A stretch of DNA of 64,000 nucleotides from Phototrophicaceae bacterium (lineage in GTDB: Bacteria; Chloroflexota; Anaerolineae; Aggregatilineales; Phototrophicaceae), in NCBI GenBank assembly GCA_965220615.1, contig CBDCQL010000001.1, forward strand, positions 207,096 through 271,095, read 5' to 3'. This document shows, in pieces, positions 1 through 64,000 of the stretch. Within the stretch, counting starts at the first letter, position 1. The number at the start of each line of letters is the position of its first letter. The notes beneath the pieces are model-generated. The model was given only the letters and a program-made list of their open reading frames with translations. It had not been told where the DNA came from and did no database searches. Position numbers and translations under genes: made by a program.

Positions 1-36
1 CAAACTCGCCACGCCCATTCATGCGAATCCAAGAAT

Positions 37-1413
37 TCAAACCCGGACGCCTGCGGTGGTCAGGCGCAGCAACTGGCCCACGTCCTCCAGTTCCTCCAGG
101 TGGGCGCAGGCGTCGATGAGGGCGACGACGCCCTCTTCCGGCAGCAGATCGCCGGTCAGCTTGCGGAACTTGCCCTCGAACTCGGCAGCGCTCATCATGT
201 TTTCCGGCTCGCCACGGGCATATTCCACCCGGCCGCGGTACTGCCGGCCATCGTCCATGGTGATCCGCACCTCGCAGCCGTTCCGGCCGGCCTTTTCCAG
301 TTTCTCTTCCAGCCCCACCCTGACGCGGCGCCGCAGACGCCGCACCTGCGGGTCGTCCCAGGCCTGGATGTCCGCCTTGTAGAAGCTGCCGCGCTGCAGC
401 GTAACGGCCACGGTCACCGGCAGGCTGTAACAGGCCTGGTAGGCGTTCTCCGGTTCCGGGTCGACGCGGAAGTGAGGCGTGATCGCGTTCAGGTAGCTGT
501 CCACCTCGATGGCGGCGATGGCGTCCAGGTCGAGGTTGCCGTTGCTGTTGCGCAATGCCTGGGTGGCGTCCACGCAGGAGTGCACGTGGCGGCAACCGGC
601 GTGCGGCTTGAAGCCCGTCTCGGCCAGCGCCTGGCGCGTCCCCAGCGACTCCAGGATGGCCGGATCATATCCCGGGCCATAGGCGTGGAAGTAACCGTAG
701 GGGCCATCCAGCGCCCCGGGCGGCCCCCTGAAACCGAAGGCCGCCATGCGCGCCGCTTCAATGCCGTTGCGGGCCCCGATGCCGGAGAGCAGCGTGTCGC
801 AAACGAAGCCGTCGTAGACGTACTGCTCGGTGCCGCTGGCCATGTCCGTCGCCAGCGCCAGCGCGTTGCCGATCTGCTCCTGATCCAGGCCCATGGCAAC
901 CGCGGCCGTCACTGCGCTGGCCATCGAGCCCACGTGACTCTTGTGGTCCAGCCCGCGCTCGCGTTGCCAGTCCTTCACCGTCGGCTGTATGGCTTCGAAC
1001 ACGTCGTAGCCGACCGCCAGGGCCGTGATCAACTCGCGTCCGCTGAGTCGCAATTGTTCGCCCAGCACCAGCAGCAGGGGCACCAGCTCCGCCGCCACGT
1101 GCCCTGCCAGCCGGCTGGTGTCGTCCATGCCCAAGGCGTGGGCCATGACGCCATTGGCCAGGGCGGCGCCCTCAAGCGTGCAGGCGCGGCCGTCCGCGAT
1201 CAGCGTCGCCTCATCGCCCGGGTAATGGCGCGCGGCGAAGTCCGCCATCATCCGGCCCCGGCGCGTCCGGTAACCGCCCAGGGAGGTGCCCAAGGTGTCC
1301 AAAATCACCTGGCGGGCGCGCAGGATCGTCTTTTCGCCCAGGTCTTCGTAGCGCAGCGTCGCGGCGTGCGCAGCGATGACGTCCACAGCATTTTTCTTCG
1401 TGGCCACAGTCAT
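37..1413 (-). CDS. MmgE/PrpD family protein, paralog 1 (type B, no KDL insertion)
   Basis: ORF 37..1455. Family-typical blocks AVDVIAAHAA.LRYEDL, RARQVILDTLGTSLGG, GLDHKSHVGSMASAVTAAVAMGL, DMASGTEQYVYD, GFKPHAGCRHVHSCVDAT. Start trimmed to ATG 1413 (MTVATKK) with GAAAGG upstream. Confidence 0.85.
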   Translation of the reverse strand: MTVATKKNAVDVIAAHAATLRYEDLGEKTILRARQVILDTLGTSLGGYRTRRGRMMADFAARHYPGDEATLIADGRACTLEGAALANGVMAHALGMDDTSRLAGHVAAELVPLLLVLGEQLRLSGRELITALAVGYDVFEAIQPTVKDWQRERGLDHKSHVGSMASAVTAAVAMGLDQEQIGNALALATDMASGTEQYVYDGFVCDTLLSGIGARNGIEAARMAAFGFRGPPGALDGPYGYFHAYGPGYDPAILESLGTRQALAETGFKPHAGCRHVHSCVDATQALRNSNGNLDLDAIAAIEVDSYLNAITPHFRVDPEPENAYQACYSLPVTVAVTLQRGSFYKADIQAWDDPQVRRLRRRVRVGLEEKLEKAGRNGCEVRITMDDGRQYRGRVEYARGEPENMMSAAEFEGKFRKLTGDLLPEEGVVALIDACAHLEELEDVGQLLRLTTAGVRV

Positions 1414-1493
1414 GAGAGAGCCTTTCTGCCTCAAGCCACCTTGCGGCGGCGTCACGGGAGAGCGGCGGCGCGCCTGGCTTTCGTTGCCGCGCT

Positions 1494-2876
1494 TCAGACC
1501 CGGACCGGGGCCAGGGTCAGGCGCAGCAGGTCGCCGACGTCTTCAAGCTGTTCCAGACGCGCGCAGGCCTCCAGCAGCGCCATGATGCGCGCTTCCGGCA
1601 ACAGGTCGGCCACCAGATAGCGGAACTTGCCTTCGAATTCCTCGTCCGTCAGCATGTTTTCGGGCTCACCGCGGGCGTATTCCACGCGACCCCGGTAGCT
1701 GCCGCCGTCGCGCGTGGTGATGCGCACCTCGCAGCCGTTCCTGCCGGCGTCCTCGATATCCTGCGCCAGACCGACCTTCACCAGCTGGCGCAACTGCCGG
1801 GTCTTCGGGTCGTCCCAGGTCTCGATGTCTTCGCGGTACCAACTGCCGCGCTGCAGCACGACGGCGACCGTCACCGGCAGGCTGAAGCCCGCCTGGCCGT
1901 AGGTCGCCGGGTCCGGGTTGACGCGAAAGTCGGGCGTCACGGCGCGCAGGTAACTGTCGACCTCAATGGAGGCGATGGCGTCCAGTTCCAGACCGCCGTT
2001 TTTGCTCATCAGGTCCTGCGTGGCGTCGACGCAGGCGTGCACGTGACGGCAGCCGGCGTGCGGCTTGAAGCCCGTGCCCGCCAGACCCGCGCCCGGAGAC
2101 AAGTCCGCCAGGAAGGCCGGATCGTAGCCGGGACCGAAGGCGTGGAAGTAGCCATAGGGGCCGTCCAGCGCGCCGGGCGGGCCCTGAAAGCCGAACTCCG
2201 CCAGGCGCGCGGCGAAGATGCCGTTGCGCGCGCCGTAACCGGCCAGCAGGTCTTTCGTATCGCAGTGCCCGGCGTCGTAAACGTACTGTTCGGTGCCGCT
2301 GGCCATGTCCATCGACAGCGCCAGGGCGTTGCCGATCTGCTCCTGATTCAGACCCATGGCAACCGCCGCCGTGACGGCGCTGGCCATCGAGCCCACCTGA
2401 CTCTTGTGGTCGAGGCCGCGCTCGCGCTGCCAGTTGCGCACCGCCGGTTGCATGGCATCGAAGACGTCGTAACCGGCGGCCAGGGCCGTGATCATCTGCC
2501 GCCCGTCCAGCTGCAGTTGCTCGCCCAAGGCCAGCACGACGGGCACCAGCTCCGCGGCCACGTGGCTGGCGCGGCGGCTCGAATCGTCCATGCCGAGGAT
2601 CTTGCCCATGGTGCCGTTGGCCCAGGCGGCGCCCTCGGCCGTGCTGCCGCGGCCGTCGGCGACCAGCGTGGCCTCCTCACCCGGATAGCGTTGGGCGGCG
2701 TAGTCCGCCGTCAGGCGGCCCAAGGGCGTCTGGTAGCCGCCCAGGGTGGTGCCGATGGTATCCAGCAGCACCTGGCGGGCGCGCAGTACCGCGGTGGCGC
2801 CCAGGTCTTCATAACGCAGCTTCGCGGCGTGCGCCGCGACGATTTCAACGGCGCTGCGGCCATTGTTCGCGCTCAT
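1494..2876 (-). CDS. MmgE/PrpD family protein, paralog 2 (type A, CDTKDLLAG insertion)
   Basis: ORF 1494..2942. Same family blocks as paralog 1 (GLDHKSQVGSMASAVTAAVAMGL, MASGTEQYVYD, FKPHAGCRHVHACVDAT). Start trimmed to ATG 2876 (MSANNGRSAVEIVAAHAAK) with GAAAGG upstream. Confidence 0.85.
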   Translation of the reverse strand: MSANNGRSAVEIVAAHAAKLRYEDLGATAVLRARQVLLDTIGTTLGGYQTPLGRLTADYAAQRYPGEEATLVADGRGSTAEGAAWANGTMGKILGMDDSSRRASHVAAELVPVVLALGEQLQLDGRQMITALAAGYDVFDAMQPAVRNWQRERGLDHKSQVGSMASAVTAAVAMGLNQEQIGNALALSMDMASGTEQYVYDAGHCDTKDLLAGYGARNGIFAARLAEFGFQGPPGALDGPYGYFHAFGPGYDPAFLADLSPGAGLAGTGFKPHAGCRHVHACVDATQDLMSKNGGLELDAIASIEVDSYLRAVTPDFRVNPDPATYGQAGFSLPVTVAVVLQRGSWYREDIETWDDPKTRQLRQLVKVGLAQDIEDAGRNGCEVRITTRDGGSYRGRVEYARGEPENMLTDEEFEGKFRYLVADLLPEARIMALLEACARLEQLEDVGDLLRLTLAPVRV

Positions 2877-2999
2877 TGCCCAACCTTTCTGTCTTCGCTC
2901 GCCGTCAGGCAAGCGCATGCCTGGGGAGTGTGCGGGCGACATGATATGTCGCCCCTACATCATCAAACTCGCCACTCCCATTCCTGCGAAACGAAGAAT

Positions 3000-4370
3000 T
3001 CAAACCCTGACGGCGACGGCGCTCAGGCGCAACAGTTCGCCGACGTCGTCCAGTTCCTCAAGGCGATTGCAGGCATCGATGAGAGCGCTGACGCGGGCTT
3101 CCGGCAGCAGGTCGCCGTTGAGGTAACGCAACTTGCCTTCAAACTGTGCGGCGCTCATCATGTTTTCCGGTTCGCCGAGGGCGTATTCCACCCTGCCGCT
3201 GAACTGGCGACCGTCCGTCGTGGTGACCCGCACCTCGCAGCCATTGCTGTCGGCGGTCACCAGTTTCTCGTCCAGGCCGATCTTCACCAGACGCCGCAGA
3301 CGGCGCGTCTCGGCCTCGTCCCAGGTGTCGATGTCGTCGTTGTACCAGGTGCCACGCTGCAAAACGACGGCGACCGTGGTGGGCATGCTGAACTGGGCCT
3401 GCTCGGCAGACTCCGGCTCCGGATTGATGCGAAAGTCGGGCGTCATCGCCGAGGGATAGCTGCCGATTTCGATGGCGCTGATGGCTTCCAGTTGCAGACC
3501 CCCGTTGCTGTTACGCAGGGCCTGGGTGGCATCCACACAGGAGTGGACGTGACGGCAGCCGGCGTGCGGTTTGAAGCCCGTATCCGCCAGCCCCTGGCGC
3601 CGGCCCAGCCCTTCCAGTGCGGCCGCGTCGTAGCCCGGGCCAAAGGCGTGGAAGTAGCCGTAGGGCCCGTCCAGCGCCCCCGGCGGCCCCTGAAAGCCGA
3701 ACTCCGCCAGGCGCGCCGCAAAGATGCCGTTGCGCGCGCCGATGCCGGCCAAGGTCGTGTCGCAATCCGCGCCGTCGTAGACGTACTGCTCGGTGCCGCT
3801 GGCCATGTCCATCGCCAGCGCCAGGGCGTTGCCGATCTGCCCCTCGTCGAGGCCCATCGCCACGGCCGCCGTCACGGCGGTGGCCATGGAACCCACGTGG
3901 CTCTTGTGGTCGAGGCCGCGCTCGCGCTGCCAGTCCCGAACCACGGGTTGAATGGCGTCGAAGACATCGTAACCGACGGCCAGCGCCGTGATCAGTTCCC
4001 GACCGCTGAGCTGCAGATGCTCACCCAGCGCCAGCACGGCCGGCACCAGCTGCGAGGCCACGTGCCCGGAAAGGCGGCTGGTGTCGTCCATCTCAAGCAG
4101 ATGGCAGAGGACGCCGTTGGCCCAGGCCGCGCCCTCGACGCTGCTGCTACGGCCGTCGACGGCGATCGTCGCCTCCTCGCCCGGCATCCGCAGCGCGGCG
4201 TAGTCCGCCGTCATCCGACCCAGGTCCGTCTGGTAGCCGCCCAGCGAGGTGCCCAGGGTATCCAGAATCACCTGACGCGCGCGCGTGACGGTCGTCTCGC
4301 TGAGGTCCTCGTAGCGCAGCTTCGCGGCGTGCGCGGCAATAATCTCCACGGCATTTTTGTTTTTGCTCAT
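3000..4370 (-). CDS. MmgE/PrpD family protein, paralog 3 (type B)
   Basis: ORF 3000..4370, MSKNKNAVEIIAAHAAKLRYEDL. Shares HKSHVGSM, ALRNSNG and PENMMSAA states with paralog 1. GAGAGGG lies upstream of the ATG. Confidence 0.85.
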   Translation of the reverse strand: MSKNKNAVEIIAAHAAKLRYEDLSETTVTRARQVILDTLGTSLGGYQTDLGRMTADYAALRMPGEEATIAVDGRSSSVEGAAWANGVLCHLLEMDDTSRLSGHVASQLVPAVLALGEHLQLSGRELITALAVGYDVFDAIQPVVRDWQRERGLDHKSHVGSMATAVTAAVAMGLDEGQIGNALALAMDMASGTEQYVYDGADCDTTLAGIGARNGIFAARLAEFGFQGPPGALDGPYGYFHAFGPGYDAAALEGLGRRQGLADTGFKPHAGCRHVHSCVDATQALRNSNGGLQLEAISAIEIGSYPSAMTPDFRINPEPESAEQAQFSMPTTVAVVLQRGTWYNDDIDTWDEAETRRLRRLVKIGLDEKLVTADSNGCEVRVTTTDGRQFSGRVEYALGEPENMMSAAQFEGKLRYLNGDLLPEARVSALIDACNRLEELDDVGELLRLSAVAVRV

Positions 4371-4465
4371 CAGTCAATGACCCTCTCTGCCTGAATTTAG
4401 CTGGCAGGGCGCGCCGCCGCGGACAGCCCGCGACGGACGCGCTCTTTTGTCTCAAATGACCCTTC

Positions 4466-5848
4466 TCAAGCCCTGATCCTGGCGGAGGCCAGACTCAGCA
4501 ACTCGCCGACGTCGTCCAGTTCCTCAAGGCGGGCACAGGAATCGAGCAGGCCGACGATTTGCTCCTCGGGCAGCAGGTCCCCGACGAGATAGCGGAACTT
4601 GCCCTCGAACTCCGCGTCGCTCAACATGTTTTCCGGCTCGCCGAGGGCGTAAGCCACCTCGCTGCTGTACTGTTTGCCATCGCGCGTGTTGATGCGCAGC
4701 TTGCAGCCGTTTCCGCCGGAGTTCTCCAGTTCCTCGTCCAGCTCAACCTTGACCAGACGCCGCAGATGGCGCGTCATGGGCTCGTCCCAGGTCTCGATAT
4801 CCGTGCGGTACCAGGCGCCGCGCTGCAGGACGACGGCGACGGTCACCGGCAGGCTGAAACCCGCCTGGCCGGTTGTCTCCGGTTCGGGATCGATGCGGAA
4901 GAAGGGGTTGATCGCCTCGTAATAGCTGCCGATCTCGATCGAGGTGATGGCCTCAAGGTCCAGACCGCCGTTGCTGCGCACCAGCGCCTGGGTCGCATCG
5001 ACGCAGGAGTGCACGTGGCGGCAACCGGCGTGCGGCTTGAAGCCCGTCTCCGCCAGGCCGCCGCGCTTCCCCAGGACCTCCAGGTAGGCCGGGTCGTAAC
5101 CCGGGCCAAAGGCGTGGAAGTAACCATACTCACCGTCCAGGGCGCCGGGCGGGCCCTGGAAGCCGAATTCGGCCATGCGCGCCGCCATGATGCCGTTGCG
5201 CGCGCCCAGCCCGGCCAGCAGGTCCTTGGTGTCGCAGTAACCGGCGTCCCAGACGTACTGTTCGGTGCCGCTGGCCATGTCCATCGCAAGGGCCAGCGCC
5301 TGGCCGATCAGCTCCTCACTCAGCCCCATGGCGACCGCCGCCGTGACGGCGCTGGCCATCGAGCCCACCTGACTCTTGTGGTCCAGGCCGCGCTCGCGCT
5401 GCCAGTCCCGCACCCAGGGCTGAATGGCGTCGAAGACGTCGTAGCCCACGGCCATCGCAGTGATCAGGTCGCGACCGGCCAGATTCAGATGCTCGCCGAG
5501 GGCCAGCACGACCGGCGCCAGTTCCGAGGCCACGTGCCCCGAAAGACGGCTGGTGTCGTCCATGCCCAGGAACTTGCACATGGTGCCGTTGGCCCAGGCC
5601 GCGCCCTCGGCGTTGCTGCTGCGCCCGTCGGCGATGATCGTCGATTCCTCACCCGGCATGCGGTGCGCGGCGTATTCCGCCGCCAGCCGGCCCAGACGCG
5701 TCTGGTAGCCGCCCAGGGCGGTGCCGATCGTGTCCAGAATCACCTGACGGGCGCGGATGATCGCCGTCTCGCTCAGGTCCTCATAGCGCAGGTTGGCGGC
5801 GTGCGCGGCGATGACGTCCACGGCATTGCGACCATTACTCGTGCTCAT
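4466..5848 (-). CDS. MmgE/PrpD family protein, paralog 4 (type A)
   Basis: ORF 4466..5854. Shares HKSQVGSM, CDTKDLLAG and PENMLSDAE states with paralog 2. ATG 5848 (MSTSNGRNAVDV) with GAGAGG 8 nt upstream is preferred over TTG 5854. Confidence 0.85.
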   Translation of the reverse strand: MSTSNGRNAVDVIAAHAANLRYEDLSETAIIRARQVILDTIGTALGGYQTRLGRLAAEYAAHRMPGEESTIIADGRSSNAEGAAWANGTMCKFLGMDDTSRLSGHVASELAPVVLALGEHLNLAGRDLITAMAVGYDVFDAIQPWVRDWQRERGLDHKSQVGSMASAVTAAVAMGLSEELIGQALALAMDMASGTEQYVWDAGYCDTKDLLAGLGARNGIMAARMAEFGFQGPPGALDGEYGYFHAFGPGYDPAYLEVLGKRGGLAETGFKPHAGCRHVHSCVDATQALVRSNGGLDLEAITSIEIGSYYEAINPFFRIDPEPETTGQAGFSLPVTVAVVLQRGAWYRTDIETWDEPMTRHLRRLVKVELDEELENSGGNGCKLRINTRDGKQYSSEVAYALGEPENMLSDAEFEGKFRYLVGDLLPEEQIVGLLDSCARLEELDDVGELLSLASARIRA

Positions 5849-5878
5849 AATCAAAACCTCTCTACTCTCGGCCCGCTG

Positions 5879-7060
5879 TCACTGGCGCAGCAGGGCACGT
5901 AACTCCCGGGTGACGTGATCGATATCCTCACGCGTAAATTCCTGCGTCACGGGCAGGGTCAACAAGCGGTCGGCCAGGCAGTCGGTGACCGGCAGCCTGG
6001 CGGCGTTGGGCAGGCCGTGGCGATAGACCTCGTAGTGGTGCACCGGGGGCGTGTAGTGCAGCGCCGCCTCGACGCCGGCGGCGCGCAAGCCATGGTAACA
6101 CTCCTGCTGGTTGTCGACGCCGATAGTGAAGGAACGAAAAGTGGGTTCGGATTCGGGACGGAAGGTCGGCAAGGTCGCCGGGATGCCGGCCAGGCCCTCG
6201 CGGTACCACTGGACGATCTCCCGTCGCTGCTGCGTCCAATGGCGCAGATACGGCAACTTGACGTGCAAAACGGCGGCCTGCAGGCCATCCAGCGAGAGAT
6301 TGTAGCCCTCGTCGATGGCGTACTGCCGGCCCGGAATCTCCGCTTCCCAGTCCTCGCTGCGGCCGGCGCCGTAGGCGGTCAGCAGGCGCAACTTCTCGTG
6401 CACCTGCGGCTCGCTGGTCGCCACCGCCGCGCCACTGCCGACGCCGCCGAAGGGCTTGTAGGGCGCGAAACTGAAGACGACGGCATCGGCGAACACGCCG
6501 ACGCTGCGGCCATAATCGCGCGCGCCGGTGGCGAGGCAGGCATCCTCGACGATCATCAGGCCATGGCGGTCGGCGATCTCGCGCAGGCGCTTCACGTCGG
6601 CGGGGTGGCCGTGCATGTCGACCGGCAGCAGGGCGCGGCTGCGATCGCTGATCAGGGGCTCCACGAGGTCCGGGTCCATGTTGTAGTCGCTGGCGCGCAG
6701 GTCGCAGAGGACGGGCGTGGCGCCGCAGTTGCTGATCGCCGCCGTGGTGGAAATATCGGAATTGGCGACCGTGATGACCTCGTCGCCGGGGCCCACGCCG
6801 CAGGCGCGCAGGGCCAGAAAGAGGCCGCAGGTGCCGGAGTGCACGCCCACCGCCCAAGTCTGCTCCACTTCGGCAGCGAAGGCTTCCTCGAAGTCCTTGC
6901 GGGCGCGATAGCTGCTGTCGTTGGCGCTGAAGAGCATCGGTTCCAGCGCGGCCAGGATCTCCTCGCGCAGGGCCTGATGGGTGAGGTAGTTGCGCGAGCG
7001 CGGGATGGCGAAGCGGCCCTGTTCGGCGTAAATCCGTTCTTCCTGTGAAAGTGTGACCAT
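5879..7060 (-). CDS. DegT/DnrJ/EryC1/StrS-family PLP-dependent aminotransferase
   Basis: ORF 5879..7129. Motifs AVGVHSGTCGLFLALRA, DEVITVANSDISTTAAI, MIVEDACLATGA and VVFSFAPYKPFG (Lys-bearing PLP motif). Start trimmed to ATG 7060 (MVTLSQ) behind AGGAGG; the longer ORF would overlap the upstream permease stop at 7080. Confidence 0.8.
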   Translation of the reverse strand: MVTLSQEERIYAEQGRFAIPRSRNYLTHQALREEILAALEPMLFSANDSSYRARKDFEEAFAAEVEQTWAVGVHSGTCGLFLALRACGVGPGDEVITVANSDISTTAAISNCGATPVLCDLRASDYNMDPDLVEPLISDRSRALLPVDMHGHPADVKRLREIADRHGLMIVEDACLATGARDYGRSVGVFADAVVFSFAPYKPFGGVGSGAAVATSEPQVHEKLRLLTAYGAGRSEDWEAEIPGRQYAIDEGYNLSLDGLQAAVLHVKLPYLRHWTQQRREIVQWYREGLAGIPATLPTFRPESEPTFRSFTIGVDNQQECYHGLRAAGVEAALHYTPPVHHYEVYRHGLPNAARLPVTDCLADRLLTLPVTQEFTREDIDHVTRELRALLRQ

Positions 7061-7079
7061 GGGCGCCTCCTGTACCCGC

Positions 7080-8015
7080 TCAGTCGCGGCCACGCACGTT
7101 GGGGTCGAGCGAATCGCGCAGCCAGTCACCGAGGAAGACCACGCCCAGCACGGTGATGGTGATGGCGATGCCCGGGTAGGCCGTCATCCACCAGGCGCTG
7201 TTGATCACCGACTTGCCGTCCGCCAGCTGGATTCCCCAGGTCACCGTGGGCGGCTTGACGCCCAGGCCCAGGAAACTGAGTGAGGACTCGGCGAGCATGG
7301 TGATGCCGACCTGCAGCGCGGCCAGCACGATGGCCGAGGCGATCACGTTCGGCAGGATGTGATGCAGCACGACCCAAAGCGGCCGCTGGCCGATGGACCA
7401 GGCCGCCAGGACGTAATCGTTTTCGCGCGCCTTGAGCACCTCGCCACGGATCACGCGCGCGTAGGTCACCCAGCCCGAGAGGCCGAGAATCAGAATCAGC
7501 GTGACGAGGCCCGGCCCGACGATGCCCGAGATCGCCACGACGCGGATCACGAAGGGAATGCTGAGCATGGCGTCGCAGATGCGCATCATGAAGCCGTCGA
7601 CGCGCCCGCCAAGAAAGCCGCTGGTCAGGCCATACAATACGCCGATGGTGCCGGCGATCATGACCGCCACCACGCCTACCAGCACCGACACGCGACTGCC
7701 GACCAGAATGCGGCTGAAGATATCGCGCCCCAGCTGGTCTGTGCCCAGCAGATGAGTCGCCCCGTCGTCGCCCGTGAAGCCGGGCGGTTTGTAGCGGGTG
7801 CGCAGGTTGCCGCGGATCGGATCGTGGGGAACGATGTAGGGACTGATCAGCGCCAACACAATGACCAGGGAAATGATGCCCGTCCCGATCAGTCCGATGG
7901 GACTGCGCCGCAGCAGCGACAGCAGCGAAGGCTGGCGCGAATGACCGGTGACCAGAGTCGCCACCTCGCCTTCGGACTGTGCGGAAGCGGCAGGCTCGCC
8001 GGGCCCTGTGCTCAT
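7080..8015 (-). CDS. ABC transporter permease, DppC/OppC-like (peptide/nickel type)
   Basis: ORF 7080..8057. Polytopic membrane protein with LLGTDQLGRDIFSRIL and a BPD-transport signature region (AWSIGQRPLWVVLHHILPN). ATG 8015 is preceded by GGAGGC and follows the upstream stop at 8032. Confidence 0.8.
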   Translation of the reverse strand: MSTGPGEPAASAQSEGEVATLVTGHSRQPSLLSLLRRSPIGLIGTGIISLVIVLALISPYIVPHDPIRGNLRTRYKPPGFTGDDGATHLLGTDQLGRDIFSRILVGSRVSVLVGVVAVMIAGTIGVLYGLTSGFLGGRVDGFMMRICDAMLSIPFVIRVVAISGIVGPGLVTLILILGLSGWVTYARVIRGEVLKARENDYVLAAWSIGQRPLWVVLHHILPNVIASAIVLAALQVGITMLAESSLSFLGLGVKPPTVTWGIQLADGKSVINSAWWMTAYPGIAITITVLGVVFLGDWLRDSLDPNVRGRD

Positions 8016-8031
8016 ATTGTCTGCCTCCACG

Positions 8032-8949
8032 TCAGTCGAAGCGAATGCGCGGATCAATCACCGCGTAAAGGATGTCAATAATGATGTTGATGGTGATGAA
8101 GGAGAGCGAGAAGAAGAGCAAGGCGGCCTGCACGACCGTGTTGTCGCGCACGCCGATCGAATCGATCATCAGGCGCCCCAGGCCAGGCCAGGAGAAGACG
8201 CTCTCGACCACCACCGAACCGCCCAGCAACCAGCCCAGTTGCAGGCCGAAGACGGTCATGATGGGAATGAGCGCGTTCTTCATCGCGTGGCGGAAGACCA
8301 CGGTACGGGTGATCAGGCCCTTGCTGTAGGCCGTGCGGACGTAGTCCTCGTTGAGCACTTCCAGCATGGCCGATCGCGTCAGGCGGGAGAGATAGGCGGC
8401 CATGCCGACGCCCATGGTCAGCGAGGGCATGATGATCGCCGACGGGTCCCGGGCGCCAAAGGCCGGCAGGAGCCGTAATCGCACCGAAAAGAAAATGATC
8501 ATCATGAGCCCCAGCCAGAACGACGGCATGGCCGTCCCGATTGAGGCCAGCATGGTACTGCCCAGATCAAAGTAACTGTTGCGGTTCAGTGAAGAGATAA
8601 TGCCCAGTGGCAGGGCCACCGACAGACCGATCAGCGAGGCCACGCCGGCCAGCAACCAGGTGGCTCCCAGGCGCTCGATCACCAGTTCCATGGCCGGGCG
8701 CTTCGAGAGGTAGGCGATGCCGAAGTCGCCGGTCACCGCCCGGGTGATGAAGATGACGTACTGCTCGGCCAGCGGTTTGTCGAAGCCCCACAACTCCCGC
8801 AGGCGTTGTTTCTGGTCTTCGTTAAAGGTTGGCGGCGCAGTGATGTCCACCGGGTCGCCCTTGAGGCGCACCAGGAAAAAGGCGAGGAAGGACACGATGA
8901 TGAGTGTGATGATTCCCTGGACAATTCGCGTCGCAATGAACTGTTGCAT
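8032..8949 (-). CDS. ABC transporter permease, DppB/OppB-like
   Basis: ORF 8032..8949. N-terminus MQQFIATRIVQGIITLIIVSFLAFFLVRL, then EDYVRTAYSKGL and KNALIPIMTV, typical of DppB/OppB permeases. Confidence 0.8.
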   Translation of the reverse strand: MQQFIATRIVQGIITLIIVSFLAFFLVRLKGDPVDITAPPTFNEDQKQRLRELWGFDKPLAEQYVIFITRAVTGDFGIAYLSKRPAMELVIERLGATWLLAGVASLIGLSVALPLGIISSLNRNSYFDLGSTMLASIGTAMPSFWLGLMMIIFFSVRLRLLPAFGARDPSAIIMPSLTMGVGMAAYLSRLTRSAMLEVLNEDYVRTAYSKGLITRTVVFRHAMKNALIPIMTVFGLQLGWLLGGSVVVESVFSWPGLGRLMIDSIGVRDNTVVQAALLFFSLSFITINIIIDILYAVIDPRIRFD

Positions 8950-8981
8950 GGATTTCGCCGCCCTCGTTCGGGGAAAAGGTG

Positions 8982-9016
8982 CTGACGGGGACGGGCCGCA
9001 GCCGCGCCCCCGTCAG
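8982..9016 (-). promoter_or_regulatory. Intercistronic GC-rich stem-loop after binding-protein gene 1 (partial terminator / mRNA stabiliser)
   Basis: CTGACGGGG (8982-8990) is the perfect reverse complement of CCCCGTCAG (9008-9016). In minus sense it sits just after the stop at 9027 and is followed by CACCUUUUCC before the permease ATG. Confidence 0.45.
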
Positions 9017-9026
9017 GGTGAATCAC

Positions 9027-10619
9027 TTACATACCGTCGCCGGCTGGTTTCAGATTGTCACGGAAGGTGTACCAGCCGTCCTTGCGTGGCGTGAAGTCAA
9101 AGTCCGCGGAGTAGGCGATGTTGGCCTGCACCTCGTAGAGCGTCACGTTCTGCAGGACGCCGAACCAGTAGTCCCACCACTGGCCCCAGAGCTCCAGACG
9201 CCTGTCGGAGTCCATCTCGGACAGGATAGCGTTGGAAACTTCATCCCATTCCTCGACGCAGACGTCGTGGTGTGCGGCGGGCCAGACGCAGCGATAGAAG
9301 AGCGGCACCAGCGGCACCGAGCAGCCCAGCGTCACCATCATCATGTCGCGGTTGTTGCCTGGCGAGTTGACCTGTTCGCCGAAGGCCGCGGGATCGAGGA
9401 CGTTGAGTTCAACGTTAAACCCGACTTCCTCCAGCATGGCAGCCACGACCTCGGCAACTTCCTTCTCGTTGCCGCCGCGGCTGACGGTCGGCGTATCGAA
9501 GTACACCGTCGGGCCGCCATCCGCATAGCCGGCATCGGCCAGCAATGAACGGGCGAGATCCTGGTCGTAGTGAGCGGTCACCGTCTCCGGGTTGTTGAAG
9601 CTGTCAGCGCCGCCCTCAGGGAAGTGCGGACAGATTCGACCGAGACGCGGGACGGCCGCACCGTGCACCTCGGCCAGCAGATCGCGGTCGATGGCGTGCG
9701 AGATGGCCTGACGCACGTTCAGGTCCAGCGTCGCCGGCTCAAAGTCCGGATAGGTCTCGGCCATGTTGCCAGCGGTGGTATCCACCCTCAGGTAGATATG
9801 CTGCATGACGGCCGCGGTCTCCTTCGTCAGCACGATGTCCTCGGCAGCTTCCAGTCCTGGCAATTCAACCGCCGGAACGTTGCTGACCATGTCCACCTGG
9901 CCCGCCAGCAGCGCGGCCACCTGGGCCGACTGCTCGGGGATCACCTGGTAGATGACGCGGTCCGGTGAGGGTCGTCCGCCCCAGTAGTCGTCCCAGGCCT
10001 CGAAGACGTAGCGGTCGCTCTCGGTGAACTCGCTGAGGACGTAGGGGCCGGAGCCGACCGGAGCGCGGGCGAACTCTTCCTCACCCACTTCCTCTATGTA
10101 GCCAGGCGGCAGCAGTTCACAGCCGTTGAAGCTGACGATGAACTCGAAGTAGGGGGTGGGACCGACCGTCACGATGTCGACGGTGGTCTCGTCCACCACG
10201 ATCACCTCGGCCACGTCCACCCACTGCGGCTGCACCATGAAGTCCTCACGGGTGCGCACACGGTCGATGTTCCACTTGACGGCATTCGCGTCCAGCGGTT
10301 CGCCGTTGTGGAAGGTGATGCCGGGGCGCAGGTTGAAGCGCCAGGTGGTGGGGTCCACGTTCTCCCAGGATTCCGCCGCCTGGCCCACGTAACCGCTGCC
10401 ATCGACAGTTCGCCAGATCAGACAGTCATAGAGCAGGTTGGCCAGCCAGTGAGTCGAAATAAACCAGGTGACCGGCGCGTCCAGGGTGCGAATCGGGCCC
10501 GGATGGGCAAAAACGAATTCCGTTTCTTCCATGTCCTGTGCCGCCAGCGGCACAGCCAGCAGGGCCAGTGCAGCAACCAGCACCAGCACCAGTATTCCCT
10601 TGCGTCTGAAACCAGACAT
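9027..10619 (-). CDS. ABC transporter substrate-binding protein, family 5 (peptide/nickel), paralog 1
   Basis: ORF 9027..10694. Start trimmed to ATG 10619 (MSGFRRKGILVLVLVAALALLAVPLAAQ, signal peptide) behind AAGGAG. Contains WRFNLRPGITFHNGEPLDANAVKWNIDR, typical of SBP family 5. Confidence 0.85.
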   Translation of the reverse strand: MSGFRRKGILVLVLVAALALLAVPLAAQDMEETEFVFAHPGPIRTLDAPVTWFISTHWLANLLYDCLIWRTVDGSGYVGQAAESWENVDPTTWRFNLRPGITFHNGEPLDANAVKWNIDRVRTREDFMVQPQWVDVAEVIVVDETTVDIVTVGPTPYFEFIVSFNGCELLPPGYIEEVGEEEFARAPVGSGPYVLSEFTESDRYVFEAWDDYWGGRPSPDRVIYQVIPEQSAQVAALLAGQVDMVSNVPAVELPGLEAAEDIVLTKETAAVMQHIYLRVDTTAGNMAETYPDFEPATLDLNVRQAISHAIDRDLLAEVHGAAVPRLGRICPHFPEGGADSFNNPETVTAHYDQDLARSLLADAGYADGGPTVYFDTPTVSRGGNEKEVAEVVAAMLEEVGFNVELNVLDPAAFGEQVNSPGNNRDMMMVTLGCSVPLVPLFYRCVWPAAHHDVCVEEWDEVSNAILSEMDSDRRLELWGQWWDYWFGVLQNVTLYEVQANIAYSADFDFTPRKDGWYTFRDNLKPAGDGM

Positions 10620-10719
10620 TGCTTGCTCCTTGTTAAAGGCTTCCTTCATCGGGAATGGCTTTGGCGGTTGGCTATCTCTCCTTCTCCGTCTCATCGCTCA
10701 CCTGCCCGTTGGCGGGGAC

Positions 10720-10749
10720 GGGCCAGGGCCCGTCCCCGCCAGTTCGTAC
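10720..10749 (-). promoter_or_regulatory. Intercistronic perfect 14-bp stem-loop after binding-protein gene 2
   Basis: GGCGGGGACGGGCC (10720-10733), AG loop, GGCCCGTCCCCGCC (10736-10749). It lies between the stop at 10755 and the next start at 10619 and shares the GGGGACGGGCC core with the 8982-9016 hairpin. Confidence 0.5.
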
Positions 10750-10754
10750 CTGCG

Positions 10755-12350
10755 CTAGCCGTCGGCCAGCCCGACGTTGCCGCGGAAGGTCATCCAGCCA
10801 TCCTTGCGCGGGGTGAAGGTGAAGTTCTCCGAGTCATAGGCGTACACCGCCTGGATCTCGTAGAGCGTGATCGTCTGGGCCGTCTCGAACATGTACTCCC
10901 ACCACTGGGCCCACAGGGCCATGCGGGAGTCGAAGTCGATCGTGCTCAGAATATCGTTGGAGACCACGTCCCAGTCTTCATTGCAGATTTTGGCGATGTT
11001 CGAAGGCCAGTTGCACTGGTAGAAGAGCGGCACCAGCGGGGCCGAGCAGCCCAGGTTGACCATCATCAGGTCGCGATGGCCGCCGGTGGTCTGCACCTGT
11101 TCGCGGTAGGCCGAAGGGTCGAGGACGTTCAGCTCGACGTCGAAGCCGACCTCTTCCAGCATGACCGATATCACTTCGGCGACTTCCTTCTCGCTGCCGC
11201 CGCGGGCGTCGGCCGTGGGCGAGTCGAGGTAGATCGTCACGCCGCCGTCAGCGTAGCCGGCCTCGGCCAGCAACTCACGGGCGCGGTCCGGGTCATAGTG
11301 CGCCGCCACGTTGTCCGGATGGTTGAAGCTGTCGGCGCCGCCCTCCGGGAAGTGGGCGCAGACGCGCCCCAGCCTCGCGATGGCCGCGCCATGCACCTCG
11401 GCCAGCAACTCGCGATCAAGGGCGTGGGAGACGGCGTAACGCACGCGCGGATCAAGCGTGACCGGCTGGTAGTCCGGATAGTTCTCCGGCATGATGCCGA
11501 CCTCGGTGTCGATGCGCGCATAGAGGTGCTGCATACGGCCACCGGTGTCCGACACCAGGGAGATGCCCTCGGCCGCTTCAAGTTGATCGCGGTCCGCCGG
11601 CGGCACACCGCTGATCAGGTCCACCTGACCGGCCAGCAGCGCGGCCACCTGGGCGGCCGGCTCGGGGATCACCTGGTAGATGATGCGGTCGACTTCCGGC
11701 CGCCCACCCCAGTAGTCATCCCAGGCGTCGAAGGTGTAGCGGTCGCTCTCGCTGAACTCGGTCAGCATGTAGGGGCCGGAGCCGACCGGGTTGCGGGCGA
11801 ATTCCTCTTCGCCGACCTCGGCCATGTAGTCCGGCGGCAGCAACTGGCAGCCATTGAAGCTGACCAGGTACTCGAAATAGGGATCGGGAGCGTGCGTCGT
11901 GATGTCCAGCGTCACGTCATCGACGATGATCACGTCCTTAACGAAGAGCCACTGCGGGTGCACCATGAAGTCCTCACGGGTGCGCACGCGGTCGATGTTC
12001 CACTTGACGGCCTCGGCGTCGAGCGGCTCACCATTGTGGAAGGTGATGCCCGGGCGCAGGTTGAAGCGCCAGGTGGTGTCGTCGGTGGCTTCCCAGGACG
12101 AGGCCGCCTGACCCACGTAGCCGGAGCCATCCAGCGTGCGCCAGATCAGGCACTCGTAGAGCAGGTTGGTCAGCCAGTGGGTGGAGCCGAACCAGGTGAC
12201 CGGCGCGTCCATCGTGCGGATCGGGCCGGTATGGGCGAACACGAATTCGGTCATCCCGTCGTCCTGCGCCGTGGCGGGCACGCTGACCAGGGCCAGCACG
12301 ACCATCAGCGCCAGGGTGACCAGGACCCCTCTGCGGGTGTTTCTCATCAT
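10755..12350 (-). CDS. ABC transporter substrate-binding protein, family 5, paralog 2
   Basis: ORF 10755..12773. The credible start is ATG 12350 (MMRNTRRGVLVTLALMVVLALVSVPATAQ). Roughly 70 percent identical by eye to paralog 1. The long N-terminal extension overlaps the M24 gene and is Arg/Gly/Pro junk. Confidence 0.85.
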   Translation of the reverse strand: MMRNTRRGVLVTLALMVVLALVSVPATAQDDGMTEFVFAHTGPIRTMDAPVTWFGSTHWLTNLLYECLIWRTLDGSGYVGQAASSWEATDDTTWRFNLRPGITFHNGEPLDAEAVKWNIDRVRTREDFMVHPQWLFVKDVIIVDDVTLDITTHAPDPYFEYLVSFNGCQLLPPDYMAEVGEEEFARNPVGSGPYMLTEFSESDRYTFDAWDDYWGGRPEVDRIIYQVIPEPAAQVAALLAGQVDLISGVPPADRDQLEAAEGISLVSDTGGRMQHLYARIDTEVGIMPENYPDYQPVTLDPRVRYAVSHALDRELLAEVHGAAIARLGRVCAHFPEGGADSFNHPDNVAAHYDPDRARELLAEAGYADGGVTIYLDSPTADARGGSEKEVAEVISVMLEEVGFDVELNVLDPSAYREQVQTTGGHRDLMMVNLGCSAPLVPLFYQCNWPSNIAKICNEDWDVVSNDILSTIDFDSRMALWAQWWEYMFETAQTITLYEIQAVYAYDSENFTFTPRKDGWMTFRGNVGLADG

Positions 12351-12439
12351 CGTTTGCTCCTTGCCTCCAGTGTTAAACGAAAGTGGTCTGGTGTTTCGCC
12401 GGACAGCTCCTTGCCGGGAGCCGTCACCCGCGAAACCCG

Positions 12440-13597
12440 TCAGGCGTCCTCCAGGTCCATATGATAGCGACTGGCGTTGTGCGGAGAAAGCCGCACGCCG
12501 CCCTCCGGCGTCACCAGGAAATTGTCCGAGATCAGGAAGCCGCGATTGTTCGGCGTGATGCTGCCGGGGTGGAAGGACAGGGTCATGTTGGTCTTCAACT
12601 CGAAGTCCGGCGCCGCCTGGTCGCTGGGGCCGTCGCTGCCGTCGAGGCCGGTACTGTGGCAGTCCGGCGTGTGCTTGCCCACCACCTCGAAACCGAGGCT
12701 GCGAATGGCCTCGTCGTTGGCGTCGGCGATCATACCCAGGGTGTTGCCGGTCTTCGCCACGGCGGAAGAGCACTCGGCCGCATAGAGATAGGCATCCAGC
12801 AGGGCCTGCACGTCATCCGGCAGCGGCCCGAAGGAGCAGACGGTCGTCATCTCCAGCCAGTAGCCCCAGGGCGATTCGTAGACGATCTCGAAGTTGATGA
12901 TGTCCTCGGCGCTGATGCGCTGGTCCTTGTCGGTGGGCACCGTCTCGGGCGAAAGGTCCGTCGACAGTTTGGTGCGACCCCAGAAAGCGCCAAAGGACTT
13001 GATGTAGCGTTCCACCTCGGCGCAGACGTCCCAGTAGCGCACGCCGGGCGCGGCGTACTCCGCGAAGACGTCCATCGCGGCGTCCAGAATGGCGCCATTC
13101 TGCTGCATGGCTTCCAGTTCGAAAGGCGTCTTGATCTGGCGAATGGCGTTGAAGTCATTGGTGACCTCGACCAGTTCGCAACCGGGCAGGGCCGCCTCGA
13201 ACTGCCGCGCGGTCCCCAGGGACATCATCTTGTCCATGTTGACCATGCCGATGCGACCGCTGCCGCCAACGTACTCCATGGCCAGTTCCGCCGTGCGCCC
13301 CACGACGTCGGCGGGGCACTCCACGCGCTCCTTCAGGGTCGTGGTCTCGTTGCGGCTCCAGACCGCCTGGTAGGAACTCCAGATCTCCAGCCAGGGGTGT
13401 GGGTCGTCCACGCCGAGGATGACGTAGCCGACTCCGCCCCAGAGATGGGCGTGGCTGATATAGCGGATGGCGCCCATGCCGGAAGGCGAGGCCTGTCCGG
13501 CGATGATCAACGCGCCCACGTCGCGCTTGCGCATCATGTCTTGCAGGCGCGTGATGCGACGCGCCACGTCCCGTTTCAGTCCATCATGCGTCAGCAT
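12440..13597 (-). CDS. M24-family (creatinase/Xaa-Pro aminopeptidase-like) peptidase
   Basis: ORF 12440..13651. Start ATG 13597 (MLTHDGLKRDV) behind GGAGGA. IRQIKTPFELEAMQQNGAILDAAM marks the junction to the pita-bread domain, which is about 230 aa. Confidence 0.7.
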   Translation of the reverse strand: MLTHDGLKRDVARRITRLQDMMRKRDVGALIIAGQASPSGMGAIRYISHAHLWGGVGYVILGVDDPHPWLEIWSSYQAVWSRNETTTLKERVECPADVVGRTAELAMEYVGGSGRIGMVNMDKMMSLGTARQFEAALPGCELVEVTNDFNAIRQIKTPFELEAMQQNGAILDAAMDVFAEYAAPGVRYWDVCAEVERYIKSFGAFWGRTKLSTDLSPETVPTDKDQRISAEDIINFEIVYESPWGYWLEMTTVCSFGPLPDDVQALLDAYLYAAECSSAVAKTGNTLGMIADANDEAIRSLGFEVVGKHTPDCHSTGLDGSDGPSDQAAPDFELKTNMTLSFHPGSITPNNRGFLISDNFLVTPEGGVRLSPHNASRYHMDLEDA

Positions 13598-13657
13598 GCT
13601 TCCTCCTCTCGCTTGTGTACCGCACACTTGCCCGCTTCGCGCGGGTCTCAATCCGCT

Positions 13658-14632
13658 TCATGCGCTCGCCACCTGATCGCCCAGAATCACCAGCACGGTG
13701 TCCTCCGGCGGGACCGGCCAGGACAGACCGCCGTGCAGCATGATGCCGGCGCGCGGTGCGCGGATCGTTTCCAGGCGCTCGCCGGTGAAGGGGTGACGCA
13801 CGTAGCCGACCTCCTCGCCCTCGGCGATCATCTGGCCGCGCTTGCCGGTATCGATGAAGGTGAAGCCGCGCTCACCGGTGGGCATCAGGGTCGTGTGCCC
13901 CTCGATCACGGCGACCTCGTCGCACTCACGTGTCACGTCGCCGTCCGTCATTCCCAAATGGGCCATGGCGTTCAAAATCGCGTTGCGGATGCGCGCCATG
14001 TCGTCCTCGCGATAGTCGCGCAGGCCCGGCCCGCCACCGATGTAGGCGGCCACCGACGCGACGCCGTCCTCGGCCGCGGCCTCCGCCATCGAGTCGTCGG
14101 AGGGCATGTTGTTCAGCACGTGCGGCAGCCCGAGGGACACCGCCAAAGCCTGGGACTTGCCGGCGTTGCCGGACTGCCAGCAACCCGCGTAGCGATGATA
14201 GCTGAACTGCGAACCGGTGCGAATGTCGATCAGCGCGTCCGCGCCGGCGATGGCGCCCTGGTACCAGGCGTGAATCATCTGCTCGCTGACGCTGCCGACG
14301 GCGGAACCGCGTCCGAGCCGGTTGAGGTGCTTCTCGTCCCAGGCGCTGGTGATTTGCTCAAAATCGAAACCGGAGGTGTTCATCAAGGGCACGATGACCA
14401 CCGTCCCGCGGATGTTGGCCGGGTCCAGTTCCTGCGCGACCTTCGGCAAAATCAGCGCGGGCTCGATCTCCATGCCGCTGGTGCCCGACTGCACGATGAG
14501 CCGGGGACCGGGTTGCGCGCCATTAATGATGTGCAGCGGGATGTGCACCGGAAAGCGTCCGTGCGTCTCCCCTGTCTTGAAAAAGCCAAAGGTCTTTTCG
14601 CCCTGGCCGGCTTCCACTGTTCCAAGTTTCAT
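13658..14632 (-). CDS. AstE/AspA (succinylglutamate desuccinylase/aspartoacylase, M14-like) family protein, degenerate metal site
   Basis: ORF 13658..14632. Family N-terminus MKLGTVEAGQGEKTFGFFKTGETHGRFPVHIPLHIINGAQPGPRLIVQSG. The HxxE zinc motif reads SGMEIE and the downstream His position reads IDIRTG (compare DFHAG and NIHSG in the paralogs). Confidence 0.75.
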   Translation of the reverse strand: MKLGTVEAGQGEKTFGFFKTGETHGRFPVHIPLHIINGAQPGPRLIVQSGTSGMEIEPALILPKVAQELDPANIRGTVVIVPLMNTSGFDFEQITSAWDEKHLNRLGRGSAVGSVSEQMIHAWYQGAIAGADALIDIRTGSQFSYHRYAGCWQSGNAGKSQALAVSLGLPHVLNNMPSDDSMAEAAAEDGVASVAAYIGGGPGLRDYREDDMARIRNAILNAMAHLGMTDGDVTRECDEVAVIEGHTTLMPTGERGFTFIDTGKRGQMIAEGEEVGYVRHPFTGERLETIRAPRAGIMLHGGLSWPVPPEDTVLVILGDQVASA

Positions 14633-14671
14633 GTTCAGGCCTCCTGCATCTGCCCCTGACGGGAGAAGTGA

Positions 14672-15706
14672 CTAAAAGGAAACGTACATATCCATCGTGC
14701 GACGGTCCTCGACACGATCGATCGTGCCCAGGATGCCGATGGACGTTGACCCGACGGTTGGCCACTCCTGACCGCTGGGGATTACGATGCCGTCCTGCGG
14801 CGACTTCAGTTCGGCCACCAGTTCGCCCGTCCAGGGGCTCACCAGTTCGCCGTAAACGTCGCCGGCCTTCAGCTCTTCACGGAACTTGCGCTTGCGGATG
14901 AACAGGCCATCGGCGTTGGGCTTCCAGATGACCACGCCCGCGTTGTAGACCGTGCAGAGCGGGCCGTCGGTCTCGAACTCGCCCTCGATGATGCGCATGG
15001 CCTTCAACAGGTTCCAGATGCCGCGCTCGGCATCGCGCACGTTGGCCGCGCCGTTCTTGTGCCAGCCGGTGCCGCCGCCGAATTCCAGCGTGATCTGCAC
15101 CACGCCCTGGTCCTCGACGGAGCGCTTGGTCTCGGTGCCGCCGAAGGTGCCGCGCGGGAAGTAGGCCGCCTGGTCGAGGCCAAAAGCGACCACGATCTTG
15201 CGCCGCCTCATCTGGACTTCCGTCAGGTTCTTCGGCGTATCTTCTTCCATGAAGAGCACGTAACGCTCGTAGGCCGTGCGCGCGCCGGCATGGAAGTCGA
15301 CCATCACGTTGGCCTGACTGATGACTTCCTGAAAATAGATGTGGGCGATCTGGTCGCAGGCGCTGCCGTTGGGGTCGCCCGGGATCTGGCGGGTGATGTC
15401 CTTGCCGTCAATGCGCGAGCCGCGTTCGCCCAGCTCGAAGCCGGCGCGATTGGCCACCGGCACGGCGATGACGTTGCCGCTCATGGTTTCCGGATCGATC
15501 TTCTCAAGAAAGTTCAGAATGGCAATGGACCCGATGATTTCCGCGCCATGCATGGCGCCCTGCACCAGCAGCGTCGGCCCCGGTGACGCCCCCGCGACCA
15601 GATGCACCGGAATATCCGGCGCCATCCCGGCGCGGGTGTACATCGTTTCCAGATAGCCAAAGGCCCGCTCACCTGGTCTTGCCTTGATGTTGCCAACTTT
15701 CAACAT
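14672..15706 (-). CDS. AstE/AspA family deacylase-like zinc hydrolase
   Basis: ORF 14672..15736. Start ATG 15706 (MLKVGNIKARPGERAFGY) behind GGGAGG. Contains QGAMHGAEIIG and VMVDFHAG. Confidence 0.8.
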   Translation of the reverse strand: MLKVGNIKARPGERAFGYLETMYTRAGMAPDIPVHLVAGASPGPTLLVQGAMHGAEIIGSIAILNFLEKIDPETMSGNVIAVPVANRAGFELGERGSRIDGKDITRQIPGDPNGSACDQIAHIYFQEVISQANVMVDFHAGARTAYERYVLFMEEDTPKNLTEVQMRRRKIVVAFGLDQAAYFPRGTFGGTETKRSVEDQGVVQITLEFGGGTGWHKNGAANVRDAERGIWNLLKAMRIIEGEFETDGPLCTVYNAGVVIWKPNADGLFIRKRKFREELKAGDVYGELVSPWTGELVAELKSPQDGIVIPSGQEWPTVGSTSIGILGTIDRVEDRRTMDMYVSF

Positions 15707-15762
15707 GTCTTGCCTCCCTGCCTGAATCCGGCGCAAGAGGGGCGCCGTCTGCCCATGTTACC

Positions 15763-17688
15763 CTATGGAACCGGTGCCAGATACCTCAGAAACCAGTCCC
15801 GAATGCGGTGCAGGCGCTCGATGCGATTGCCCGGTCGCCCGCTGGTGGATAGCCCGTGGTTTTCTCCTTCAAAGATGACCAGTTCGACCGGCCGGCGGCG
15901 CCAGCGCAGCGCCCCGTAGAGCTGCTCGGCCTGTTCCAGACTGGTGCGATGGTCCTGGTCGCTGTGGATGATCAGCAGCGGCGTGTGGCAGTCGTCCATG
16001 TAGGCGATGGGCGACTGGCGCCAGTCGTCCTCCGGCGTCGTCCAGCGCTCCGGCCCGATGTCGGAGGTGCCGAAGTGGCTGAGGTTGTTGGTGATCGAGC
16101 GCTGGGCGACGGCCGCGGCGAAACGGTCCGTGTGGCCCACGATCCAGTTGGTCATGAAGCCGCCGCAGCTGCCGCCGGTCACGCCCATGCGCTCGCCGTC
16201 GATCCAGGGATGGCGCCGCAGCAGGTCGTCCACGCCCAGCATGGTCTCGCGGTAGTCCGCGCCGCCCTGGTCACCCTGGCTGGCCCAGGTCCACTCCTGA
16301 CCGTAGCCGGCGGTCGTGCCACGCTGGTTGAAGTAGGCCACGGCGAAACCCGAGTTGGCGTAGATCTGGTGCTCGTGGTTGAAGTCCTGGCAGAACATCG
16401 AGCAGTGCACGTAGAGCACCAGGGGATAGCGGCGCTGAGGGTCGAAATCCAGCGGCCGAATCAACCAAGAATGAATCGGCACGCCATCCAGGCCTTCGTA
16501 TTCGTAGCTTTCCGGCTGTGACAGCCGCAGGTCGCGCAGCCAGGGGTTGAGGTCGGTCAGACACTCGCTGCGGCCGGCGCGCCAGAGGACCAGTTCGCCC
16601 GGGCTGGACGGGCTGGCCACTCCGCAGGCGACGAGGTCGCCGACGGCCGGGCTGTACTGAAAGACCGTGCTCTCGCCACGGATCAGGCGCTCGCTGCGGC
16701 CGTCGACGTCACCGCGCCAGAGGTTGGCCGCGCCGCGCTCGGTCAACTGGAAGTAGAACCAGCGATCGCCGTGCGCCCATTTGACGGATACGTTGGCCAG
16801 CCCCGGCCGCTGGTCGGAGACACCGTAGTTGCCGACTTCCGCGTCGAGCGCCTCGTCCAGTTCGGCGGCGGTGCCGGCCTCCACATCGGCGACGCAGGGA
16901 TGCCAGTGATTGCGACGGTTCACCGGCGGCGCATGGTTGTGGCCGGCGAAAGCGATGTGGCGGTCGTCGTTGCCCCAGGCCGGGCTGACGGCCGAGCCCT
17001 GCCAACCCGGCAGCAGGGGGCGCGGCGCCGGGCCGGGCGGCCAGTCGCAGAGGTAGATCTGGCCCTGACCCGCCGGGATGTCCTGCTCGCGCGCAGTGGC
17101 GACGAAGGCCAGACGCGTGCCGTCCAGGCTCCAGGCCGGTTCCGAGTAATCGCACTCGCTGTGCGTGACTTGCTGCAAGTCGCCCGTGACCGCGTTAATC
17201 ACGACGATCTGCTGGTAGCGATCGTGCACCCAGCCGAGGCCGTCGCGCTTGTAACGCAGGCGCCGGATCACCTTGATGGTCGGCGCGGGCACGCCTGGTT
17301 GCGGACCGCGGCGTTCCAGCGGGTGCCGCATCGGGGTCCAGCGCGCCGCCGCCAGATGGATGCCATCCGGCGCCCAGTCCAACCCGCCGACCGGCTCGTC
17401 GCCCAGCGGAATGTTCCGCTCCGTTCCATCTGCGAGGCGCAGGATGCGCAGGGAGTTGCCATCGGCGTCCTGCTGATTCCAGGCGAGTTGCGCGCCGTCG
17501 CGGCTCCAGGCCAGGGAAGAGGCGCGGCTGGCGCCGGCCGTCAAACGTTGTGCGGCGCTATCCTCCAGGTGACGCAAATACAGGTGAATGCGGTAGCCGT
17601 TGGTCTCGCCGTCCGGCGCGCGCAGGCTGTAGGCGACGCGGCTGCCATCCGGCGCGAGGGCAATCTCCTCCAGCCAGCGGAAGTTCAT
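15763..17688 (-). CDS. S9-family serine peptidase (acylaminoacyl-peptidase / dipeptidyl-peptidase type) with N-terminal beta-propeller, paralog 1
   Basis: ORF 15763..17688. Catalytic-triad context GVTGGSCGGFMTNW, IIHSDQDHRT, FEGENHGL. The N-terminal half has WD/TolB-like propeller repeats (LAWSRDG, LDWAPDG, PAWSLDG, PAWGNDD). Confidence 0.85.
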   Translation of the reverse strand: MNFRWLEEIALAPDGSRVAYSLRAPDGETNGYRIHLYLRHLEDSAAQRLTAGASRASSLAWSRDGAQLAWNQQDADGNSLRILRLADGTERNIPLGDEPVGGLDWAPDGIHLAAARWTPMRHPLERRGPQPGVPAPTIKVIRRLRYKRDGLGWVHDRYQQIVVINAVTGDLQQVTHSECDYSEPAWSLDGTRLAFVATAREQDIPAGQGQIYLCDWPPGPAPRPLLPGWQGSAVSPAWGNDDRHIAFAGHNHAPPVNRRNHWHPCVADVEAGTAAELDEALDAEVGNYGVSDQRPGLANVSVKWAHGDRWFYFQLTERGAANLWRGDVDGRSERLIRGESTVFQYSPAVGDLVACGVASPSSPGELVLWRAGRSECLTDLNPWLRDLRLSQPESYEYEGLDGVPIHSWLIRPLDFDPQRRYPLVLYVHCSMFCQDFNHEHQIYANSGFAVAYFNQRGTTAGYGQEWTWASQGDQGGADYRETMLGVDDLLRRHPWIDGERMGVTGGSCGGFMTNWIVGHTDRFAAAVAQRSITNNLSHFGTSDIGPERWTTPEDDWRQSPIAYMDDCHTPLLIIHSDQDHRTSLEQAEQLYGALRWRRRPVELVIFEGENHGLSTSGRPGNRIERLHRIRDWFLRYLAPVP

Positions 17689-17764
17689 CAGGTCTTCGGG
17701 GATGAGACCGCGTTGTCGTTCCGCCCCGCCTGCGATGTAAACCTCCCCCCTGCCTGGCCTGCAG

Positions 17765-19753
17765 TTACAGGTACTTCAGAAACCAGTCCTGAATGCGATG
17801 GATGCGCTCGATGCGGTTGCCCGGCCGGCCGCCGCGCGAAAGGCCGTGGTCCTCGCCCTCAAAGATGACCATCTCCACCGTCTTGCCGTACCAGCGCAGG
17901 GCGGCGAAGAGTTGCTCGGCCTGCTCCAGGTCGGTGCGATGGTCGGCGTCACTGTGGATGATCAGCATGGGCGCGTTGAAGTCCTTCGCGTAGGCCACGG
18001 GCGACTGGCGCCAGACCTCCATCAGGTCTTCCCAGGGTTCCGCGCCGGTCTCGCCGCTGCTGCACTCCGGGCCGATATCCGAGGTGCCGAACATGCTGAT
18101 GTTGTTGACGATGGAGCGCTGGGCCACGGTAGCGGCGAAGCGCTCCGAATGGCCGGCGATCCAGTTGGTCAGGTAACCGCCGCAGCTGCCGCCGGTGGCG
18201 CCCATGCGTTCCCCGTCGATCCAGGGATGTTTGCGCAGCAGGTCGTCGACGCCCAACATGATTTCCTCGTAGTCCGCGCCGCCCTGGTCGCCCTCGGTGG
18301 CCTTCGTCCAGGCTTGGCCGTAACCGGCGGTGGTGCCGCGCTGGTTGAAGTAGGCCACGGCAAAGCCCGAGTTGGCGTAGACCTGGAACTCGTGGTTGAA
18401 GTCCCAGCAGAACATGGAGCAGTGCAGGTAGAGAATGAGGGGGTAACTGCCCTGCGGGTCGTAATCCAGCGGGCGAATGAGCCAGGCGTGCACCGGCACG
18501 CCGTCCACGCCCTCGAACTCGTAACTCTCCGGCAGCGAAAGACTGACGTCGCGCAGCCAGGGGTTGAGGTCGGTCAGGCGCTCGCTGTCGCCGTCGCGCC
18601 AAATATACAGGTCGCCCGGGCTGGAGGGATCGGCCATGCCGTAGGCTGCCAGGTCGCCGCAGGCGGGGCTGTATTCGAAATGCGTGCACTCGCCCCGCAG
18701 CAGCCGTTCGGACGCGCCTTGCGCGTCGATGCGCCAGAGGTTGGCCGCGCCGCGCTCGGTCAGCAGGAAGTAGATCCACCTGTCGCCCGGCGCCCACTTG
18801 ACCGTGACGTTGGTCAGACTGACGCGCTGGTCGGCGACGCCGTAGTTGCCGACCTCCTCGTCGATGTCCTCGTCCAGCTTGACCGCCGTACCGGCGGCCA
18901 CGTCGGCGAGGTGCGGCTGCCAGAAGTTGCGGCGATTGGTCGGCGGCGGATGGTTGTGGCCGGCGAAGGCGATGTAGCGATCATCGGCGCCCCAGGCCGG
19001 ACTGACGGCCGTGCCCTGCCAGTCGGGCAGGAGCGGGCGCGGCCCTTCCCCGCCCGGCCAGTCACAGAGGTAGATGTGTCCCTGGCCCTCGGGGATGTTC
19101 TGTTCGCGCGCCGTGCCGACGAAGGCCAGGCGCGAGCCGTCTCCGCTCCATTTCGGCGTCTCGTAGTCGCTCTCGCTGTGGGTCACCTGGTCGAGGTCGC
19201 CGGTGACGGTATCCAGCACGAAAATCTGGGAATAACGATCGTGCACCCAGCCGATGCCGTCCCGCTTGTAACGCAGGCGCCGCACCACCTTGATGTGCGG
19301 CTGCGGCATGTCCGGCAGAGGTCCGCGGTCTTCATGCGGATGTCGCAACACGGTCCAGCGCGCGCCCGCCAGATGGACTCCGTCCGGCGACCAGTCGAGG
19401 CCGCCGAGGGGCTCGGCGCCCAGGGGGATGACGTGGCGTCGGGCCTCCGCCACCTGCCAGATGCACACAGAACAACCATCGGCCGTGCTGTGGCTCCAGG
19501 CCAGTTGCGCACTGTCGCGGCTCCAGGCCAGCGACGAGACGCGGCAGGCGCCACTGGTCAGGCGGCGCGCGCTGCCACCATCCAGGCGGCGCAGATAGAG
19601 GTGCGCGCGGTAGCCATCAGCCTCGCCGTCCGGTTCGCGCACGCTGTAGGCCACCATGTTGCCATCCGGCGCGAGGACAATTTCCTCCAGCCAGCGGAAG
19701 TTCATCAGATCTTCGGGGATGAGGCCGCGACGTCTTTCTGCCGTGTTTTCCAT
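17765..19753 (-). CDS. S9-family serine peptidase, paralog 2
   Basis: ORF 17765..19831. Start taken at ATG 19753 (MENTAERRRGLIPEDLMNFRWLEE); ATG 19765 is also possible. Contains GATGGSCGGYLTNW, IIHSDADHRT, FEGEDHGL. About 70 percent identical by eye to paralog 1. Confidence 0.85.
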   Translation of the reverse strand: MENTAERRRGLIPEDLMNFRWLEEIVLAPDGNMVAYSVREPDGEADGYRAHLYLRRLDGGSARRLTSGACRVSSLAWSRDSAQLAWSHSTADGCSVCIWQVAEARRHVIPLGAEPLGGLDWSPDGVHLAGARWTVLRHPHEDRGPLPDMPQPHIKVVRRLRYKRDGIGWVHDRYSQIFVLDTVTGDLDQVTHSESDYETPKWSGDGSRLAFVGTAREQNIPEGQGHIYLCDWPGGEGPRPLLPDWQGTAVSPAWGADDRYIAFAGHNHPPPTNRRNFWQPHLADVAAGTAVKLDEDIDEEVGNYGVADQRVSLTNVTVKWAPGDRWIYFLLTERGAANLWRIDAQGASERLLRGECTHFEYSPACGDLAAYGMADPSSPGDLYIWRDGDSERLTDLNPWLRDVSLSLPESYEFEGVDGVPVHAWLIRPLDYDPQGSYPLILYLHCSMFCWDFNHEFQVYANSGFAVAYFNQRGTTAGYGQAWTKATEGDQGGADYEEIMLGVDDLLRKHPWIDGERMGATGGSCGGYLTNWIAGHSERFAATVAQRSIVNNISMFGTSDIGPECSSGETGAEPWEDLMEVWRQSPVAYAKDFNAPMLIIHSDADHRTDLEQAEQLFAALRWYGKTVEMVIFEGEDHGLSRGGRPGNRIERIHRIQDWFLKYL

Positions 19754-19782
19754 GTCAACCCCCATAGCCGATTGTTCCGCGC

Positions 19783-20778
19783 TCAGGTCAGGCTGGTGAC
19801 TGTCTCCTCCACCACGCCGAAGAAACAACACCAGTGTCCTTCCAGCACCGAAGGACGTGAGCGCATGCCAAAGATGAGGCCATCCTGCGGCGCGTTGACT
19901 GTGGCGATGACATCGCCGTAGAGATCGTAGATCGAGCCAATGAGCGTCCCGGCGGGGACGAGGGTCTCAAAGGGCAGTTCCGGGTTGCCGACGTACATGC
20001 CGGTGGCCGGCGCCAGCAGGGGAATCTGGTAGCCCGTATGCCAGCGCTCCTCGTAGCTCGCTTCACCGTCGATCATGTCGTAGTGACGCAGGACGTTCAG
20101 GTAGCCCTCCGCCAGATCATTGGCGATGCCGTGGAAATCCGCGCCCAGCGTGCGGCAGTTGCCGCCCAGCTCGACGGTGATACCGGCGCGGCCGTCCGCC
20201 GCGATCTGCGAGGAGGGGTTGGCGCCGCCCGTGCCGCTGCGGAAGACCAGCGGCCAGCCGGAGCCCATGGCCGCCGCCAGTTCCATGCTGGCCGGGTTGT
20301 CCGAAGCGAAGATCATGTGCGCCAGGTAGGAATGCTCACCACCGGAATGGATGTTGATCTGCAGGTCGCAGCAATCCTTCATCGCCAGCCAGTGGGCGTA
20401 AGCGCCGCGCTCGGTCGGGTAGCCGTCGGGCTTGCCGGGATAGAGCCGATTCATGTCGTAGGCGAAGCCGTCCAGGGGATCGCCGCGGGTGCCGGCCGTG
20501 AAGGCCGGTACGTTCATCACCGGCACGGCGACAATCGTGCCGCGCAATTGCTGTGCGTCCACCTGCTCCAGCGTTCGAAAGATGGAGAAGGGGCCTTCGG
20601 GCTCGTCGCCGTGCGTCGCCCCGTTCAGCCAGAGCACCGGGCCGTCGCCGGCGCCGCGCATCACAATCAGGGGGATCTCCCGCTCGCGCGGGAACATGTC
20701 CGGGTTGACGGGAATGCCGCCACGCGCGGTCTCGCCCGGCATCACACTCACGTTGCCAAATTTCATTGCCTGTGTCAC
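19783..20778 (-). CDS. AstE/AspA family deacylase-like zinc hydrolase
   Basis: ORF 19783..20778. MKFGNVSVMPGETARGGIPV..., canonical NGATHGDEPEG and LQINIHSGGEHSY. Confidence 0.8.
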   Translation of the reverse strand: MTQAMKFGNVSVMPGETARGGIPVNPDMFPREREIPLIVMRGAGDGPVLWLNGATHGDEPEGPFSIFRTLEQVDAQQLRGTIVAVPVMNVPAFTAGTRGDPLDGFAYDMNRLYPGKPDGYPTERGAYAHWLAMKDCCDLQINIHSGGEHSYLAHMIFASDNPASMELAAAMGSGWPLVFRSGTGGANPSSQIAADGRAGITVELGGNCRTLGADFHGIANDLAEGYLNVLRHYDMIDGEASYEERWHTGYQIPLLAPATGMYVGNPELPFETLVPAGTLIGSIYDLYGDVIATVNAPQDGLIFGMRSRPSVLEGHWCCFFGVVEETVTSLT

Positions 20779-20805
20779 GAAGCTACTCCTGTTCGCATCC
20801 TGCTG

Positions 20806-21873
20806 CTAAAGCGGGAAATCCACGTCCAGTATTTGCGCCAGTTCACGCAATCCCTCGACGGTCTCGCGCGCGACCGGTACGCCGTCGCGCCGGCGTTCTT
20901 CCATCCGTTTGAACTCGATTTCGCCCGGCAGCAGGATCGGCCGTGCCGGGTCGATCGCCGGTGCCCCCTTGACCTCGGCGACCAGCTCCTCAAGCCGACC
21001 CTGAAACTCCGCCTCGCCCATGAAGGCCTGCGGTTCAATGGCGACCATGACGTGACCGACGTCGTAGTTTTGCTCATCCTGAAAGACGTTCATGCCGAAG
21101 AGCGCACCGGTCATCACGCCGGCCAGCACGTCGCTGACGAAACTGAGGCCGTAGCCCTTGTATTCGCCGATGGGCAGCATCGGGCCGTCCATGGCCGCGC
21201 CGGGGTCGGTGGTCTCGCGGCCGTCGGCGGTCAGGGCCCAGTTGGCGGGCATCGGCCGTCCCTCCTGCAGGTACCAGCGCATCATGCCCTTGCCGGACAT
21301 CGTCAGGGCCATGTCCAGCACGATGGCGTGGGTGGCCGTGCGCGGGATGGCGAAGCCCCAGGGGTTGGTGCCCAGCACCGGCAGCGCCGAGCCCCAGGGC
21401 GCCATTTCGGCGGCGGCGTTGGTGAAGGCCCAGCCGACGAGGCCGGCCTTCGCCGCCTGCAAGGCGTGGTAGCCGGCGATGCCGAAGTGGTTGCTGTGGC
21501 GCACGCCGACGATGGCGATGCCGGTCTCGCGGGCCTTTTCGATGGCGCGTTTCATGGCGCGATGCGCGGCGACGTAGCCGAAACCCTTCGCCGCATCCAG
21601 CAGGGCGAAGGAGGGCCCCTCGCGCAGCCAGGTCATCTCCACGCCGGGCAGGATGCCGCCCTCGTGCACCCGTCGCCGGTAACGAAAGAACTTCTCCAGG
21701 CCCTGGCCCTGCCCCGGGTGCCACCACTGCGCCGCCGTCAGCACGCCATCGCTGACGCTGGCGGCTTCATCTGCCGTGGCCCCCAGCGCCTGCAGAAAGT
21801 CGAGCGCGAATCCCTGCAGCGTCTCCAGCGGGTAGTGGTTGACAAGGTCGCGATTGCGGATTTCGTAGGCCAT
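20806..21873 (-). CDS. Ldh_2 family (malate/L-lactate dehydrogenase type 2; Pyr2C/Pip2C-reductase-like) oxidoreductase
   Basis: ORF 20806..21873. Contains VGVRHSNHFGIAGYHA, LGTNPWGFAIP, GEYKGYGLSFVSDVLAG. Confidence 0.85.
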   Translation of the reverse strand: MAYEIRNRDLVNHYPLETLQGFALDFLQALGATADEAASVSDGVLTAAQWWHPGQGQGLEKFFRYRRRVHEGGILPGVEMTWLREGPSFALLDAAKGFGYVAAHRAMKRAIEKARETGIAIVGVRHSNHFGIAGYHALQAAKAGLVGWAFTNAAAEMAPWGSALPVLGTNPWGFAIPRTATHAIVLDMALTMSGKGMMRWYLQEGRPMPANWALTADGRETTDPGAAMDGPMLPIGEYKGYGLSFVSDVLAGVMTGALFGMNVFQDEQNYDVGHVMVAIEPQAFMGEAEFQGRLEELVAEVKGAPAIDPARPILLPGEIEFKRMEERRRDGVPVARETVEGLRELAQILDVDFPL

Positions 21874-21875
21874 GC

Positions 21876-23051
21876 TCAGTTGGCCGATCCGTTGCCGAGT
21901 TCCGCCCGGATGCCTTCCATGGCGATCTTCATGCGTTCCAGGCCCTCGCGCAGTTTGTCCTCCGGCTGCAGGAAGGTCATGCGAATGTATTGCTTGCGGG
22001 CTTCGGAGAAGGCCGAACCGGGATAGACCAGCACGTGTTGCTCGGTCAGCACGCGCTGGGCGAACTGCATGCTGTCCATGCCGGTGAAGCCGATGTCGGC
22101 AAAGATGAACTGGCCGCCTTCGGGCACGCCGTACTCAATGCCCATGTCGTCCAGCGCCTCCAGCACGGCGCGACGACGCCGCACGTAGGTATCGGCCATC
22201 ATCTGGACGGGCTCCTGCGGCCCGGTCAGGGCGGCGATGCCGGCGTACTGCGAGATGATGGAGGTGGCGCCGGTGATGGCCGCCTTCAGTTCACGCAATC
22301 TTTCCATCAATGGCGCCGGCCCGGTCACCCAGCCGACGCGCCAGCCGGTCATGGAATAAGCCTTGGAAAGCGCGTTGAGGGTCAGCGTGCGCTCGCGTGC
22401 GCCCGGCATGGCGGCTGCGCTGGTATGCACGACGTCGTCGTAGACGAAGAGGTCGTAGATCTCGTCGGAGATGATGAAGAGGTCACGGTCGCAGGCGATT
22501 TGCACCAGGTCCCGCATGTCCTGCGGGGAGATGACGCTGGCGGCCGGGTTGTTGGGCGAAACCAGCAAGAGCGCTTTCGTCCGCTCGTTCACGGTGCGGC
22601 GCACGTCGGCGGGGTCGGCGCGGAAATTTTGCTGTGGAAAGGTGTCAACCTCGATCTGGCGTCCGCCGGCGAAGCGGGTGGAATCCAGATAGGTGTTGTA
22701 GTTCGGTTCCGGCACGACCATTTCGTCGCCGGGGCCGATGAGGGTAAGCACCATGAGGAACAGCGCTTCCTGCCCGCCGTTGGTCACCACGACTTCAGTG
22801 GCGGGATCGTAGGCTACGCCGCTGACGCGCTCGACGCGCGCCGCGATCGCCTCGCGCAGCACCGGCAAGCCTTCCGGCGGGGAGGTGTCGCTGTGGTTCT
22901 GCACCATGGCCTCTTTCGCGGCGGCGATGATGTGTTCGGGCGTGTCAAAGTCCGGGTCGCCACGTCCCATGATGACGGCGTCGTCATAACTGGCCGCCTC
23001 GGCCATCATGGAGTAGAGCAGGTTGGTACCGCTTTTCTTCCGTTCGGGCAT
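21876..23051 (-). CDS. Class I/II PLP-dependent aminotransferase (aspartate-aminotransferase-like)
   Basis: ORF 21876..23051. Contains VSPNNPAA, ISDEIYDLFVYD, LNALSKAYSMTGWRVGW (Schiff-base Lys present). GAGGAGGAAGG lies upstream of the ATG. Confidence 0.85.
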   Translation of the reverse strand: MPERKKSGTNLLYSMMAEAASYDDAVIMGRGDPDFDTPEHIIAAAKEAMVQNHSDTSPPEGLPVLREAIAARVERVSGVAYDPATEVVVTNGGQEALFLMVLTLIGPGDEMVVPEPNYNTYLDSTRFAGGRQIEVDTFPQQNFRADPADVRRTVNERTKALLLVSPNNPAASVISPQDMRDLVQIACDRDLFIISDEIYDLFVYDDVVHTSAAAMPGARERTLTLNALSKAYSMTGWRVGWVTGPAPLMERLRELKAAITGATSIISQYAGIAALTGPQEPVQMMADTYVRRRRAVLEALDDMGIEYGVPEGGQFIFADIGFTGMDSMQFAQRVLTEQHVLVYPGSAFSEARKQYIRMTFLQPEDKLREGLERMKIAMEGIRAELGNGSAN

Positions 23052-23068
23052 GGCGCCTTCCTCCTCGT

Positions 23069-24166
23069 TCAGGCGTCGGCAAGCAGGTCAAGGGCGGCGC
23101 AAGCCGCATCGCAAACCGTCAGGCGCAACACGTCCGGCGCGCCGAAATCGCTGCCGTCCGCCACCTGATAGCCCGCTGCGGCCAGGCGAGACAGACCCTG
23201 CGCCTTCTGTGCATTGGGCAGGCGCAGCGCCAGCAAGCTGGCCGCCGCGCCCGCCAGCACGTCGAGGCCGGCGGCGCGGGCGCGTTCCTGCAGCCCTGTG
23301 CGCAGGGCCTGCATGTGCTCCAGACGCGCGGGCTGCTCCTCCTCGTAGAGGCTGCCCGCCTCCAGCGCGCCAAACTGCGCGGGCGTGGCCGTGCAGATGG
23401 CCATGATCTGTTTCTGCGACTGAATCGGCGGCAGCCAGTCTTCCGGCACGGCGATGTAACCGGCCAGCCAGCTGGCGATGCCAGCGCCGGGGAAGGCCTC
23501 GCCGATCAGCGCGACGTGCTCCGTCGGCGCAGGGACATTCCCCGCCGCCCAGGGCGCCAGGCCCCGGTCGATGATCACGCTGGCGTCATGGTCGGCCAGC
23601 AGGGCGGCGATGGCCGCCATCTCGTCCCCGTCCAGGGTCGCGCCGCTGAGACGCGAGGGCGATTCCACATATAGCAGGCGACTGCCGCCTTCCAGCGCTG
23701 CGCGAATGGCCTCCAGCCGCGGCAGACTACGTTCCGCATCAACCGCCAGCGAGACCGTCTCGCGCGGGCGGGCGCCGAGGGCCTTGCGCACACCGGGATG
23801 CACGACCTCCGGCAGGGCGATCGCCCCGTCGCCGGCGTCGATGAGTTGCAGGGTGAGGAAACGGGATTCCTGCATGCCGGCCGTGACCAGCAGGTTGGCC
23901 GCGCTCCAGTCCGCGCCAGTGGCCTCGCTGAGGTGCTGCGCCAGAGCCGCGCGCAGGTCGTCGATGCCCGGCACGGGTTCGTAATGGGTGTGGCCGGCGT
24001 CGAGCGCGGCGCCGGTGGCTTCGATGATGCGCTCGTCCAGGGGGCCGACGACGGCATCCGCGGCCAGGTCCAGCGCGTTGCGGGCGGCGGCGGGGATGAC
24101 GGCGGCGTTCAGGTCTTCGTTGACGCGATGCCGCTGCAACAGGGCAGCGACGGAATCAGGGGGCAT
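23069..24166 (-). CDS. Aminotransferase class I/II-fold protein lacking the catalytic lysine (probable pseudoenzyme); first gene of the cluster
   Basis: ORF 23069..24166. Collinear with class-I aminotransferases (THYEPVPGIDDLRAALAQHL, LLVTAGMQES). The NPxNPTG position reads ESPSRLSG, DEIY reads DRGL, and the SxSK..G.R.GY position reads GEAFPGAGIASWLAGY, with no Lys. Confidence 0.65.
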   Translation of the reverse strand: MPPDSVAALLQRHRVNEDLNAAVIPAAARNALDLAADAVVGPLDERIIEATGAALDAGHTHYEPVPGIDDLRAALAQHLSEATGADWSAANLLVTAGMQESRFLTLQLIDAGDGAIALPEVVHPGVRKALGARPRETVSLAVDAERSLPRLEAIRAALEGGSRLLYVESPSRLSGATLDGDEMAAIAALLADHDASVIIDRGLAPWAAGNVPAPTEHVALIGEAFPGAGIASWLAGYIAVPEDWLPPIQSQKQIMAICTATPAQFGALEAGSLYEEEQPARLEHMQALRTGLQERARAAGLDVLAGAAASLLALRLPNAQKAQGLSRLAAAGYQVADGSDFGAPDVLRLTVCDAACAALDLLADA

Positions 24167-24221
24167 GGACAGGGTCCTCGCTTCACGCCATTAACAGCGT
24201 CACAGACTGCGCGGGACTGTC

Positions 24222-24235
24222 GATTGTCGACAATC
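24222..24235. promoter_or_regulatory. Perfect 14-bp palindrome GATTGTCGACAATC, candidate operator in the divergent intergenic region
   Basis: Read directly. It lies 56 bp upstream of the cluster's first start (24166, minus) and 122 bp upstream of the XRE-family gene start (24357, plus). Confidence 0.4.
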
Positions 24236-24356
24236 ACGGCAGGTGTGAATCCTAGCCAGTGCGCCCCTGCCTGTCAAAAAGTGGTCATGGCCAGCAAACA
24301 GGTAGAAATGTAGAATTGGGAAAGGTCCTTTGGTTCGGCATGGTGGAGGTGTGAAG

Positions 24357-25532
24357 ATGATCGGCGCACGCATCCGTCAGGCGCGCCTGTTGGCGGGAAT
24401 GTCACAACAGGACGTTGCCGATGCGCTTAATCGGGCAGACATTGCCGTACAGAAGGCTCTTGTTTCCGAGTTCGAACGAGGCAAGACAGTACCTGACACT
24501 TCTGTGTTGCTGGCCTTGTCTCGTTTCTTCGACGTGCCTCTCGTCTGGCTGTCACATGAACCGAATCTTGAGATGGAGTGGTTGGGTTACAGAAAACGCA
24601 AAGCGCTTCCAGCCAAAACACGTGAAGCCATCGAAAGTTACGCACGAGACGTAGCGGAACTGCATCTTAAACTTCGCGAGCTACTTTCACTCGAAACAGA
24701 AGTGAACTTTCCGGAACGTATAAATGTCACCAGTTTCGACGACGCAGAAAATGCAGCTGGAGCATTGCGCAGCGAATGGGAGTTGGGCGATGAGCCTATT
24801 CCCAGCCTGACGCAAATGGCAGAAGCAAATGGTGTGATCGTCATTGAATGGGATCGCCCCACAGCAAGGTTCGATGGTTTGTCCGGGTGGTGCGGAGACA
24901 ATATTCCTGTCATTGTGACCAAGGCAGACGTTGACCTGGATCGGAAACGCTTTAATTTGGCTCACGAACTCGGCCACCTGATAATGAATGTGCCTGATGA
25001 CATGCCTGATGAACAGGTTGAAAGACTTGCCAATCGATTCGCCGGCGCACTGTTAGTCCCGCAAGACGCTGCCAGGAGGGAACTGGGACAACGGCGAACT
25101 TCAGTATCCTTCGCTGAGTTTGGTGTTCTCAAGCGTCGCTACGGACTGAGCATGCAAGGATGGATGTATCGAGCCAGGGATCTCGCAATCGTCACACCAG
25201 CATTGGCTCATCTTTTTTGGCTTGAGGTGAGCAGACGTGGATGGAGGAAAAGCGAGCCTTACCCTATCTCCTGTGATGAAGAGTTAACTCAGCTTGATGA
25301 AATGATCCTTCAGGCTTCGAAGACTGAATTGGTGTCGGACGATCGCGTCCTGCAAGCGTTACCACATTACGAGTTTGCTGAACCCGTCGTTGAGACCGAT
25401 GAATACCCAACTACTACAGAGTTCCTGGACATGTCAGAAGAGGAACAAGATTACTGGATGGAGCGATCATACGATCTGGCCGAAGACCTGGACATTGAGG
25501 AGTTTGAAGCGTTTGGCGAGGAAGAGTTCTAG
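24357..25532 (+). CDS. XRE-family HTH domain fused to ImmA/IrrE-type (HEXXH) metallopeptidase domain; putative antitoxin/regulator of the downstream MazF
   Basis: ORF 24330..25532. ATG 24357 sits behind GGTGGAGGTG. N-terminal HTH: IGARIRQARLLAGMSQQDVADAL. Central motif: NLAHELGHLIM. Very acidic C-terminal tail: EEEQDYWMERSYDLAEDLDIEEFEAFGEEEF. The stop TAG overlaps the next start (TAGTG). Confidence 0.8.
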   Translation: MIGARIRQARLLAGMSQQDVADALNRADIAVQKALVSEFERGKTVPDTSVLLALSRFFDVPLVWLSHEPNLEMEWLGYRKRKALPAKTREAIESYARDVAELHLKLRELLSLETEVNFPERINVTSFDDAENAAGALRSEWELGDEPIPSLTQMAEANGVIVIEWDRPTARFDGLSGWCGDNIPVIVTKADVDLDRKRFNLAHELGHLIMNVPDDMPDEQVERLANRFAGALLVPQDAARRELGQRRTSVSFAEFGVLKRRYGLSMQGWMYRARDLAIVTPALAHLFWLEVSRRGWRKSEPYPISCDEELTQLDEMILQASKTELVSDDRVLQALPHYEFAEPVVETDEYPTTTEFLDMSEEEQDYWMERSYDLAEDLDIEEFEAFGEEEF

Positions 25533-25921
25533 TGCCAGTGAGTCGAGGGGAGATTTACTGGGTCAATTTTGGACCGCTCTATCCAGATGAAGATGAGAAA
25601 GGTCTGGTCGGAGAAGAAATAAGGAAAACAAGGCCGGCAGTTGTAGTTAGCCAAAGAGGTGTTGGACGACCAAAGCTTTTCGTAGTCGTGCCTCTCACGA
25701 CAAAGAGTGAAAGCTACAGAAATGCACAATGGGTTGTTCCTGTTACCAGAACTGAGAGGAATGGTCTACGTGAGACCTCATGGGCGGACGCCTCGCAGGT
25801 AAAATCTGTTTCAGAAAAACGATTTGGTAACAGACTTGGTAAATTGGAAAGAAAGGCACTCGAAGAGATCGCGGAAATGATCGGTTATTGCGTAGGTCTT
25901 AGATCACGTCGCCAAGCCTAG
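25532..25921 (+). CDS. mazF: MazF/PemK-family type II toxin (endoribonuclease)
   Basis: ORF 25532..25921 with a GTG start overlapping the upstream stop. RGEIYWVNFGP...TRPAVVVS...VVVPLTT...SWADASQVKSVSEKRF..LGKL matches the PemK/MazF SH3-like barrel pattern, with an insertion LYPDEDEKGLVGEEI. Confidence 0.8.
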   Translation: MPVSRGEIYWVNFGPLYPDEDEKGLVGEEIRKTRPAVVVSQRGVGRPKLFVVVPLTTKSESYRNAQWVVPVTRTERNGLRETSWADASQVKSVSEKRFGNRLGKLERKALEEIAEMIGYCVGLRSRRQA

Positions 25922-25928
25922 TTTTTTC

Positions 25929-26669
25929 TCATTCCACATACGGCCGGTTCAACTGCAGCGGCGGCTTCTGCACCTTGCGCAGGCGCAGGTTGAGCATCTC
26001 CACGAAGATCGAGAAGGCGATGGCGAAGTAGATGTAGCCCTTGGGGATGTGCTGATCCAGGCCCTCGGCCACCAGCGTCAGGCCGATCAGCAGCAGGAAG
26101 CTCAGCGCCAGCATCTTGACCGTCGGGTGGCGGTTGACAAAGTCGCTGATGTGCGCGGCGGAGAGCAGCATGATGATCATGGCGACGGTGACGGCGATCA
26201 CCATGATGCCGACCTCGCTCACCATGCCCACGGCCGTGATGACCGAATCGAGCGAAAAGACCGCGTCCAGCAGCACGATTTGCAGGATGACCGCGCCGAA
26301 GGAGGGCGGAATCCGCGCGCTGGCGTGGCCGCTGTCGCCTTCCAGCTTGTCGTGAATCTCGTGCGTGGCCTTGGCCAGCAGGAAAAGTCCGCCGACGATC
26401 AAAATCAGGTCGCGCCCGGAAATCTCCTGGCCCAGCAACATGAAGAGCGGCGCCGTCAGGCGAATGACCCAGGAGATGGCGAAGAGCATCAGGATGCGCA
26501 TGACCAGCGCCAGGCCGAGACCGACCTGACGCGCGCGCGCCTGCTGTGCCTGCGGCAGCTTGCCGGCCAGAATCGATATGAAGACGACGTTGTCGATGCC
26601 CAGAATGATTTCCAGCACGACCAGGGTCAGCAGACCCGCCAGGGCGTCCGGGCTCGTGATCCAGTCCAT
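25929..26669 (-). CDS. terC: TerC-family integral membrane protein
   Basis: ORF 25929..26669. LEIILGIDNVVFISILAGKL and a second LLDAVFSLDSVITAVGM repeat are the paired TerC motifs. Polytopic. Confidence 0.85.
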   Translation of the reverse strand: MDWITSPDALAGLLTLVVLEIILGIDNVVFISILAGKLPQAQQARARQVGLGLALVMRILMLFAISWVIRLTAPLFMLLGQEISGRDLILIVGGLFLLAKATHEIHDKLEGDSGHASARIPPSFGAVILQIVLLDAVFSLDSVITAVGMVSEVGIMVIAVTVAMIIMLLSAAHISDFVNRHPTVKMLALSFLLLIGLTLVAEGLDQHIPKGYIYFAIAFSIFVEMLNLRLRKVQKPPLQLNRPYVE

Positions 26670-26754
26670 CGTCGCGTCCTCCCCCGCTCAGCGCCGCGGC
26701 GATTGTGGCACGGGCGGGCCAAGACGTGCAAGGGAGGAAGAGCGTTGCGGGAAG

Positions 26755-27231
26755 TCAGTTGGCGCTGGTCAGCGGCGAAAGAATCGCGATGCGCTCACGG
26801 TAGCGCTGGAAGCCGGCGTCCAGGGTGCAGACGGCTTCAATGTCATGCGCCAGCATGGTAGCCACAATGTTGGCGTCATGGACCGCGATACCACGGACGT
26901 CGTACGCCTGAACGAGGGCCAACAAATGTTCGCGCACGGCCGGGGTCTCGTCGGCCACCTGCATGGCAGCCACTGCCCTATGGAGGGTCTGCGTTATTTC
27001 TTGTGAGGCCAACAGTCTCCCCTTCATTTTCAACAGGGAAGCGGACCTCCAAAATTCCCGGATCACCTGTCCGTTTATCCAGAGGCGTTTGTTTTCCTCC
27101 CTAAACCGGGAGAGTTGTTTCTTGCAGGCATCATGCTTTACACGTTTGATATCCAGAGGATCGCTTCCGACCTCCTGGTAACTGTAATGCAGCAGAACAT
27201 TGGAATCCACGAAAACACTGCCATTTGCCAT
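26755..27231 (-). CDS. vapC: PIN-domain protein (VapC-like toxin)
   Basis: ORF 26755..27231. VFVDSNVLL (first acidic residue), IREFWRSA, VHDANIVATMLAH, CTLDAGFQRY. The start overlaps the upstream stop (TAATG). Confidence 0.75.
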   Translation of the reverse strand: MANGSVFVDSNVLLHYSYQEVGSDPLDIKRVKHDACKKQLSRFREENKRLWINGQVIREFWRSASLLKMKGRLLASQEITQTLHRAVAAMQVADETPAVREHLLALVQAYDVRGIAVHDANIVATMLAHDIEAVCTLDAGFQRYRERIAILSPLTSAN

Positions 27232-27902
27232 TATGTGTACCAGTCAGAGCGATGGGTGGATGGAGAATCACTGTACCAGTCAGCACGACGAGTGGAAACA
27301 GGATTGTCTACGGGTCTGGAATCCGGAATGGTCTGCAGCAGGCGCCATTTTTCATCGCTGCTCAACTCGCGCTGTTTGGCGACCTGGACCAGCAGGTTGC
27401 CTATCAGGTCTTCCACATCCAGCATGGCCAACGCCTGGATGCGTCCGACCAGCGCTTTCTGACGCCGCAACAACTGACCTGCCACGAGGGTCAGAGCGTC
27501 ATCGCCGGCGCCAAGATCTTCCAGTCGATCCTGCAGTTTTGCCAACTGGTCTTCCCGCGCTTCCGTCACCTTCGCGGCCCAGGCGAAGAGTTCCTCCGTT
27601 ACCTTGATCACGTTGGCGATGACTTCCTCGTCCGGCTGCGGCCCCCGATCCGGGACCAGTTCCAGTTGCGCCAGACCAGCGGCATATTGCTCCAGTTCCT
27701 GCGTATCTTGCTCAAGCGAGCCAAGTGCAACCATCGCCTCGTCAAGCACTCTCTTGCGCCCTTGAACGGAGGAAGGTGTGGCACATACCAGGCCGGCGAC
27801 ACCTTCCGGCAAACGCGGCGGCGGCTCCATCAATTGCGGCAAGGCGGCCATCATGCCCCTCCTGCTTTTCTTCCTGCCTGTCGCGTGTTCCTCATTATAC
27901 AC
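27231..27902 (-). CDS. Hypothetical helical/coiled-coil protein, positional partner (putative antitoxin) of the PIN toxin
   Basis: ORF 27231..27902 (223 aa; internal Met candidates at codons 17, 25 and 57). Its stop is translationally coupled to the PIN start. No recognisable RHH/AbrB/Phd motif. The C-terminus carries a repeated DWY[ST] (ADWYSDSPSTHRSDWYT). Start uncertain. Confidence 0.45.
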   Translation of the reverse strand: MYNEEHATGRKKSRRGMMAALPQLMEPPPRLPEGVAGLVCATPSSVQGRKRVLDEAMVALGSLEQDTQELEQYAAGLAQLELVPDRGPQPDEEVIANVIKVTEELFAWAAKVTEAREDQLAKLQDRLEDLGAGDDALTLVAGQLLRRQKALVGRIQALAMLDVEDLIGNLLVQVAKQRELSSDEKWRLLQTIPDSRPVDNPVSTRRADWYSDSPSTHRSDWYT

Positions 27903-28007
27903 CCGCGCGCTATCCCCCCGGGATGCTCCGGCCCTGCGTCCCCGCTATACTCCCCGGCATCGAGCAGGCGGACGGGGGCCGTGGACCGCATCGTCAGGGG
28001 CTTTGAC

Positions 28008-28502
28008 GTGGGCACCTACACCGACGCGCCGCTGCGCGCCGATTGCCTCGCCTTGCTGGAAGCGCCGCCGGCCCGCATCTTCGAGGTCATCAGCGACCAC
28101 ACGAAGCTCTTTCTGTGGCTGCCGCTGGTGTCGGACAGCACGGTCAGCCGGCGCCACGCCCTGCAGCGCGACGGCGTCAGCACGGTGCGCTGGCTGCACC
28201 TCGGCGCCTTCACCGTGCAGGAGTACATCGTCGCCTCGCATCCGCCGCATCTGCTGGCCAGCAGCATTGAGGAGAGCGAGTTCATCGTCGATCACGTGGC
28301 GCTGCAGTCCCTGTCAGCGGAGCGTCACGGCGGCACCTGGCTGCGCTGGCGCGCCTGGTTCCGCACGACGACGCTCGCGCCGCTCAGCGCCCCGCTGGCC
28401 GGCCTGGCGATGACGCTGCTCTTTCGCAGCGCCCTGAACAATCTGATTCGTGAATTCGGTGGCCGCCCCGTCGGTCACGGCGAGAAAGGACTGGAAACGT
28501 GA
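28008..28502 (+). CDS. SRPBCC (START/polyketide-cyclase-like) superfamily protein
   Basis: This is the C-terminal part of ORF 27225..28502. LEAPPARIFEVISDHTKLFLWLP resembles the SRPBCC N-terminal strand-helix. GTG 28008 sits behind AGGGG (GTG 27981 is an alternative). The stop overlaps the next start (GTGA), supporting a real gene. Confidence 0.5.
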   Translation: MGTYTDAPLRADCLALLEAPPARIFEVISDHTKLFLWLPLVSDSTVSRRHALQRDGVSTVRWLHLGAFTVQEYIVASHPPHLLASSIEESEFIVDHVALQSLSAERHGGTWLRWRAWFRTTTLAPLSAPLAGLAMTLLFRSALNNLIREFGGRPVGHGEKGLET

Positions 28503-29473
28503 GCGACAGAAAGATCCGCTGGGGCATTCTCAGCACGGCCAACATCGGCACCGGACGCGTCATCCCGGCCATGCAACAAAGCCGCAACGGCGTGGTGCAG
28601 GCCATCGCCAGCCGCACGGCGGAGCGCGCGCAGCAAACCGCCGACGCGCTGGGCATCCCGCGCGCGCACGGCAGCTACGAGGCCCTGCTGGCCGACCCCG
28701 ACGTCGACGCCATCTACAACCCCCTGCCCAACAGCATGCACGCCGAATGGAGCATCCGCTGCGCCGAAGCCGGTCTGCCGGTGCTCTGCGAAAAACCGCT
28801 GGCCGTCAACGCCGCCGAGGCCGAGGAGATGGTGGTGGCCTTCGCCAAACACGATCTGCCGCTGGCCGAAGGCTTCATGTACCGCTTCCACCCGCAGACG
28901 CAAAAGGTGCTGGACCTGCTGCGCGGCGGCGCCATCGGCGACCTGGTTATGGTCAACGCCAGCTTCAACTTCCCCATCGACCTGTCGGACCTGGGCAACA
29001 TCCGCCTCAGTCGCGAACTGGAAGGCGGCGCGCTGATGGACATCGGCTGCTACTGCATCAGCGCCGCCCGTCTGATGACCGGCGAGGAGCCCCTGCAGGC
29101 CCGGGGCGTGGGTCGCAGCGGCGCGGTCAGCGAAGTCAACGAGGTGCTCGGCGCCGTGCTGGACTTCCCCTCGGGCGCCGTCGCCGTCATCGATTGCAGC
29201 CTGCGCAACCAGCGCGTGCAAAGCTACGACCTGCGCGGTACGCAGGGCCGCATCCGCGTGGAGACGGCCTACGTGACGCAACCTGACGAGGCGACGCTTG
29301 TCGAGACCTGGGGCACGAGCGGCGAATACAGCCGCATCACCATCCCGCCCGCCAACAGCTACACGCTGATGGCCGAGGACTTCGCTGACGCCCTGCTGCA
29401 GGGGCGTCCGCCGAAATACCCGCCCGGCGACGGCGTGGCCAACATGCGCGTGATCGACATGCTGCGCGGTTGA
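28499..29473 (+). CDS. Gfo/Idh/MocA-family NAD(P)-dependent oxidoreductase
   Basis: ORF 28499..29473. IRWGILSTANIGTGRVIPAM, DAIYNPLPNSMHAEW, VLCEKPLA. Confidence 0.85.
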   Translation: MSDRKIRWGILSTANIGTGRVIPAMQQSRNGVVQAIASRTAERAQQTADALGIPRAHGSYEALLADPDVDAIYNPLPNSMHAEWSIRCAEAGLPVLCEKPLAVNAAEAEEMVVAFAKHDLPLAEGFMYRFHPQTQKVLDLLRGGAIGDLVMVNASFNFPIDLSDLGNIRLSRELEGGALMDIGCYCISAARLMTGEEPLQARGVGRSGAVSEVNEVLGAVLDFPSGAVAVIDCSLRNQRVQSYDLRGTQGRIRVETAYVTQPDEATLVETWGTSGEYSRITIPPANSYTLMAEDFADALLQGRPPKYPPGDGVANMRVIDMLRG

Positions 29474-29597
29474 CAGCGGCACAGGAAGGAGCCTGCCCTG
29501 ACACACGCTCTCCTGTTGGGCAGCGACTGGCTTTGAACCACCCGTCAAACCTGCAATAATACTGCAAGGGAAGTTCTTTTTTTGTAGAGGTGTGATC

Positions 29598-31169
29598 ATG
29601 CGCGCTCACCTGTTTTTGCTGTGTTTTCTTATTTTGATCGTGGCGGTTCCAGCCAGTCAGGCGCAGGAGGACCTGTGTCCGGCCGGCCTGCCGAAGCGTC
29701 CCGCGCTTTCAGGACATATTGAGCAAGCCGATATTCTGGACGGCACGCTGAGCTTCGATGAAGTTCTCGCTCATGGTGAAGAGTTGTTCACCGTCCTTTT
29801 CAACGTCTGCGACGGTCAGGGCCGCCCGGCGACCACCGGGGGCGTGGTCGCGCGGGAAGCGGACGAACCGGCCTTCAGCCGCGTCTCCGCGCCCGATTCC
29901 AACTCCTGCGCCGGTTGCCACATTCAGCCGCGCATCGGCGGTGGCGGCGAATTTGGTCTGAACGTGTTTGTGATCGCCCAGCACGCGGACCCCGTGCTAG
30001 AAACAACGTCCATGTCGATGAGCAATCATCGCAATCCCCTGGGAATGTTCGGCGCCGGCCCGATCGAGATGCTGGCGCGCGAAATGAGTACGGACCTGCA
30101 GGCCCTGCGAGCAGAAGCCGGGGCCAGGGCCAGGGAACAGGGCCAGGCCGTGACGGTGGAACTGGTGACCAAGGGCGTGAACTTCGGCCTGTTGACGATG
30201 CGGGCCGATGGCACGCAGGATTCCAGCGGCGTTGAAGGCATCGACCATGACCTGGTGGTCAAGCCATTCCACCAGGCCGGGACGAAGATTTCATTGCGCC
30301 AGTTTTCCGCCAGCGCCATGAACCATCACCACGGCATGCAGGCCGAGGAACGCTTCGATCTCAACCCCGACATCATGGACCCCGACTTCGACCGGGACGG
30401 CGTGCAGCGCGAACTGACCATCGGCGACATCACCGCCATCACGCTCTTCCAGGCGGCCCTGGCGACACCCGGGCGCGTCCTGCCGCAAGACCCGGACCTG
30501 CGGGCCGCCGCCATCCGCGGCGAGCAGGTCTTCGAAAGCATCGGCTGCACAGGTTGTCACATCCCTGAACTGCCTCTCGAGTCGCGCTTCTTTTCCGACC
30601 CGAACCCCTTCAATCCGACCAACACCATGACGGACATGTCACAGACCGTCCGTTTTGACATGACCGTGCAGGGCCGGCAGCCGCGACTGGAACGCAGCGG
30701 CGAAGGCGCCATCGTGCGCGCTTTCACCGACCTCAAACGTCACAGCCTCTGCGACCCGCCGGAGCAGCCGGACGCCATCCGCTTCTTCTGCAACGAGGTG
30801 CTGCTGGACAGTCGGCCGGACCAGAACGGCAGATCAGGCTCGGAGTTCTTCCTGACGCGCAAGCTGTGGGATGCCGGCAGTTCGGCACCCTACGGACATC
30901 GCGGCGACCTGACCACCCTGTCCGAGGCCATTCTAATGCACGGCGGTGAGGCGCGCGCGACGCGCGATGCCTTCACTGAACTTCCCTTCGCCGAGCAACG
31001 CGCGGTCGTGGAGTTCCTGCTGTCGCTGCAGATCCTGCCGGAGGGCCAAACCGGCGGGCCCGGCCTGACGGCCTCACAGGCGGTGATCGCCTTGCCTGGC
31101 GGATTGCTGCTGCTCGGCCTGCTGGGCGGCGTCCTGGCCCGGCGGCGACGCGGTGAAAACGGCGGGTAA
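29598..31169 (+). CDS. Di-haem oxidoreductase (DUF1111 / putative peroxidase family) with signal peptide and C-terminal sorting-like anchor
   Basis: ORF 29592..31169. ATG 29598 sits behind AGAGG. Signal peptide HLFLLCFLILIVAVPASQA. Two CxxCH haem motifs (CAGCH, CTGCH). GHRGDLTTLSEAILMHGGEA is typical of DUF1111. Tail is PGGLLLLGLLGGVLARRRRG. Confidence 0.8.
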   Translation: MRAHLFLLCFLILIVAVPASQAQEDLCPAGLPKRPALSGHIEQADILDGTLSFDEVLAHGEELFTVLFNVCDGQGRPATTGGVVAREADEPAFSRVSAPDSNSCAGCHIQPRIGGGGEFGLNVFVIAQHADPVLETTSMSMSNHRNPLGMFGAGPIEMLAREMSTDLQALRAEAGARAREQGQAVTVELVTKGVNFGLLTMRADGTQDSSGVEGIDHDLVVKPFHQAGTKISLRQFSASAMNHHHGMQAEERFDLNPDIMDPDFDRDGVQRELTIGDITAITLFQAALATPGRVLPQDPDLRAAAIRGEQVFESIGCTGCHIPELPLESRFFSDPNPFNPTNTMTDMSQTVRFDMTVQGRQPRLERSGEGAIVRAFTDLKRHSLCDPPEQPDAIRFFCNEVLLDSRPDQNGRSGSEFFLTRKLWDAGSSAPYGHRGDLTTLSEAILMHGGEARATRDAFTELPFAEQRAVVEFLLSLQILPEGQTGGPGLTASQAVIALPGGLLLLGLLGGVLARRRRGENGG

Positions 31170-31269
31170 CGGCACGCCGGTTGTCGATCTGGCGGAGGCA
31201 GATCTGGCGCAGACGCCTGCGGTATGCAATTGACTGCGGATTGCCGCCGCGGCATGGCATCGCCGGCCA

Positions 31270-31791
31270 TCAGTGCCAGTCATGGGCGGGCGGCATCGGC
31301 ATGGCGGCCTCCAGGGCCTGCACCTCCGAGACGATGACGTTGGCGGTGCCGTCCCAGCGGTCCGCCACGCCCCGCAGCAGAATCAGGTCATTGGCCATTT
31401 CCCTGCGGTAACGCTCATAGACCCGCGGCCAGAGGATGAGTTGGACGTCCCCCTCTTCATCCTCGACGGTGACGAATACCGTGCCGTCCCTGCCCTTCGG
31501 GTGCTGCCGGGCGATGGCCCAGCCGGCGACGAGGACTTCCGCGCCTTCTTTCGCCCCCTCCACGGCCGTGATGGACAGCACGTCGGGGCCCAGCGTGGGC
31601 CGCAGGGTGAGCCCGGCAGCCCACAGGGCCTGGCGGCGGTTGTCCATGATCGCATCCAGCGAGCCGGCACGGACCAAGGGGGAGCGCGGGGAGCGGTCGA
31701 TGATGACGACAGGTTGGTCTTTCAGTGCGGGCTGGCGCTGCAACTCGATTTCGGCCCTCAGGTGAAGGATGAGCAGGCAGGCGATCCTCAA
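31270..31791 (-). pseudogene. Relic in-frame fusion of an ImuB/Y-family-polymerase N-terminus with the C-terminal OB-fold region of DnaE2 (error-prone Pol III alpha)
   Basis: ORF 31270..31812. The probable start is TTG 31791 behind GGGGAG, giving (M)RIACLLILHLRAEIELQRQPALKDQPVVII (ImuB/DinB-like start). It continues ...RRQALW...VLVAGWAIARQHPKGRDGTVFVTVEDEEGDVQLILWPRVYERYRR...LLLRGV, which is the DnaE2 C-terminal pattern. Only 173-180 aa remain, against more than 1500 aa for the two intact genes. Confidence 0.55.
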
Positions 31792-31832
31792 GACGACTCC
31801 CCGGTCCGGCAATCCGAACAGTGCATGAGGCC

Positions 31833-31861
31833 AGCATATAGAATATATGTTCGGTTATCAA
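31833..31861 (-). promoter_or_regulatory. Candidate SOS-regulated promoter: TTGATA-N17-TATGCT with a CGAAC-N4-ATTC (Gram-positive-type LexA box, one mismatch) in the spacer
   Basis: Minus-sense read: TTGATAaCCGAACATATATTCTaTATGCT. The box occupies 31840-31853, about 40-50 nt upstream of the relic ORF start. Confidence 0.45.
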
Positions 31862-32024
31862 CGGTTTGGCGGGAAACAGGGGACGGTGGCGGGTTGACAC
31901 CAGGGAATGCGCCCAACGAGCGTCCGCCTGGAAAGTCCTGCTGTTCAAGCGAGCGCCGGTTCGTCAGCCCGTCAGGTCGCGACTGATGCTCAGCGGGGCT
32001 GGCACATCTGCGACCGACCGGCCT

Positions 32025-33215
32025 TCAGTCGCCGCCGGCCTCCGCCTCGATGCGCGCGATGGCCGCGCGGACCGCGGCGCGACGCTCCTCCGTCAGGGAC
32101 GCCGCCAGCTGCTCCAGTGAGTCGCGCAGCACCTGCGGCACCTGGCTGGCCTCCTCCGGAATCGTGCGAAAGAAGGAGGTCAGGGCCTCCTCCGCCTGCC
32201 CCTTTTCCCCCAGCGCCAGGCTGGTCGTCACTAGGTCGGCGTAGCCCCAGTAGTTGTCGACGTCGGCGCGGGTTTCGGCGGCGGCCAGTTGCTGCGCCTG
32301 GCGCCATGTGTCGCGCATGGCGTCGGCGCCATCCTGCTGCATGCCCAGCAGCGCCAGGTTGACGTATGCGTAGGACGAGGCGGGGGTGACGCGCGCCGCC
32401 TCGCGGTAGGCGTGGACGGCTTCCTGCGTCTGGCCGCGACGACGGTAAAGGCCGCCCAGCGAGCCCCACCAGGACTCGCCGTCGTCGTCCACCAGGTTGG
32501 GCAACAGCGCCAGGGCCTGCGTCAGGTGACGCTCGGCCTCGTTGATGGCGCGCGCGCGTTCCACGCCCTGCGGCAACTGCTCGGCGCGGCGGCGATACAC
32601 GTAGCCGAGGCTGGCCAGCGCGGGCGCGAAGTCGGGTTCGCTGGCCAGGGCCTGGCGCAGGAAGGACTCGGCCTCGTCGAGGGCGCCGGTCTGCGAGCAA
32701 GCGTAGCCCATGCGGTAGTTGATGACCGGGTTGCGCGGGTCCAGTTGCAGCGCGCGTTCGTAGATGGCGCGGGCGCCGCGCAGGTCGCCGGAGCGGTACT
32801 GCCGTTCGCCGAGGGGCAGGAAGGACAGGGCGCGGGTGGCGTCGCCGGTCGATTTCTCCAGCGCGCCTTGCAGACTGGCGAAGGCTTCTTCGCGCTGGCG
32901 CGTCTCTTCCTGCAGTAGACGGCGCGAACTCGCGATCTCTTCCTCGAATTTCTGCCGCGATTCGCGCAGCTGGTTCTGGGCGGCGATGAAGCGCGTGACG
33001 CCGAAAATCGCCGCCGCGCCGCCGACCACCGTCACCACGAAGCCGAAGGATTCCAGCAGACCCAACAGATTGAAGGCCTGGTCGAGGGCGCGGTCGGCGT
33101 CGGCCAGATCGCGCGCCACCTGGGTCGCCAGGGCGGGCACGTCGCCGGCCTCCGCCTGGGCCTGGAGGGCCAGGGGCGTGAGCAGCAGGAGGAAAAGGGG
33201 CGTAAGAACGCGCAT
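32025..33215 (-). CDS. Secreted/membrane-anchored TPR-repeat protein
   Basis: ORF 32025..33368. Credible start ATG 33215 (MRVLTPLFLLLLTPLALQAQA signal peptide), then a hydrophobic segment FGFVVTVVGGAAAIFGV, a coiled coil, and TPR-like repeats (ARAIYERALQLDPRNPVINYRMGYACSQTGALDEAESFLRQALASEP...). Confidence 0.7.
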   Translation of the reverse strand: MRVLTPLFLLLLTPLALQAQAEAGDVPALATQVARDLADADRALDQAFNLLGLLESFGFVVTVVGGAAAIFGVTRFIAAQNQLRESRQKFEEEIASSRRLLQEETRQREEAFASLQGALEKSTGDATRALSFLPLGERQYRSGDLRGARAIYERALQLDPRNPVINYRMGYACSQTGALDEAESFLRQALASEPDFAPALASLGYVYRRRAEQLPQGVERARAINEAERHLTQALALLPNLVDDDGESWWGSLGGLYRRRGQTQEAVHAYREAARVTPASSYAYVNLALLGMQQDGADAMRDTWRQAQQLAAAETRADVDNYWGYADLVTTSLALGEKGQAEEALTSFFRTIPEEASQVPQVLRDSLEQLAASLTEERRAAVRAAIARIEAEAGGD

Positions 33216-33234
33216 GGGCGGTATTGTACACGCT

Positions 33235-34350
33235 ATGAAACCCGCCACCGCCACTCCCGTCGACGCGCGACCCGACGGCCGCCTGCTGGATTGGTACGAG
33301 CGCGAGGCCGCCGACCTGCCCTGGCGCCGGACCAGCGACCCCTGGGCCATCTGGCTGGCCGAGATCATGCTTCAGCAGACGCAGGTCAGGACGGTCATCC
33401 CCTACTACGAACGCTTCCTGCGGCGCTTCCCGGATATCGCCTCGCTCGCCGCCGCCGACCTGGATGAAGTGCTCAAACTCTGGGAGGGGCTGGGTTACTA
33501 CAGCCGCGCGCGCAACCTGCAGCGCGCCGCGCGCCAGGTCATGAGGGAGCACGATGGCTGCCTGCCGCGCAGCGCGGCCGGGCTGCAAAAACTGCCCGGC
33601 ATCGGCCGCTACAGCGCCGGCGCCATCGCCAGCATCGCCTTCGGTGAGGCGGCGCCCGTGCTGGATGGCAACGTCATGCGCGTCTTCGCCCGCCTGACCG
33701 ACCTTGACGAAGACATCACGCGTTCGGCGACGCAGCGGCGCCTGTGGGCGCTGGCGCAGGACTGGCTGCACCCCACGCGGCCCGGCGCCTGGAACCAGGC
33801 CCTGATGGAACTGGGGCGTCGCGTCTGCCGGCCCCGTCAGCCGGACTGTCCGCGCTGTCCGCTGCAGGCATCCTGCCTGGCCCAGGCCCGCGGCACCCAG
33901 GCGCAACGCCCGCGCCGACGTCCCCGCCCCGACAGGCCGCATCACGACCTAGTCGTCGCCCTGCTGCGCAACGCGCGGGGCGAGGTCCTGATTCAGCGGC
34001 GACCGGAGGAAGGGCTGCTGGGCGGCCTGTGGACCTTCCCCGGCGGTCGCGTGATGGCGGAGGACGCCAGCCTGGAGGCGGCGCTGCAACGCTGTCTGCG
34101 CGAGACCCTGGCGCTGGAGGTGCGGCCAGGGGCGACCCTGGCGCCGGTGCAACACGGCTTCACCCATTTTCGCATCACCTTGCACGCCCGGGAGTGCGCC
34201 CTGGTCCGCGGACCGGAGCTGTCACAGACGTCGGAGACCGCCTGGGTGCGGCCGGAGGAACTGGGCAGTTACAGCTTTGGCGGGGCCGAGCGCGCGCTCA
34301 TCGCCAACTGGCTCAGAGCGGCGCATCGAGGAAGCGCGACTCCGCAATAA
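33235..34350 (+). CDS. mutY: A/G-specific adenine DNA glycosylase MutY
   Basis: Real gene inside ORF 32764..34350. LLDWYEREAADLPWRRTSDPWAIWLAEIMLQQTQV, GLGYYSRARNL, the 4Fe-4S cluster loop CRPRQPDCPRCPLQASC, and a C-terminal NUDIX-like domain (GLLGGLWTFPGG). Start ATG 33235 (ATG 33214 is an alternative). Confidence 0.9.
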   Translation: MKPATATPVDARPDGRLLDWYEREAADLPWRRTSDPWAIWLAEIMLQQTQVRTVIPYYERFLRRFPDIASLAAADLDEVLKLWEGLGYYSRARNLQRAARQVMREHDGCLPRSAAGLQKLPGIGRYSAGAIASIAFGEAAPVLDGNVMRVFARLTDLDEDITRSATQRRLWALAQDWLHPTRPGAWNQALMELGRRVCRPRQPDCPRCPLQASCLAQARGTQAQRPRRRPRPDRPHHDLVVALLRNARGEVLIQRRPEEGLLGGLWTFPGGRVMAEDASLEAALQRCLRETLALEVRPGATLAPVQHGFTHFRITLHARECALVRGPELSQTSETAWVRPEELGSYSFGGAERALIANWLRAAHRGSATPQ

Positions 34351-35395
34351 TCCGCGCCGACGGCGCGCGCAGGGCATCGGCCAGGGTCGCGCCCGTCCGT
34401 GTCAGCCAGGTCTCGACGAGGCGGTTGCCGACCTCGAAGCCGGCCCAGGCGGGCATGCCGGCCGGCGGATGCCCGTTGAGCGCCAGCAATTCATCGCCGT
34501 AGAGCGCCCTGGCGTGGGTCAGCGGCCGGTCGTCTTCCAGCATGTCGGCGAGGATGGCGCTGCACAGCGCGAGGGTATCCGCATCCAGCGGGCGGGGCGG
34601 CGGCGGGCGGTCCCGGCCCATGACGACCCTGGCGCCGTAAACGTTGGTGACCAGATCGCTGTAGTCCGGGCAGTCGTACCAGCGGCGCGCGATGCGCGTC
34701 AGTTCCTTGTCCCAGTCAACGGGTCTGCGAAGGGTCGCCAGCCAGGGGTGCGGCAGGTCCGGTTGCAGACGGTGGGTCAGGGCCGCGGCGATGCCCTCCA
34801 TCACCAGGAAGTCGGCCAGATTGCGCAGCGTCCCGCGGCCATGGACGAGGTGCCGCAGGGTCTGGGCCCAGGCGCGAGCCAGCGCCGCCGACAGACGCTC
34901 CAGGTTACCGCCGCCTGGCCAAAGCCGCAGCAGGACCAGGCCGGGCACGGCGCCGTACACGCTGAGCCCGTGACCGAAGAGCATCAGGGAGCGGTTGGCC
35001 GAATCGCAGGGCAGCAGCAGGCAGTCGACCTGCGCGTCAGGCAGGGCCAGCAGGCCTTGAAGCTGCCCGAGGACGGCCGTCACCTGAGCGCGACAGTCGA
35101 GCGTTTCATATTGAGCGAATTCCCAGGCGGAGGCCTCCAGGCTGCGCGCCGGATTGAACAGCCCCCAACCCTGGGTGCCCAGGCAGGCCTCCAGGCCGTC
35201 GCAACCCGCCAGTTCCATTACCTCCAGCGCCGGCCAGCGATTACCATGGACGCTGCGGGCGCGGTACAGGGGTTCGATGGCCGTGCCGGGATTGAGGAGG
35301 AGCGGGCCGGCGCGGCGGAAGGTCTCCCGCGGATGGCGCGACTCTGTGAAGAGTTCGCGCAGAATATCGAGCGTGGCGTGAACATTGACGCGCAT
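34313..35395 (-). CDS. Hypothetical protein (possibly DUF2268-like predicted metalloprotease fold, motif degenerate)
   Basis: ORF 34313..35395 with coherent codon usage. The C-terminal region AGFEVGNRLVETWL...TLADAL resembles DUF2268. No clean HExxH. The 3' end overlaps mutY by 38 bp (convergent). Confidence 0.4.
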   Translation of the reverse strand: MRVNVHATLDILRELFTESRHPRETFRRAGPLLLNPGTAIEPLYRARSVHGNRWPALEVMELAGCDGLEACLGTQGWGLFNPARSLEASAWEFAQYETLDCRAQVTAVLGQLQGLLALPDAQVDCLLLPCDSANRSLMLFGHGLSVYGAVPGLVLLRLWPGGGNLERLSAALARAWAQTLRHLVHGRGTLRNLADFLVMEGIAAALTHRLQPDLPHPWLATLRRPVDWDKELTRIARRWYDCPDYSDLVTNVYGARVVMGRDRPPPPRPLDADTLALCSAILADMLEDDRPLTHARALYGDELLALNGHPPAGMPAWAGFEVGNRLVETWLTRTGATLADALRAPSARIIAESRFLDAPL

Positions 35396-35535
35396 GATGG
35401 TTGCATCATGCCGCCGGCCGCGGCGGTCGGCAAGGGGCGGGACCCAGGCGGCGCGATGGGCTGTTGTCGCCGGACTGCCGGTCAGTTATGATGGGACTGT
35501 TGTTCGCCAGTGAGGCCAACGAGGAGCGAAATTCC

Positions 35536-36402
35536 ATGAGCCAGAATATCGAGGATCGGGGTTACGTCCACCCCGAGAAGCTCGTTTCCACAGAATGGGT
35601 CGCGGAGCACCTGGATGATCCGCAAGTCCGCATCGTTGAATCCAACGAGGACCCGCTGCTCTATCCCTCCAGCCACTTGCCCGGCGCCGTCCAGATCGAC
35701 TGGACGGTGGACCTGAACGATCACCTCCGCCGCGACTACCTCGACCAGTCCGGTTTTGAGTCCCTGATGTCGCGCAACGGCATCACGCGGGATACGACCG
35801 TGGTGTTTTACGGCGACCGCAGCAACTGGTGGGCCTGCTACGCCCTGTGGGTCTTCCAGCTCTTCGGCCATGAAAACGCGCGCGTGATGGACGGCGGCCG
35901 CAAGAAGTGGGAACTGGAAGGCCGCCAGCTGGTGCGCGAGGTGCCCGTGTATCCCCACACCGATTACCGCGCGCCCGCTCGTGACGACCAGACCGAGCGC
36001 GCCTTCCGCGACGACGTACTGGCCCACGTCGAGGCCGGCAAGCACATGGTGGACGTGCGCAGCCCGGAGGAATTCAGCGGCGAACTGCTGCACATGCCCG
36101 GCTCGCCGCAGGAAGGCGCCCTGCGCGGCGGTCACATCCCGGGCGCGAGCAGCGTCCCCTGGAGCCGCGCCACCAATCCCGAGGATGGCACCTTCCTCAA
36201 CGCGGCCGACCTGCGCGCGATCTATGAGGAGGAAAAGGGCCTGAGCCCGGACGACGACGTCATCACCTACTGCCGGATCGGCGAGCGCAGCAGCCACACC
36301 TGGTTCGCGCTGAAGTACCTGATGGGCTATGACCAGGTGCGCAACTACGACGGCAGCTGGACGGAATGGGGCAACCTGGTCAACGTTCCGATCGAGCGCT
36401 GA
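35536..36402 (+). CDS. Thiosulfate/3-mercaptopyruvate sulfurtransferase (tandem rhodanese domains)
   Basis: ORF 35401..36402. ATG 35536 sits behind GAGGAG. Contains [10 protein letters not shown], and the active-site loop [13 protein letters not shown] (CRxGxR). Confidence 0.85.
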
Positions 36403-36412
36403 GCGCCAGACC

Positions 36413-36868
36413 ATGATTCCGGCCAGGCTGGACGAACTGCTGGAGGACTTCTCCTTCATCAGCGACCGCAACGAACGCGCCGCGTGGCTGATTGACGCGG
36501 CCGATCGCTTCGACGAGGTGCGGGTGCCGCCGGAGGTGGCGGCACCCCCCTACGACGAGGCGCATCGTGTGCCGGCCTGTGAATCCGATGCCTTCGTCTG
36601 GGCCCTGCCAAAGGACGGGGGCAACCTGGATTTCCGCTTCGACGTACTTAATCCGCAGGGCCTCTCGGCCATGGCCCTGGCCGTCATCCTTAACGACTGT
36701 TGCTCCGGCGCGCCCCTGCAACAGGTGGCGGCAATCCCGCAGGACATCGTGCTGAAGATCTTCGGTCGTGAGGTCTCGATGGGCAAGGGTCAGGGGCTGA
36801 TGGGGCTCGTGACCATGGTGACCCACGCGGCGCGCGAGGAACTCGGCTCGCAAGCGGCCGGCGCGTAA
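36413..36868 (+). CDS. SufE-family sulfur acceptor protein
   Basis: ORF 36329..36868. ATG 36413 (MIPARLDELLEDFSFISDRNERAAWLID). Conserved Cys context VPACESDAFVW, then SAMALAVIL and GLMGLVTMV. Confidence 0.75.
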   Translation: MIPARLDELLEDFSFISDRNERAAWLIDAADRFDEVRVPPEVAAPPYDEAHRVPACESDAFVWALPKDGGNLDFRFDVLNPQGLSAMALAVILNDCCSGAPLQQVAAIPQDIVLKIFGREVSMGKGQGLMGLVTMVTHAAREELGSQAAGA

Positions 36869-36893
36869 AAAAGGCCCGCCAGGAGTGGCGGGC
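36867..36893 (-). terminator. Rho-independent terminator downstream of tRNA-Cys
   Basis: Stem GCCCGCC (36874-36880) pairs with GGCGGGC (36887-36893) around a 6-nt loop. In minus sense the hairpin is followed by CUUUUUU (the A-run 36867-36872 on the plus strand). Confidence 0.6.
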
Positions 36894-36908
36894 GCGGGCG
36901 CGCAGAAA

Positions 36909-36979
36909 AGGCGACGACCGGAATCGAACCGGTGATAAAGGTTTTGCAGACCTCTGCCTTGCCACTTGGCTACGTCGCC
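36909..36979 (-). tRNA. tRNA-Cys (anticodon GCA)
   Basis: Reverse complement is GGCGACGTAGCCAAGTGGCAAGGCAGAGGTCTGCAAAACCTTTATCACCGGTTCGATTCCGGTCGTCGCCT. It has a 7-bp acceptor stem (GGCGACG/CGTCGCC), a T-arm ACCGG-TTCGATT-CCGGT, and an anticodon loop CUGCAAA. CCA is not encoded. Confidence 0.9.
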
Positions 36980-37063
36980 GATGCCTCAGTATAGCGATTT
37001 GGGCACGCAGCGACAAGCGTCAGCGCCGACCGTCCGCGGCCCGCGGCAGCCGGGTCGCTGAGC

Positions 37064-38149
37064 ATGCGCGTCGCCATCGACGCCAGCCGCGCCACCGTCG
37101 CGCGCGCCACCGGGACCGAACATTACAGCCGGGAACTCATTCGCGCCCTGCTGCAGGTTGGCGCGGAGCACGAGTACCACCTCTTCTTCCGCGACGAGCC
37201 ACCCGCGGGGCTGTTCAGCGGGCGCAACGTCGTACAACACGTCATTCCCCTGCCGCGCCTGTGGACGCATCTGCGTCTGGCGGGGGCGCTTTGCGCGCTG
37301 CGCCCGGACGTCAGCTTCGTGCCGGCGCACAGCCTGCCGCTGTTCTTCCCCGGGCCGGCGCTGGTCACCGTGCACGACCTCGGCTTTCACCACTACCCCG
37401 CCGCGCACCCGCCGCGCGCGCGCCGCTACCTGGAGTGGTCGACGCGGCACAGCGCGCAGCGCGCCAGCCTGGTGCTGGCCGACAGCCACGCGACGGCGGA
37501 CGATTTGCGTGGTTTCTGCCAGGTCGCGCCGGAGAAAATCCGCGTGGTCTATCCCGGCCTGACCCCGCTCCCGATCGGCGACGCGACCGCCCTGCGCCGC
37601 AAGTACGGCCTGCCGCCACACTACTATCTCTTTCTGGGCACGCTGCAGCCGCGCAAGAACCTGCCGACCATCGTCGCCGCCTGGCAGCGCTGGCGCGCGA
37701 CCAACCCCGACGACAACGCGGCGCTGGTGCTGGCGGGCGGCCGCGGCTGGCTCTTTGACGGTGGAGATTACGCGGCGCTGGAAGACCTGTACCTGCCCGG
37801 TTACATCGACGATGAAGACCGCGGCGCGCTCTACGCCGGCGCGCGGGCGCTGCTCTTTCCCTCGCTGCACGAAGGCTTCGGCTTTCCGGTGCTGGAGGCC
37901 ATGTACTGCGGCACGCCGGTCATCACCAGCGTGACTTCCAGTCTGCCGGAACTGGCCGGGGACGCCGCCCTGCTGGTGGAGCCGAGGGACGTGAAGGCAA
38001 TCGCGCGGCAGATGACGCGCCTGCAGAAAGACAGGGCCCTGCGCAATCGCCTGGTCCGTTCCGGGCAGGCCCGGGCCGCCCGCTTCAGCTGGGAGCGGGC
38101 GGCGCGCGCGACGCTGCGGGCCCTGCAGGACGCGGCGGGCGTGGTCTGA
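37064..38149 (+). CDS. Glycosyltransferase family 4 (GT-B, Glycos_transf_1)
   Basis: ORF 37064..38149. MRVAIDAS...TGTEHYSRELI and the C-terminal signature LLFPSLHEGFGFPVLEAMYCGTPVITS. Confidence 0.85.
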   Translation: MRVAIDASRATVARATGTEHYSRELIRALLQVGAEHEYHLFFRDEPPAGLFSGRNVVQHVIPLPRLWTHLRLAGALCALRPDVSFVPAHSLPLFFPGPALVTVHDLGFHHYPAAHPPRARRYLEWSTRHSAQRASLVLADSHATADDLRGFCQVAPEKIRVVYPGLTPLPIGDATALRRKYGLPPHYYLFLGTLQPRKNLPTIVAAWQRWRATNPDDNAALVLAGGRGWLFDGGDYAALEDLYLPGYIDDEDRGALYAGARALLFPSLHEGFGFPVLEAMYCGTPVITSVTSSLPELAGDAALLVEPRDVKAIARQMTRLQKDRALRNRLVRSGQARAARFSWERAARATLRALQDAAGVV

Positions 38150-39957
38150 TGCGCATTCTGGTGGTGCAGCTGGCCGATGTGGGCGACCTGGTGCTGGCCA
38201 CGCCGGCGCTGGCGGCCCTGCGCGCCGCCCGGCCCGACGCGCGTCTGACCCTCCTGACCAGCGCCCACGCCGCGCCGCTGCTGGCCGGCAGCGGCCTCGT
38301 GGATGACATCGTCACGCTGGAGCGCGCCAGCGGGAGCCACCCCTTTGGCTTTCTGCGACCGGAAAACCTGCGGCGCATGCTGGCGGCCGGCCCGCAGGAC
38401 CTCGTGATTTTTTTGCACCATTTCACGCTGTGGCGCGGCACGCTCAAGTTCGCGCTGATCGCCCTGGCGGCCCGCGCGGGACGGCGCATCGGCCTCGACA
38501 ATGGCAACGCCTGGTTCCTCACGGAAAAGGTGCAGGATGAGGGCTTCGGCGCCATGCATCAGGCGGAATACTGGCTGCAACTGGCCGCCCGGGCCGGCGC
38601 CGACCCTCGTCCTCGACCGGCGGTGGTGGCGCGAGGGGCCCTGCCGCAGCCCCTGCCACCGGGCCGTTACATCGCCCTGCACGCCGGCGGCGGCGCGTCC
38701 AACCCGGCCCGCCGCTGGGCGCCGGAGCGCTTCGCGCAGGTGGCGGACCGCCTGCGCGAGGAAAGCGGCGCGCAACTGATGCTGGTCGGGGGCCCCGGCG
38801 ACGACAACCAGGCCCTGCGCGCGGCCCTGCGCAGCGCGGTCATCGACCTGACGGACCAGACGACCCTGCCCCAACTGGCGCAGGTGCTCGCCGGGGCGGC
38901 GCTGTTCATCGGCGCGGAGAGCGGCGTGATGCATTTGGCTGCGGCCGCCGGCGCGCCGGTGCTGGCCATCATGGGGCCGGGCAATGCCTCCGCCTGGGGG
39001 CCCTGGACGCCTGGCGGCCGCAGCGTCGTGTTGCGCAGCGCGCCGGTCTGCAGCCCATGCGGCTACGTCGGCCACAGCCTGGGCCTGCCGCGCGGCTGCG
39101 AAGCGCGCACCTGCATGCGCATGGTCACCGTGCCGCAGGCGCTGGAGGCGGCGCGCGCCCTGCTGCGCGGCGACTCGCCGGCGGCGGCGGCGGATGACCC
39201 TGATCCGCCTCCGCCAGGCCGCATCCACATTCTCGGCCTGCCGGTGGACGGGTTGGGTACGGCGCAATGGCTGGCGCTGGTCGAAGCCTGGATGACGGCG
39301 CGGCCACGGCGCGCGCGCCAGGTCTGCACCATGAATCCCGAATTCATGATGGCCGCACGCGGCGACGCGAATTTTCGTCACATCCTGCAGCGGGCGGACC
39401 TCTGCGTGGCGGACGGCGCGGGCCTGCTGTGGGCCGCGCGTCGCCAGGGAAGGACCCTGCCGGGTCGCATCACCGGCGCGGACGGCGTGCCCCTGCTGGC
39501 GCAGCGCGCCGCCTCGCGCGGCTGGCGCCTTTTTCTGCTGGGCGGGGCGCCGGGCGTGGCGGAACGGGCGGCCCAGGCCCTGCAGACCCGCTTCCCCGGC
39601 CTGCAAATTGCCGGCACCTTCAGCGGCAGCCCGGCGGCGGACGAGGAAGACGACATTGTGGCGCGCGTCAACGCCAGCCAGGCGGACCTGCTCTTCGTGG
39701 CCTGGGGCGCGCCGCGTCAGGACAAATGGATCGCGCGTAACCTGCCGCGCCTGCAGGTCGGCATGGCGATGGGCGTGGGGGGCACGCTCGATTATCTGGC
39801 CGGCGACGTGCGCCGCGCGCCACAGTGGCTGCGCCGGCGCGGGCTGGAGTGGCTCTTCCGTCTGGCGCTGCAGCCCTGGCGCCTGCGCCGCATGCTGCGC
39901 CTGCCGCGCTTTGTGCTGGCCGTGCTCATGGAGCGGCGTGTGCGGGCGCAGGCTTGA
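38149..39957 (+). CDS. Bifunctional fusion: GT9 (heptosyltransferase-like) N-domain + WecG/TagA/CpsF (GT26) C-domain
   Basis: ORF 38149..39957, with ATG overlapping the upstream stop (TGATG). N-terminus MRILVVQLADVGDLVLATPALAALR...GAESGVMHLAAAAGAPVL matches GT9. The C-terminal part, IHILGLPVDG...VCTMNPEFMM...ADLCVADGAGLLWAAR...LFLLGGAPGVAERA...LLFVAWGAPRQDKW, matches GT26. Confidence 0.75.
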   Translation: MRILVVQLADVGDLVLATPALAALRAARPDARLTLLTSAHAAPLLAGSGLVDDIVTLERASGSHPFGFLRPENLRRMLAAGPQDLVIFLHHFTLWRGTLKFALIALAARAGRRIGLDNGNAWFLTEKVQDEGFGAMHQAEYWLQLAARAGADPRPRPAVVARGALPQPLPPGRYIALHAGGGASNPARRWAPERFAQVADRLREESGAQLMLVGGPGDDNQALRAALRSAVIDLTDQTTLPQLAQVLAGAALFIGAESGVMHLAAAAGAPVLAIMGPGNASAWGPWTPGGRSVVLRSAPVCSPCGYVGHSLGLPRGCEARTCMRMVTVPQALEAARALLRGDSPAAAADDPDPPPPGRIHILGLPVDGLGTAQWLALVEAWMTARPRRARQVCTMNPEFMMAARGDANFRHILQRADLCVADGAGLLWAARRQGRTLPGRITGADGVPLLAQRAASRGWRLFLLGGAPGVAERAAQALQTRFPGLQIAGTFSGSPAADEEDDIVARVNASQADLLFVAWGAPRQDKWIARNLPRLQVGMAMGVGGTLDYLAGDVRRAPQWLRRRGLEWLFRLALQPWRLRRMLRLPRFVLAVLMERRVRAQA

Positions 39958-40011
39958 TTCGCGCGCAATTTGTGCCAGACTCGAAACAAACGGGAACCAG
40001 AGGAGAATTTC

Positions 40012-40491
40012 ATGATTGCAGCGACTGACATGACGACCATGCTGGCCCAAAACCTGTGGGTTGTGGGACTGCAGACCGAGGGCCTGACGCATGCCGACAG
40101 CATGCTGCAGTTGCCCTTCCGCGGCAATTGCCTCAACTGGGTGCTGGGCCACATGCTGGTCAGCCGCGACTACATGCTGCACATCGCCGGCGCGGAGACC
40201 CTTTGGGACGCCGACAAGTCCGCGCCCTACATGTTTGGCAGCGAGGCGATGACGGCGGATGCTGACTCCGTGCCGATGGAGAGCATCCTGGCCGATTTGC
40301 AAAGCTCGCAGGAACGCCTGGCGGAAGTCATGGCGTCGCTGGATGACGAAACGCTGGATTCGCCTTTTGACAACGAACGCGACGACACCCTGCGCAAGCG
40401 CCTGGCATTCATGACCTGGCACGACAGCTACCACACCGGCCAGACCGAGTATCTGCGTCAGTTGAGCGGCGTCAACGACAAGGTGATCTGA
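40012..40491 (+). CDS. DinB-superfamily (DinB_2-like) protein, paralog 1
   Basis: ORF 39970..40491. ATG 40012 sits behind GAGGAG. Contains NCLNWVLGHM and WHDSYHTGQTEYLRQL (His triad context). Confidence 0.75.
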   Translation: MIAATDMTTMLAQNLWVVGLQTEGLTHADSMLQLPFRGNCLNWVLGHMLVSRDYMLHIAGAETLWDADKSAPYMFGSEAMTADADSVPMESILADLQSSQERLAEVMASLDDETLDSPFDNERDDTLRKRLAFMTWHDSYHTGQTEYLRQLSGVNDKVI

Positions 40492-40533
40492 GCGACGCAG
40501 TCCTGCCCGAAGCAGAAAGAGGGGGTAGCGCCC

Positions 40534-41016
40534 GTGATTTCAACCGGGGAAATGATCCACCTGCTGGCGCGCAACCTGGAGGTCATTGAGGCCCAGACCG
40601 AAGGCCTGACGCATGCGGACAGCATGCTGCAACTGCCCTTCCGCGGCAACTGCCTCAACTGGGTGCTTGGCCACATTCTGGCCTACCGCGACGTCGCCCT
40701 GAAACTGGCGGGTGCGGAGCCGCTCGGGGACCAGCAGCGCGCCCGACGCTATACGTATGGCAGCGCGGCGATGCAGGCCGATGACGATGCCGTGCCCCTG
40801 ACAACCCTCCTGGCCGACCTGCGCTGTTCACAGGAAAGGCTGGCTGAGGCGCTGGCTGCGCTCAGCGAGGAGCAGTTGAACGCCGAAGGTTGCGACTATG
40901 GTGACAACTTGCGTGAGTGCCTGCTCGAGTTGGTCTGGCATGACGGTTACCACGCCGGCCAGACGGAATATCTGCGGCAGTTGACCGGCGTCAACGACCA
41001 GGTGATGGTGATCTGA
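40534..41016 (+). CDS. DinB-superfamily protein, paralog 2
   Basis: ORF 40534..41016 with a GTG start behind GAGGGGG. Same motifs as paralog 1 (NCLNWVLGHI, WHDGYHAGQTEYLRQL). Confidence 0.75.
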   Translation: MISTGEMIHLLARNLEVIEAQTEGLTHADSMLQLPFRGNCLNWVLGHILAYRDVALKLAGAEPLGDQQRARRYTYGSAAMQADDDAVPLTTLLADLRCSQERLAEALAALSEEQLNAEGCDYGDNLRECLLELVWHDGYHAGQTEYLRQLTGVNDQVMVI

Positions 41017-42042
41017 TTGTCCCTGCATGGATGGGTCTCGCGCCTGGCGGGCCGGCGGGTGCTGGTCGTCGGCGACGTACTGCTGGACGAGTACCTCAGC
41101 GGCCGCCCGACGCGCATGAGCCGCGAAGCGCCGGTACCGGTGCTGGAGTTCGAGAGTCGGCGTCACATCCCTGGCGGCGCGGCCAACCCGGCGGTCACCA
41201 TCGCGCGCCTTGGCAGCCAGGCGCTGCTGGCCGGCGTCACCGGCGATGACGACCAGGGGCGGCAACTGCGAGACCTGTTGCAGGCGCAGGACATCGACTG
41301 TGCGGGGCTGATTCGCGAGGCCGGGCGCGCCACCACGCTCAAGCTGCGCATCATGGCGCAGACGGGCCTGCGCTATCCGCAGCAAATGGCGCGCATCGAC
41401 ACGCTCTCACGGGCAGCCCCGTCGGAGAAGAGTCAGGACCGGCTGCTGGCCCAGGTGAAAGCGCTGGCCGACACGGTGAATGCCCTGCTGGTCTCCGACT
41501 ATTGCATCGGTCTGCTGACGCCGGACCTGGTGGACGAGTTGCGCGCTGCGGGCGTATCCCTGCTGGCGGTTGACGCCCAGGGCGAGCTGGGCAAGTACCA
41601 TGACTTCGGCCTGGTCAAGTGCAATGCGGAGGAGGCTGCCGCGTGGCTGGGAAGGCCGCTGGCGTGCGACGCGGACTTCACAGCCGCCGCGCGCGACCTC
41701 TGCCGGCGACTGCGCGTGACCGGCGCTGCGGTCATCACACGCGGGCCGCAGGGCGCCACGCTCGCCACGGCGACGGGTGAGGTCGAGCATTGCCCGGCGC
41801 CGGTCGTCAGCGACGTGTTCGACGTCACCGGCGCTGGCGACACGGCCATCGCGGTGATGACCCTGGCGCGAGCGGCCGGAGCAGACTGGCCGACAGCCGT
41901 CGCCCTGGCCAACGTCGCCAGCGGCCTGGTCGTGCAGCGGGTGGGGAATTACGCGCCGACGGCGGAGGAACTGCGCGCTTCCCTGCGGGCAGTGGCCAAG
42001 ACGCCTTCCGGGCCTGACACGCCCTCGCCCCGTATGCCCTAA
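41017..42042 (+). CDS. PfkB-family sugar kinase, RfaE domain-I type (D-glycero-beta-D-manno-heptose-7-phosphate kinase-like)
   Basis: ORF 41017..42042 (TTG start directly after the upstream stop). VLVVGDVLLDEYLSGRPTRMSREAPVPVLE and GGAANPAVTIARLG, with C-terminal DVTGAGDTAIAV. Confidence 0.75.
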   Translation: MSLHGWVSRLAGRRVLVVGDVLLDEYLSGRPTRMSREAPVPVLEFESRRHIPGGAANPAVTIARLGSQALLAGVTGDDDQGRQLRDLLQAQDIDCAGLIREAGRATTLKLRIMAQTGLRYPQQMARIDTLSRAAPSEKSQDRLLAQVKALADTVNALLVSDYCIGLLTPDLVDELRAAGVSLLAVDAQGELGKYHDFGLVKCNAEEAAAWLGRPLACDADFTAAARDLCRRLRVTGAAVITRGPQGATLATATGEVEHCPAPVVSDVFDVTGAGDTAIAVMTLARAAGADWPTAVALANVASGLVVQRVGNYAPTAEELRASLRAVAKTPSGPDTPSPRMP

Positions 42043-42207
42043 CTGTCGCGGTCAACTCCGCCAGGGAGCCGCCCGCATCAATGGAATCAGGTTGTGCCTG
42101 GGGAACTGGCCGCGTTTCGCATCCGCCAGGCCGCGCATGGGGATGGCGGCCAGCCCCGTCGTCACGCTTGCCTGGCCGCTATCGTCGAGTCTTCGCTCCC
42201 AGGCGGG

Positions 42208-42552
42208 TCAATCGGCCTCGCTCCCGGCCGTCAGCCGCTCCTGGCGGCCTTCAAGGCGGCCTTCGATGCGCGCCAGGCGCTGGTTGCCATCATCGACTTT
42301 CGTTTCGACATCGTCGATTTTTGTCTCCAGACGATCGATTCTCGTTTCCAGGCGCTGGATGTCGCCCTTGAGTCCCGCGCGCGATTTAGCGATCTCGCCC
42401 CTGAGTTCAGCGCGCGACTCAAGGATCTTGTCCTTGAGTTCCCTGCTCATTTCGGCGATTCTGCTGTCCAGACGCCAGACGGCGTTCAATACCACCATTG
42501 TCGCCACAAACCCTGCGACGACTGCCAGCGACAGCGTTGCGTCCAGGTTCAT
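42208..42552 (-). CDS. Small membrane-anchored coiled-coil protein (hypothetical)
   Basis: This is the 3' 345 nt of ORF 42208..43224, starting at ATG 42552. N-terminal TM segment LSLAVVAGFVATMVVLNAVW, followed by about 80 aa of periodic charged repeats (ESRAELRGEIAKSRAGLKGDIQRLETRIDRLETKIDDVETKVDD). The upstream part of the long ORF overlaps the sulfite-oxidase-like gene in another frame. Confidence 0.5.
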   Translation of the reverse strand: MNLDATLSLAVVAGFVATMVVLNAVWRLDSRIAEMSRELKDKILESRAELRGEIAKSRAGLKGDIQRLETRIDRLETKIDDVETKVDDGNQRLARIEGRLEGRQERLTAGSEAD

Positions 42553-42752
42553 CGGAATCGTCTTCTTGCCCTGCGTAAAGTCTAGCGACGTATTGCCCGT
42601 TTGCCAATGTCCCCAACCGGGCGGGAGCGGCACGTCGCCGGTGTGGATGATCAATGTCGGCGCCACTGTCGGCCTGGCAATTTCCTGCCGCTGAGTGGCC
42701 AGTTGGCGCCGTCCAGGTGTCGGCGGAGGAGCTTGAGCGCGCTGAAAAGGCC

Positions 42753-43955
42753 TCAGACCACGCGGATGCTGCGACGCTGCCAGTGGTTGGTCATGTAACC
42801 CTTGAAATTCCAGATTTCCTCGACCGTGGAGGGTTGTGTGTTGCCCGCCTGGTCGCGCGCACGCACGACCAGTTCGTAGTCGCCGGGCGTCAACTCCGTC
42901 TCCAGTTCCCAGAAGCACCAGCTCCAGCGGCCCGCTCCGGTGAGACCGGCCTCCTGCCAGCTCGCCCCGCCATCCAGCGAGAGCTCGACCACGGCAAGCG
43001 GCTGGCTGGCAATGGCGATGCCACGAAGCAGGAGCGGCCCGGCCGGTAATTCGGCGTCCGCCTCCGGCGTGATAAAGACCGAGTTGACATACAAATCGCC
43101 CAGAGGCCGCGCCGCGCCCCAGTCGGCCGTGTCGCTGCGGACGTCGGGCGGGAAGAGCTTGTAGGCGCGCTGCTGGTAATGATTGTCGGACTGGCCGGCC
43201 TGCAAGGTGAGGCGTCCCAGCCACTTGACGCTGCGCGCGCCGATATAACCCGGCACCACCAGACGCAGGGGGCGGCCATGGGCGGCCGGCAGCGGCGCGC
43301 CGTTCAGTTCGTCAGCCAGCAATACTTCCTCGGCAAGCGCCTTGTCAAGGGGGATCGAGCCGCCAAAGCCGATGGTCGCGCCGCCCTTCTCGATCTCGTC
43401 GAGGCCCAGCGCCGCCACGTGTTGCGCCTCCGCCTGGATGCCGGCGGCCTCCAGCACGTCGCCGAGGCGCACACCGCCCCAGCGCCCGTTACTGATGGCA
43501 TCGCTGCACCACAAAAGCGCGCCGTCGGCATTCTCTTCGTTGAGCATCTCCTGGCGGCGAAAACCGGCGCATTGCAGGGTGGCCTCCTGCTCATGGCGCG
43601 GAAAGTCGCGTTGCAGTTCCGCCAGGCCCAGCGACAGCGGCCGCTGCACCAGGCCATCGACCTCAAGGCGCCAACTGTCGGCATCCGGCGCGGGCACGGG
43701 AGCGTGGTTGCGCAGGTAGAAGATGTCCGACGGCGTCTCGTGGGTGGCGCGCAGCGGCTCCAGCGGCGAGCCGGCGTTCAGGGGACTGGCGCGATAGACC
43801 GTCATGTCCTCATGCTTGCCAAGTTCGCGCAGGAGCGCCAGCAGCTCCTCGTCCTTCCCAACTTGCGCGACTGTGGCCGGCAAACCCGGCAGTTGGGACA
43901 GGGCCGCCAGCGCCACCAGGCGGCGCAGGAATTCACGTCGATCGATGGAGTCCAT
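42753..43955 (-). CDS. Tat-exported molybdopterin oxidoreductase, sulfite-oxidase (SUOX) family
   Basis: ORF 42753..43955. Twin-arginine signal MDSIDRREFLRRLVALAAL, then FYLRNHAPVP and TLQCAGFRRQEM (Mo-ligand Cys context), with a C-terminal Ig-like dimerisation domain. Confidence 0.85.
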   Translation of the reverse strand: MDSIDRREFLRRLVALAALSQLPGLPATVAQVGKDEELLALLRELGKHEDMTVYRASPLNAGSPLEPLRATHETPSDIFYLRNHAPVPAPDADSWRLEVDGLVQRPLSLGLAELQRDFPRHEQEATLQCAGFRRQEMLNEENADGALLWCSDAISNGRWGGVRLGDVLEAAGIQAEAQHVAALGLDEIEKGGATIGFGGSIPLDKALAEEVLLADELNGAPLPAAHGRPLRLVVPGYIGARSVKWLGRLTLQAGQSDNHYQQRAYKLFPPDVRSDTADWGAARPLGDLYVNSVFITPEADAELPAGPLLLRGIAIASQPLAVVELSLDGGASWQEAGLTGAGRWSWCFWELETELTPGDYELVVRARDQAGNTQPSTVEEIWNFKGYMTNHWQRRSIRVV

Positions 43956-44032
43956 GCCATTCTTCCCGAATGCATGCCAGGAGCCGGTACAGCAAGAGCT
44001 TTTCTGCGCGCATGCCGGCCAGGGCTCGCATG

Positions 44033-45112
44033 CTAGAGTTGCACATAGCTGTTCTCGGCCAGAATCAGCCGATGGGCGGCGGGTACGTGCTCGGCCGAGG
44101 TGACCTGCGAATAGTCCGCCAGCAGACTGGAATCGATGCGGCCCGGCATGTTACGGATGACGCAGTCCTTCATGACGATGCTGTCCTCAATCTCGCTGCC
44201 CTCGACGACCACGTTGTTGCCGATCGCCGTGTAGGGGCCGACGTAGCTGTTGCGAATGCATACGTTGTCGCCGATGATGACCGGCCCGCGAACCACGCTG
44301 TTGATGATCTGGCTGTCACGGCCGATGAGTACGCGGTGCGAGACCTCGGAGTCGCCACAGACCTGGTCGCGGTTGGTCGGCGGCGGTGTGTAGGGCAGTT
44401 CGCCCAGCAGCACCTGGTTGGCGAGGATGATGGACTCAGGCTTGCCGGCGTCGATCCACCAGCCCTGAAGGATGTAGGGCTGGACCTGCCGGCCCTGGCT
44501 GATGAGCCACCCGATGGCGTCGGTGATCTCCAGTTCGTTGCGCCAGGAAGGCTGGATGTTGCCGATGGCCTCGTAGATCGAAGGGCGGAAAAGATAGACG
44601 CCGGAGATGGCGAGGTTGGAAACCGGGTTTTGCGGCTTTTCCACCACGCGCCGGATCTGGCTGCAATTGCTGTCCAGCTCGGCAATGCCGAAGCGTTCAG
44701 GGTCCGGCACCTCGGTCAGGGCCACGGCGGCCTCGGCCCCGGAGTCGGGGAAGTTGGCCAGCAGGTCGGTGAGGCGGTCCTTGAAGACGTTATCGCCGAG
44801 GAACATGCAGAAGGGCTCGTCGCCGGTGAAGGGCTGCGCCAGGCTGGCGGCATGGGCCAGACCCCGTTGCACTTCCTGCACGATGTATTCCAGGCGTACG
44901 CCCAGCTGGCGGCCATCGCCCAGTTGCTTCGGAATGGGCGAGCCCAGACTGTTGACGACGATGCCGATGTCGACCAGGCCGGCCTCGCGCAGCAGGTCGA
45001 TGGCGTATTCGATGAGGGCCTTGTTGGCGACCGGCACCAGCGGTTTGGGCATGGTGAGGGTGACCGGGCGCAGGCGGGTCCCCTGACCCGCCGCGAGGAT
45101 GACCGCCTTCAT
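44033..45112 (-). CDS. Sugar-1-phosphate nucleotidyltransferase, long form with C-terminal left-handed beta-helix (glucose-1-P thymidylyl/uridylyltransferase-like)
   Basis: ORF 44033..45112. MKAVILAAGQGTRLRPVTLTMPKPLVPV. The C-terminal third shows hexapeptide repeats (IGDNVCIRNSYVGPYTAIGNNVVVEGSEIEDSIVM). Confidence 0.85.
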   Translation of the reverse strand: MKAVILAAGQGTRLRPVTLTMPKPLVPVANKALIEYAIDLLREAGLVDIGIVVNSLGSPIPKQLGDGRQLGVRLEYIVQEVQRGLAHAASLAQPFTGDEPFCMFLGDNVFKDRLTDLLANFPDSGAEAAVALTEVPDPERFGIAELDSNCSQIRRVVEKPQNPVSNLAISGVYLFRPSIYEAIGNIQPSWRNELEITDAIGWLISQGRQVQPYILQGWWIDAGKPESIILANQVLLGELPYTPPPTNRDQVCGDSEVSHRVLIGRDSQIINSVVRGPVIIGDNVCIRNSYVGPYTAIGNNVVVEGSEIEDSIVMKDCVIRNMPGRIDSSLLADYSQVTSAEHVPAAHRLILAENSYVQL

Positions 45113-45183
45113 GCGTCAGCGCCTCCCGAAAAGATGGCAGGACGGGAAATGGTACACGGGAACCATGCGGGCTGCAATCAGGT
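45087..45183 (-). repeat. Leader/5'-CDS repeat, copy 1 (functional copy feeding into the nucleotidyltransferase gene)
   Basis: The 42-nt block 45087-45128 matches 45529-45570 at 41 of 42 positions. The 26-nt block 45158-45183 is identical to 45607-45632. The sequence between the blocks is divergent. Confidence 0.85.
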
Positions 45184-45248
45184 TGCGCGCGCTGCAAGGC
45201 CAATGCGGTCCTGTCAGATTTGTGTCCGGGGACTGGTGAAGCGGCCGG

Positions 45249-45446
45249 TCAGGCCTGCTGGTCCTGATCCGTCCTTTTGCGAACCAGCGGTGGATACGGC
45301 TGGCTTACCCGTTCGCCCGGCACAAAGGGGGCGGACCGGGAGTAATTTTTGTCAGTGATGACTACAGATGAAACCGGGACGCCAGTGAACCTCACCTTGC
45401 CTACCGGGGGGTACTGCCGCACGTCAATTAACTCAGGCCCACTCAT
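45249..45446 (-). CDS. Small hypothetical protein A (65 aa), member of a duplicated pair
   Basis: ORF 45249..45446 with GGAGGA 5 nt upstream of the ATG. About 28 of 59 positions are identical to ORF B: MS.P......YPP.GKVR...VPVSSV.......Y....FVPG.ERVSQ..PP. Confidence 0.6.
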   Translation of the reverse strand: MSGPELIDVRQYPPVGKVRFTGVPVSSVVITDKNYSRSAPFVPGERVSQPYPPLVRKRTDQDQQA

Positions 45447-45528
45447 TCGTATCCTCCGGGATCCGGAATTCCGGCCTGCTTATCCACTGGAATCCCACTT
45501 CTTCTGATACTACAGCAACAAGGAATGC

Positions 45529-45632
45529 CCCGCCGCGAGGATGACCGCCTTCATACGTCAGCGCCTCCCGCGATGATGAACGATGCCTGCTCATGGCATG
45601 GAACGTGGGAACCATGCGGGCTGCAATCAGGT
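45529..45632 (-). repeat. Leader/5'-CDS repeat, copy 2 (stub: SD + MKAVILAAGHSLLL-stop)
   Basis: See copy 1. The nucleotidyltransferase start codon and first 26 nt of its CDS are duplicated here, but the frame terminates after 14 codons. Confidence 0.85.
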
Positions 45633-45715
45633 CGGGCGCGGTGCAACTTTCCTGAACAGCATGGCGATGAATGTGTCCGGAAGTGGTGATTTGGATTGAG
45701 CCAGGTCGTCTGCAA

Positions 45716-45895
45716 TCAGTCCTTGTTTCTGCGTGGCGGCCATGTTTGGCTCACCCGCTCCTTGCCAGGAACGAAGGATGAGGGTTTTGGGTAATCCCCC
45801 ATTTTGACCTTTACGGATGAGACCGGCACGGCGCCTGGTCTGACTTTGCCGGCCGGGGGATATGTCCAAAATTCAGGTTGCCTAGGCTCACTCAT
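45716..45895 (-). CDS. Small hypothetical protein B (59 aa), paralog of protein A
   Basis: This is the inner part of ORF 45716..45961. ATG 45895 (MSEPRQPEF) has GGAGGG 5 nt upstream, at the same position as in unit A. Confidence 0.6.
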   Translation of the reverse strand: MSEPRQPEFWTYPPAGKVRPGAVPVSSVKVKMGDYPKPSSFVPGKERVSQTWPPRRNKD

Positions 45896-46032
45896 TCGCT
45901 TCCCTCCGGTAGATTGATCGCAAGGCAATAACCACGGCTCTTGAAATTCAAAAATGTGCAATTCACTTGGAATCTTTCAACTCACCTTCTTCTAAAATAC
46001 TGTCAATATCTTGGATGAAACCAGCAAACATT

Positions 46033-46557
46033 TCATGATATTTCAGATCCGTTTCTATCGTTTCCGACATTCTTGCGGACTTCCAAAAGAAATTCTCCCA
46101 TCACTTTGAGTGATTCAATTGACTTGCCCGTCTTTTGCAGGTCGCCGACATCTTTGTTCTTCGCGGCAAATTGAACAAAACTATTGAAGGCCCGCACGAC
46201 ACTGTCAGAGCCAAACAAGGCCAACCTAAAACCAGCCTCTCTGTACTCAACTGAGGTAACGATCTCATGTGCAAACGCGTCCTTGGACATGTTTCTGATT
46301 CTGTTTCTTATGGGCCTGTATCGCTGTGCCTCATAGAACTTCTCATCTTTAGATAGGGCCAAGATATATGGTTCTATTATTTTCCTGTAAATCTCAAGGC
46401 GATCCTCACGCAATTTTGCTTCCAGGTCTCGAGTGCGTTTTGCACGACGTTGAGATTGTTCCAGATTTCTATTGATGAAATAGCCTGCTACCGCAACAAC
46501 AATTGGAGTGGCATAAGGAGCAAAGACATCAAGAGTCTCCCGAACAATTGGATCCAT
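46033..46557 (-). CDS. Orphan hypothetical protein with one N-terminal TM helix, strongly low-GC
   Basis: ORF 46033..46557. YATPIVVAVAGYFI is a TM helix, followed by a helical, Lys/Arg/Glu-rich domain. No family recognised. GC is visibly about 40 percent against about 65 percent in the flanks. Confidence 0.6.
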   Translation of the reverse strand: MDPIVRETLDVFAPYATPIVVAVAGYFINRNLEQSQRRAKRTRDLEAKLREDRLEIYRKIIEPYILALSKDEKFYEAQRYRPIRNRIRNMSKDAFAHEIVTSVEYREAGFRLALFGSDSVVRAFNSFVQFAAKNKDVGDLQKTGKSIESLKVMGEFLLEVRKNVGNDRNGSEIS

Positions 46558-46598
46558 GCTGTTCTCCCAATTGAATTAATGCTTGAAAGAAGCGGGTT

Positions 46599-47828
46599 TT
46601 AGTCCCGCGCGCGGCGCAGGGTGGCCGCGGCCAGGTCCTCAATGCCGTGGCGCAGGGGTTTGCCGCGCGTGGCCTGCGGCCCCTGCTGCGCCTGGTGCCA
46701 GATGTCGGCGGCAATCTCGAAGACGGCGTTGGGACGGGCCTGGGCGCGCGCGCGCTGCGAGCGTCGCTGCAGGCCTTCCGGCCCCTCCGCCAGCCAGGCG
46801 AGCAGCGTGTCGCCGATCTCGCGCGGGTCGGGCGTGAAGACGCCGACGCCGTGCTCGATGACCCAGTCGACGTTGCCGCTCTCCTGACCCGGGATGGCAT
46901 CGTAGAGCATGAGCGGGACGCCGGCGATACAGGCCTCGCTGATGGTGGCCGGCCCCGCCTTGGTGACGATGATGTCGGTCGCCGCCAGCACCACCGGTAT
47001 GTCGCGGCGGAAGCCATAGATGCGGGTCGGCTGGTTCCAGACGACCGACTGCAGCCGCTGGCGCAGGGTCGCGTTGCGGCCGGTGATGACCAGCAACTGG
47101 CACTGCGGCCGCCGTTCGTTGATGGCCAGCGCCGTGCGGTAGACCGGACCCATGCCGTCCACGCCACCGACGAGCAGCACGACGGGTTGATGCGGATCGA
47201 GCCCCAGCCGCTCCCGCGCGCTGGCCCGGTCGGTCAGGCCGTCGATGAAGTTCGGATGCACCGGCAGGCCCGTGAGGCGCAACTGGTCCGGCGTCATGCC
47301 GTTTTCCAGGCCGCGGGCATAGGCCGCCGCGGTGGGCACCAGCGTGCGCTCGGCGCGGCGCTCGTACCACATGTGGTGGGTGGAGACGAGGTCCGTCACG
47401 ACCACCACAAAGGAGGCGCGGCCCGGCAGGCTCTGCATGGCCTTCATGGTGGGGCGCGCCAAAGCCGAGTGCACGCAGACGATAACGTCCGCGGGGTGCT
47501 CCCGCAGCAGGCGCTTGAGGCCCAGTTCAAGGGTGTGAAAGATGGTGGTGGAGAGGATGCGGGCGCGCTGGCGGGTGTTGGAGAGCTTGTATCCGGCGCC
47601 CCAGGACTGCTTGCTGTTGTTCACCCACCAGGGGTAAATCTCCGGCAGGTACTTGAAGGGCGCCGGCGAGTAGTCGCGGAAGACGTCCACCAACTCGACA
47701 GCGACAGCTTCCGGCCCGGGCCGGCGATAAAGCGCGTCGCGGATGGCCTCGGCCGCGGCGCGGTGTCCGCCGCCGGTATCGGACATCAGGATCAGGATGC
47801 GTCTATTTTTGTCCGTCTGGAGCAACAT
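46599..47828 (-). CDS. MGDG-synthase-like / GT28 glycosyltransferase (diacylglycerol glycosyltransferase type)
   Basis: ORF 46599..47879. ATG 47828 gives MLLQTDKNRRILILMSDTGGGHRAAAEAIRDAL, the hallmark MGDG_synth N-terminus. The C-terminal part has VTKAGPATISEACIAGVPLML. Confidence 0.8.
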   Translation of the reverse strand: MLLQTDKNRRILILMSDTGGGHRAAAEAIRDALYRRPGPEAVAVELVDVFRDYSPAPFKYLPEIYPWWVNNSKQSWGAGYKLSNTRQRARILSTTIFHTLELGLKRLLREHPADVIVCVHSALARPTMKAMQSLPGRASFVVVVTDLVSTHHMWYERRAERTLVPTAAAYARGLENGMTPDQLRLTGLPVHPNFIDGLTDRASARERLGLDPHQPVVLLVGGVDGMGPVYRTALAINERRPQCQLLVITGRNATLRQRLQSVVWNQPTRIYGFRRDIPVVLAATDIIVTKAGPATISEACIAGVPLMLYDAIPGQESGNVDWVIEHGVGVFTPDPREIGDTLLAWLAEGPEGLQRRSQRARAQARPNAVFEIAADIWHQAQQGPQATRGKPLRHGIEDLAAATLRRARD

Positions 47829-47865
47829 GCCTCGTGTTTCCGCGCGTTTGCATCCCGGGCCGGGA

Positions 47866-48063
47866 TCACAGCGGCCCACGCAGGAGCCGTTTCGCGCGTT
47901 TGCCGAACTCCCTGCGCGTCAGCAAAACCCTTCGCTGGCAACCGCTGCAACGCAGACCGATATCCGCCCCGATGCGGTAGACGACCCAGATGTCGCTGCC
48001 ACAGGGATGTGGCTTGCGAAGCTGCACGCGGTCGTCGACCTGAACCTCCTGCACGTCGGCCAT
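47866..48063 (-). CDS. DUF951-family small protein
   Basis: ORF 47866..48063. VQLRKPHPCGSDIWVVYRIGADIGLRCSGCQRRVLLTRREF matches the DUF951 pattern (hPCG..W.v.R.GaDi.l.C..C). Confidence 0.75.
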   Translation of the reverse strand: MADVQEVQVDDRVQLRKPHPCGSDIWVVYRIGADIGLRCSGCQRRVLLTRREFGKRAKRLLRGPL

Positions 48064-48165
48064 GGCTGCCTCCGCCCGCCAAAAAAGTATAGCGCAGTCA
48101 TGCCGGACTGCACAGGGAGCATGCTATACTGCCTGGGTTGGCCAACCTGAAGCAGGGAGCATCCC

Positions 48166-48825
48166 GTGCTGTTGCTCGGCAACCTTTCGCTGGAAGGGAT
48201 TCTGGGCGCCATCGTGGCCGTCGGCCTAGGCATGACGGTGCACGAATTCGCCCACAACTACGTCGCGCACCGGATGGGCGACCCGGTGCCGGCGCAACAG
48301 GGTCGTCTCACGCTGAACCCGCTGGTGCACATCAACTGGCTGGGCTGGCTGATGTTCGCGCTGCTTGGCTTCGGCATCCTCGGCTCCGCGCCAATCTCCC
48401 CGCAGCGCATGCGCAACCCGCGCTACGGCTTTCTGGCGGCGGTGGCGGCCGGCCCCCTGGCCAACCTGCTGCTGGCCCTGCTCTTCGGCCTGCTGTACCA
48501 GATGATGGAGCCGCTGCTACGCTCGGGCGCCTTGCCGCTTGTGCTGGTGCGGCCGGTGGCCACCATGATCTGGACCATCGTCTTCATCAACGTGCTGCTC
48601 TGCCTCTTCAACCTGCTGCCGCTCTTTCCGCTGGATGGCTGGCACGTGGTCTACGCCCTGCTGCCCGCTCAACAGGCCTGGACCTGGGGCAGCGCGCAAT
48701 GGCGCCAGTACAGTCAGTACGCCTTCTTCGCCCTGATCCTGCTCAGTTTCAGCGGCATTTTCAATCTCTTCGGCATGTTGGTCAGCGGGCCGGCCTTCCG
48801 CTTCACGCGCCTGTTGCTGGGTTAA
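48166..48825 (+). CDS. M50-family (site-2 protease-like) membrane metalloprotease
   Basis: ORF 48166..48825 with a GTG start behind AGGGAG. Contains HEFAHNYVAH (HExxH) and NLLPLFPLDGWHV (the second metal-ligand Asp motif). Confidence 0.8.
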   Translation: MLLLGNLSLEGILGAIVAVGLGMTVHEFAHNYVAHRMGDPVPAQQGRLTLNPLVHINWLGWLMFALLGFGILGSAPISPQRMRNPRYGFLAAVAAGPLANLLLALLFGLLYQMMEPLLRSGALPLVLVRPVATMIWTIVFINVLLCLFNLLPLFPLDGWHVVYALLPAQQAWTWGSAQWRQYSQYAFFALILLSFSGIFNLFGMLVSGPAFRFTRLLLG

Positions 48826-48826
48826 G

Positions 48827-49330
48827 GTGGGCGCCGGGCGTCGTCTGCGCCAGGGGCTGAACGCCCTGCTGGCCTTCGCGCAGCCGGTGGACAGGGCCCA
48901 GGCGGCGCGGCACCTTACGCCGGCGTTGCAGCAGTGCTTCACTCGCTTGCGACGCAGCGAACAACTGCACAGTTTGCGCGTGCTGCGCGCGTTGCAGGCC
49001 GAAAGCGCGGTAGGTCCGGACCTGGCGGTGGCCGCCCTGCTGCATGACGTGGGCAAGACGCGCTGGCCCTTCCCCCTGTGGCAACGGGTGCTGGTGGTGG
49101 TGGTGCCCGCGCTGGCGCCGACTCTGGCAAAACGGCTGGCCCGTGGTCGCGAAACCGACCTGCTGGCGCGGCCCTTTTTACTCTGTGAACAGCACCCCGC
49201 CTGGGGCGCGCGGATGGCGCGCGCGGCGGGCGCCAGCGAGCGCGCCGCCTGGCTGATCGAGAACCACGTGGGGGCAACGGGCGACGACGACGACCTGGCG
49301 CGGCTGCGCGCGGCGGACGAGCGCAGTTGA
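48827..49330 (+). CDS. HD-domain protein
   Basis: ORF 48827..49330. AALLHDVGK in the HD motif context. GTG start 2 nt after the upstream stop. Confidence 0.6.
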   Translation: MGAGRRLRQGLNALLAFAQPVDRAQAARHLTPALQQCFTRLRRSEQLHSLRVLRALQAESAVGPDLAVAALLHDVGKTRWPFPLWQRVLVVVVPALAPTLAKRLARGRETDLLARPFLLCEQHPAWGARMARAAGASERAAWLIENHVGATGDDDDLARLRAADERS

Positions 49331-49384
49331 CCGGGCGCAGCCAGCCAGTCGCTATAATGGAGCGCAGCAGGCAGGAGCAACCGC

Positions 49385-50416
49385 ATGGCCAAAACCATCA
49401 CCGTGACGATCATTGGTCTGGACCGCACGGGCAGTTCGGTCGCGTTGGCGCTGCGGCGCTGCAACTGCAACAACCGGGCGCCGCAGCATTTTGACGTCCG
49501 CGGCGCCGACCCGCGCCCGGGCATCCTTGAAACGGCGAAACGCGCCGGCATCTGCGACAAAACCGAGCGCAACCTGGCCGGCGCCGCGCGCGACCGCGAT
49601 ATCGTCGTGCTGGCCCTGCCACTGCCGGAGCAACTCCAGGCCTGGCAGGCCCTGGCGGACAGCCTGCAGCCAGGCGCGGTCGTACTCGACATGGCGCAAC
49701 TGAAGGCACCTGCTTCGCGGCTGGCGCAGGAACACCTGCCCGAGGACGCGCATCTGGTGCAGGTGACGCCCGTCGTCAACGCCCGTTACCTCTTTGACGG
49801 CGTCGATGATGCCGACCACGCTGCGGAAGACCTCTTCGATGACGGCAACATGCTGCTGATGCCGGCGCCGGACTGCTCGCGCGCGGCCGTGGAACTGGCC
49901 AGCGACTTCAGCACCTTGCTGGGCGCGACGCCGCACTTCATGGACGCCCTGGAGCACGACATCCTGAGCGCCGCCACGGTCGATCTGCCCGCGCTGCTGG
50001 GCGTGGCCAGTTTTCACTGTCTGTCGCACAGCCCGGGCTGGAACGACCTGCAGCGCCTGACCAACCCGCCCTTCGGTCGCCTGACCCACCAGCTCTTCGA
50101 CCGGCATCCGGACGACCTGCGCGACCAGTGGCTGCACAACCGCGTGCCCCTGCTGCGCTGGCTCGATGACCTGCTGGTCACCCTGCAACAGGCCCGTACG
50201 GCGCTGGACGACGGAGACCGCGATGCCCTGGAAGCCCTCCTGACCGGCGCCGAAGAGGAATACAGCGCCTGGATCAACCGTCGCGGCAACAACCGCTGGG
50301 ACGCCGATGAACGCAAGTCCGACCTGCCCTCACCCTCCAGTATGCTGATGTCCGGTCTGATGGGCGACTTTCTCTCGCGCCGCATGCGCGGCAACAGCAA
50401 CGAGGAAGAACGCTGA
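49385..50416 (+). CDS. Prephenate/arogenate dehydrogenase (TyrA)-like protein with degenerate dinucleotide-binding motif
   Basis: ORF 49385..50416. The N-terminal TIIGLDRTGSSVALAL sits where GxGxxG is expected, and DIVVLALP and VVLDMAQLK follow the TyrA layout. Assignment is tentative. Confidence 0.45.
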   Translation: MAKTITVTIIGLDRTGSSVALALRRCNCNNRAPQHFDVRGADPRPGILETAKRAGICDKTERNLAGAARDRDIVVLALPLPEQLQAWQALADSLQPGAVVLDMAQLKAPASRLAQEHLPEDAHLVQVTPVVNARYLFDGVDDADHAAEDLFDDGNMLLMPAPDCSRAAVELASDFSTLLGATPHFMDALEHDILSAATVDLPALLGVASFHCLSHSPGWNDLQRLTNPPFGRLTHQLFDRHPDDLRDQWLHNRVPLLRWLDDLLVTLQQARTALDDGDRDALEALLTGAEEEYSAWINRRGNNRWDADERKSDLPSPSSMLMSGLMGDFLSRRMRGNSNEEER

Positions 50417-50509
50417 CTCTCACCGGACGTTAAGCCGACGTTTACACAGTTCACAGGCTCCGCAGCCATGCTCGGCGACTGTAAGCATAGTTGCATCCGG
50501 AGGACAATC

Positions 50510-51700
50510 ATGCGCATTCTTCATGTCCTGCTGGCCCTGACCCTGCTGACGGGCGGCGCAGTCATGGCCCAGGAGACGAACGAAAGACCCTTCCTTGGCA
50601 TCGCCTTTTCGGTGGAAGACGGTGGCGCCCACGTGCGCGAGGTGCAGGCCGGGTCGCCGGCGGAAGACGCCGGGCTGCTGGTGGATGACCTCATCATTGG
50701 GGTCAACGGCGCTGACGTGGCGCCGGAGGAACTGGCGGCAAGCATCCAGGCGCTGGCCATCGGCGAGCAAATCTCCCTGACTGTGTTGCGTGACGGGGAA
50801 GAACTGGAACTCGACGCTACGCTGGGGAGCGCGACGACGCCGGTCATCCGCTGGCAGGCCTTCCGCGACAGCGCCTTCCTGGGCGTCAGCCTGGTGAGCG
50901 ACGAGGCGGGCGTGCTGGTGCAGGACGTGGTGCCGGAATCGCCGGCGGCCCTCTCCGGGCTGCAGGCAGGTGACCTGTTGCGCAGCATCAACGGCGAAGA
51001 TGTCGACACGCCCCGTAAGGCCGCCAACCTGATCCGCGCGCTGGAGCCGGGCGCCGACGTCACCCTGGGCGTCGAACGCGATGGTGAGACGCTGACGCTC
51101 GCAGCCACCATGGGCAGCCGCGAGCGCATCGCGCCGCGCGAGGGCATGCCGGCCCTGCCGGAAGACTTCGACTTCCGTATGGCAGCCGGGCGGCCCCTGC
51201 TGGGCGTTGAATACCTGGACCTGAACGCGGAAGTCGCCGCGGAACGCGAACTGACGCAGCAGGAGGGCGCCCTGATCCTGCGCGTGCTGCCGGAATCGCC
51301 GGCGGAGGTCGCCGGTCTGCTGGCGGAGGACATCGTCGTGGCGGTGGAAGGCGACCCGGTCGATGCCCGCCGCACCCTGCGTGAGCGGCTGCTGGCCTAC
51401 GATCCGGGCGAGACCCTGCAGCTGGCATTGTTACGGGCCGGCGAGAGCATGGAACTCGACGTGACTCTCGGCGAGGGCAGCGCCATGCCGCGCTTTGGCT
51501 TTCGCGGGCGCATGCTGCCCCATGGCGGCATGATGGACCTGGAAGCCCTCCAGGAACGCCTTGGCGAGGACGTTGACGTCGAGGCCCTGATGGAAGCCAT
51601 GATGGAACGCTTCCACGGCGACTTCGACATGGAGGCCTGGCTGGAGCAGTTCGGCCGGCAACTGCCGGAGGAGGCGCTGGCGCCCGCGCCCGACGTCTAG
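50510..51700 (+). CDS. Secreted protein with three PDZ domains and a Met/His/acidic C-terminal tail
   Basis: ORF 50468..51700. ATG 50510 sits behind GGAGGA. Signal peptide MRILHVLLALTLLTGGAVMAQ. Three PDZ cores: VQAGSPAEDAGLLVDDLIIGVNG, VVPESPAALSGLQAGDLLRSING, VLPESPAEVAGLLAEDIVVAVEG. No protease domain. Confidence 0.75.
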   Translation: MRILHVLLALTLLTGGAVMAQETNERPFLGIAFSVEDGGAHVREVQAGSPAEDAGLLVDDLIIGVNGADVAPEELAASIQALAIGEQISLTVLRDGEELELDATLGSATTPVIRWQAFRDSAFLGVSLVSDEAGVLVQDVVPESPAALSGLQAGDLLRSINGEDVDTPRKAANLIRALEPGADVTLGVERDGETLTLAATMGSRERIAPREGMPALPEDFDFRMAAGRPLLGVEYLDLNAEVAAERELTQQEGALILRVLPESPAEVAGLLAEDIVVAVEGDPVDARRTLRERLLAYDPGETLQLALLRAGESMELDVTLGEGSAMPRFGFRGRMLPHGGMMDLEALQERLGEDVDVEALMEAMMERFHGDFDMEAWLEQFGRQLPEEALAPAPDV

Positions 51701-51766
51701 GGCGCCCCGGGCCCTGGCCGCCGCATTTCGTGTATACTGCGCGCGCGGCGGTCAGGGAATGACAAC

Positions 51767-53080
51767 GTGAATCATCGCGAAGAGTTGCTGCAAAAACTCC
51801 AAGCCCGCAGCGCCCGAGTCGGCATTGTGGGCCTGGGCTATGTCGGGCTGCCGCTGGCGCTTGAGTTCGCCCGCGCCGGCTTTCGGGTCACCGGCCTGGA
51901 CCTGGACGCGGACAAGGTGGCCCAACTCAATGACGGCCGCAGCTACATCCCTGGCGTCAGCGATGAAGCGGTCGCGCCGCTGGTCGCCGATGGCCTGCTT
52001 TGCGCCACAGACGACTACCAGGCGCTGTCCGCCGCCGACGCCATCAGCATCTGCGTGCCCACACCCTTGCGCAAGACGCGCGACCCCGACATGTCCTACA
52101 TCCTGCACGCCCTGGACGCGCTCGTGGAGGTCTGCCGCGCCGGCCAGTTGATCGTGCTGGAGAGCACCACCTGGCCCGGCACAACGAGTGAGATCATCCT
52201 GCCGCGTTTGCAGGAACACGGTTTTACAGCCGGCGAGAGCATCTTCGTGGCCTTCTCACCCGAGCGCATCGACCCGGCCAATGCGGAGTTTGGCGTGCGC
52301 AACACGCCGCGCATCGTCGGCGGCATCACGGCGGCCTGCACCGAGGTCGCCGTCGCGCTCTACTCCACCGCCGTCGACCAGGTCCTGCCGGTCAGTTCGC
52401 CCACCGTGGCCGAGATGACCAAGCTGCTGGAAAACACCTTCCGCGCAGTCAACATCGGTCTCGTCAACGAGATGGCGCTGATGTGCAACCGCCTGAACAT
52501 CGACGTGTGGGAGGTGATCGAGGCGGCGGCCAGCAAGCCCTTCGGTTTCATGCCCTTCTTCCCCGGGCCAGGCCTGGGCGGCCATTGCATCCCGGTCGAC
52601 CCGCATTACCTCAGCTGGAAACTGAAGACCCTCAACTACAACGCCCGCTTCATCGAGGTGGCCAGCGAAATCAACACCGCCATGCCCCTGCACGTCGCGC
52701 AACGCATCAGCGACGCGCTCAACGACGAGGGCAAGGCCGTGCGCGGCGCGCGCGTCCTCGTGCTTGGCGTGGCCTTCAAGCGCGACGTGGACGACATCCG
52801 CGAAAGCCCCGCGCTGGACGTGCTGGCCCTGCTGATGGAGAAGGGCGCCGCCGTCCGCTACCACGACCCGCAGGTGCCGCAACTGCGCCTGCCGGATGGA
52901 CAACGCCTGCACAGCCAGACCCTGGACGTAGCGGAGCTGGCTGCGGCGGATTGCGTAGTCGTCATCACCGACCACAGCGCCATTGACTGGCAGCAAGTGG
53001 CGGACCACAGCGCGTTGGTGGTGGATACGCGCCACGTGGTCGTCCCCCTGCCCGGTGCGGCGCGTGTGTTGTCGCTTTAG
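51767..53080 (+). CDS. Nucleotide-sugar dehydrogenase (UDP-N-acetyl-D-hexosamine 6-dehydrogenase, WecC/TviB-like)
   Basis: ORF 51767..53080 with a GTG start. Contains VGIVGLGYVGLPLALEFA and GLGGHCIPVDP (catalytic Cys context). Confidence 0.85.
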   Translation: MNHREELLQKLQARSARVGIVGLGYVGLPLALEFARAGFRVTGLDLDADKVAQLNDGRSYIPGVSDEAVAPLVADGLLCATDDYQALSAADAISICVPTPLRKTRDPDMSYILHALDALVEVCRAGQLIVLESTTWPGTTSEIILPRLQEHGFTAGESIFVAFSPERIDPANAEFGVRNTPRIVGGITAACTEVAVALYSTAVDQVLPVSSPTVAEMTKLLENTFRAVNIGLVNEMALMCNRLNIDVWEVIEAAASKPFGFMPFFPGPGLGGHCIPVDPHYLSWKLKTLNYNARFIEVASEINTAMPLHVAQRISDALNDEGKAVRGARVLVLGVAFKRDVDDIRESPALDVLALLMEKGAAVRYHDPQVPQLRLPDGQRLHSQTLDVAELAAADCVVVITDHSAIDWQQVADHSALVVDTRHVVVPLPGAARVLSL

Positions 53081-53131
53081 GGACTGGCCTGATCACCCGC
53101 TATTCTGCGGCGTCCGGCCCCGGCGGGGAAC

Positions 53132-54238
53132 ATGAGCGGGGAAAATGTCTACACCATCCCTTATCCGCGCCGGGTGCTGCTGCGCCGCGCGCTGCGGCCC
53201 CTGGGGCGACTCGCCCTGCGATTGCTGACTCGCACCCGCGTACACGGGCGCGCCAACCTGCCGGCCCGCGGCCCGCTGATTCTGGTGGGCAACCACGTGG
53301 CGCTGATGGAAGTGGTGCTGATGGTGCTGATGGCGCCCTGGGAGATCGAGATCATCGGCACCGGCGACATCCCCATGGACCGGCGCTACGCCTGGATCGT
53401 CAGACTCTGGGGTTTTCTGCCGGTGGACCGCGGCAACGCCCGGCGCCAGGAAATGCAGTTGCCGCTGGACATCCTGCGCCAGAACGGCGTGGTCGGCATT
53501 TTCCCGGAAGGCGGCATCTGGTCGCCGGTGCTGAAACGCGCCCACACCGGCGTTGCCTGGCTGAGCTATCACAGTGGCGCGCCGGTGCTGCCGATCGGAT
53601 TCGGCGGGATGGAGGGTGCGCTGGGCGCCGTCCTCGCGCTGAAGCGGCCGCAACTTTCCATGAACATCGGTCAACCCCTGCCGCCCGTGCGCGTGGACCT
53701 GCCCGGTTTATCACGCAAACAGGCGCTGGGCGCGGCCGCAGGGCACATCATGGACCAGATCGCCGCTCTCATCCCCGAGGCGGAGCGCCGCGCCAGCCAG
53801 CGCATACAGGAAGAGCACTTCGATTGCGCGCTGGAGCTGGGCGCCGAAGAGGCCTCGTTGCAGACGGCCGGGCTGGAGCACGCCGCCGGATTGGGCCGCT
53901 TTTTTCATACGCCCGTGCTGCTGGACGTGATGGTGCGCAACATGCGCCTGCCGGTCCAGCCCCTGCTACAGGTCGGCCGGCCCCAGGCGACGGCAGAATT
54001 GCGGGCAGCCCTGGAGCATGCCCTCGCCTTTCTCGACGATCACCCGCATTTCCTGTCCTATCGCTTTGGCTATGCCGATGCGGCGGAGATGGATGCCGGC
54101 CTGCGCGAACTGCAGCTGCGGCTCAACCAGGCGGCGGGACACGAGCGTATGGTCCGACTTCGCCCCCTGCGACGTTACCGACCGGGTGAGACCGGTGAGT
54201 GGCGCGTGGAGGAGCCGGGAGACCGGCACCGACTGTAG
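53132..54238 (+). CDS. Lysophospholipid acyltransferase (PlsC/LPLAT) domain protein with about 170-aa C-terminal extension
   Basis: ORF 53132..54238. Motif I reads VGNHVALME (HX4E rather than HX4D) and motif III is GIFPEGG. The C-terminal half has no recognised family. Confidence 0.65.
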   Translation: MSGENVYTIPYPRRVLLRRALRPLGRLALRLLTRTRVHGRANLPARGPLILVGNHVALMEVVLMVLMAPWEIEIIGTGDIPMDRRYAWIVRLWGFLPVDRGNARRQEMQLPLDILRQNGVVGIFPEGGIWSPVLKRAHTGVAWLSYHSGAPVLPIGFGGMEGALGAVLALKRPQLSMNIGQPLPPVRVDLPGLSRKQALGAAAGHIMDQIAALIPEAERRASQRIQEEHFDCALELGAEEASLQTAGLEHAAGLGRFFHTPVLLDVMVRNMRLPVQPLLQVGRPQATAELRAALEHALAFLDDHPHFLSYRFGYADAAEMDAGLRELQLRLNQAAGHERMVRLRPLRRYRPGETGEWRVEEPGDRHRL

Positions 54239-54243
54239 CGGCT

Positions 54244-55020
54244 TCAGGCATCGGAAGCCGGCGGCAGCCAGCCAAAGGGGACGTCTTCCTCATCGTGCTC
54301 CGCCTCCGCTTCGGGCAGCGTTGGCGGCGCGTAATGTCGGGCTTCGCGATTGCTGTTGCGGCGGCGCAGGTCCCGGCGCCAGTACAGTTGCTGGCCGGGT
54401 TTCGGGCGCAGGGCGACGCGCGCCACACCCCGGGCGAAGATATCGAATTGCAGCGGCGCGCTGCGGCCGAAACCGAGCCAGGAGGTGGGTGGCACACTGC
54501 CGAGCAGGGTCATCAACCAGAAGATGGGTTGACGTCGCTGGCCGCGAATCCAGGTCAGCGGCGCGCGAATGATCAGGGTCTCCAGACCGACCCGCAGACA
54601 GTAGTCCTCGGCGGCGCGCTTGGCGCGCACATAGCCACGGTTGATCCATGGGGCGCGGGCGCAACTGAGCAACACAAGACGCGGACAGCCGTCGCTGACG
54701 CACATGTTGGCCACGTTGCGCGCGGAAACGAAGTTGAGCCAGTGGTGATTGAGGCCGCGCGCCGGGTCGGCGACCATGCTGCCAACGGTATGTATCGTCA
54801 GGTGATGGCCGCGGGCCCGCCCGCTCAGGCTGGCGGGGTTCCAGACGTCGGCGACGAGCGTGCTGACGTTGCTCGCCAGGGGTTCGGGCAGGGGGTAGTC
54901 GGCGTCCCGTCGCAGGAGGGAGACGCGGGCGCCTTCCGCCAACAGGGCTGCGGCGACGCCGGCGCCGGGGAAGCTGCTGCCGGTGACGAGCACGCGCGGG
55001 GCCTGCGGTACTTCAGCCAT
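54244..55020 (-). CDS. NAD(P)-binding Rossmann-fold protein (atypical SDR / NmrA-like)
   Basis: ORF 54244..55098. ATG 55020 (MAEVPQAPRVLVTGSSFPGAGVAAALLAEG), with RGYVRAKRAAE (YxxxK-like) later. The C-terminal tail is acidic. Confidence 0.5.
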   Translation of the reverse strand: MAEVPQAPRVLVTGSSFPGAGVAAALLAEGARVSLLRRDADYPLPEPLASNVSTLVADVWNPASLSGRARGHHLTIHTVGSMVADPARGLNHHWLNFVSARNVANMCVSDGCPRLVLLSCARAPWINRGYVRAKRAAEDYCLRVGLETLIIRAPLTWIRGQRRQPIFWLMTLLGSVPPTSWLGFGRSAPLQFDIFARGVARVALRPKPGQQLYWRRDLRRRNSNREARHYAPPTLPEAEAEHDEEDVPFGWLPPASDA

Positions 55021-55378
55021 CGATTTCCCTAACCTGCAAGCGCCGGGAGCGAGAGCGGCCCGTCCATAGAATACCAATCGCCTGGCGAGCCACGGCATGT
55101 CGTGTTAATCTGAATAACAGTAACATAACAACGCGAGTTGTGGTCCTAACGTGAACGCAAGCCATCCGGCGTGCGTGAGGTGAAAGTTGTAAGCGGTCAA
55201 GGGAAACTGGCTGTCTGACAGAGAGGCCCATTCAGGCAGGCTTCCCCGAACGGACCGTAGCTACCAGCAACAACGAATCGCCCGACGCAACATTTCGCAA
55301 CGTATTTTCAGGGACTGGTGCAGGCCACAACCGTGATGATTCCGGCCACGGCATTGTGCGTTCCCGGGCAACAGATTC

Positions 55379-56053
55379 ATGGCGACAATCACCGCCTTGC
55401 AAGCCGACAAACGCAAACGCGATCGGGTTGATGTCTTTCTGGATGGCGACCGCGCCTTCAGTCTGCCGTTGACCCTGGCAGCCGGTCTGGGAGTCGGTCA
55501 GCCACTGGACGACAGGGCGATAGCCCGTCTGCGGCAGGAGGACGAGGTCGCGCGCGCTGTCGACCGGGCGGCCCGCTTCCTTGCTTACCGTCCGCGCAGC
55601 GCGGCGGAGGTGCGGCAATATCTGCGGCGCAAGGGCTTCGCGGACGGGGCCATCGCTGCCGCGCTGGAACGCATGACGCAACAGGGATGGCTCGATGACC
55701 TCGCCTTTGCCCGCTTTTGGGTGGAAGACCGGCTGCGATTTCGGCCCATGGGTCGCCGCGCCCTGACGTATGAGTTGAGTCAAAAGGGCGTGGCGGCGGA
55801 GACCATCGAAACAGCACTGGTCGACGTGGACAGTCTGGACGCGGCCCGGCGCGCGGCGCGCAAGAGTCTGCGTCGCTGGCGCAACGAGACCCCGGAGCAG
55901 CTGCGGCGCAAATTGTGGGACAGCCTGCAGCGGCGCGGCTTCGAAGCCGACCTGTGCCGCGAGGTTGTAGAAGAACTATTGACAGAAAACGGGGAGGGCG
56001 AAGCCGCCGTCCCCGTCAGCACCCATGAGGAGTATCCAACATGGAGGCCCTGA
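55379..56053 (+). CDS. recX: RecX-family regulatory protein
   Basis: ORF 55379..56053. LAYRPRSAAEVRQYLRRKGF and three-helix repeats (LERMTQQGWLDDLAFARFWVEDR; YELSQKGV). Confidence 0.8.
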   Translation: MATITALQADKRKRDRVDVFLDGDRAFSLPLTLAAGLGVGQPLDDRAIARLRQEDEVARAVDRAARFLAYRPRSAAEVRQYLRRKGFADGAIAAALERMTQQGWLDDLAFARFWVEDRLRFRPMGRRALTYELSQKGVAAETIETALVDVDSLDAARRAARKSLRRWRNETPEQLRRKLWDSLQRRGFEADLCREVVEELLTENGEGEAAVPVSTHEEYPTWRP

Positions 56054-57582
56054 TTGCCCTGGTGATGCTGGTCGTCGGCGTGGCCCTGGGCGCCATCGTC
56101 TCTCTTCTGCTGCTGCGACGGCACCAGAACGCCCAGGTGGAAAACTGGCGCACGCTGGCCGAAGCGCAAAACCAGGCCACACGCGATGAAGCCGCGCGCG
56201 ACGCCGCGGCCAGCATCGCCGAGGCCACCGAAAAGGCCCGCGTCCTGCTGGAGGAATCCGAGCAGACGGCCAACCGGCGCCGGCGCGAACTGGACCGCGA
56301 GGCGGACCGTTTGCAGCAGCGCAGAACGCAACAGGACGCGCGCCTGGACCGACTGGAGCAGCGCGACCAGAATCTGAACAAGCGCCAGAGCCGGCTGGAC
56401 AAGCGTGAAAACAGGTTGGGCAAACTGGAAGAAGAGCGGAAGACCGAACTTGAGCGAATCGCGCGCATGACGCAAGACGAAGCGCGCGAGGAACTGATGG
56501 CGGTCGTCGAAAACGATTCCCGCAACGACATGGCGCGCATCATCCGCCAGGTCGAGGCCAGCGCGCGCGAGGAAGCCGACACACGGGCGCGCAACATCAT
56601 CTCGCTTGCGGTGCAACGCCTAGCCAGCGAGCACGTGAGCGAGATTTCGGTCAGTGTGGTGCCGCTGCCCTCGGACGACATGAAGGGGCGCATCATCGGG
56701 CGCAACGGACGCAACATTCGCGCCTTCGAGCTGGCCACCGGCGTTGACGTGGTGGTCGACGACACGCCCGAGGCCGTCACCATCAGCAGCTTCAACCCCG
56801 TGCGGCGCGAGGTGGCGCGGCAGGCGATGGGCAAACTGGTGACGGACGGACGCATCCATCCCGCCCGCATCGAGAAGCTGGTCGAGGACGCCACCGAGGA
56901 AGTGAACCAGACCATCCGTGAGGAAGGCGAGCGCGCCGCCTTCGAGGCCGGCGTCCCCGGCCTGCATCCGGAGATTATCAAACTGCTGGGCCGGCTGAAA
57001 TTCCGCACCAGTTATGGGCAGAACATGCATGCCCACGCCATTGAGACCGCGCACATCGCCGGCATGATCGCCGGAGAACTGGGAGCGGACGTCGACGTGG
57101 CGCGCGCCGGCGGCCTGCTGCACGATATCGGCAAGGCCATCGACCACGAGGTGGAAGGCACGCACGCCCTGCTGGGCGCGGACTTCATCAAGCGTCATGG
57201 CGTGCGCGAAAACGTGGTCAACTGCGTCGCCAGCCACCATCACGAGGTCGAACCGGCCTACGTGGAGGCCTACATCGTCGAGGCCGCCGACGCCATTTCC
57301 GGCGCCCGGCCCGGCGCCCGGCGCGAGAGCCTCGAGTCCTACATCAAGCGCGTGAAGACCCTGGAGGAAATCGCCGCCAGCTTCGACGGCGTGGACCAGA
57401 GCTACGCCCTTCAGGCCGGTCGCGAAGTGCGCATCATCATCCGGCCGGACGACGTCGATGACCTGCAGGCCCTCCAACTCTCGCGTGACGTGGCGCGCAA
57501 GATCGAGGAGACCATGCAGTATCCCGGCCAGATCAAGGTGCAGGTCATTCGCGAGACACGGGCGGTCGATTTCGCCCGTTGA
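56041..57582 (+). CDS. rny: Ribonuclease Y
   Basis: ORF 56041..57582. N-terminal TM helix, a long coiled coil, a KH domain (MKGRIIGRNGRNIRAFELATGVDVVVDDTPEAV) and an HD domain (HAHAIETAHIAG...GLLHDIGKA). It overlaps recX by 13 nt. Confidence 0.9.
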   Translation: MEALIALVMLVVGVALGAIVSLLLLRRHQNAQVENWRTLAEAQNQATRDEAARDAAASIAEATEKARVLLEESEQTANRRRRELDREADRLQQRRTQQDARLDRLEQRDQNLNKRQSRLDKRENRLGKLEEERKTELERIARMTQDEAREELMAVVENDSRNDMARIIRQVEASAREEADTRARNIISLAVQRLASEHVSEISVSVVPLPSDDMKGRIIGRNGRNIRAFELATGVDVVVDDTPEAVTISSFNPVRREVARQAMGKLVTDGRIHPARIEKLVEDATEEVNQTIREEGERAAFEAGVPGLHPEIIKLLGRLKFRTSYGQNMHAHAIETAHIAGMIAGELGADVDVARAGGLLHDIGKAIDHEVEGTHALLGADFIKRHGVRENVVNCVASHHHEVEPAYVEAYIVEAADAISGARPGARRESLESYIKRVKTLEEIAASFDGVDQSYALQAGREVRIIIRPDDVDDLQALQLSRDVARKIEETMQYPGQIKVQVIRETRAVDFAR

Positions 57583-57594
57583 GGCGCACGCGCT

Positions 57595-58815
57595 TCAGGT
57601 GACGCGGCTGTGATCCGGCCCCTGCGCGTTATGGCTCCGCCAGCTGCCATCCGCGAGAATGTCGTCGACAGCCTGCATGACCCCGCGCACTTCTTCGTCA
57701 CCGGTATAGAAGTGGGGTGCGATGCGGATGCCGGCGCCCTCGCGGAAGTCAATGACGTAACCGCGCGCCAGCAACTCCCGCGAGACTTCCCAGGCGTGGG
57801 CCGGCGTGACCGTGACCGTGCCGGCGCGGCGTTCCGCTTCCAGAGGCGAGCCGAGGGCATGTCCTGCGCGTCGGGCCAGGTCGACCAGCAGCGCCGTCTG
57901 GCGCCGCGACTTTTCGCGGATGGCCGCCACCCCCACCTCGCGGACAATGTCAATGCCCGGCCGAATGGCGTGGAGCGAGGCGATGCCGGGCGTGCCGTTC
58001 TGCAGCCGCCCGACGTCCTCGCGCAGCGGGAAGTGCTCACTGTCAAAGGCGAAGGGCTGTTGCAGGGCCAACCAGCCGCTGACTTTCGGCTGCAGCCCGG
58101 CCAGCAGGTCCGGCCGCACGTAGAGGAAGACCCCTCCCGACCCGCCACAGAGCCACTTGAGCGTGCCGCCGACGTAGAAATCCACTTCAAGCGCAGCCAC
58201 GTCAACCGGGATGACGCCCACGCTGTGGTATCCATTGAACAGCACCTGAGCGCCGACCGTATGCGCCCTGGTGACGATCTCGCGCGCCGGCAGGATGCAG
58301 CCGGAGCGGAACAGGACGTGCGACAGGCTGACGAGGCGGGTGCGTTCGTCGATGGCGGCCAGCAACTCATCGATATCGAGGCCGATGCCGTCCGGCGAGC
58401 GAAGCATGCAGATTTCCGCGCCCGGCGGCAACCACTGCCGCAACGCGAAGCTGTCCGACGGGAAGTCCATGTCGCTGATGACGACGCGATTGCGCCGCGG
58501 ATCGCTGAAATCGAGGGCGGAGAAGAGGATGCTGTTGGCGATGCTGGCGTTCTGTTGCAGCACGAGGCTGCCGGCCGGCGCGTTCAGCAGCGGCGCGATG
58601 CTGTCCGCCACCTCGCGCCCCAGCGACCACCAGGACTCGTTCCATGCCCGCACGCCGTGCCGGTCCCAGCTGTCGGCGTAGGCCGCCAGACTGGCGCGCA
58701 CGCCGCGCGGCATGGCGCCCAGCGAATGGCTGACCAGATAGTGGCATCGCTCCAGGACGGGAAACTCAGGCCGCCAGGCCAGCAGGGGATCGTTCACCGG
58801 GGTCGCGGGGGCCAC
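57595..58815 (-). CDS. Class V aminotransferase-fold PLP enzyme, kynureninase-like
   Basis: ORF 57595..58815. YLVSHSLGAMP and DFYVGGTLKWLCGGSGG (Lys-bearing motif analogous to the kynureninase SYKYLNGGPG). Confidence 0.65.
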   Translation of the reverse strand: MAPATPVNDPLLAWRPEFPVLERCHYLVSHSLGAMPRGVRASLAAYADSWDRHGVRAWNESWWSLGREVADSIAPLLNAPAGSLVLQQNASIANSILFSALDFSDPRRNRVVISDMDFPSDSFALRQWLPPGAEICMLRSPDGIGLDIDELLAAIDERTRLVSLSHVLFRSGCILPAREIVTRAHTVGAQVLFNGYHSVGVIPVDVAALEVDFYVGGTLKWLCGGSGGVFLYVRPDLLAGLQPKVSGWLALQQPFAFDSEHFPLREDVGRLQNGTPGIASLHAIRPGIDIVREVGVAAIREKSRRQTALLVDLARRAGHALGSPLEAERRAGTVTVTPAHAWEVSRELLARGYVIDFREGAGIRIAPHFYTGDEEVRGVMQAVDDILADGSWRSHNAQGPDHSRVT

Positions 58816-58824
58816 AGCCCGGGT

Positions 58825-59157
58825 TTACCCGGCGGTTTCGCGCCGCACGAAGACCACGGCCTCGACCAGCAACGGCCCGGCGGCCTCGAATCTCTCCGTC
58901 AGCAGCACCCATTCGCGCCATGCCCGGCCGGGCATGGGCTCGAAGGACTGCGCGGCGCCAGACTCGATCAGGGCGCGGCTTCGGGCTTCGCCCAGCTTGA
59001 GCACGATGCCGTCGCCAAAGACGCCCAGCGCCATCTTGCCGTTCACCTTGTAGCAGGGCGAACCGAACATCTTTCCGGGCTGCGCCGCCTGATCCGCCAT
59101 GAGGGCGTGCATACGGGCGGCGACTTCCGCGTTGGGCCGGACCATGTTTGCCGCCAT
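58825..59157 (-). CDS. TfoX N-terminal-domain-like small protein
   Basis: ORF 58825..59244. ATG 59157 (MAANMVRPNAEV...). KMFGSPCYKVNGKMALGVFGDGIVLKL resembles the TfoX_N fold signature. Confidence 0.5.
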   Translation of the reverse strand: MAANMVRPNAEVAARMHALMADQAAQPGKMFGSPCYKVNGKMALGVFGDGIVLKLGEARSRALIESGAAQSFEPMPGRAWREWVLLTERFEAAGPLLVEAVVFVRRETAG

Positions 59158-59249
59158 GAAAGGGCCTTCCTCACTGCTTCCCGTTCCGGCGCAAGCCTGC
59201 ACCGGAAGAGACCCGCTGTCAACCGGCGCGGCGCTGACGGGCACGAGCC

Positions 59250-60734
59250 GTGCGTCTGAATGACAGGGCCGCCCTCACCTTCCTGCTGGCCACATACCTG
59301 CTGCTGGCCGCGCTCTTCGCTGCGCGGACGCCCGCCTGGCAAGCGCCCGACGAACCGGCGCACTACAACGTGCTCCGTCAGCTGCACGAGGCCCCGGCGC
59401 CCCGCTGCTGCCCCGTCATCGAGCCGGGCGACTGGGACCAGGCGCTGCTGGCCCGGCTGACGGGCGAGCGCTTCGCCGGCGCCACGCCGGAGACTCTCGC
59501 ACCCCTGCAATACGAGGACCACCAGCCCCCGCTCTACTACCTGCTGGCGACCCTGGTCTACGAGTGGAGCGCCGGAAACCTGCTGGCGCTGCGCCTCTTT
59601 TCGGCGCTGCTGGGCGCGGGCGTGGTGTGGTGCGCCCACGCGCTGGCGCGGGCGGCCCTGCCCGGTCGACCCTGGCTGGCCTTGACGACGGCGGCCTTCG
59701 TCGCCTTTCTGCCGCAACACCTGGCGATGATGAGCGCCGTCAACAACGACAGTCTCAACGAAGCGCTGATCGGCCTGGCGCTGGTGGCGCTGGCGCGCTG
59801 GCTGCGCGGCGACCGCGCCGGCCTGCAGCGCCTGGCGCGCGCGCTGCTGGCGCCAGCCCTGCTGCTCTGCGTCCTGCTGACGCTGTACGGGCTCATCAGC
59901 GTCGCGGCGGCGCTGCTCTTCCTGGCGCTGACGGGCGTCGGGCTGTGGCTGTGGCGCAGCGGCCGACAGGCCCTCTGGCCGCTGTGGTTCATGGGGCTGC
60001 TGGCCGGGCTGCTGCTGGTCACCAAACCGGGCGGTTACTTTGTCGCCGGGCTCCTGCCCCTGGTCCTGCTGCTGCGCCTGCGGCCGGCAGGACTGCGGCG
60101 ACGGCGGGCGGCGCGGCAACTGCTGGTCGGCGGGCTGGCCTGTCTGCTCGTGCCGGCGCTGTTGACCGGCGGGCTGTGGTGGGCGCGCAATCTGGCCGTT
60201 TATGGCTGGCCGGACCTGCTGGGCCTGGCCGCGCACGACCGGGTGGTGCTGGACCAGTTGCGCAGCGCCGACCTCGTCGCCGAACTGGGTGTCGCCGCCT
60301 GGGCGCAGCGCGCCCTGCGCGACACCTTCACCAGTTTCTGGGGTCAGTTTGGCTGGATGGCGCTGCCCCTGCAAGAACGCCTGCTGCTGCCCCCGCTGGC
60401 CCTGAGCCTGGCTGCCGTCAGCGGGTTACTGCTGTCCGGGCGGCCCTGCTCGCGGCGCGGGCTGCGCCTGTTGCAGGTCGCGCTGTGGCTGGTCATCGGC
60501 CTGACGGGGCTGGCCTACCTCTACTACAACCTCGAGTTCGTGCAACTGCAGGGCCGTTATCTGTATCCGGCCCTGTTGCCGCTGGCGCTGCTGCTGGCGC
60601 GAGGTCTGGATGCCTGGCGCGCGCGTCTGCTGGCCGATCGGCTGCCCTGGCTGACGCTGGCGCCGGTCACCCTGCTGGCGCCCTTCAGTCTCTGGCTGCT
60701 GTTGAGCGTCATCGAGCCACTCTTGTCCGCCTGA
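59250..60734 (+). CDS. GT-C-fold polyprenyl-phosphate-dependent membrane glycosyltransferase (GT39/ArnT-like)
   Basis: ORF 59250..60734 with a GTG start. At least 10 hydrophobic segments, and the first-loop motif WQAPDEPAHYN (acidic DE motif). Confidence 0.7.
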   Translation: MRLNDRAALTFLLATYLLLAALFAARTPAWQAPDEPAHYNVLRQLHEAPAPRCCPVIEPGDWDQALLARLTGERFAGATPETLAPLQYEDHQPPLYYLLATLVYEWSAGNLLALRLFSALLGAGVVWCAHALARAALPGRPWLALTTAAFVAFLPQHLAMMSAVNNDSLNEALIGLALVALARWLRGDRAGLQRLARALLAPALLLCVLLTLYGLISVAAALLFLALTGVGLWLWRSGRQALWPLWFMGLLAGLLLVTKPGGYFVAGLLPLVLLLRLRPAGLRRRRAARQLLVGGLACLLVPALLTGGLWWARNLAVYGWPDLLGLAAHDRVVLDQLRSADLVAELGVAAWAQRALRDTFTSFWGQFGWMALPLQERLLLPPLALSLAAVSGLLLSGRPCSRRGLRLLQVALWLVIGLTGLAYLYYNLEFVQLQGRYLYPALLPLALLLARGLDAWRARLLADRLPWLTLAPVTLLAPFSLWLLLSVIEPLLSA

Positions 60735-61776
60735 TCACCGGCTGCAGGTCCGAAACGCTTTCGACGCGGCGGATGGATTCGGGCGGCCCGATGACGATGA
60801 TGGTCTCGCCGTTGCGCAGCACGCGTTGCGGGCTGGGAATCAGGGTGATTTCGCCGTCCTCGTGACGGACGCCAAGCACGGTCACGGCGCTGGACTGGTA
60901 GAGACCGGCCTCGGCGACGCTGTGCCCGGCCAGTTGCGAATCTTCTTCGATCGGGATCTGCCCCAGTTCCCAGCCCGGTTGAAAGCCGGGTTCGAGCAGC
61001 AGATCCATAAACTCGTGTACGACCGGTCTGAGCAGGGCCATGGTCAGGCGGTGGCCGCCAGTCTGCCAGGGGCTGATGACGTGGTCCGCGCCGGCGCGTT
61101 GCAATTTGCTTTCGGCCTCCACGCTGGTTGCGCGCGTCACGATGTGCAGGCCAGGATTGAGGCCGCGGGCCGTCAGCACGGCCATCATGTTGTCGGGGTC
61201 GTTATCCAGCGCCGCCACCAGGCCCGCCGCCCTTTCGATACCGGCGTCGATCAGCACGTTGTCGTCCGTGGCGTCGCCGATGACGTGCAGGATGTTGTTT
61301 TCCAGAAACTGGTGATGGATCTCGCTGTCCATGTCGACCACCACGAAATCGTGACCGCGTTCCCCCAGTTCACGAACGACCTGGTCGCCCATGCGACCGA
61401 AACCGCAAATGATGTAGTGATTGCGCAAGGTTTCCAGTTCGGTGTTCATGCGACGCTCCCGTAAGGACTGCCAGAGGTGCTGGCCCAGCAGGATGCTGGC
61501 CATGTTGCCGAGGGCGTTGGTGGCGGTGACGATGCCGGTCAGGATCAACAGCGAGGTGAAGGCCCGTCCGGGCACGCTGAGAGGCGTGACCTCGCCAAAA
61601 CCCACTGTCGTGACGGTGATGATGGTCATGTAGAGCGCGTCAATCGGCGTCATGCGCTCGATGATCATGTAACCGAAAGCGCCAAAAATGATCAGCAGCG
61701 CGATCATCAGGAGCGAGATCTGCAGACCCCGCACCGGGTCGTTCAGCATGCTGTGGAGATAACTTCTGAGGCCCAT
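60709..61776 (-). CDS. Potassium channel with RCK/TrkA (N and C) gating domains
   Basis: ORF 60709..61776. Selectivity filter TVTTVGFGE, Rossmann-like RCK domain HYIICGFGRMGDQV, and a C-terminal TrkA_C domain. The 3' end overlaps the convergent GT-C gene by 26 nt. Confidence 0.85.
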   Translation of the reverse strand: MGLRSYLHSMLNDPVRGLQISLLMIALLIIFGAFGYMIIERMTPIDALYMTIITVTTVGFGEVTPLSVPGRAFTSLLILTGIVTATNALGNMASILLGQHLWQSLRERRMNTELETLRNHYIICGFGRMGDQVVRELGERGHDFVVVDMDSEIHHQFLENNILHVIGDATDDNVLIDAGIERAAGLVAALDNDPDNMMAVLTARGLNPGLHIVTRATSVEAESKLQRAGADHVISPWQTGGHRLTMALLRPVVHEFMDLLLEPGFQPGWELGQIPIEEDSQLAGHSVAEAGLYQSSAVTVLGVRHEDGEITLIPSPQRVLRNGETIIVIGPPESIRRVESVSDLQPVIRRTRVAR

Positions 61777-61883
61777 TGATTACGCCAGGGGCAATGTTTC
61801 GGCCGTTTATACCAGATGATCAACCAGGCGGGACCCTTGCGGGCACGCCTGGACTCAACGCTGTTCCCCGTTGTATGCCGGTT

Positions 61884-62237
61884 TCAGGAGGAAGACTGAG
61901 CCGCCTGCCAGGCCTGCCAGTCCTCGCGTTCGACGAAGCTGCCGCCGTGGGCCTCGCGGCGCTCGAGACGGCGACGGCGGTCGAAGTCCAGTTCCAGTTC
62001 GACCTGGTTACAGCGATAGTTGGCGCTGCTGGCCAGCTTGCGCACGTGGTAGCCGTCGCCGTCGTCGCGCTGGCTCAGATCATTCATCATGTCGATGCGC
62101 ACCCGCAGAACATCGTCACAGCGCTGCGGCCGCACGTAGACCCAGAGAGCGCGTCCGTCGCGGTCCACACCGGGCTGGCCGCCCCCGCCGAACAGCGCGC
62201 GCAGGGAGTCGCCGAGCATGCGGATGACTGCGGTCAT
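61884..62237 (-). CDS. Conserved-looking hypothetical protein
   Basis: ORF 61884..62237 with clean codon usage and no family name recalled. Pattern: LFGGG...LWVYVRPQRC..VLRVRID..NDLS...YHVRK....RC.QVELELDFD.RRRL..RE..GG.FV. Confidence 0.45.
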   Translation of the reverse strand: MTAVIRMLGDSLRALFGGGGQPGVDRDGRALWVYVRPQRCDDVLRVRIDMMNDLSQRDDGDGYHVRKLASSANYRCNQVELELDFDRRRRLERREAHGGSFVEREDWQAWQAAQSSS

Positions 62238-62361
62238 GAGAGGAACTCCATCGCCGTCGATAACGGCGATTATGACCGCGGGGGCCGGTCAGTCGCAAGT
62301 TGTCCTTGCCGCCCCCGCCCCGCCACGCTATGCTGCGTGCCAGCCTGTAAGGAGTGGACGG

Positions 62362-62649
62362 ATGGATCGGCTCAATTCCCTGCAGACCCGCATTGAGGCC
62401 TGGCCCGTGACGCAACTGGCATTGCGTTACCCGCGGCTTTCGGCCTGGATCGTACTGGCCGGCGGGATGGACGCCATGCTCGCCTGGGAAGCGCGCGACG
62501 TCGGTCTGCTGCCGGGTCAGTGGATCGCCCTGATGACGGCATCCACCCTGGTGGCCGGCGCCTGCGTCTGGATCATTAGCTGGGAAGACCGGGACAAAGA
62601 CGAAGAAAACGTCGAGGATGCCGCTACGGCCAGCGACCAGGGCGCCTGA
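62362..62649 (+). CDS. Small membrane protein (two predicted TM segments), hypothetical
   Basis: This is the inner part of ORF 62218..62649. ATG 62362 sits behind AAGGAG. TM segments LSAWIVLAGGMDAMLAW and WIALMTASTLVAGACVWIISW, with an acidic tail. Confidence 0.5.
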   Translation: MDRLNSLQTRIEAWPVTQLALRYPRLSAWIVLAGGMDAMLAWEARDVGLLPGQWIALMTASTLVAGACVWIISWEDRDKDEENVEDAATASDQGA

Positions 62650-62663
62650 CGGGAGGGCATCCC

Positions 62664-63005
62664 GTGAGCAGCGAAATCTTCGAAATCCGCGAGTACATGG
62701 TCGTCCTGCGCCAACTGGAACGGATGGACGTCGACGGCCAGGAGATCCTGTTGCGCGGTATCGTGCGCTGCCTCGGCGGCGACGCCATGCTGGACGTCTA
62801 CTTCCTCGAGGAAGGTTCGCCCTTCCCGCAGCCGCTGGTCGATCTGGAGGAACGCAAGGGCACCATTTATTTACCCTTCCGCGATATCTCCGTCCTGGTG
62901 GACCTGCTGCGCAACGAGAAGCCAGTCTACGCCCACCTGCGCAGCGACCGCCTCGCCTGGACCAGCATCACCACCAATCGCGAACCGGTCGGCGAAGGCG
63001 AGTAG
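62664..63005 (+). CDS. Hypothetical protein
   Basis: ORF 62664..63005 with a GTG start. Coherent composition, no recognisable family. Confidence 0.4.
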   Translation: MSSEIFEIREYMVVLRQLERMDVDGQEILLRGIVRCLGGDAMLDVYFLEEGSPFPQPLVDLEERKGTIYLPFRDISVLVDLLRNEKPVYAHLRSDRLAWTSITTNREPVGEGE

Positions 63006-63011
63006 CCGCAC

Positions 63012-64000
63012 TCAGCCGGGGCGCAGGGCCCGCAACAGGCGACTCAGGCGCCCCTCCTGCAGCAAGCCACGCGCGCGGTACCAGTCGGTCGTATCCTGCA
63101 GACTCTGCAACATGTCAATTTGTGGCGGGCCCAGGTCGGCGTGCGCCTTGTCGTAGACGAAATGCAGGCGCCGCCCGCCCATGCGGATCTGCGAGGGGTC
63201 GGCGGGCGGCTGCATGCCCAGGTGCCGCGCCAGGGCCACCAGGCCGGCCAGCAGGGGCAGGGCCGCATCCGGCAGTTGCAGCAGCGGCGGCGCCACGCCG
63301 ACGGCCTGCGCGCAAAGCGCGTACCACTCGCGCAGGCTGTAGTTGGCGTTGCCGAGGATGTAGCGCTCGCCGCTGCGGCCGCGCTCCGCCGCCGCCAGGT
63401 GCCAGCGCGCCACGTCGCGCACGTCGACCACGCCCACGCCGCCCGAACTGACCGGTATCAGCCATTGCAGGCGCTGCATCTCGGTGACGAAACGGCCGGA
63501 GATGAGGTTCAGGTCACCCGGGCCCATCACGATGACCGGGTTGACGATGACGACGTCCTGGCCCTGCTCCCTGACGGCGTGCTGCGCGCAGCGCTCGGCC
63601 AGGTATTTGCTGTGACCGTAGGGAAAGCGGTGCGGCAACAGGTTGAAGCGCGCCGATTCGTCGACGGGGCGGCCGTCGCGGCGCAGGCCGAGGGAGGCGG
63701 CGCTGCTGGTGACGACCACGCGGCGCACGCCGGCAGCGCGCGCGGAGGCCAGCACCCGCCGCGTGCCCTCAACGTTGATGGCGTACATCTGCGACCGTTC
63801 CGTGCGCCAGTAGGCCGCCACCGCCGCCACGTGGAAGACCAGTTCGCAGCCCCGACAGGCTTGCGCCAGGGCGTCGCTCTCCAGCACATCGCCGACGACC
63901 GTCTCACAGTCCAGGCCCTGCAGGGCGTCCAGGCGCGAATTGCGGCGGTGCAGCACGCGGACGTCATGGCCGGCCCCGACCAGGGCGCGCGCCACATGCG
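63012..64000 (-). CDS. NAD-dependent epimerase/dehydratase (extended SDR, dihydroflavonol-reductase/HpnA-like), 5' end outside window
   Basis: ORF 63012..63995. It begins mid-domain (ARALVGAGHDVRVL, so the GxxGxxG lies beyond 64000). Contains YGHSKYLAE (the YxxxK catalytic motif) and VIVNPVIVMGPGD. Confidence 0.8.
   Translation of the reverse strand, partial: HVARALVGAGHDVRVLHRRNSRLDALQGLDCETVVGDVLESDALAQACRGCELVFHVAAVAAYWRTERSQMYAINVEGTRRVLASARAAGVRRVVVTSSAASLGLRRDGRPVDESARFNLLPHRFPYGHSKYLAERCAQHAVREQGQDVVIVNPVIVMGPGDLNLISGRFVTEMQRLQWLIPVSSGGVGVVDVRDVARWHLAAAERGRSGERYILGNANYSLREWYALCAQAVGVAPPLLQLPDAALPLLAGLVALARHLGMQPPADPSQIRMGGRRLHFVYDKAHADLGPPQIDMLQSLQDTTDWYRARGLLQEGRLSRLLRALRPG

Follow-up and report, generated by a model that had tools for sequence, protein, structure and literature searches.

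The first 24 kb of the window (the whole 64-kb stretch of DNA that was analysed) is filled by 18 consecutive minus-strand open reading frames (37–24,166), with intergenic gaps ranging from a few bases to 135 bp. These encode four MmgE/PrpD-like proteins, a DegT-family protein, two Dpp/Opp-type permeases, two family-5 solute-binding proteins (SBPs), one M24-like, three AstE/AspA-like and two S9 hydrolases, an Ldh_2-family protein and two proteins of the class-I aminotransferase fold. Every Pfam assignment of g1–g18 was above its gathering score.

37..1413, minus: g1, MmgE/PrpD-like, deletion type (CDT--LLSG; Lys207-equivalent removed), clade p4 (Pfam MmgE_PrpD_N and MmgE_PrpD_C, motif, paralogue clade)
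1494..2879, minus: g2, MmgE/PrpD-like, Lys type (CDTKDLLAG) (MmgE_PrpD_N and MmgE_PrpD_C, motif)
3000..4370, minus: g3, MmgE/PrpD-like, deletion type (CDT--TLAG) (MmgE_PrpD_N and MmgE_PrpD_C, PDB alignments)
4466..5848, minus: g4, MmgE/PrpD-like, Lys type (MmgE_PrpD_N and MmgE_PrpD_C)
5879..7063, minus: g5, DegT/DnrJ/EryC1-family PLP aminotransferase (DegT_DnrJ_EryC1)
7080..8015, minus: g6, OppC/DppC-like ABC permease (OppC_N and BPD_transp_1)
8032..8949, minus: g7, DppB-like ABC permease (BPD_transp_1_N and BPD_transp_1)
9027..10619, minus: g8, family-5 SBP with an N-terminal signal-peptide-like segment (SBP_bac_5)
10755..12344, minus: g9, family-5 SBP (SBP_bac_5)
12440..13597, minus: g10, M24 pita-bread hydrolase, non-canonical metal site (Creatinase_N and Peptidase_M24)
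13658..14632, minus: g11, predicted AstE/AspA-fold pseudoenzyme (AstE_AspA_cat, residue check)
14672..15706, minus: g12, AstE/AspA-family zinc deacylase, canonical HxxE, H, E (AstE_AspA_cat, residue check)
15763..17688, minus: g13, S9 serine peptidase, acylaminoacyl-peptidase type, beta-propeller plus alpha/beta hydrolase (Peptidase_S9 and PD40)
17765..19753, minus: g14, S9 serine peptidase (Peptidase_S9 and PD40 propeller)
19783..20766, minus: g15, third AstE/AspA-family deacylase, canonical residues (AstE_AspA_cat)
20806..21873, minus: g16, Ldh_2-family NAD(P)H oxidoreductase (Ldh_2)
21876..23051, minus: g17, class-I aminotransferase, PLP lysine (SK motif) conserved (Aminotran_1_2)
23069..24166, minus: g18, predicted aminotransferase-fold pseudoenzyme, first gene of the unit (Aminotran_1_2, residue check)
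24223..24234, no strand: perfect palindrome ATTGTCGACAAT between promoter and g18, candidate operator (as a single site not above chance)
24249..24277, minus: sigma70-like promoter candidate TTGACA-17-TAGGAT, 83 bp upstream of g18 (sequence match)

Strands are mixed and gene content is unrelated to the cluster between 24 and 64 kb, so the same-strand arrangement is not general to the contig. The 18-gene, 24-kb run is a genuine gene cluster. Upstream of the first gene, three related loci (L024, L046 and L053) carry TTGACA-17-TATAAT at the position equivalent to the promoter candidate, and L024 has a counterpart of the palindrome, ATTGTCGACATT, in the same place. No intergenic terminator-like sites were found on the coding strand inside the cluster. 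The first-pass annotation had seen no transcription factor here, a point weakened by one relative (L060) in which a GntR/FCD regulator gene heads the cluster and overlaps its first gene; regulators of this kind are a typical feature of operons for the catabolism of acids and amino acids.

Conservation and extent of the cluster

The same core was found in about 60 loci (L001–L060) from Chloroflexota MAGs, one Deinococcota MAG and one betaproteobacterial MAG, bearing out the expectation that the arrangement would be conserved beyond this genome. In relatives the core order is AT-AT-Ldh_2-S9-AstE-AstE-M24-PrpD-SBP-permeases-DegT-PrpD, with OCD, MR/MLE, SDR, RraA-like and GntR/FCD regulator genes as variable extras. 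That this order persists in about 60 loci and spans at least two phyla indicates a single functional unit. This part of the earlier interpretation stands, while the interpretation as a whole is only partly supported. In the eleven genes with close orthologues (g1–g5 and g7–g12), dN/dS was 0.01–0.27, for example 0.01–0.12 in g7, 0.17–0.24 in g1 and 0.08–0.12 in g11; purifying selection acts on every gene tested, the degenerate g11 and the deletion-type g1 and g3 among them.

A cluster end at position 1 is ruled out by continuation in orthologous loci whose DNA is 91–93% identical. Past this point they encode a fifth PrpD together with MR/MLE and RraA-like proteins; among solved structures, the MR/MLE enzyme is most closely related to 2p88, the Bacillus cereus N-succinyl-Arg/Lys racemase. 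PrpD forms five stable paralogues in the window lineage, of which three retain the catalytic-loop lysine and two lack it, and this tandem array is unprecedented as far as could be found. The binding protein is present in two or three copies in this lineage, and S9 in two in the window versus one in more distant loci. These gains in copy number suggest a broadened substrate range.

Intact and apparently degenerate family members

The S9 proteins g13 and g14 are 73% identical, and Ser, Asp and His of g14 are invariant among orthologues. Their assignment to the acylaminoacyl-peptidase type is borne out by a match (E = 6.5e-95) to 8wt1, a bacterial acylaminoacyl-releasing enzyme (AARE) (PMC12485367). 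For the three AstE-like hydrolases proposed earlier the outcome is mixed: g12 and g15 (the latter found in some relatives only) retain HxxE, H and E, whereas g11, which always has g12 as its neighbour, has lost the two histidines that bind zinc (Ser replaces the His of HxxE, and Arg the second His) as well as the catalytic Glu (now Tyr). Among named structures, g12 is closest to structural-genomics AstE/aspartoacylase-family entries and to the N-acetyl-DABA deacetylase DoeB/EutE. Two of the three supposed PLP enzymes likewise keep their lysine, g17 and g5 (SFxxxK, invariant in 47 orthologues), and g18 does not, its PLP Lys being Pro and its phosphate-binding Arg Leu. Several of the cluster "enzymes" are thus, judging by their residues, putatively dead copies that are nonetheless conserved.

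Belonging to a rare family (329 clusters), g10 had been read as a trimmer of Xaa-Pro-type bonds. Its metal site is E,E,H,H,S in place of D,D,H,E,E, invariantly so in 51 of 51 orthologues, and this non-canonical site sets it apart from canonical Xaa-Pro peptidases and makes peptidase activity doubtful. Nor does reduction of the cyclic imino acids Pyr2C/Pip2C fit g16 well, for which malate and sulfolactate dehydrogenases are nearer matches (1e-57 and 5e-51) than the Pip2C/Pyr2C reductase DpkA (8e-32).

The PrpD-like proteins g1–g4 (mutually 71–74% identical) share both Pfam domains with the MmgE/PrpD enzymes MCDH, CAD and IDS epimerase, conserve the equivalents of His103 and Lys272, and, as in MCDH, have a His one residue off the His159 position. 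Unlike these enzymes, they carry Gly (Glu in g3) for Asp93, a residue conserved in IDS epimerase, CAD and MCDH, as well as Cys for His277 and Phe for Tyr318. Lys207, essential in cis-aconitate decarboxylase, is kept in g2 and g4, whereas a conserved two-residue deletion takes out its equivalent in g1 and g3. The top solved relative is iminodisuccinate epimerase (1.9e-26), against 3.4e-23 for cis-aconitate decarboxylase, and the equivalog score for 2-methylcitrate dehydratase PrpD is 48 bits versus a cut-off of 950. With these two enzymes about equally distant, and two copies without the essential lysine, the iminodisuccinate-type chemistry suggested for these proteins is weakened.

As in Dpp/Opp-type importers, a family-5 binding protein accompanies DppB-like and DppC-like permeases in canonical order. 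The cluster differs in its doubled or tripled binding proteins and in having no DppD/DppF genes nearby: no ABC ATPase was found in any of the 60 loci up to about 10 kb from the PrpD or M24 gene used as anchor, or anywhere in the 64-kb window, which speaks against ATPases lying just past position 1. Among solved structures, g8 and g9 (69% identical to each other) come nearest to the binders AccA (agrocinopine) and NikA (nickel-chelate) rather than to DppA or OppA, and both also match the staphylopine binder CntA; oligopeptide import, as first proposed, is accordingly less well supported.

A candidate catabolic module

None of the cluster proteins reached an NCBIfam equivalog cut-off, so no reaction is assigned through homology. 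Hydrolases and transaminases predominate, and the cluster has no ligase, NRPS, ATP-grasp, synthetase or tailoring-enzyme genes, which favours catabolism over biosynthesis. We tentatively, and with somewhat less than even confidence, interpret the cluster as a catabolic module of Anaerolineae-type Chloroflexota, vertically conserved and predicted to be co-transcribed, that imports and breaks down a small, acidic compound with amide linkages and carboxylate groups; for its substrate class we infer, for example, a short peptide that is modified or terminally blocked, or an N-acyl-amino-acid conjugate. Catabolism of peptides, N-acyl compounds or aminopolycarboxylates, as originally put forward, is plausible in outline and unproven in detail. 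A literature search found no paper describing this gene combination, in agreement with the earlier view that it matches no described pathway.

In such a module, exported g8 and g9 would hand the substrate to the permeases g7 and g6, which would have to rely on ATPase subunits encoded elsewhere. In the cytoplasm, g13, g14 and the atypical g10 may cleave amide or amidine bonds to give N-acyl amino acids, from which g12 and g15 would strip the acyl group, while the MR/MLE enzyme of relatives (just past position 1), closest to N-succinyl-amino-acid racemase, could make D-forms accessible. The freed amino and oxo acids would pass to g17, g5 and g16, joined in relatives by OCD, SDR or 2-hydroxyacid dehydrogenases. 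The PrpD-like enzymes and the RraA-like aldolase/decarboxylase might then convert a di- or tricarboxylate product to central metabolites. Going purely by adjacency and conservation, g12 and g17 probably form heteromers with their predicted dead paralogues g11 and g18, respectively; the roles given to DegT and the PrpD-like proteins within a peptide pathway are ad hoc.

An AARE working alongside an acylase has been described in eukaryotes and is not known from bacterial operons. The cluster resembles the AARE plus aminoacylase/aspartoacylase route for N-blocked peptides and N-succinyl-amino-acid racemase/desuccinylase operons in its AARE-type S9 (PMC12485367), its AstE/AspA-type deacylases with intact catalytic residues and the associated 2p88-related MR/MLE enzyme. 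Unlike the cluster, these known routes do not form one operon with an importer, and they lack the PrpD-like, DegT and Ldh_2 components.

Alternative readings of the cluster

An unlikely alternative follows the logic of ectoine/hydroxyectoine catabolism (doeAB/eutCDE): g10, instead of being a peptidase, would open the ring of a cyclic amidine, lactam or imino-acid derivative (an ectoine-like solute or other heterocycle) as an amidino- or amidohydrolase, its N-acyl amino acid product would go to the adjoining AstE-type deacylase, and transamination would follow together with redox steps by OCD or Ldh_2. Ectoine catabolism juxtaposes M24 EutD/DoeA with AstE-family EutE/DoeB as the two halves of a bimodule, alongside OCD-family EutC and a transaminase (PMC3187862, PMC8739950), and the AstE-AstE-(OCD)-M24 adjacency is kept in nearly all of our loci; both systems also combine an aminotransferase and a binding-protein-dependent importer within one operon. 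The Creatinase_N domain and altered metal site of g10 would fit. DoeB is the best NCBIfam match of g11, g12 and g15, and the OCD of relatives matches EutC, but scores fall far under the equivalog cut-offs (60–100 versus 402.7 bits and 145 versus 471.65 bits). No EutD-named family appeared among the NCBIfam matches of g10 at E ≤ 1e-5, and prolidases are closer to it in sequence. The window's own lineage has no OCD. The cluster's importer is a family-5 ABC system rather than TRAP, and beyond the ectoine gene set it has conserved S9, PrpD-like, DegT and Ldh_2 genes and putatively dead paralogues; the ectoine-like reading accounts neither for the S9, PrpD-like and DegT proteins nor for the family-5 importer. 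Reports of eutD/eutE pairs are confined to Proteobacteria; the cluster is found in Chloroflexota and Deinococcota.

Somewhat less probable still is catabolism of an aminopolycarboxylate, opine or metallophore, in which NikA/AccA/CntA-like binders would import an iminodiacid-type compound, PrpD-like enzymes would epimerise or cleave it, and OCD or Ldh_2 imine/opine oxidoreductases would oxidise it. The closest solved relatives of the SBPs agree with this, as do the presence of both Ldh_2 and OCD in relatives and the membership of iminosuccinate reductase in the OCD family. However, the lead of iminodisuccinate epimerase among the PrpD-like proteins' relatives is marginal, their Asp93 and Lys207 changes count against it, no aspartase/fumarase-type C-N lyase is present, and the S9, M24-like and three AstE-like hydrolases would have no role.

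We give little credence to salvage of peptidoglycan stem peptides or D-amino-acid peptides, comparable to MppA/Opp uptake, the MpaA amidase and the YcjG epimerase, with conversion of D-Glu or diaminopimelate downstream. MpaA is of the M14 carboxypeptidase fold, and DxD is the dipeptide-epimerase motif. The AstE/AspA proteins share that fold (PMC3187862). L-Ala-D/L-Glu epimerase and the other top matches of the MR/MLE enzyme lie at about equal distance from it, but the local sequence of the MR/MLE enzyme is D-M-T-D and the DxD motif could not be aligned. An M55 D-aminopeptidase inside the betaproteobacterial version of the cluster and an M23/LysM murein hydrolase gene overlapping the last cluster gene in 10 of 10 close relatives point the same way, yet both are lineage-specific and outside the core. 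LL-diaminopimelate aminotransferase models score g17, though like every model score here below cut-off, and the SBPs are unlike MppA/OppA.

That the 18 genes are several unrelated operons sharing a strand, or a biosynthetic cluster, is very improbable: the gaps of 95–135 bp flanking SBP and PrpD genes could hold internal promoters, and order varies between the window lineage and more distant loci (PrpD relocated, OCD lost), but the coding strand is free of intergenic terminator-like sites, enzymes typical of biosynthesis are missing, and the same 12–14 families stay together in about 60 loci.

Gene content and conservation of the cluster

ORF listing and translation yielded 18 consecutive minus-strand genes extending from 24166 down to 37 and separated by a few bases to 135 bp, with Pfam assignments for all 18 products above the gathering score; the gene inventory of the first-pass annotation was therefore correct. 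Outside the cluster, both strands of the window are used, by unrelated genes (toxin-antitoxin, TerC, glycosyltransferases, RNase Y and others). None of the cluster's key proteins reached an NCBIfam equivalog cut-off.

Table. Genes of the window cluster, numbered by window position (g18 is the first gene of the unit), with Pfam assignments.
g1, 37–1413, minus, MmgE/PrpD
g2, 1494–2879, minus, MmgE/PrpD
g3, 3000–4370, minus, MmgE/PrpD
g4, 4466–5848, minus, MmgE/PrpD
g5, 5879–7063, minus, DegT
g6, 7080–8015, minus, OppC-like permease
g7, 8032–8949, minus, DppB-like permease
g8, 9027–10619, minus, SBP_bac_5
g9, 10755–12344, minus, SBP_bac_5
g10, 12440–13597, minus, Creatinase_N + Peptidase_M24
g11, 13658–14632, minus, AstE_AspA
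g12, 14672–15706, minus, AstE_AspA
g13, 15763–17688, minus, Peptidase_S9 with PD40 propeller
g14, 17765–19753, minus, Peptidase_S9 with PD40 propeller
g15, 19783–20766, minus, AstE_AspA
g16, 20806–21873, minus, Ldh_2
g17, 21876–23051, minus, Aminotran_1_2
g18, 23069–24166, minus, Aminotran_1_2

Motifs from the four PrpD paralogues, searched in one genome per species, located 56 loci, 54 of them in MAGs labelled Anaerolineae, Aggregatilineales, Phototrophicaceae, Chloroflexota or Chloroflexi (the exceptions being L049 and L050); further loci were added through the context of M24 homologues. Arrangement was compared by tblastn of the 18 window proteins, together with proteins found in relatives, against the 56 loci. 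Gene order in the more distant loci is as follows, with variably present genes in brackets: pseudo-aminotransferase, aminotransferase, (SDR or 2-hydroxyacid dehydrogenase), Ldh_2, (AstE of g15 type), S9, AstE of g12 type, AstE of g11 type, (OCD/mu-crystallin, one to two copies), M24-like, PrpD1, (MR/MLE), solute-binding protein (SBP), permease B, permease C, DegT and PrpD2, the last and PrpD1 being the two PrpD types of these loci. The arrangement recurs in about 60 loci of other genomes, so the refuting condition named at first pass, conservation nowhere else, does not apply.

The same core cluster was found, via its M24 homologue, in a Deinococcota MAG (L057), and on a 4.1-Mb contig (L059) it also includes SDR, MFS_3, two OCD and MR/MLE genes. 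In a Chloroflexi MAG (L060), a GntR/FCD regulator gene overlaps the first cluster gene; directly downstream of this cluster (17843–21155) is a second, smaller unit whose genes encode a GntR/UTRA regulator, Amidohydro_2 and Creatininase proteins and an aminotransferase of class III. The betaproteobacterial MAG L050 carries M55 D-aminopeptidase, MFS_3 and glyoxalase-fold genes within the cluster. Cluster proteins of L050 and of L049, labelled Pleurocapsa minor, are 57–77% identical to those of the window, reflecting either horizontal transfer into Betaproteobacteria and Cyanobacteria or mis-binned Chloroflexota contigs. L050 also contains a 712-aa ORF (14737–16875, plus strand) with an N-terminal OppC_N/BPD_transp_1 region and a full C-terminal DegT domain, which is either a genuine fusion of permease and DegT, and would then tie DegT physically to the importer, or an artefact of assembly or of a frameshift.

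With no exact match to the g3 sequence on record, the sequence past position 1 was deduced from orthologous loci rather than from the window's own contig; at the DNA level the close loci L001–L004 are 89–93% identical to the window. Downstream of the g1 orthologue, L001 carries a fifth PrpD paralogue (14331–15707), a further copy of the kind sought by the first-pass annotation, then an MR/MLE enzyme (about 15724–16833) and an RraA-like protein of subfamily PRK08245 (16855–17607). The stop codon of the latter is overlapped by an M23 + LysM murein-hydrolase-like gene (17604–18773), after which genes lie on the opposite strand. RraA followed by an overlapping M23/LysM gene was present at the distal cluster end in 10 out of 10 close relatives (L001, L002, L004–L011).

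No ABC ATPase was detected when all six frames of the 64-kb window were scanned for Walker-A and LSGGQ motifs, in agreement with the first-pass remark on the visible part of the cluster. The accompanying suggestion that the ATPases lie just past position 1 is ruled out by the orthologous loci: none is present among the downstream genes of L001, and the same scan across 60 loci gave a single match, which lies outside the cluster of L021 and adjoins a separate pair of permease genes on the opposite strand. Of a complete Dpp/Opp importer (SBP, two permeases and two ATPases together), the cluster has the SBPs and permeases; with no ATPase nearby, the importer must use ATPases encoded elsewhere.

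Active-site residues of the cluster proteins

AstE/AspA zinc deacylases are recognised by an HxxE motif and a second His, which bind zinc, and by a catalytic Glu. These residues are present and invariant among orthologues in g12 (HGAE, DFH, LEF) and g15 (HGDE, IHS, VEL). In g11 the corresponding segments read SGME, DIR and AYI, both His and the Glu being lost (Ser, Arg and Tyr) across 49 orthologues, with a Pfam AstE_AspA fold match that is still significant. The g11-type gene directly adjoins the g12-type gene wherever both lie within a locus, and its dN/dS is 0.08–0.12. We class g11 as a maintained pseudoenzyme; the residues fit the earlier deacylase assignment for g12 and g15 only.

For class-I/II aminotransferases, we considered the Schiff-base lysine of the SxSK motif and the Arg that binds the PLP phosphate. 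Both are found in g17 (LSKAYSMTGWR, conserved in 10 orthologues). In g18, the lysine is replaced by Pro (in seven of eight sequences, comprising the window protein and seven orthologues) and the phosphate-binding Arg by Leu, and further differences fall where g17 has NNP and the Tyr of SDEIY; g18 has an Aminotran_1_2 fold match of 66 bits and is kept as the first cluster gene. The DegT protein g5 (291.8 bits, Pfam) has the SFxxxK lysine, invariant in 47 orthologues, and reached no sugar-aminotransferase equivalog in NCBIfam. Of the three PLP enzymes named at first pass, g5 and g17 can be kept as such, and g18 lacks the PLP lysine and phosphate Arg.

At the positions of the five dinuclear-metal ligands of M24 enzymes (Asp, Asp, His, Glu, Glu), g10 has Glu, Glu, His, His and Ser when aligned to prolidases and aminopeptidase P. 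This set is invariant in 51 orthologues, the Pfam match supports the fold, and the family is small, with 329 clusters at E ≤ 1e−10 among 5.8 billion. Given this non-canonical site, g10 should not be named a Xaa-Pro peptidase, as it had been. The S9 proteins g13 and g14 (Pfam S9 147–161 bits, plus PD40) are of the acylaminoacyl-releasing enzyme (AARE) type. They match 8wt1, identified as a bacterial AARE structure through PMC12485367, at 6.5e−95, and the Ser of GGSCGG, the Asp and the His of the triad are invariant in 38 sequences; the first-pass assignment is upheld by propeller, triad and structural match, N-acyl specificity being predicted.

Two other first-pass assignments were not borne out. 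The Ldh_2 protein g16, read as a Pyr2C/Pip2C reductase, is closer to malate dehydrogenase (1v9n, 1e−57) and sulfolactate dehydrogenase (5.1e−51) than to DpkA (1wtj, 8.4e−32), and its best NCBIfam match is sulfolactate dehydrogenase (235 bits versus a 500-bit cut-off). The binding proteins g8 and g9, read as oligopeptide importers, have their nearest counterparts in AccA (agrocinopine) and NikA-type binders. The MR/MLE protein of the cluster belongs to the muconate-lactonising subgroup; in the window lineage its best solved relative is 2p88, followed at similar E-values by muconate-lactonising enzyme and L-Ala-D/L-Glu epimerase, and the alignment ended short of the dipeptide-epimerase DxD motif.

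The PrpD-like proteins g1–g4 are 71–74% identical to one another and carry both MmgE/PrpD domains (PF03972, 151–166 bits, and PF19305, 79–95 bits, versus a threshold of 32.1). They do not reach the NCBIfam equivalog for PrpD 2-methylcitrate dehydratase (MCDH; 48.2 bits for g3, where 950 are required), and are about equidistant from iminodisuccinate (IDS) epimerase (1.9e−26) and cis-aconitate decarboxylase (CAD; 3.4e−23). Asp93, His103, Lys207 and Lys272 (human CAD numbering) are strictly conserved among CAD, IDS epimerase and MCDH, and Lys207 is essential in CAD (PMC6789909). Mapping onto human CAD with the residue list of that study showed that g1–g4 retain His103 and Lys272 and have Gly (Glu in g3) in place of Asp93, leaving the set incomplete; His277 is replaced by Cys and Tyr318 by Phe, and one His sits one residue from the His159 position. 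The first-pass family assignment stands, and its iminodisuccinate-type chemistry does not gain, IDS epimerase being barely closer than CAD.

The Lys207 loop reads CDTKDLLAG in PrpD1, PrpD2, g2, g4 and the fifth copy (Lys type); g1, g3 and all their orthologues have a two-residue deletion there (CDT--LLSG or CDT--TLAG; deletion type). In a neighbour-joining tree the PrpD proteins form five clades, one per paralogue, and every clade contains orthologues from the seven sampled relatives. As judged from these clades and from dN/dS values of 0.09–0.24, the five-copy array, in which Lys and deletion types alternate with a Lys copy at either end, is old and stable. Recent or transient amplification is ruled out, since each paralogue forms its own orthologue clade across the seven related genomes.

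A catabolic reading and its alternatives

We read the cluster as catabolic, not biosynthetic, and as a functional unit, not a chance succession of genes, on four grounds: hydrolases, transaminases and oxidoreductases prevail beside an importer, ligases and synthetases are absent, one relative (L060) has a GntR/FCD regulator, and the families stay tightly together across about 60 loci. The simplest chemistry would be a cascade that hydrolyses amide bonds, and we tentatively propose, with slightly less than even confidence, that the cluster breaks down an amide-linked acidic small molecule or blocked peptide. AARE-type S9 enzymes and the M24-fold hydrolase would free N-acyl amino acids, from which AstE-type deacylases would strip the acyl group, with optional racemisation by MR/MLE. 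The class-I and DegT enzymes would then transaminate the products, Ldh_2, OCD and SDR proteins would carry out 2-oxo/2-hydroxy or imine redox steps, and PrpD-like and RraA-like enzymes would handle a resulting polycarboxylate.

Among described systems, the EutD/EutE bimodule of ectoine breakdown, together with EutC and a transaminase, comes closest to part of such a cascade (PMC3187862, PMC8739950), but no equivalog model of that system is reached by the window proteins. Against the DoeB/EutE model TIGR02994, the three AstE-like proteins score 59.9, 99.8 and 95.8 bits versus 402.7, and the NCBIfam matches of g10 at E ≤ 1e−5 include only PRK09795 aminopeptidase and PepQ, with no ectoine-hydrolase (EutD/DoeA) family. 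A Eut-like variant, failing every equivalog test, is unlikely. We likewise give low credence to an undescribed pathway in which three obligate enzyme/pseudoenzyme pairs, the E,E,H,H,S M24 protein and a diversified PrpD array act on a non-proteinogenic, carboxylate-rich amide. The pairs would be g12 and its dead paralogue g11, g17 and the Lys-less g18, and PrpD-like subunits of the Lys and deletion types; the substrate, widespread in microbial habitats, would be for example a compound derived from muropeptides or diaminopimelate, an iminodiacid resembling opines, or a cyclic amidine, and the five-fold array would represent diversification to several related substrates. Opine-like or aminopolycarboxylate catabolism accounts for some accessory genes but leaves conserved core genes unexplained, and we regard it as rather doubtful. 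Muropeptide salvage, which also accounts for some accessory genes and likewise fails to explain conserved core genes, is improbable.

In keeping with the first-pass statement that no described pathway matches, literature searches on this set of genes together, and on PrpD among the Chloroflexi of sponges, found nothing relevant. Every fold in the cluster is a known one, and catabolic operons linked to an importer are common. What is unusual is the pairing of three enzymes with dead paralogues, the re-engineered metal site of the M24 protein and the array of five PrpD copies. Chloroflexota of the Anaerolineae/Aggregatilineales type are abundant and mostly uncultured, and isolate labels, taken alone, suggest sponges, corals, sludge and microbial mats as habitats of the MAGs. 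That these genomes preserve a pathway of 13 to 21 genes whole, under purifying selection, indicates that its organic substrate is common. None of its enzymes has an assigned reaction, and this extends to whole subfamilies: PrpD1/PrpD2, M24 proteins with the E,E,H,H,S site, and the dead partners of AstE and of the aminotransferase. Once identified, the SBP ligand would annotate several hundred otherwise uninformative 'Xaa-Pro aminopeptidase' and 'MmgE/PrpD family protein' entries and offer a concrete example of pseudoenzymes as partners in a bacterial catabolic pathway.

Upstream region and neighbouring genes

The coding strand has a single strong sigma70-like site, TTGACA-17-TAGGAT (24277–24249), 83 bp upstream of g18; at the corresponding position L024, L046 and L053 carry TTGACA-17-TATAAT. 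Coding-strand terminator-like matches are all intragenic, and their count is not above the shuffled expectation. An Rfam scan for a ligand-naming riboswitch gave no family match in the cluster, the only hit being a distant tRNA-Cys gene (36909–36979). The promoter candidate is followed by a perfect palindrome, ATTGTCGACAAT (24223–24234), with a counterpart, ATTGTCGACATT, in L024 alone; one such site is not above chance, and as a candidate operator the palindrome is a weak lead.

The divergent gene upstream (24330–25532, plus strand) encodes HTH_3 and Peptidase_M78 domains of the spr1629 repressor/antitoxin type, and a PemK/MazF-like toxin gene (25532–25921, plus strand) begins at its stop codon. 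With a GC content of 0.53 versus about 0.67, this island (24330–25921) looks like an acquired toxin-antitoxin module, and its HTH gene, the antitoxin-like half, was rejected as regulator of the cluster.

Beyond it, a TerC membrane protein gene (25929–26669) is adjoined by a PIN-domain (VapC-like) ORF (26755–27231, minus strand). A cell-envelope sugar cluster at about 37–54 kb (GT4, PfkB kinase, NTP-transferase, MGDG-synthase-like, UDP-glucose dehydrogenase and acyltransferase genes) surrounds a 602-aa ORF (38149–39957, plus strand) that joins GT9 heptosyltransferase-like and WecG/TagA glycosyltransferase domains. The window also encodes a di-haem (DHOR-like) protein (29592–31169, plus strand) and a sulfite-oxidase-type molybdopterin oxidoreductase (42753–43955, minus strand).

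Follow-up and report, generated by a model that had tools for sequence, protein, structure and literature searches.

Enzymes of the large MmgE/PrpD superfamily share a fold made of a large helical domain and an inserted alpha/beta domain, and to our knowledge only four or five reactions are known for them. In iminodisuccinate (IDS) epimerase, Tyr145 and His99 are the proposed acid/base pair. MmgE/PrpD proteins occur in ∼19% of prokaryote species, and an enolate stabilised by conserved lysines, with 1,4-dicarboxylates as substrates, has been proposed as the family-wide mechanism; an enolate mechanism on a 1,4-dicarboxylate has likewise been proposed for the (S)-(R)-methylsuccinate isomerase of the itaconate cluster (PMC12290011). 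cis-Aconitate decarboxylase (CAD; ACOD1/IRG1/CadA) forms homodimers in which each active site lies between the two domains of a single subunit; relatives with solved structures are homodimeric too, with within-subunit active sites. D93, H103, K207 and K272 are strictly conserved across CAD, IDS epimerase and MmgE, and hCAD mutated at K207 or at H103 produces no itaconate (PMC6789909). Our literature search found no heteromeric or tandem PrpD enzymes, and no paper joining MmgE, PrpD and Anaerolineae.

The window (the whole stretch of DNA that was analysed, 64,000 nt) contains four tandem MmgE/PrpD-family genes on the minus strand, which had been recognised in a preliminary description and were confirmed here as open reading frames with both Pfam domains. 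They are p1, the first gene of the array (4466–5848, 460 aa), p2 (3000–4370, 456 aa), p3 (1494–2876, 460 aa) and p4 (37–1413, 458 aa). The preliminary description had predicted a further copy outside the window, and there is exactly one. This fifth gene, p5 (G000:C1:205564–206940 = L001:13469–14845, minus strand), is located 155 nt past window position 1. The p4-p5 spacer is 191 nt long; its first 36 nt are window positions 1–36 (minus strand), and the remainder lies beyond the window. Together p1–p5 make up a tandem array of five genes on the minus strand, between a DegT/DnrJ/EryC1-family aminotransferase gene (5879–7129, minus strand, likely start codon ATG at 7060), immediately upstream of p1 across a 30-nt gap, and an MR/MLE enolase-superfamily gene, which comes next after p5. 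No MmgE/PrpD copy other than these five was found in the 3.2-Mb genome (E ≤ 1e-5). The four window copies are 70–74% identical to each other, and p5 is 72–75% identical to those four.

Superfamily membership was defined as PF03972 and PF19305 both scoring above the gathering threshold, as they do in the window copies. MmgE_PrpD_N was present in all four (E 1e-44 to 1e-48, 151–166 bits), as was MmgE_PrpD_C (79–94 bits, cut-off 32.1). The AlphaFold model of p2 (pLDDT 91.5, pTM 0.92) shows the two-domain fold, with TM 0.75–0.84 to CAD, IDS epimerase, B. subtilis 'IRG1' and PrpD.

In HMMER alignments to 2HP3 and 6R6U, the copies fall into two predicted active-site types that alternate as B-A-B-A-B along the array; the alternation of two sequence types had been described for the window and held. 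The ancestral (B) site is that of p1, p3, p5 and the relatives outside the genus. It has Lys/Gly (KxxG) at the positions of IDS H85/D88 and keeps the TK lysine. This conserved family residue (IDS K198, hCAD K207) is included in what appeared from the window as a 'KD insertion'. In the derived (A) site of p2 and p4 the TK Lys-Asp is deleted and a His occupies the H85 position; at H85/D88 p2 has HxxE and p4 has HxxG. The canonical set H85, D88, H99, H150, K198 and K266 (IDS numbering) was not found intact: the B type and the outgroups have K, G, H, D(+H), K and K, p4 has H, G, H, D, a deletion and K, and p2 has H, E, H, D, a deletion and K. H99 and K266 alone of this set are retained in all copies. 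Both types retain the catalytic His (H99/H103), the DD pair and the second lysine (K266/K272), and in the A type the equivalent of H99, the DD pair, R149, D154-H155 and the equivalent of K266 are invariant pocket residues.

These active-site states are fixed (10/10 or 11/11 species per orthogroup), and the TK lysine is absent in 22/22 A-type sequences. The A copies share seven derived states, one of them a 2-residue deletion. The 'type B' window copies p1 and p3 share no derived character; they are defined by ancestral states only and never form a clade. Just three A/B differences are fixed genus-wide: the indel, Lys replaced by His at the H85 position, and L409M, which turns PENML into PENMM. 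The motifs given as diagnostic in the preliminary description (HKSH or HKSQ, a 2-residue indel that follows CDT, and PENMMSAA or PENML) are all present, but HKS[H/Q] is not fixed across the genus and varies within orthogroups (p5 Q7/H3, p4 H8/Q3, p2 H10/Q1). The copy beyond the window had been expected to be a type-A gene without the insertion; p5 instead has KxxG and TKD, like the gene at 1494–2876.

Among solved structures, the best sequence match is the IDS epimerase of Agrobacterium tumefaciens (2HP0/2HP3; E 2e-26, fold TM 0.79–0.82). H99, the DD pair and K266 are found in every copy, K198 only in those of the B type. The epimerase acts on an aspartate-like 1,4-dicarboxylate with an N-substituent, a kind of substrate that would fit in a cluster for peptides or N-acyl amino acids. 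The identity, however, is ∼23%, the array has no C-N lyase partner and its genomic context is different. At the H85 position the array has K in the B type and H in the A type, and at D88 it has G, except for E in p2; Y145 is replaced by an invariant Arg (WQRERG) and H150 by Asp (D-H), and the A type lacks K198. CAD (6R6U, 6R6T) resembles the array in fold (TM 0.76–0.82) and in the equivalents of H103 and K272, but the identity is 23–24% and the array has no TCA or itaconate context. The CAD active site comprises D93, T97, H103, H159, K207, K272, H277 and Y318 (PMC6789909); the comparison covered D93, whose equivalent is Gly (Glu in p2), H159, whose equivalent is Asp, K207, whose equivalent is deleted in the A type, and the retained H103 and K272.

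The 2-methylcitrate dehydratases PrpD/MmgE (1SZQ, 5MUX, 6S62) share the Pfam domains and the fold, although the identity falls to 17–21%. The NCBIfam equivalogs for PrpD (EC 4.2.1.79) scored 20–48 bits against cut-offs of 458 and 950, and no methylcitrate-cycle neighbourhood is seen among the annotated genes around the array. The (S)-(R)-methylsuccinate isomerase belongs to the same superfamily, and the H-x-x-E of p2 corresponds to its His88/Glu91. Unlike the array, it keeps both lysines, K202 and K266, and is encoded by a single gene beside one for methylsuccinyl-CoA dehydrogenase, with a distribution nearly confined to Pseudomonadota (PMC12290011).

Outside the genus, each of the 41 loci from other species (41/41, with ±6 kb flanks; mostly Anaerolineae/Chloroflexota MAGs) contained one copy, with KxxG and TKD wherever both motifs were readable. 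A close homolog was detected in 6 of 400 class-wide genomes, one apiece. In other genera the lone PrpD gene lies 3–6 nt from an MR/MLE gene, in the same catabolic cluster. Because these outside loci are all single and of B type, the ancestral state was one gene and not a pair, and because related bacteria carry that single copy in the same cluster, the array is a genus-specific 1-to-5 expansion. We conclude that it arose from one MmgE/PrpD-family gene in the ancestor of one uncultured Anaerolineae genus. It is an ordinary lineage-specific expansion and diversification of an enzyme, not a new type of system.

The array was found in all 11 other species of the genus (11/11, independent assemblies), with four or five copies in the same order, and hence it is not an assembly artefact; several of these assemblies are single-contig chromosomes. 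The copies form five positional orthogroups, each with support of at least 99/98 (the p1 orthogroup is monophyletic at 100/100), and together they are monophyletic (100/100) relative to the single-copy outgroups. Within the genus, orthologs are 84–98% and paralogs 68–78% identical. The dN/dS ratio is 0.12–0.21 over the orthogroups (p1 0.12, p2 0.18, p4 0.19 and p5 0.21). All five copies are under purifying selection and have been maintained as distinct genes from a time before the genus diversified. One copy was lost in each of two species, and both four-copy species retain two A and two B sites. In G004, p3 has shrunk to a relic of ∼95 codons, and G002 carries a p4/p5 hybrid. The B-A-B-A-B order was seen in nine of the ten other arrays compared; G004, having lost p3, reads B-A-A-B. 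Independent isozymes leave such strict alternation unexplained.

The order of the duplications was analysed with a whole-gene maximum-likelihood tree, a tree without active-site columns, three partition trees and four AU tests. In every tree p3 was the earliest-branching orthogroup, and p1 and p3 were sisters in none of the five; constraining them together cost 6.9 lnL (AU p = 0.048). The A-type copies p2 and p4 were sisters with weak support in the whole-gene tree (80/56), and the middle third was the one partition that joined them strongly (SH-aLRT 97). In the C-terminal third p2 grouped with p5 (96) and p4 with p1 (82). A tree built without the first 30 residues and without 40 columns adjacent to the active site placed p2 with p5 (97/93) and p1 with p4 (91/83). 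Over the duplication-order tests the AU p values were 0.048–0.23, and the tree conflicts among the thirds and the whole gene were not significant by AU. The preliminary description implied two sister pairs; the whole-gene tree returns (37–1413, 3000–4370), weakly, and no tree returns (1494–2876, 4466–5848). The duplication signals conflict and look mosaic in these alignments, and a duplication of an A-B unit is unsupported. The duplications may have occurred in a short burst, followed by recombination or conversion among the copies; on this inferred history, such later exchange makes their order unrecoverable.

The reported match between nt 1–36 and nt 2964–2999 was reproduced (32/36 identical, 88.9%). 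The similarity extends further, to 96% identity over 84 nt, compared with ∼78% in the coding sequence. No such match was found in the other 10 species, where the spacers are 53–63 nt; it is present in G000 only. The p2-p3 spacer (2877–2999, minus strand) measures 123 nt here vs. 60–63 nt in the other species retaining p3, and contains a REP-like palindrome (2934–2958). Since the match is confined to G000, at 96% vs. ∼78% in coding sequence, it is a recent conversion tract with a REP-like palindrome, and the p2-p3 spacer is the probable donor. A relic of unit duplication is ruled out as its origin by its absence from the other 10 species.

The single ancestral gene is part of a conserved catabolic cluster found repeatedly in these mostly Anaerolineae MAGs. 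Its other members are an ABC importer of the SBP5 type, peptidases of families S9 and M24, deacylases of the AstE/AspA type, an Ldh_2 dehydrogenase, aminotransferases and an MR/MLE enzyme; the neighbours of the array also include an RraA-like gene. The DegT-family aminotransferase upstream of p1 belongs to this cluster, and its family is also present in the outgroup clusters. The MR/MLE, RraA-like, M24 and Ldh_2 neighbours were searched against PDB sequences. These searches narrowed the MR/MLE protein to the dipeptide/N-acyl-amino-acid epimerase group, its nearest solved relatives being L-Ala-D/L-Glu epimerase, dipeptide epimerases and N-acylamino-acid racemase. Neither the PrpD copies nor most of the neighbours matched an NCBIfam equivalog, and prpB, prpC and acnD were not among the annotated neighbouring genes. 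The neighbouring families include no defining gene set for the 2-methylcitrate, itaconate, ectoine or hydroxyproline pathways. One AstE paralog in the cluster lacks the Zn ligands and lies beside an intact paralog.

We consider it moderately probable that the array, derived from a single ancestor, encodes diverged, separate and probably homodimeric isozymes with different substrates. Each would act by enolate-type chemistry, whether epimerisation, dehydration or decarboxylation, and the copies would differ in which succinate- or aspartate-like 1,4-dicarboxylate, or which of its stereoisomers, they take; these intermediates would come from imported peptides or N-acyl amino acids. The A-type pocket would be short of two positive charges, and we propose that the loss of these charges implies a less anionic substrate or a different step. 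Mechanism is carried over from CAD and IDS epimerase by inference, because the subfamily departs from the canonical site (K/G, R, D-H). The preliminary description placed at the origin a heterologous A-B pair, duplicated as a unit and kept as a hetero-oligomer or for two successive steps. Such a history would agree with the strict alternation in 9/10 other arrays compared, with the seven derived states (2-residue deletion included) common to the A copies, with their sister relationship in the whole-gene tree and the middle third, and with the 2 A + 2 B sites kept in both four-copy species. It is nevertheless unlikely, and is at odds with the 41 outside loci, which are single and B-type, and with the trees, in which p1 and p3 are never sisters (AU p = 0.048) and share no derived state. 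Moreover, without the active-site-adjacent columns the pairs are p2 + p5 and p1 + p4, the spacer homology cited for it is a conversion in G000 alone, the copy number of five is odd, and the G004 order is B-A-A-B.

Loss of the K207 equivalent abolishes hCAD activity (PMC6789909), and therefore the A type, in which it is missing from 22/22 sequences, could be non-catalytic. The A proteins would then be pseudoenzymes, structural or regulatory partners of the B subunits whatever the duplication history; the AstE paralog without Zn ligands lies in the same cluster, of which catalytically dead partner subunits may be a theme. We find this improbable: all other conserved pocket residues are invariant in the A type, the gain of His (in p2 also of Glu) at canonical H85/D88 looks like remodelling and not decay, the A-type dN/dS (0.18–0.19) is not above that of the B-type p5 (0.21), and the literature search gave no heteromeric MmgE/PrpD enzyme. 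There is a small chance that the lysine-less A proteins are obligate partners of B, a remodelled and possibly non-catalytic subunit altering substrate range or stereochemistry. If so, the operon would encode the first heteromeric MmgE/PrpD enzymes, with the zinc-less AstE as a parallel case. Tandem copies of the same family might also mean that gene dosage was simply amplified, or that a repeated gene was misassembled. This is hardly credible, given that the copies are only 70–75% identical, that 11 other assemblies contain a separate ortholog of each and that the active-site differences are fixed; the earlier rejection of dosage amplification thus stands.

The locus is a natural experiment, with the single-copy ancestor still present in sister genera and five descendants conserved for the lifetime of the genus. 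In two of these descendants the lysine essential in CAD is deleted as a fixed state and His or Glu has been gained at two other pocket positions, which bears on the specificity and chemistry of the fold and on the dispensability of that lysine. The locus also marks an uncharacterised catabolic cluster with an importer, peptidases, deacylases, an MR/MLE epimerase and a PrpD-like enzyme.

A promoter and terminator pattern scan of positions 1–7200 gave no match, and no terminator-like site in the p1-p2 spacer. The p3-p4 spacer (1414–1493, minus strand) contains a ribosome-binding site and folds no better than shuffled sequences (z −0.29). The p1-p2 intercistronic spacer (4371–4465, minus strand) has a ribosome-binding site and a GC-rich hairpin (MFE −42.3 kcal/mol, z −3.27), and it is conserved in the genus.

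Four MmgE/PrpD-family genes lie on the minus strand in the opening 5.9 kb of the window (G000:C1:207096-271095). Numbered in transcription order, they are p1 (4466-5848), p2 (3000-4370), p3 (1494-2876) and p4 (37-1413). Each is an ORF at the coordinates given in the preliminary description and has both MmgE/PrpD Pfam domains, and their mutual identity is 70-74%. A fifth gene, p5, was located by tblastn outside the window at G000:C1:205564-206940 (G000 being the source genome, with contigs C1 and C2), 155 nt beyond window position 1. The same search found exactly five copies in the whole 3.2-Mb genome.

Every one of the 11 further species in the genus has the array. Gene-by-gene comparison of 10 of these arrays showed the same order and flanks throughout, with same-position orthologs 84-98% identical vs. 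68-78% between positions. In the maximum-likelihood tree (53 array proteins and 16 outgroups), all array copies form a single clade (100/100) divided into five orthogroups, each with at least 99/99 support; these genus-wide conserved orthogroups rule out a recent amplification or an artefact. All five copies are under purifying selection (dN/dS inside orthogroups, 0.12-0.21). Beyond the genus, the nearest proteins show 43-70% identity, and the gene is single-copy in 41/41 loci (each with ±6 kb of flank). A close homolog was found in six other genomes, one each, of a 400-genome sample of the class (four candidates scored per genome). In each of the three outside contexts inspected the cluster recurs, with a lone PrpD-like gene separated by 3-6 nt from the downstream gene for an MR/MLE enolase-superfamily enzyme. 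The gene being single-copy beyond the genus and the array present in all its species, the array is a genus-specific expansion from one to five genes; the ancestor was a single gene rather than the heterologous pair originally proposed.

The copies fall into two active-site classes. The diagnostic strings by which two types had been distinguished are all present in the four window copies, and the two classes proved to be fixed genus-wide, but HKS[H/Q] is not fixed across the genus. HMMER alignments with iminodisuccinate epimerase (IDS, 2HP3) and human cis-aconitate decarboxylase (hCAD, 6R6U) map the so-called CDTKDLLAG insertion to the family's T-K-P motif, its lysine corresponding to IDS K198 and hCAD K207. 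Residues D93, H103, K207 and K272 are invariant across CAD, IDS epimerase and MmgE, and hCAD mutated at H103 or K207 forms no itaconate (PMC6789909). The shared catalytic set, in IDS numbering, is H85, D88, H99, H150, K198 and K266, and the proposed mechanism involves a lysine-stabilised enolate and 1,4-dicarboxylate substrates (PMC12290011). At these six positions the outgroups and p1, p3 and p5 (B type) carry Lys, Gly, His, Asp (followed by His), Lys and Lys. In p4 the residues are His, Gly, His and Asp, K198 is deleted and K266 is Lys; p2 has the same states except for Glu at D88 (p2 and p4, A type). These states are fixed per orthogroup in 10/10 or 11/11 species. Since the lysine is present in the outgroups, p1, p3 and p5, the "insertion" is ancestral, and its absence is a derived state in which a key lysine has been deleted. 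The deletion is coupled with the gain of His (in p2 also of Glu) at two other pocket positions, and the types run B-A-B-A-B along the operon.

Two species have four genes instead of five. In G004, p3 is a frameshifted relic of ∼95 codons within a 337-nt spacer (locus L017, 6887-7223). In G002, the fourth gene (locus L015, 8854-10218) is mostly p4-like with a p5-like C-terminal tail, as would be expected from p4 × p5 recombination, and is directly followed by the MR/MLE gene. Both species are left with two sites of each type, and loss of an A site was found in no species of the genus examined.

Duplication of an A-B pair as a unit had been proposed, with the resolution of both p1+p3 and p2+p4 in a phylogeny as its test. 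With each column polarised by the outgroup, all five copies have 12 derived states in common, p2 and p4 have 6-7 (positions 92, 160, 202, 208, 209, 214 and 409), p2 and p5 have 3-4 (positions 327-386), p1 and p3 have none, and p3 and p5 have none at strict thresholds and two (positions 91 and 93) at looser ones. The whole-gene tree was (p3,(p1,(p5,(p2,p4)))), with support of 99/87, 85/47 and 80/56. When the N-terminal 30 residues were left out, along with 40 columns surrounding the two active-site segments, the tree was (p3,((p1,p4),(p2,p5))), with 91/83 and 97/93. The middle third joined p2 and p4 (97), the C-terminal third joined p2 with p5 (96) and p1 with p4 (82), and p3 was basal in all trees. 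In AU tests, constraining p1+p3 on the whole gene gave p = 0.048; constraining p2+p4 gave p = 0.14 without the active-site columns and p = 0.06 in the C-terminal third, and constraining p2+p5 in the middle third gave p = 0.23. The two pairs were not both resolved, and the p1+p3 pairing that the model needs received no support of any kind; unit duplication therefore fails. Internal branches (0.014-0.04) are much below the orthogroup stems (0.08-0.15). We conclude that (i) the five copies probably arose in a short burst of duplication, whose order is beyond recovery from these data; and (ii) old recombination or conversion among the copies is suggested as the source of the conflicting signals, with the A-type middle segment possibly acquired by one of the two A copies from its counterpart.

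The array lies inside a ∼24-kb minus-strand cluster. Two class-I/II aminotransferase genes are followed by Ldh_2, three AstE/AspA-type deacylases, two S9 peptidases, an M24 peptidase, two SBP5 binding proteins, two ABC permeases, a DegT-type aminotransferase gene ending 30 nt before p1, and p1-p5. The MR/MLE gene starts ∼25 nt after p5, and an RraA-like gene is next. The nearest solved relatives of the MR/MLE enzyme are L-Ala-D/L-Glu epimerase, dipeptide epimerases and N-acylamino-acid racemase. In other Anaerolineae genera (L029:10001-12469 and L030:10001-12472) 3-6 nt lie between the end of the single PrpD-like gene and the MR/MLE gene, a spacing suggestive of translational coupling and a functional pairing; gene order there (M24-PrpD-MR/MLE-SBP5-permeases-DegT) is unlike that of this genus. 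Beyond the PrpD genes, the whole cluster appears to be expanded in this genus. The tandem S9 (prolyl-oligopeptidase-family) genes (15763-17688 and 17765-19831) are 72% identical over 646 residues, vs. one S9 gene per outgroup cluster among those inspected. One AstE/AspA-type paralog (13658-14632) aligns SGME with the HGxE metal motif of its two neighbours and Arg with their downstream ligand His, so that the Zn ligands are missing. The RraA-like gene (L001:11569-12321; G000:C1:203664-204416) has a close solved relative in 5x15 ("putative transferase", E 8e-68) and, less closely, matches CHA aldolase/oxaloacetate decarboxylase. Neither L029 nor L030 showed it within 10 kb of the single-copy PrpD-like gene.

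We lean, with a modest degree of confidence, towards the five copies being separate isozymes. Their substrates would be distinct intermediates resembling succinate or aspartate, or distinct stereoisomers, arising from peptides or N-acyl amino acids that the cell imports, and the neighbouring MR/MLE enzyme would work with them. An A-B hetero-oligomer in some form seems rather unlikely, even when the two rival readings that it covers are taken jointly. Within that small share falls the A type as a partner subunit or pseudoenzyme: the lysine it has lost is essential in hCAD, the A/B alternation is strict, and the deacylase paralog without Zn ligands belongs to the same cluster. However, the remaining pocket residues of the A type are all invariant, its His and Glu gains fall at canonical positions, and its dN/dS is no higher than that of p5, all of which count for active A-type enzymes.

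The whole subfamily departs from the canonical family site by K/G at H85/D88, Arg at IDS Y145 and Asp-His at H150. Every characterised member is equally distant from it (17-24% identity; TM 0.75-0.84 with the AlphaFold model of p2), and the copies score far under the cut-offs of the NCBIfam PrpD equivalogs. A literature search found no publication on this PrpD-like subfamily. Specific here are the documented one-to-five expansion, the non-canonical subfamily pocket and a family-lysine deletion that is fixed in two of the copies.

A further gene outside the window had been predicted from a match between nucleotides 1-36 and 2964-2999, which holds at 32/36 positions. In G000, the p2-p3 (123 nt) and p4-p5 (191 nt) spacers have in common 84 nt at 96% identity plus another 36 nt at 89%, and the p3/p5 similarity reaches into the first ∼25 nt of coding sequence. 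In the other 10 species the same spacers measure 53-63 nt and lack the G000 match, and the p5 gene starts differ from p3. The match being confined to G000, it reflects a recent lineage-specific conversion of the p5 upstream region by that of p3. The fifth gene was correctly predicted, but for the wrong reason, and it is of the B type, not of the type without the insertion. The common segment includes the palindrome GTAGGGGCGACATATCATGTCGCCC (window 2934-2958; also G000:C1:206996), a member of a dispersed REP-like family with dozens of genomic sites. With ≤3 mismatches allowed, there are 46 copies on the 687-kb C1 (67 per Mb) vs. 13 on the 2.5-Mb C2 (5 per Mb), a skew suggesting that C1 is a distinct replicon or region. 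A second palindromic module in the p4-p5 spacer, GGGCGGGCGATTTGATAAATCGTC, has many copies too.

A pattern scan detected no sigma-70-like promoter or intrinsic terminator within window 1-7200, and the intercistronic spacers contain ribosome-binding sites and, in some, stable hairpins; co-transcription of the array is therefore likely. The p1-p2 spacer (4371-4465) carries a GC-rich hairpin, GCGCGTCCGTCGCGG...CCGCGGCGGCGCGC (z -3.3). The spacer sequence is kept in other species of the genus, and the hairpin may thus be an intra-operon mRNA processing or stability element.

Follow-up and report, generated by a model that had tools for sequence, protein, structure and literature searches.

Organization of the locus

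The window, a stretch of 64,000 nucleotides, carries two overlapping plus-strand genes that, judged from their sequences, are a two-gene toxin-antitoxin (TA) module: a MazF toxin with an already-known "RosmerTA"-type regulator/peptidase antitoxin. The module and its immediate upstream region comprise the following features.

24222..24235, no strand assigned: perfect 14-bp palindrome GATTGTCGACAATC; candidate operator, ambiguous; conserved in locus L001
24288..24316, plus strand: candidate sigma-70-like promoter, TGGCCA-17-TAGAAT; weak, from a consensus scan
24345..24349, plus strand: Shine-Dalgarno sequence GGAGG, 7 nt 5' of the ATG; read from the sequence
24357..25532, plus strand: antitoxin gene, 391 aa; RmrA-like XRE-HTH/M78 peptidase scaffold ending in the MazF-associated tail
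25530..25534, plus strand: TAGTG junction, in which the antitoxin stop and the mazF GTG start have one base in common
25532..25921, plus strand: MazF/PemK-family endoribonuclease toxin gene, 129 aa; GTG start; Pfam PemK_toxin E = 2.1e-22

The antitoxin gene begins with ATG, and its GGAGG block is kept in L001, the syntenic locus of the closest relative. A longer form starting at a TTG at 24330 was rejected on homolog alignment, because every homolog starts MIGARIRQARL. More than 900 antitoxin homologs were found, the best 120 of which were all 323–402 aa long. At the 3' end the stop codon TAG occupies 25530–25532, and G25532 doubles as the first base of the mazF GTG, which is the overlap described in the first-pass annotation. 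Homologous loci have an identical or similar overlap, and the shared base suggests that the two genes are translationally coupled.

The drop in GC noted at first reading was also borne out. The antitoxin gene has a GC content of 0.515 and the MazF gene of 0.474; the flanking genes reach 0.717 and 0.629, and the window as a whole 0.661. The module is thus ~50% GC in a genome of 66% GC. Its GC3 is 0.39–0.52, compared with 0.85–0.90 in the flanking genes. The two genes have a chromosomal gene on one side and TerC on the other with nothing else between, as they do in L001, and there are no integrase or phage genes around the module in the window.

At the position of the candidate promoter, L001 has CTGACA-17-TAAAAT. 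We did not assign the palindrome GATTGTCGACAATC to the module; it may not belong there, because it lies in DNA of host GC content, just downstream of a promoter-like site on the minus strand (TTGACA…TAGGAT) for the divergent neighbouring gene. Among relatives, a conserved GTTGAC/GTCAAC half-site overlaps the promoters. Their upstream regions contain TTG[AT]C[AG]A at 5.8 per kb, compared with 0.36 per kb elsewhere (28 observed versus 1.15 ± 1.07 in shuffles). Neither the window nor L001 has the usual family layout, GTTGAC(-35)…TAAAC-TTGTCAAC.

The toxin

The downstream protein matched PemK_toxin (PF02452) with 79.8 bits (cut-off, 23.1), in agreement with its initial assignment as MazF. Matches to the NCBIfam MazF equivalogs were weak and fell under their cut-offs, and none of the PADLOC profiles, RmrT included, matched at E ≤ 0.01. 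The protein carries the catalytic-loop residues, in TRPAVVV and VPLTTK. We take the Arg of R-P-x-V-V and the Thr of P-x-T-T to be the counterparts of R29 and T52 of E. coli MazF. The corresponding motifs, (K/T)RPAVV and VVP(L/I)T(T), are kept in most of 33 partner toxins from related loci, a few of which have His in place of the Arg.

The antitoxin scaffold

The first-pass annotation had divided the 391-aa protein into an XRE-type helix-turn-helix, an ImmA/IrrE metallopeptidase domain and an acidic tail. All three parts were recovered, the first two with Pfam matches (HTH_3 and Peptidase_M78) above their cut-offs and the third with the tail sequence as first given.

24372..24551, plus strand: XRE-type helix-turn-helix, residues 6–65; Pfam HTH_3 E = 1.3e-11
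24840..25157, plus strand: Peptidase_M78 domain (ImmA/IrrE, COG2856; PF06114), residues 162–267; Pfam E = 5.1e-15
24963..24977, plus strand: HExxH zinc-binding/catalytic motif (H203 E204 L G H207); invariant
25020..25022, plus strand: E222, probable third ligand of the zinc, within E-x-LA-x-RFA-x-x-LLVP; invariant
25197..25358, plus strand: C-terminal helical scaffold domain, residues 281–334; common to PIN-paired relatives
25362..25529, plus strand: tail module, residues 336–391; three segments; putative MazF-binding element

An AlphaFold2 (AF2) model of the whole protein had a pLDDT of 88.6 and a pTM of 0.82. The helix-turn-helix matched ImmR (7t8i) both by profile (2.3e-10) and by Foldseek, with a TM-score of 0.88 (normalised to target length) and an rmsd of 0.8. 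For the peptidase domain, which scored 55.8 bits against the Pfam cut-off of 22, the top Foldseek matches in the PDB were CapP (7t5t), IrrE (3dti/3dte) and PprI (8sln), with E ≈ 3e-4 and a probability of 1.00. Profile, HExxH motif with downstream Glu and IrrE-like fold thus all place the domain among the ImmA/IrrE M78 peptidases. The HExxH motif lies within NLAHELGHLIM (residues 200–210), and E222 is presumably a zinc ligand, by analogy with IrrE and ImmA. H203, E204, H207 and E222 were invariant in 35/35 close family members (down to ~40% identity) and in 31/31 MazF-paired homologs, which argues for selection on catalysis. Open reading frames and Pfam searches revealed no separate small XRE/HTH gene beside the peptidase gene; the HTH is fused to the peptidase, and the locus lacks the separate adjacent XRE repressor of an ImmR/ImmA two-protein switch.

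Beyond the peptidase, AF2 placed helices at residues 281–293, 312–322 and 328–334, and tblastn matches to PIN-paired relatives stopped at about residues 330–340. By sequence, the closest PDB entry with the full architecture is 9vzy, a 393-aa HTH + M78 protein that was not among the structures in the Foldseek library; a literature search for this entry found no paper.

Fourteen PADLOC RmrA profiles matched the protein (best E = 6.5e-49), covering residues 3 to 311…335. The second component by which RosmerTA is recognized, an adjacent gene matching the RmrT profile, did not have its equivalent in the MazF ORF. The NCBIfam equivalog for spr1629/RipB (NF052239) gave 107.7 bits (cut-off, 335) and represents a related family. 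In the literature, RmrA-type proteins act as antitoxins, which we count in favour of the same role for the window protein; the early proposal that a regulator-protease fusion fills the antitoxin position is supported.

An acidic tail that accompanies MazF

The tail consists, in order, of a linker, a conserved (F/Y)PTAxELLxMxxxER segment with an amphipathic helix (residues 353–376) and a disordered acidic/aromatic end, …FExFEAFGEEEF. Residues 336–391 contain 22 D/E, a single K/R and 10 F/W/Y; the pI of the tail is 4.05 versus 9.86 for MazF. AF2 assigned the final ~15 residues a pLDDT < 50, and they are predicted to be disordered.

We surveyed related loci for co-occurrence of the fusion with PemK genes, as had been proposed at the outset. 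A MazF homolog lay directly 3' of the antitoxin homolog in 33/80 related genome loci, drawn from Chloroflexota, Planctomycetota, Krumholzibacteriota, Desulfobacterota and Bacteroidota, and further from Firmicutes, Armatimonadota, Gemmatimonadota and others. The pairing is not a chance one, since it recurs in dozens of unrelated genomes and the domain scores far exceed the curated cut-offs. MazF-paired homologs had a median length of 401 aa, and their last 30 residues averaged 9.5 D/E and 4.0 F/W/Y. In the 47 loci without a MazF match, the homologs had a median of 355 aa and ended in …SKAAELLG…, with 4.6 D/E and 1.6 F/W/Y. When 37 downstream partners from these loci were scanned, 22 matched DUF3368 and 18 matched PIN. 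The tail was present only on MazF-paired homologs and was lacking from PIN/DUF3368-paired relatives.

The tail is also found on other proteins. A search with the tail profile among 1.84 billion representatives returned 168 clusters at 50% identity, most of them proteins of 45–130 aa that end in the tail. Their N-termini were XRE domains without a peptidase, RHH/NikA-like, AbrB/MazE_antitoxin, DUF433 or DUF2188 domains, or an unannotated helix; one protein (P0245) has a genuine MazE_antitoxin (AbrB) N-domain. In 8/10 cases examined, a MazF gene or remnant lay directly 3' of the small tail protein (P0121, P0135, P0134, P0245, P0168, P0151, P0216 and P0123). For P0134 and P0168 the evidence is weak, as the matches are short, N-terminal and at a contig end; P0151 and P0123 are followed by remnants only. 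The full-length MazFs beside P0121, P0135 and P0216 were 39–45% identical to the window MazF. P0216 is an HTH + tail protein without a peptidase, followed by a full-length 125-aa PemK gene, which argues that neutralisation itself needs no peptidase. In this MazF, His replaces the conserved Arg, so the toxin may be attenuated.

These observations favour the original suggestion that the tail plays the neutralising part of a MazE C-terminus: it is confined to MazF pairs, it occurs on small antitoxins upstream of MazF, and its end is predicted to be disordered. Because the MazF-paired clade is conserved, the C-terminus tracks the toxin and the tail is a separate module, we conclude that it is very probably the MazF-neutralising element. 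Composition, predicted disorder and MazF-specific distribution would fit a MazE-type segment that binds the MazF dimer, whereas sequence similarity to MazE is absent. Against all PDB sequences (E ≤ 10) the tail profile gave only a chance match, to Mu repressor, and hhalign against E. coli MazE gave a probability of 0.08. With neither E. coli MazE nor any PDB chain detectably similar to the tail, homology to MazE is not claimed. Pfam likewise found no AbrB-type N-domain (PF04014, SpoVT/AbrB) in the window antitoxin.

Tail and MazF were compared in a partial Mantel test with the scaffold controlled, which gave r = 0.19 (p ≈ 0.001), a weak indication of co-variation beyond shared ancestry. This correlation was too low, and tail alignments across subtypes too poor, for mirror-tree evidence to be used, and we set it aside.

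None of the Pfam or NCBIfam models covers the tail. The tails of MazF-associated antitoxins thus form a family that is not yet annotated, and that genome annotation and TA/defence finders now miss.

A proposed mechanism and its alternatives

Taken as a whole, the locus is probably a chromosomal type II TA module whose antitoxin is a chimera of an RmrA-like scaffold and a MazF-specific tail. Both genes would be co-transcribed and, given the overlap seen, translationally coupled. Comparative data suggest that the tail attaches to the basic MazF dimer and, like the C-termini of MazE-type antitoxins, obstructs the surface with which MazF binds RNA, while the HTH would repress the operon. By analogy with ImmA, IrrE/PprI and CapP, the M78 domain may be a regulatory add-on that senses a stress or phage cue; hypothetically, the antitoxin would then be cleaved in cis or in trans, or its repressor function altered, and MazF would be freed. 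The module possibly serves an anti-phage role.

The first-pass annotation had envisaged signal-triggered or self-cleaving release of MazF, which is one possibility for this last step. In its most specific form, a phage or DNA-damage cue would activate the antitoxin's own M78 domain, which would cut at the scaffold-tail or HTH linker and release MazF. This form we regard as speculative and rather unlikely. The literature searched contained no report of M78 cleavage, a trigger or a substrate for any RmrA-type protein. Single-stranded DNA is a candidate cue, as has been proposed for PprI and CapP. Were self-processing to occur, a bound antitoxin would be turned into a short-lived peptide, and MazF would be released by a signal, not by passive decay. 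It would also be the first RosmerTA-like system with sensing, repression and neutralisation each on its own module, because the toxin-binding tail is physically apart from the peptidase.

A less likely alternative to the favoured reading is a passive MazEF-like pair in which the tail neutralises, the HTH autoregulates and Lon/Clp turnover removes the antitoxin, the M78 domain being structural, dimerising or unrelated and performing no self-cleavage. The many small antitoxins with the same tail and no peptidase are consistent with it, as are the HTH + tail proteins, without a peptidase, that pair with full-length MazF, and so is the S. pneumoniae pair RipAB (spr1630/spr1629), which has been assigned to the Rosmer family and linked to ClpX. 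However, an M78 domain without a catalytic role accords poorly with the invariance of HExxH and E222, and the length of the scaffold is nearly constant across phyla.

Alternatively, the protein could be a fused ImmR/ImmA-like switch of a mobile element or stress regulon, with MazF as regulated cargo and not as a bound partner. The closest solved relatives (ImmR, IrrE/PprI and CapP) are indeed repressor/protease switches, and scaffold homologs are common on mobile DNA (29 phage records, 284 plasmid records and 289 viral contigs). However, what plasmids, phages and viral contigs carry is the scaffold only (residues 1 to ~340), with neither tail nor MazF; the viral part of this search covered the 80 best viral loci. 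The isolated chromosomal setting of the pair in the window and in L001, away from integrase or phage genes, also speaks against a mobile switch, and the co-occurrence of the tail with MazF on unrelated small proteins is as expected of a direct partner. We consider this reading very unlikely. Also very unlikely is a decaying or domesticated module with an attenuated or inactive MazF and an antitoxin kept as a regulator: the window and L001 share only 62% identity in MazF versus 90% in the antitoxin, which could reflect relaxed constraint on the toxin, and decay is visible elsewhere (MazF is truncated in L082, and there are a 38-aa PemK fragment beside P0151, and orphan tails), but the window MazF is full length, has a coupled start, scores far above the PemK_toxin cut-off and keeps TRPAVV and VPLTT.

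The chimeric TA module that we favour is open to direct study. Because MazF is among the best-understood RNases, assays are straightforward. The neutralising element is apparently a short, separable tail that nature also places on minimal antitoxins, and this separability gives clean constructs with which to probe the peptidase: tail only, HTH + tail, full length and an HExxH mutant. Chromosomes, plasmids and phages alike widely carry RosmerTA/COG2856-Xre antitoxins, whose toxins are very diverse.

Comparison with known systems

The first-pass annotation held that this architecture was known only from comparative-genomic surveys, a view that is outdated. Predictions of XRE-COG2856 antitoxins date back to 2009, with PIN and RelE listed as partner toxins (Makarova 2009), and tests to 2022, with toxins other than MazF. 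RmrA, an XRE + M78 peptidase protein, is a component of the RosmerTA defence system, and rmrA deletion mutants were not transformable (Millman 2022). The RmrTA pair of phage Kita was experimentally validated (Ernits 2023), and AlphaFold could predict no complex for the one validated pair examined. In the RosmerTA, Kita RmrTA and RipAB examples, none of the toxins is MazF. Our literature search found no XRE-M78/MazF pairing, and an earlier report may exist elsewhere. The general XRE + M78 antitoxin architecture is therefore not new; the MazF-paired clade, the toxin-tracking C-terminus and the separate tail go beyond it.

The window module shares with RosmerTA/COG2856-Xre (including NetFlax node D25) the fusion of an XRE HTH to an M78 Zn-peptidase and a two-gene operon in which the toxin varies, and its sister homologs pair with PIN/DUF3368 as in the 2009 description. 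It differs in its toxin, a MazF/PemK RNase that is neither in the Makarova 2009 list nor matched by RmrT profiles, and in a ~55-residue C-terminal module without counterpart in PIN-paired relatives. Experimentally, RosmerTA is marked by protection against phage and by an antitoxin gene that resists deletion (Millman 2022).

Like MazEF, PemIK and Kis-Kid, the module has a MazF-fold toxin gene directly 3' of, and overlapping, the antitoxin gene, and an antitoxin whose DNA-binding N-terminus is joined to a disordered, acidic/aromatic C-terminus, the presumed toxin-binding part. In contrast to these systems, the N-terminus is an XRE HTH and not AbrB or RHH, and the peptidase and helical domain, together ~270 residues, separate it from the tail.

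ImmR/ImmA (ICEBs1), DdrO/IrrE-PprI (Deinococcus) and CapH/CapP (CBASS) draw on the same XRE repressor and M78 peptidase families, with the HExxH…E site intact in the window protein and its nearest solved folds (7t5t, 3dti/3dte, 8sln and 7t8i) among them. In those switches the two are separate proteins and the protease cuts the repressor on a DNA-damage or ssDNA cue, whereas the window protein is a single polypeptide with a toxin as its output instead of a regulon.

Finally, the "hyperpromiscuous" Panacea (PanA) antitoxins, as described in Ernits 2023, also combine one scaffold with varied toxins and neutralise through accessory domains. Here the scaffold is instead XRE-M78, and the accessory element that would neutralise the toxin is a short tail.

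Results

The module consists of two co-oriented genes that overlap by one base:

24357-25532, + strand: ORF A, the 391-aa protein in the antitoxin position; ATG start with GGAGG ahead of it at 24345-24349
25532-25921, + strand: ORF B, a 129-aa MazF/PemK toxin; GTG start, whose G is the final base of the ORF A stop codon TAG

Pfam profiles matched HTH_3 on residues 6-65 of ORF A (E = 1.3e-11), Peptidase_M78 on residues 162-267 (E = 5.1e-15) and PemK_toxin on ORF B (E = 2.1e-22), each far over the curated cut-off. The first-pass annotation's assignments of an XRE HTH, an ImmA/IrrE-type peptidase and a MazF/PemK toxin are thereby borne out. Its reading of an overlap between the antitoxin stop and the mazF GTG also holds. 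The low GC it had described was likewise confirmed: the module is foreign by composition, with a GC of 0.515 in ORF A and 0.474 in ORF B versus 0.66 for the window, and a GC3 of 0.39-0.52 versus 0.85-0.90 in flanking genes. The C-terminal tail of ORF A (residues 336-391) is acidic, as had been noticed, with 22 acidic residues, one basic and 10 aromatic; its pI of 4.05 is complementary in charge to the toxin (pI 9.86). A 10-bp stem-loop (CCAGTGAGTC…GATTTACTGG, 25535-25561, + strand), scored as terminator-like in a scan, begins 3 nt past the mazF GTG and could modulate toxin translation instead of ending transcription.

Residues 3 to ~335 of ORF A matched the PADLOC profiles for RmrA (best E = 6.5e-49), with weaker matches to CapP and CapH; the score against the NCBIfam "spr1629 family repressor/antitoxin" model (107.7 bits) was far under its equivalog cut-off of 335. 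AlphaFold2, given 35 homologs, produced a confident model (pLDDT 88.6, pTM 0.82).

Parts of ORF A in the AlphaFold2 model
Residues 1-65: HTH
Residues 86-109: long connecting helix
Residues ~120-275: peptidase core
Residues 281-334: helical domain
Between 281-334 and 353-376: linker, lower confidence
Residues 353-376: tail helix
Last ~15 residues: predicted disordered end

In Foldseek searches of the PDB, the peptidase part matched CapP (7t5t), IrrE (3dti/3dte) and PprI (8sln), and the HTH part matched ImmR (7t8i). Because H203, E204, H207 and E222 are invariant across all homologs examined, the peptidase looks catalytically competent. This invariance also argues against a passive classical toxin-antitoxin system in which the peptidase is scaffold only, a reading we consider unlikely. 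Chain A of PDB 9vzy, a 393-aa 'HTH cro/C1-type domain-containing protein', shares the overall length and architecture of the ORF A family and matches the peptidase part of the family profile (E = 1.8e-9). A literature search found no paper on this entry, which may be the first RmrA-like structure.

ORF A has more than 900 homologs. Among the best 120 of these, all but two are 384-402 aa long and at least 40% identical, and most come from Anaerolineae/Chloroflexota MAGs; the tail motif PTAxELLxMxxxERxxWM…FExFEAFGEEEF is conserved in close homologs. We surveyed 80 related loci from species-representative genomes. A MazF homolog lay directly downstream in 33, spread over Chloroflexota, Planctomycetota, Krumholzibacteriota, Desulfobacterota, Bacteroidota, Firmicutes, Armatimonadota, Gemmatimonadota, Spirochaetota and Omnitrophota; the other 47 had no MazF match.

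ORF A homologs by toxin partner: MazF-paired (33 loci); no MazF match (47 loci)
Median length: 401 aa; 355 aa
C-terminus: acidic/aromatic tail; …SKAAELLG…
Mean D/E in last 30 residues: 9.5; 4.6
Mean F/W/Y in last 30 residues: 4.0; 1.6
Downstream partner: MazF; ~165 aa

When partners in non-MazF loci were scanned, 22/37 matched DUF3368 and 18/37 matched PIN. This contrast in length, C-terminus and partner indicates that the scaffold is common to both groups and that the final ~55 residues are MazF-specific. In the sister clade (the non-MazF loci of L019-L080), which includes archaeal loci from Methanoregula and Methanospirillum, the genes after the scaffold encode PIN-like toxins.

A profile of the tail (residues 340-391), which no Pfam or NCBIfam model covers, was searched against 1.84 billion representative proteins (E ≤ 1e-3) and found 168 clusters. 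Only ~8-9 of the best 150 matches were fusions of 384-402 aa; most were proteins of 45-130 aa with the tail at the C-terminus and mutually unrelated N-termini. The commonest N-terminus was a short helix, without a Pfam match, resembling DUF2281-type antitoxins; others were an XRE HTH without peptidase, RHH/NikA-like, AbrB/MazE_antitoxin, DUF433 and DUF2188. We examined the genomic context of ten small tail-bearing proteins.

Small tail-bearing proteins and the genes that follow them
P0121: 95 aa, RHH-like; overlapping PemK gene, 45% identical to the window MazF
P0135: 81 aa; overlapping PemK gene on three contigs, 42% identical to the window MazF
P0216: 129 aa, HTH and tail without peptidase; full-length 125-aa PemK gene on four contigs
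P0245: AbrB-like N-terminus; MazF N-terminus as far as the contig end, 63% over 27 aa
P0134: 78 aa; weak MazF-like N-terminus close to the contig end
P0168: 84 aa; weak MazF-like N-terminus, 27 aa
P0151: 111 aa, HTH and tail; MazF remnant, a 38-aa PemK fragment
P0123: 51 aa, tail only; truncated MazF remnant
P0129: 81 aa; orphan, no MazF found
P0137: 51 aa, tail only; orphan, no MazF found

These contexts are the strongest evidence in this analysis that the tail is the element dealing with MazF, and they show the window protein to be a chimera that joins an RmrA-like scaffold to this tail module. A repressor/anti-repressor switch of a mobile element, in which MazF would be cargo, is very improbable; against it stand the linkage of the tail to MazF on unrelated proteins and the isolated two-gene insertion. 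In P0216 (L096/L097, 2001-2768), an XRE HTH 29% identical to that of the window is joined straight to the tail, by its sequence a natural minimal form of the antitoxin. The existence of such a peptidase-less antitoxin suggests that the peptidase is dispensable for neutralisation and would be an added control layer, with the caveat that His replaces the conserved Arg in the MazF beside P0216, whose motif reads KHPAVV where (K/T)RPAVV is usual. A 51-aa tail-only ORF lies beside a truncated MazF remnant in locus L082 (2489-2937). At the orphan loci (L087-L089; L085-L086), P0137 adjoins a MerR gene, and P0129 follows a DUF4058 gene and a second, truncated copy. Tail-only and orphan tail proteins look like decay products, or are possibly free-standing anti-MazF peptides.

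The syntenic relative of the window locus, L001, is ~84-87% identical in DNA over most of 9.2 kb, with a gap over a 223-aa ORF. Identity is 90% for the scaffold and 86% for the tail, versus 62% for MazF (L001 mazF, 5176-5556), in which strands 1 and 2 are joined by a loop of different length. The fast divergence may mean that selection on the toxin is relaxed or diversifying. That MazF has diverged so much further than the antitoxin would fit a decaying module, but the window encodes a full-length MazF with its conserved motifs intact, and we give this reading scarcely any credence. A second toxin-antitoxin-like pair (26755-27902, - strand) lies beyond the TerC gene:

26755-27231, - strand: PIN/VapC-like ORF (Pfam PIN, E = 2.6e-10); its start overlaps the stop of the 223-aa ORF by one base
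27231-27902, - strand: 223-aa ORF upstream of the PIN gene; no Pfam, NCBIfam or PADLOC match

Its GC (0.56-0.59) is under that of the surroundings. The PIN gene is conserved in L001, and window positions ~27415-27909, covering part of the 223-aa ORF region, have no alignment there.

The motif TTG[AT]C[AG]A occurred 28 times (5.8 per kb) in the 160 nt upstream of the relatives' antitoxin genes, versus 0.36 per kb in the rest of these loci; shuffles gave 1.15 ± 1.07 occurrences. Typically, cGTTGAC(-35)…17 nt…TAAAC-TTGTCAAC lies ~26 nt ahead of the ATG. In the 100 nt ahead of the antitoxin gene, the layout kept across phyla (L002, L004, L006-L010, L013-L016 and others) reads cGTTGA(C/T)TTTT… ~17 nt …TAAAC-TTGTCAACg, likewise ~26 nt from the ATG, with full palindromes in some loci, such as TTGTCAACGTTGACAA in L016. 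These motifs resemble half-sites of an operator that overlaps the promoter, the arrangement expected if the HTH autoregulates. The layout is absent from the window and L001. Both carry a sigma-70-like site in corresponding positions (window 24288-24316) and a conserved palindrome (window 24222-24235) that may belong to the promoter region of the divergent neighbour gene.

Discussion

Antitoxins of the RosmerTA/COG2856-Xre type with swappable toxins are a known kind. COG2856-Xre fusions adjoining PIN and RelE toxins were described by Makarova et al. (2009), with MazF absent from the listed partners. RosmerTA is a defence system whose antitoxin is RmrA, and Millman et al. could not obtain rmrA deletion mutants. 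In Ernits et al. (2023), an ImmA-type antitoxin (node D25) is a hub in the toxin-antitoxin network, and the Gordonia phage Kita RmrTA pair was validated, with AlphaFold reported unable to predict its complex; a 2025 preprint places S. pneumoniae Spr1630/Spr1629 (RipAB) in the Rosmer family. Given these studies, the earlier statement that the architecture had been noted only in surveys is outdated for the scaffold. The literature searched offered no account of a MazF partner for RmrA-type proteins, of how these proteins neutralise toxins, of toxin specificity mapped to a discrete C-terminal module, or of an unannotated family in which that module sits on small antitoxins linked to MazF. Since MazF is a well understood toxin, the MazF-paired clade makes the role of the RmrA peptidase directly testable.

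We propose that the tail blocks MazF by binding its dimer, and that the HTH represses the operon. The tail had no detectable sequence similarity to MazE (E. coli MazE and PDB chains), and its likeness to MazE would therefore be one of functional analogy. The M78 domain, hypothetically, would sense a cue and inactivate the antitoxin, by analogy with ImmA, IrrE/PprI and CapP. Those peptidases inactivate separate repressors, whereas ORF A carries its HTH and peptidase in one protein.
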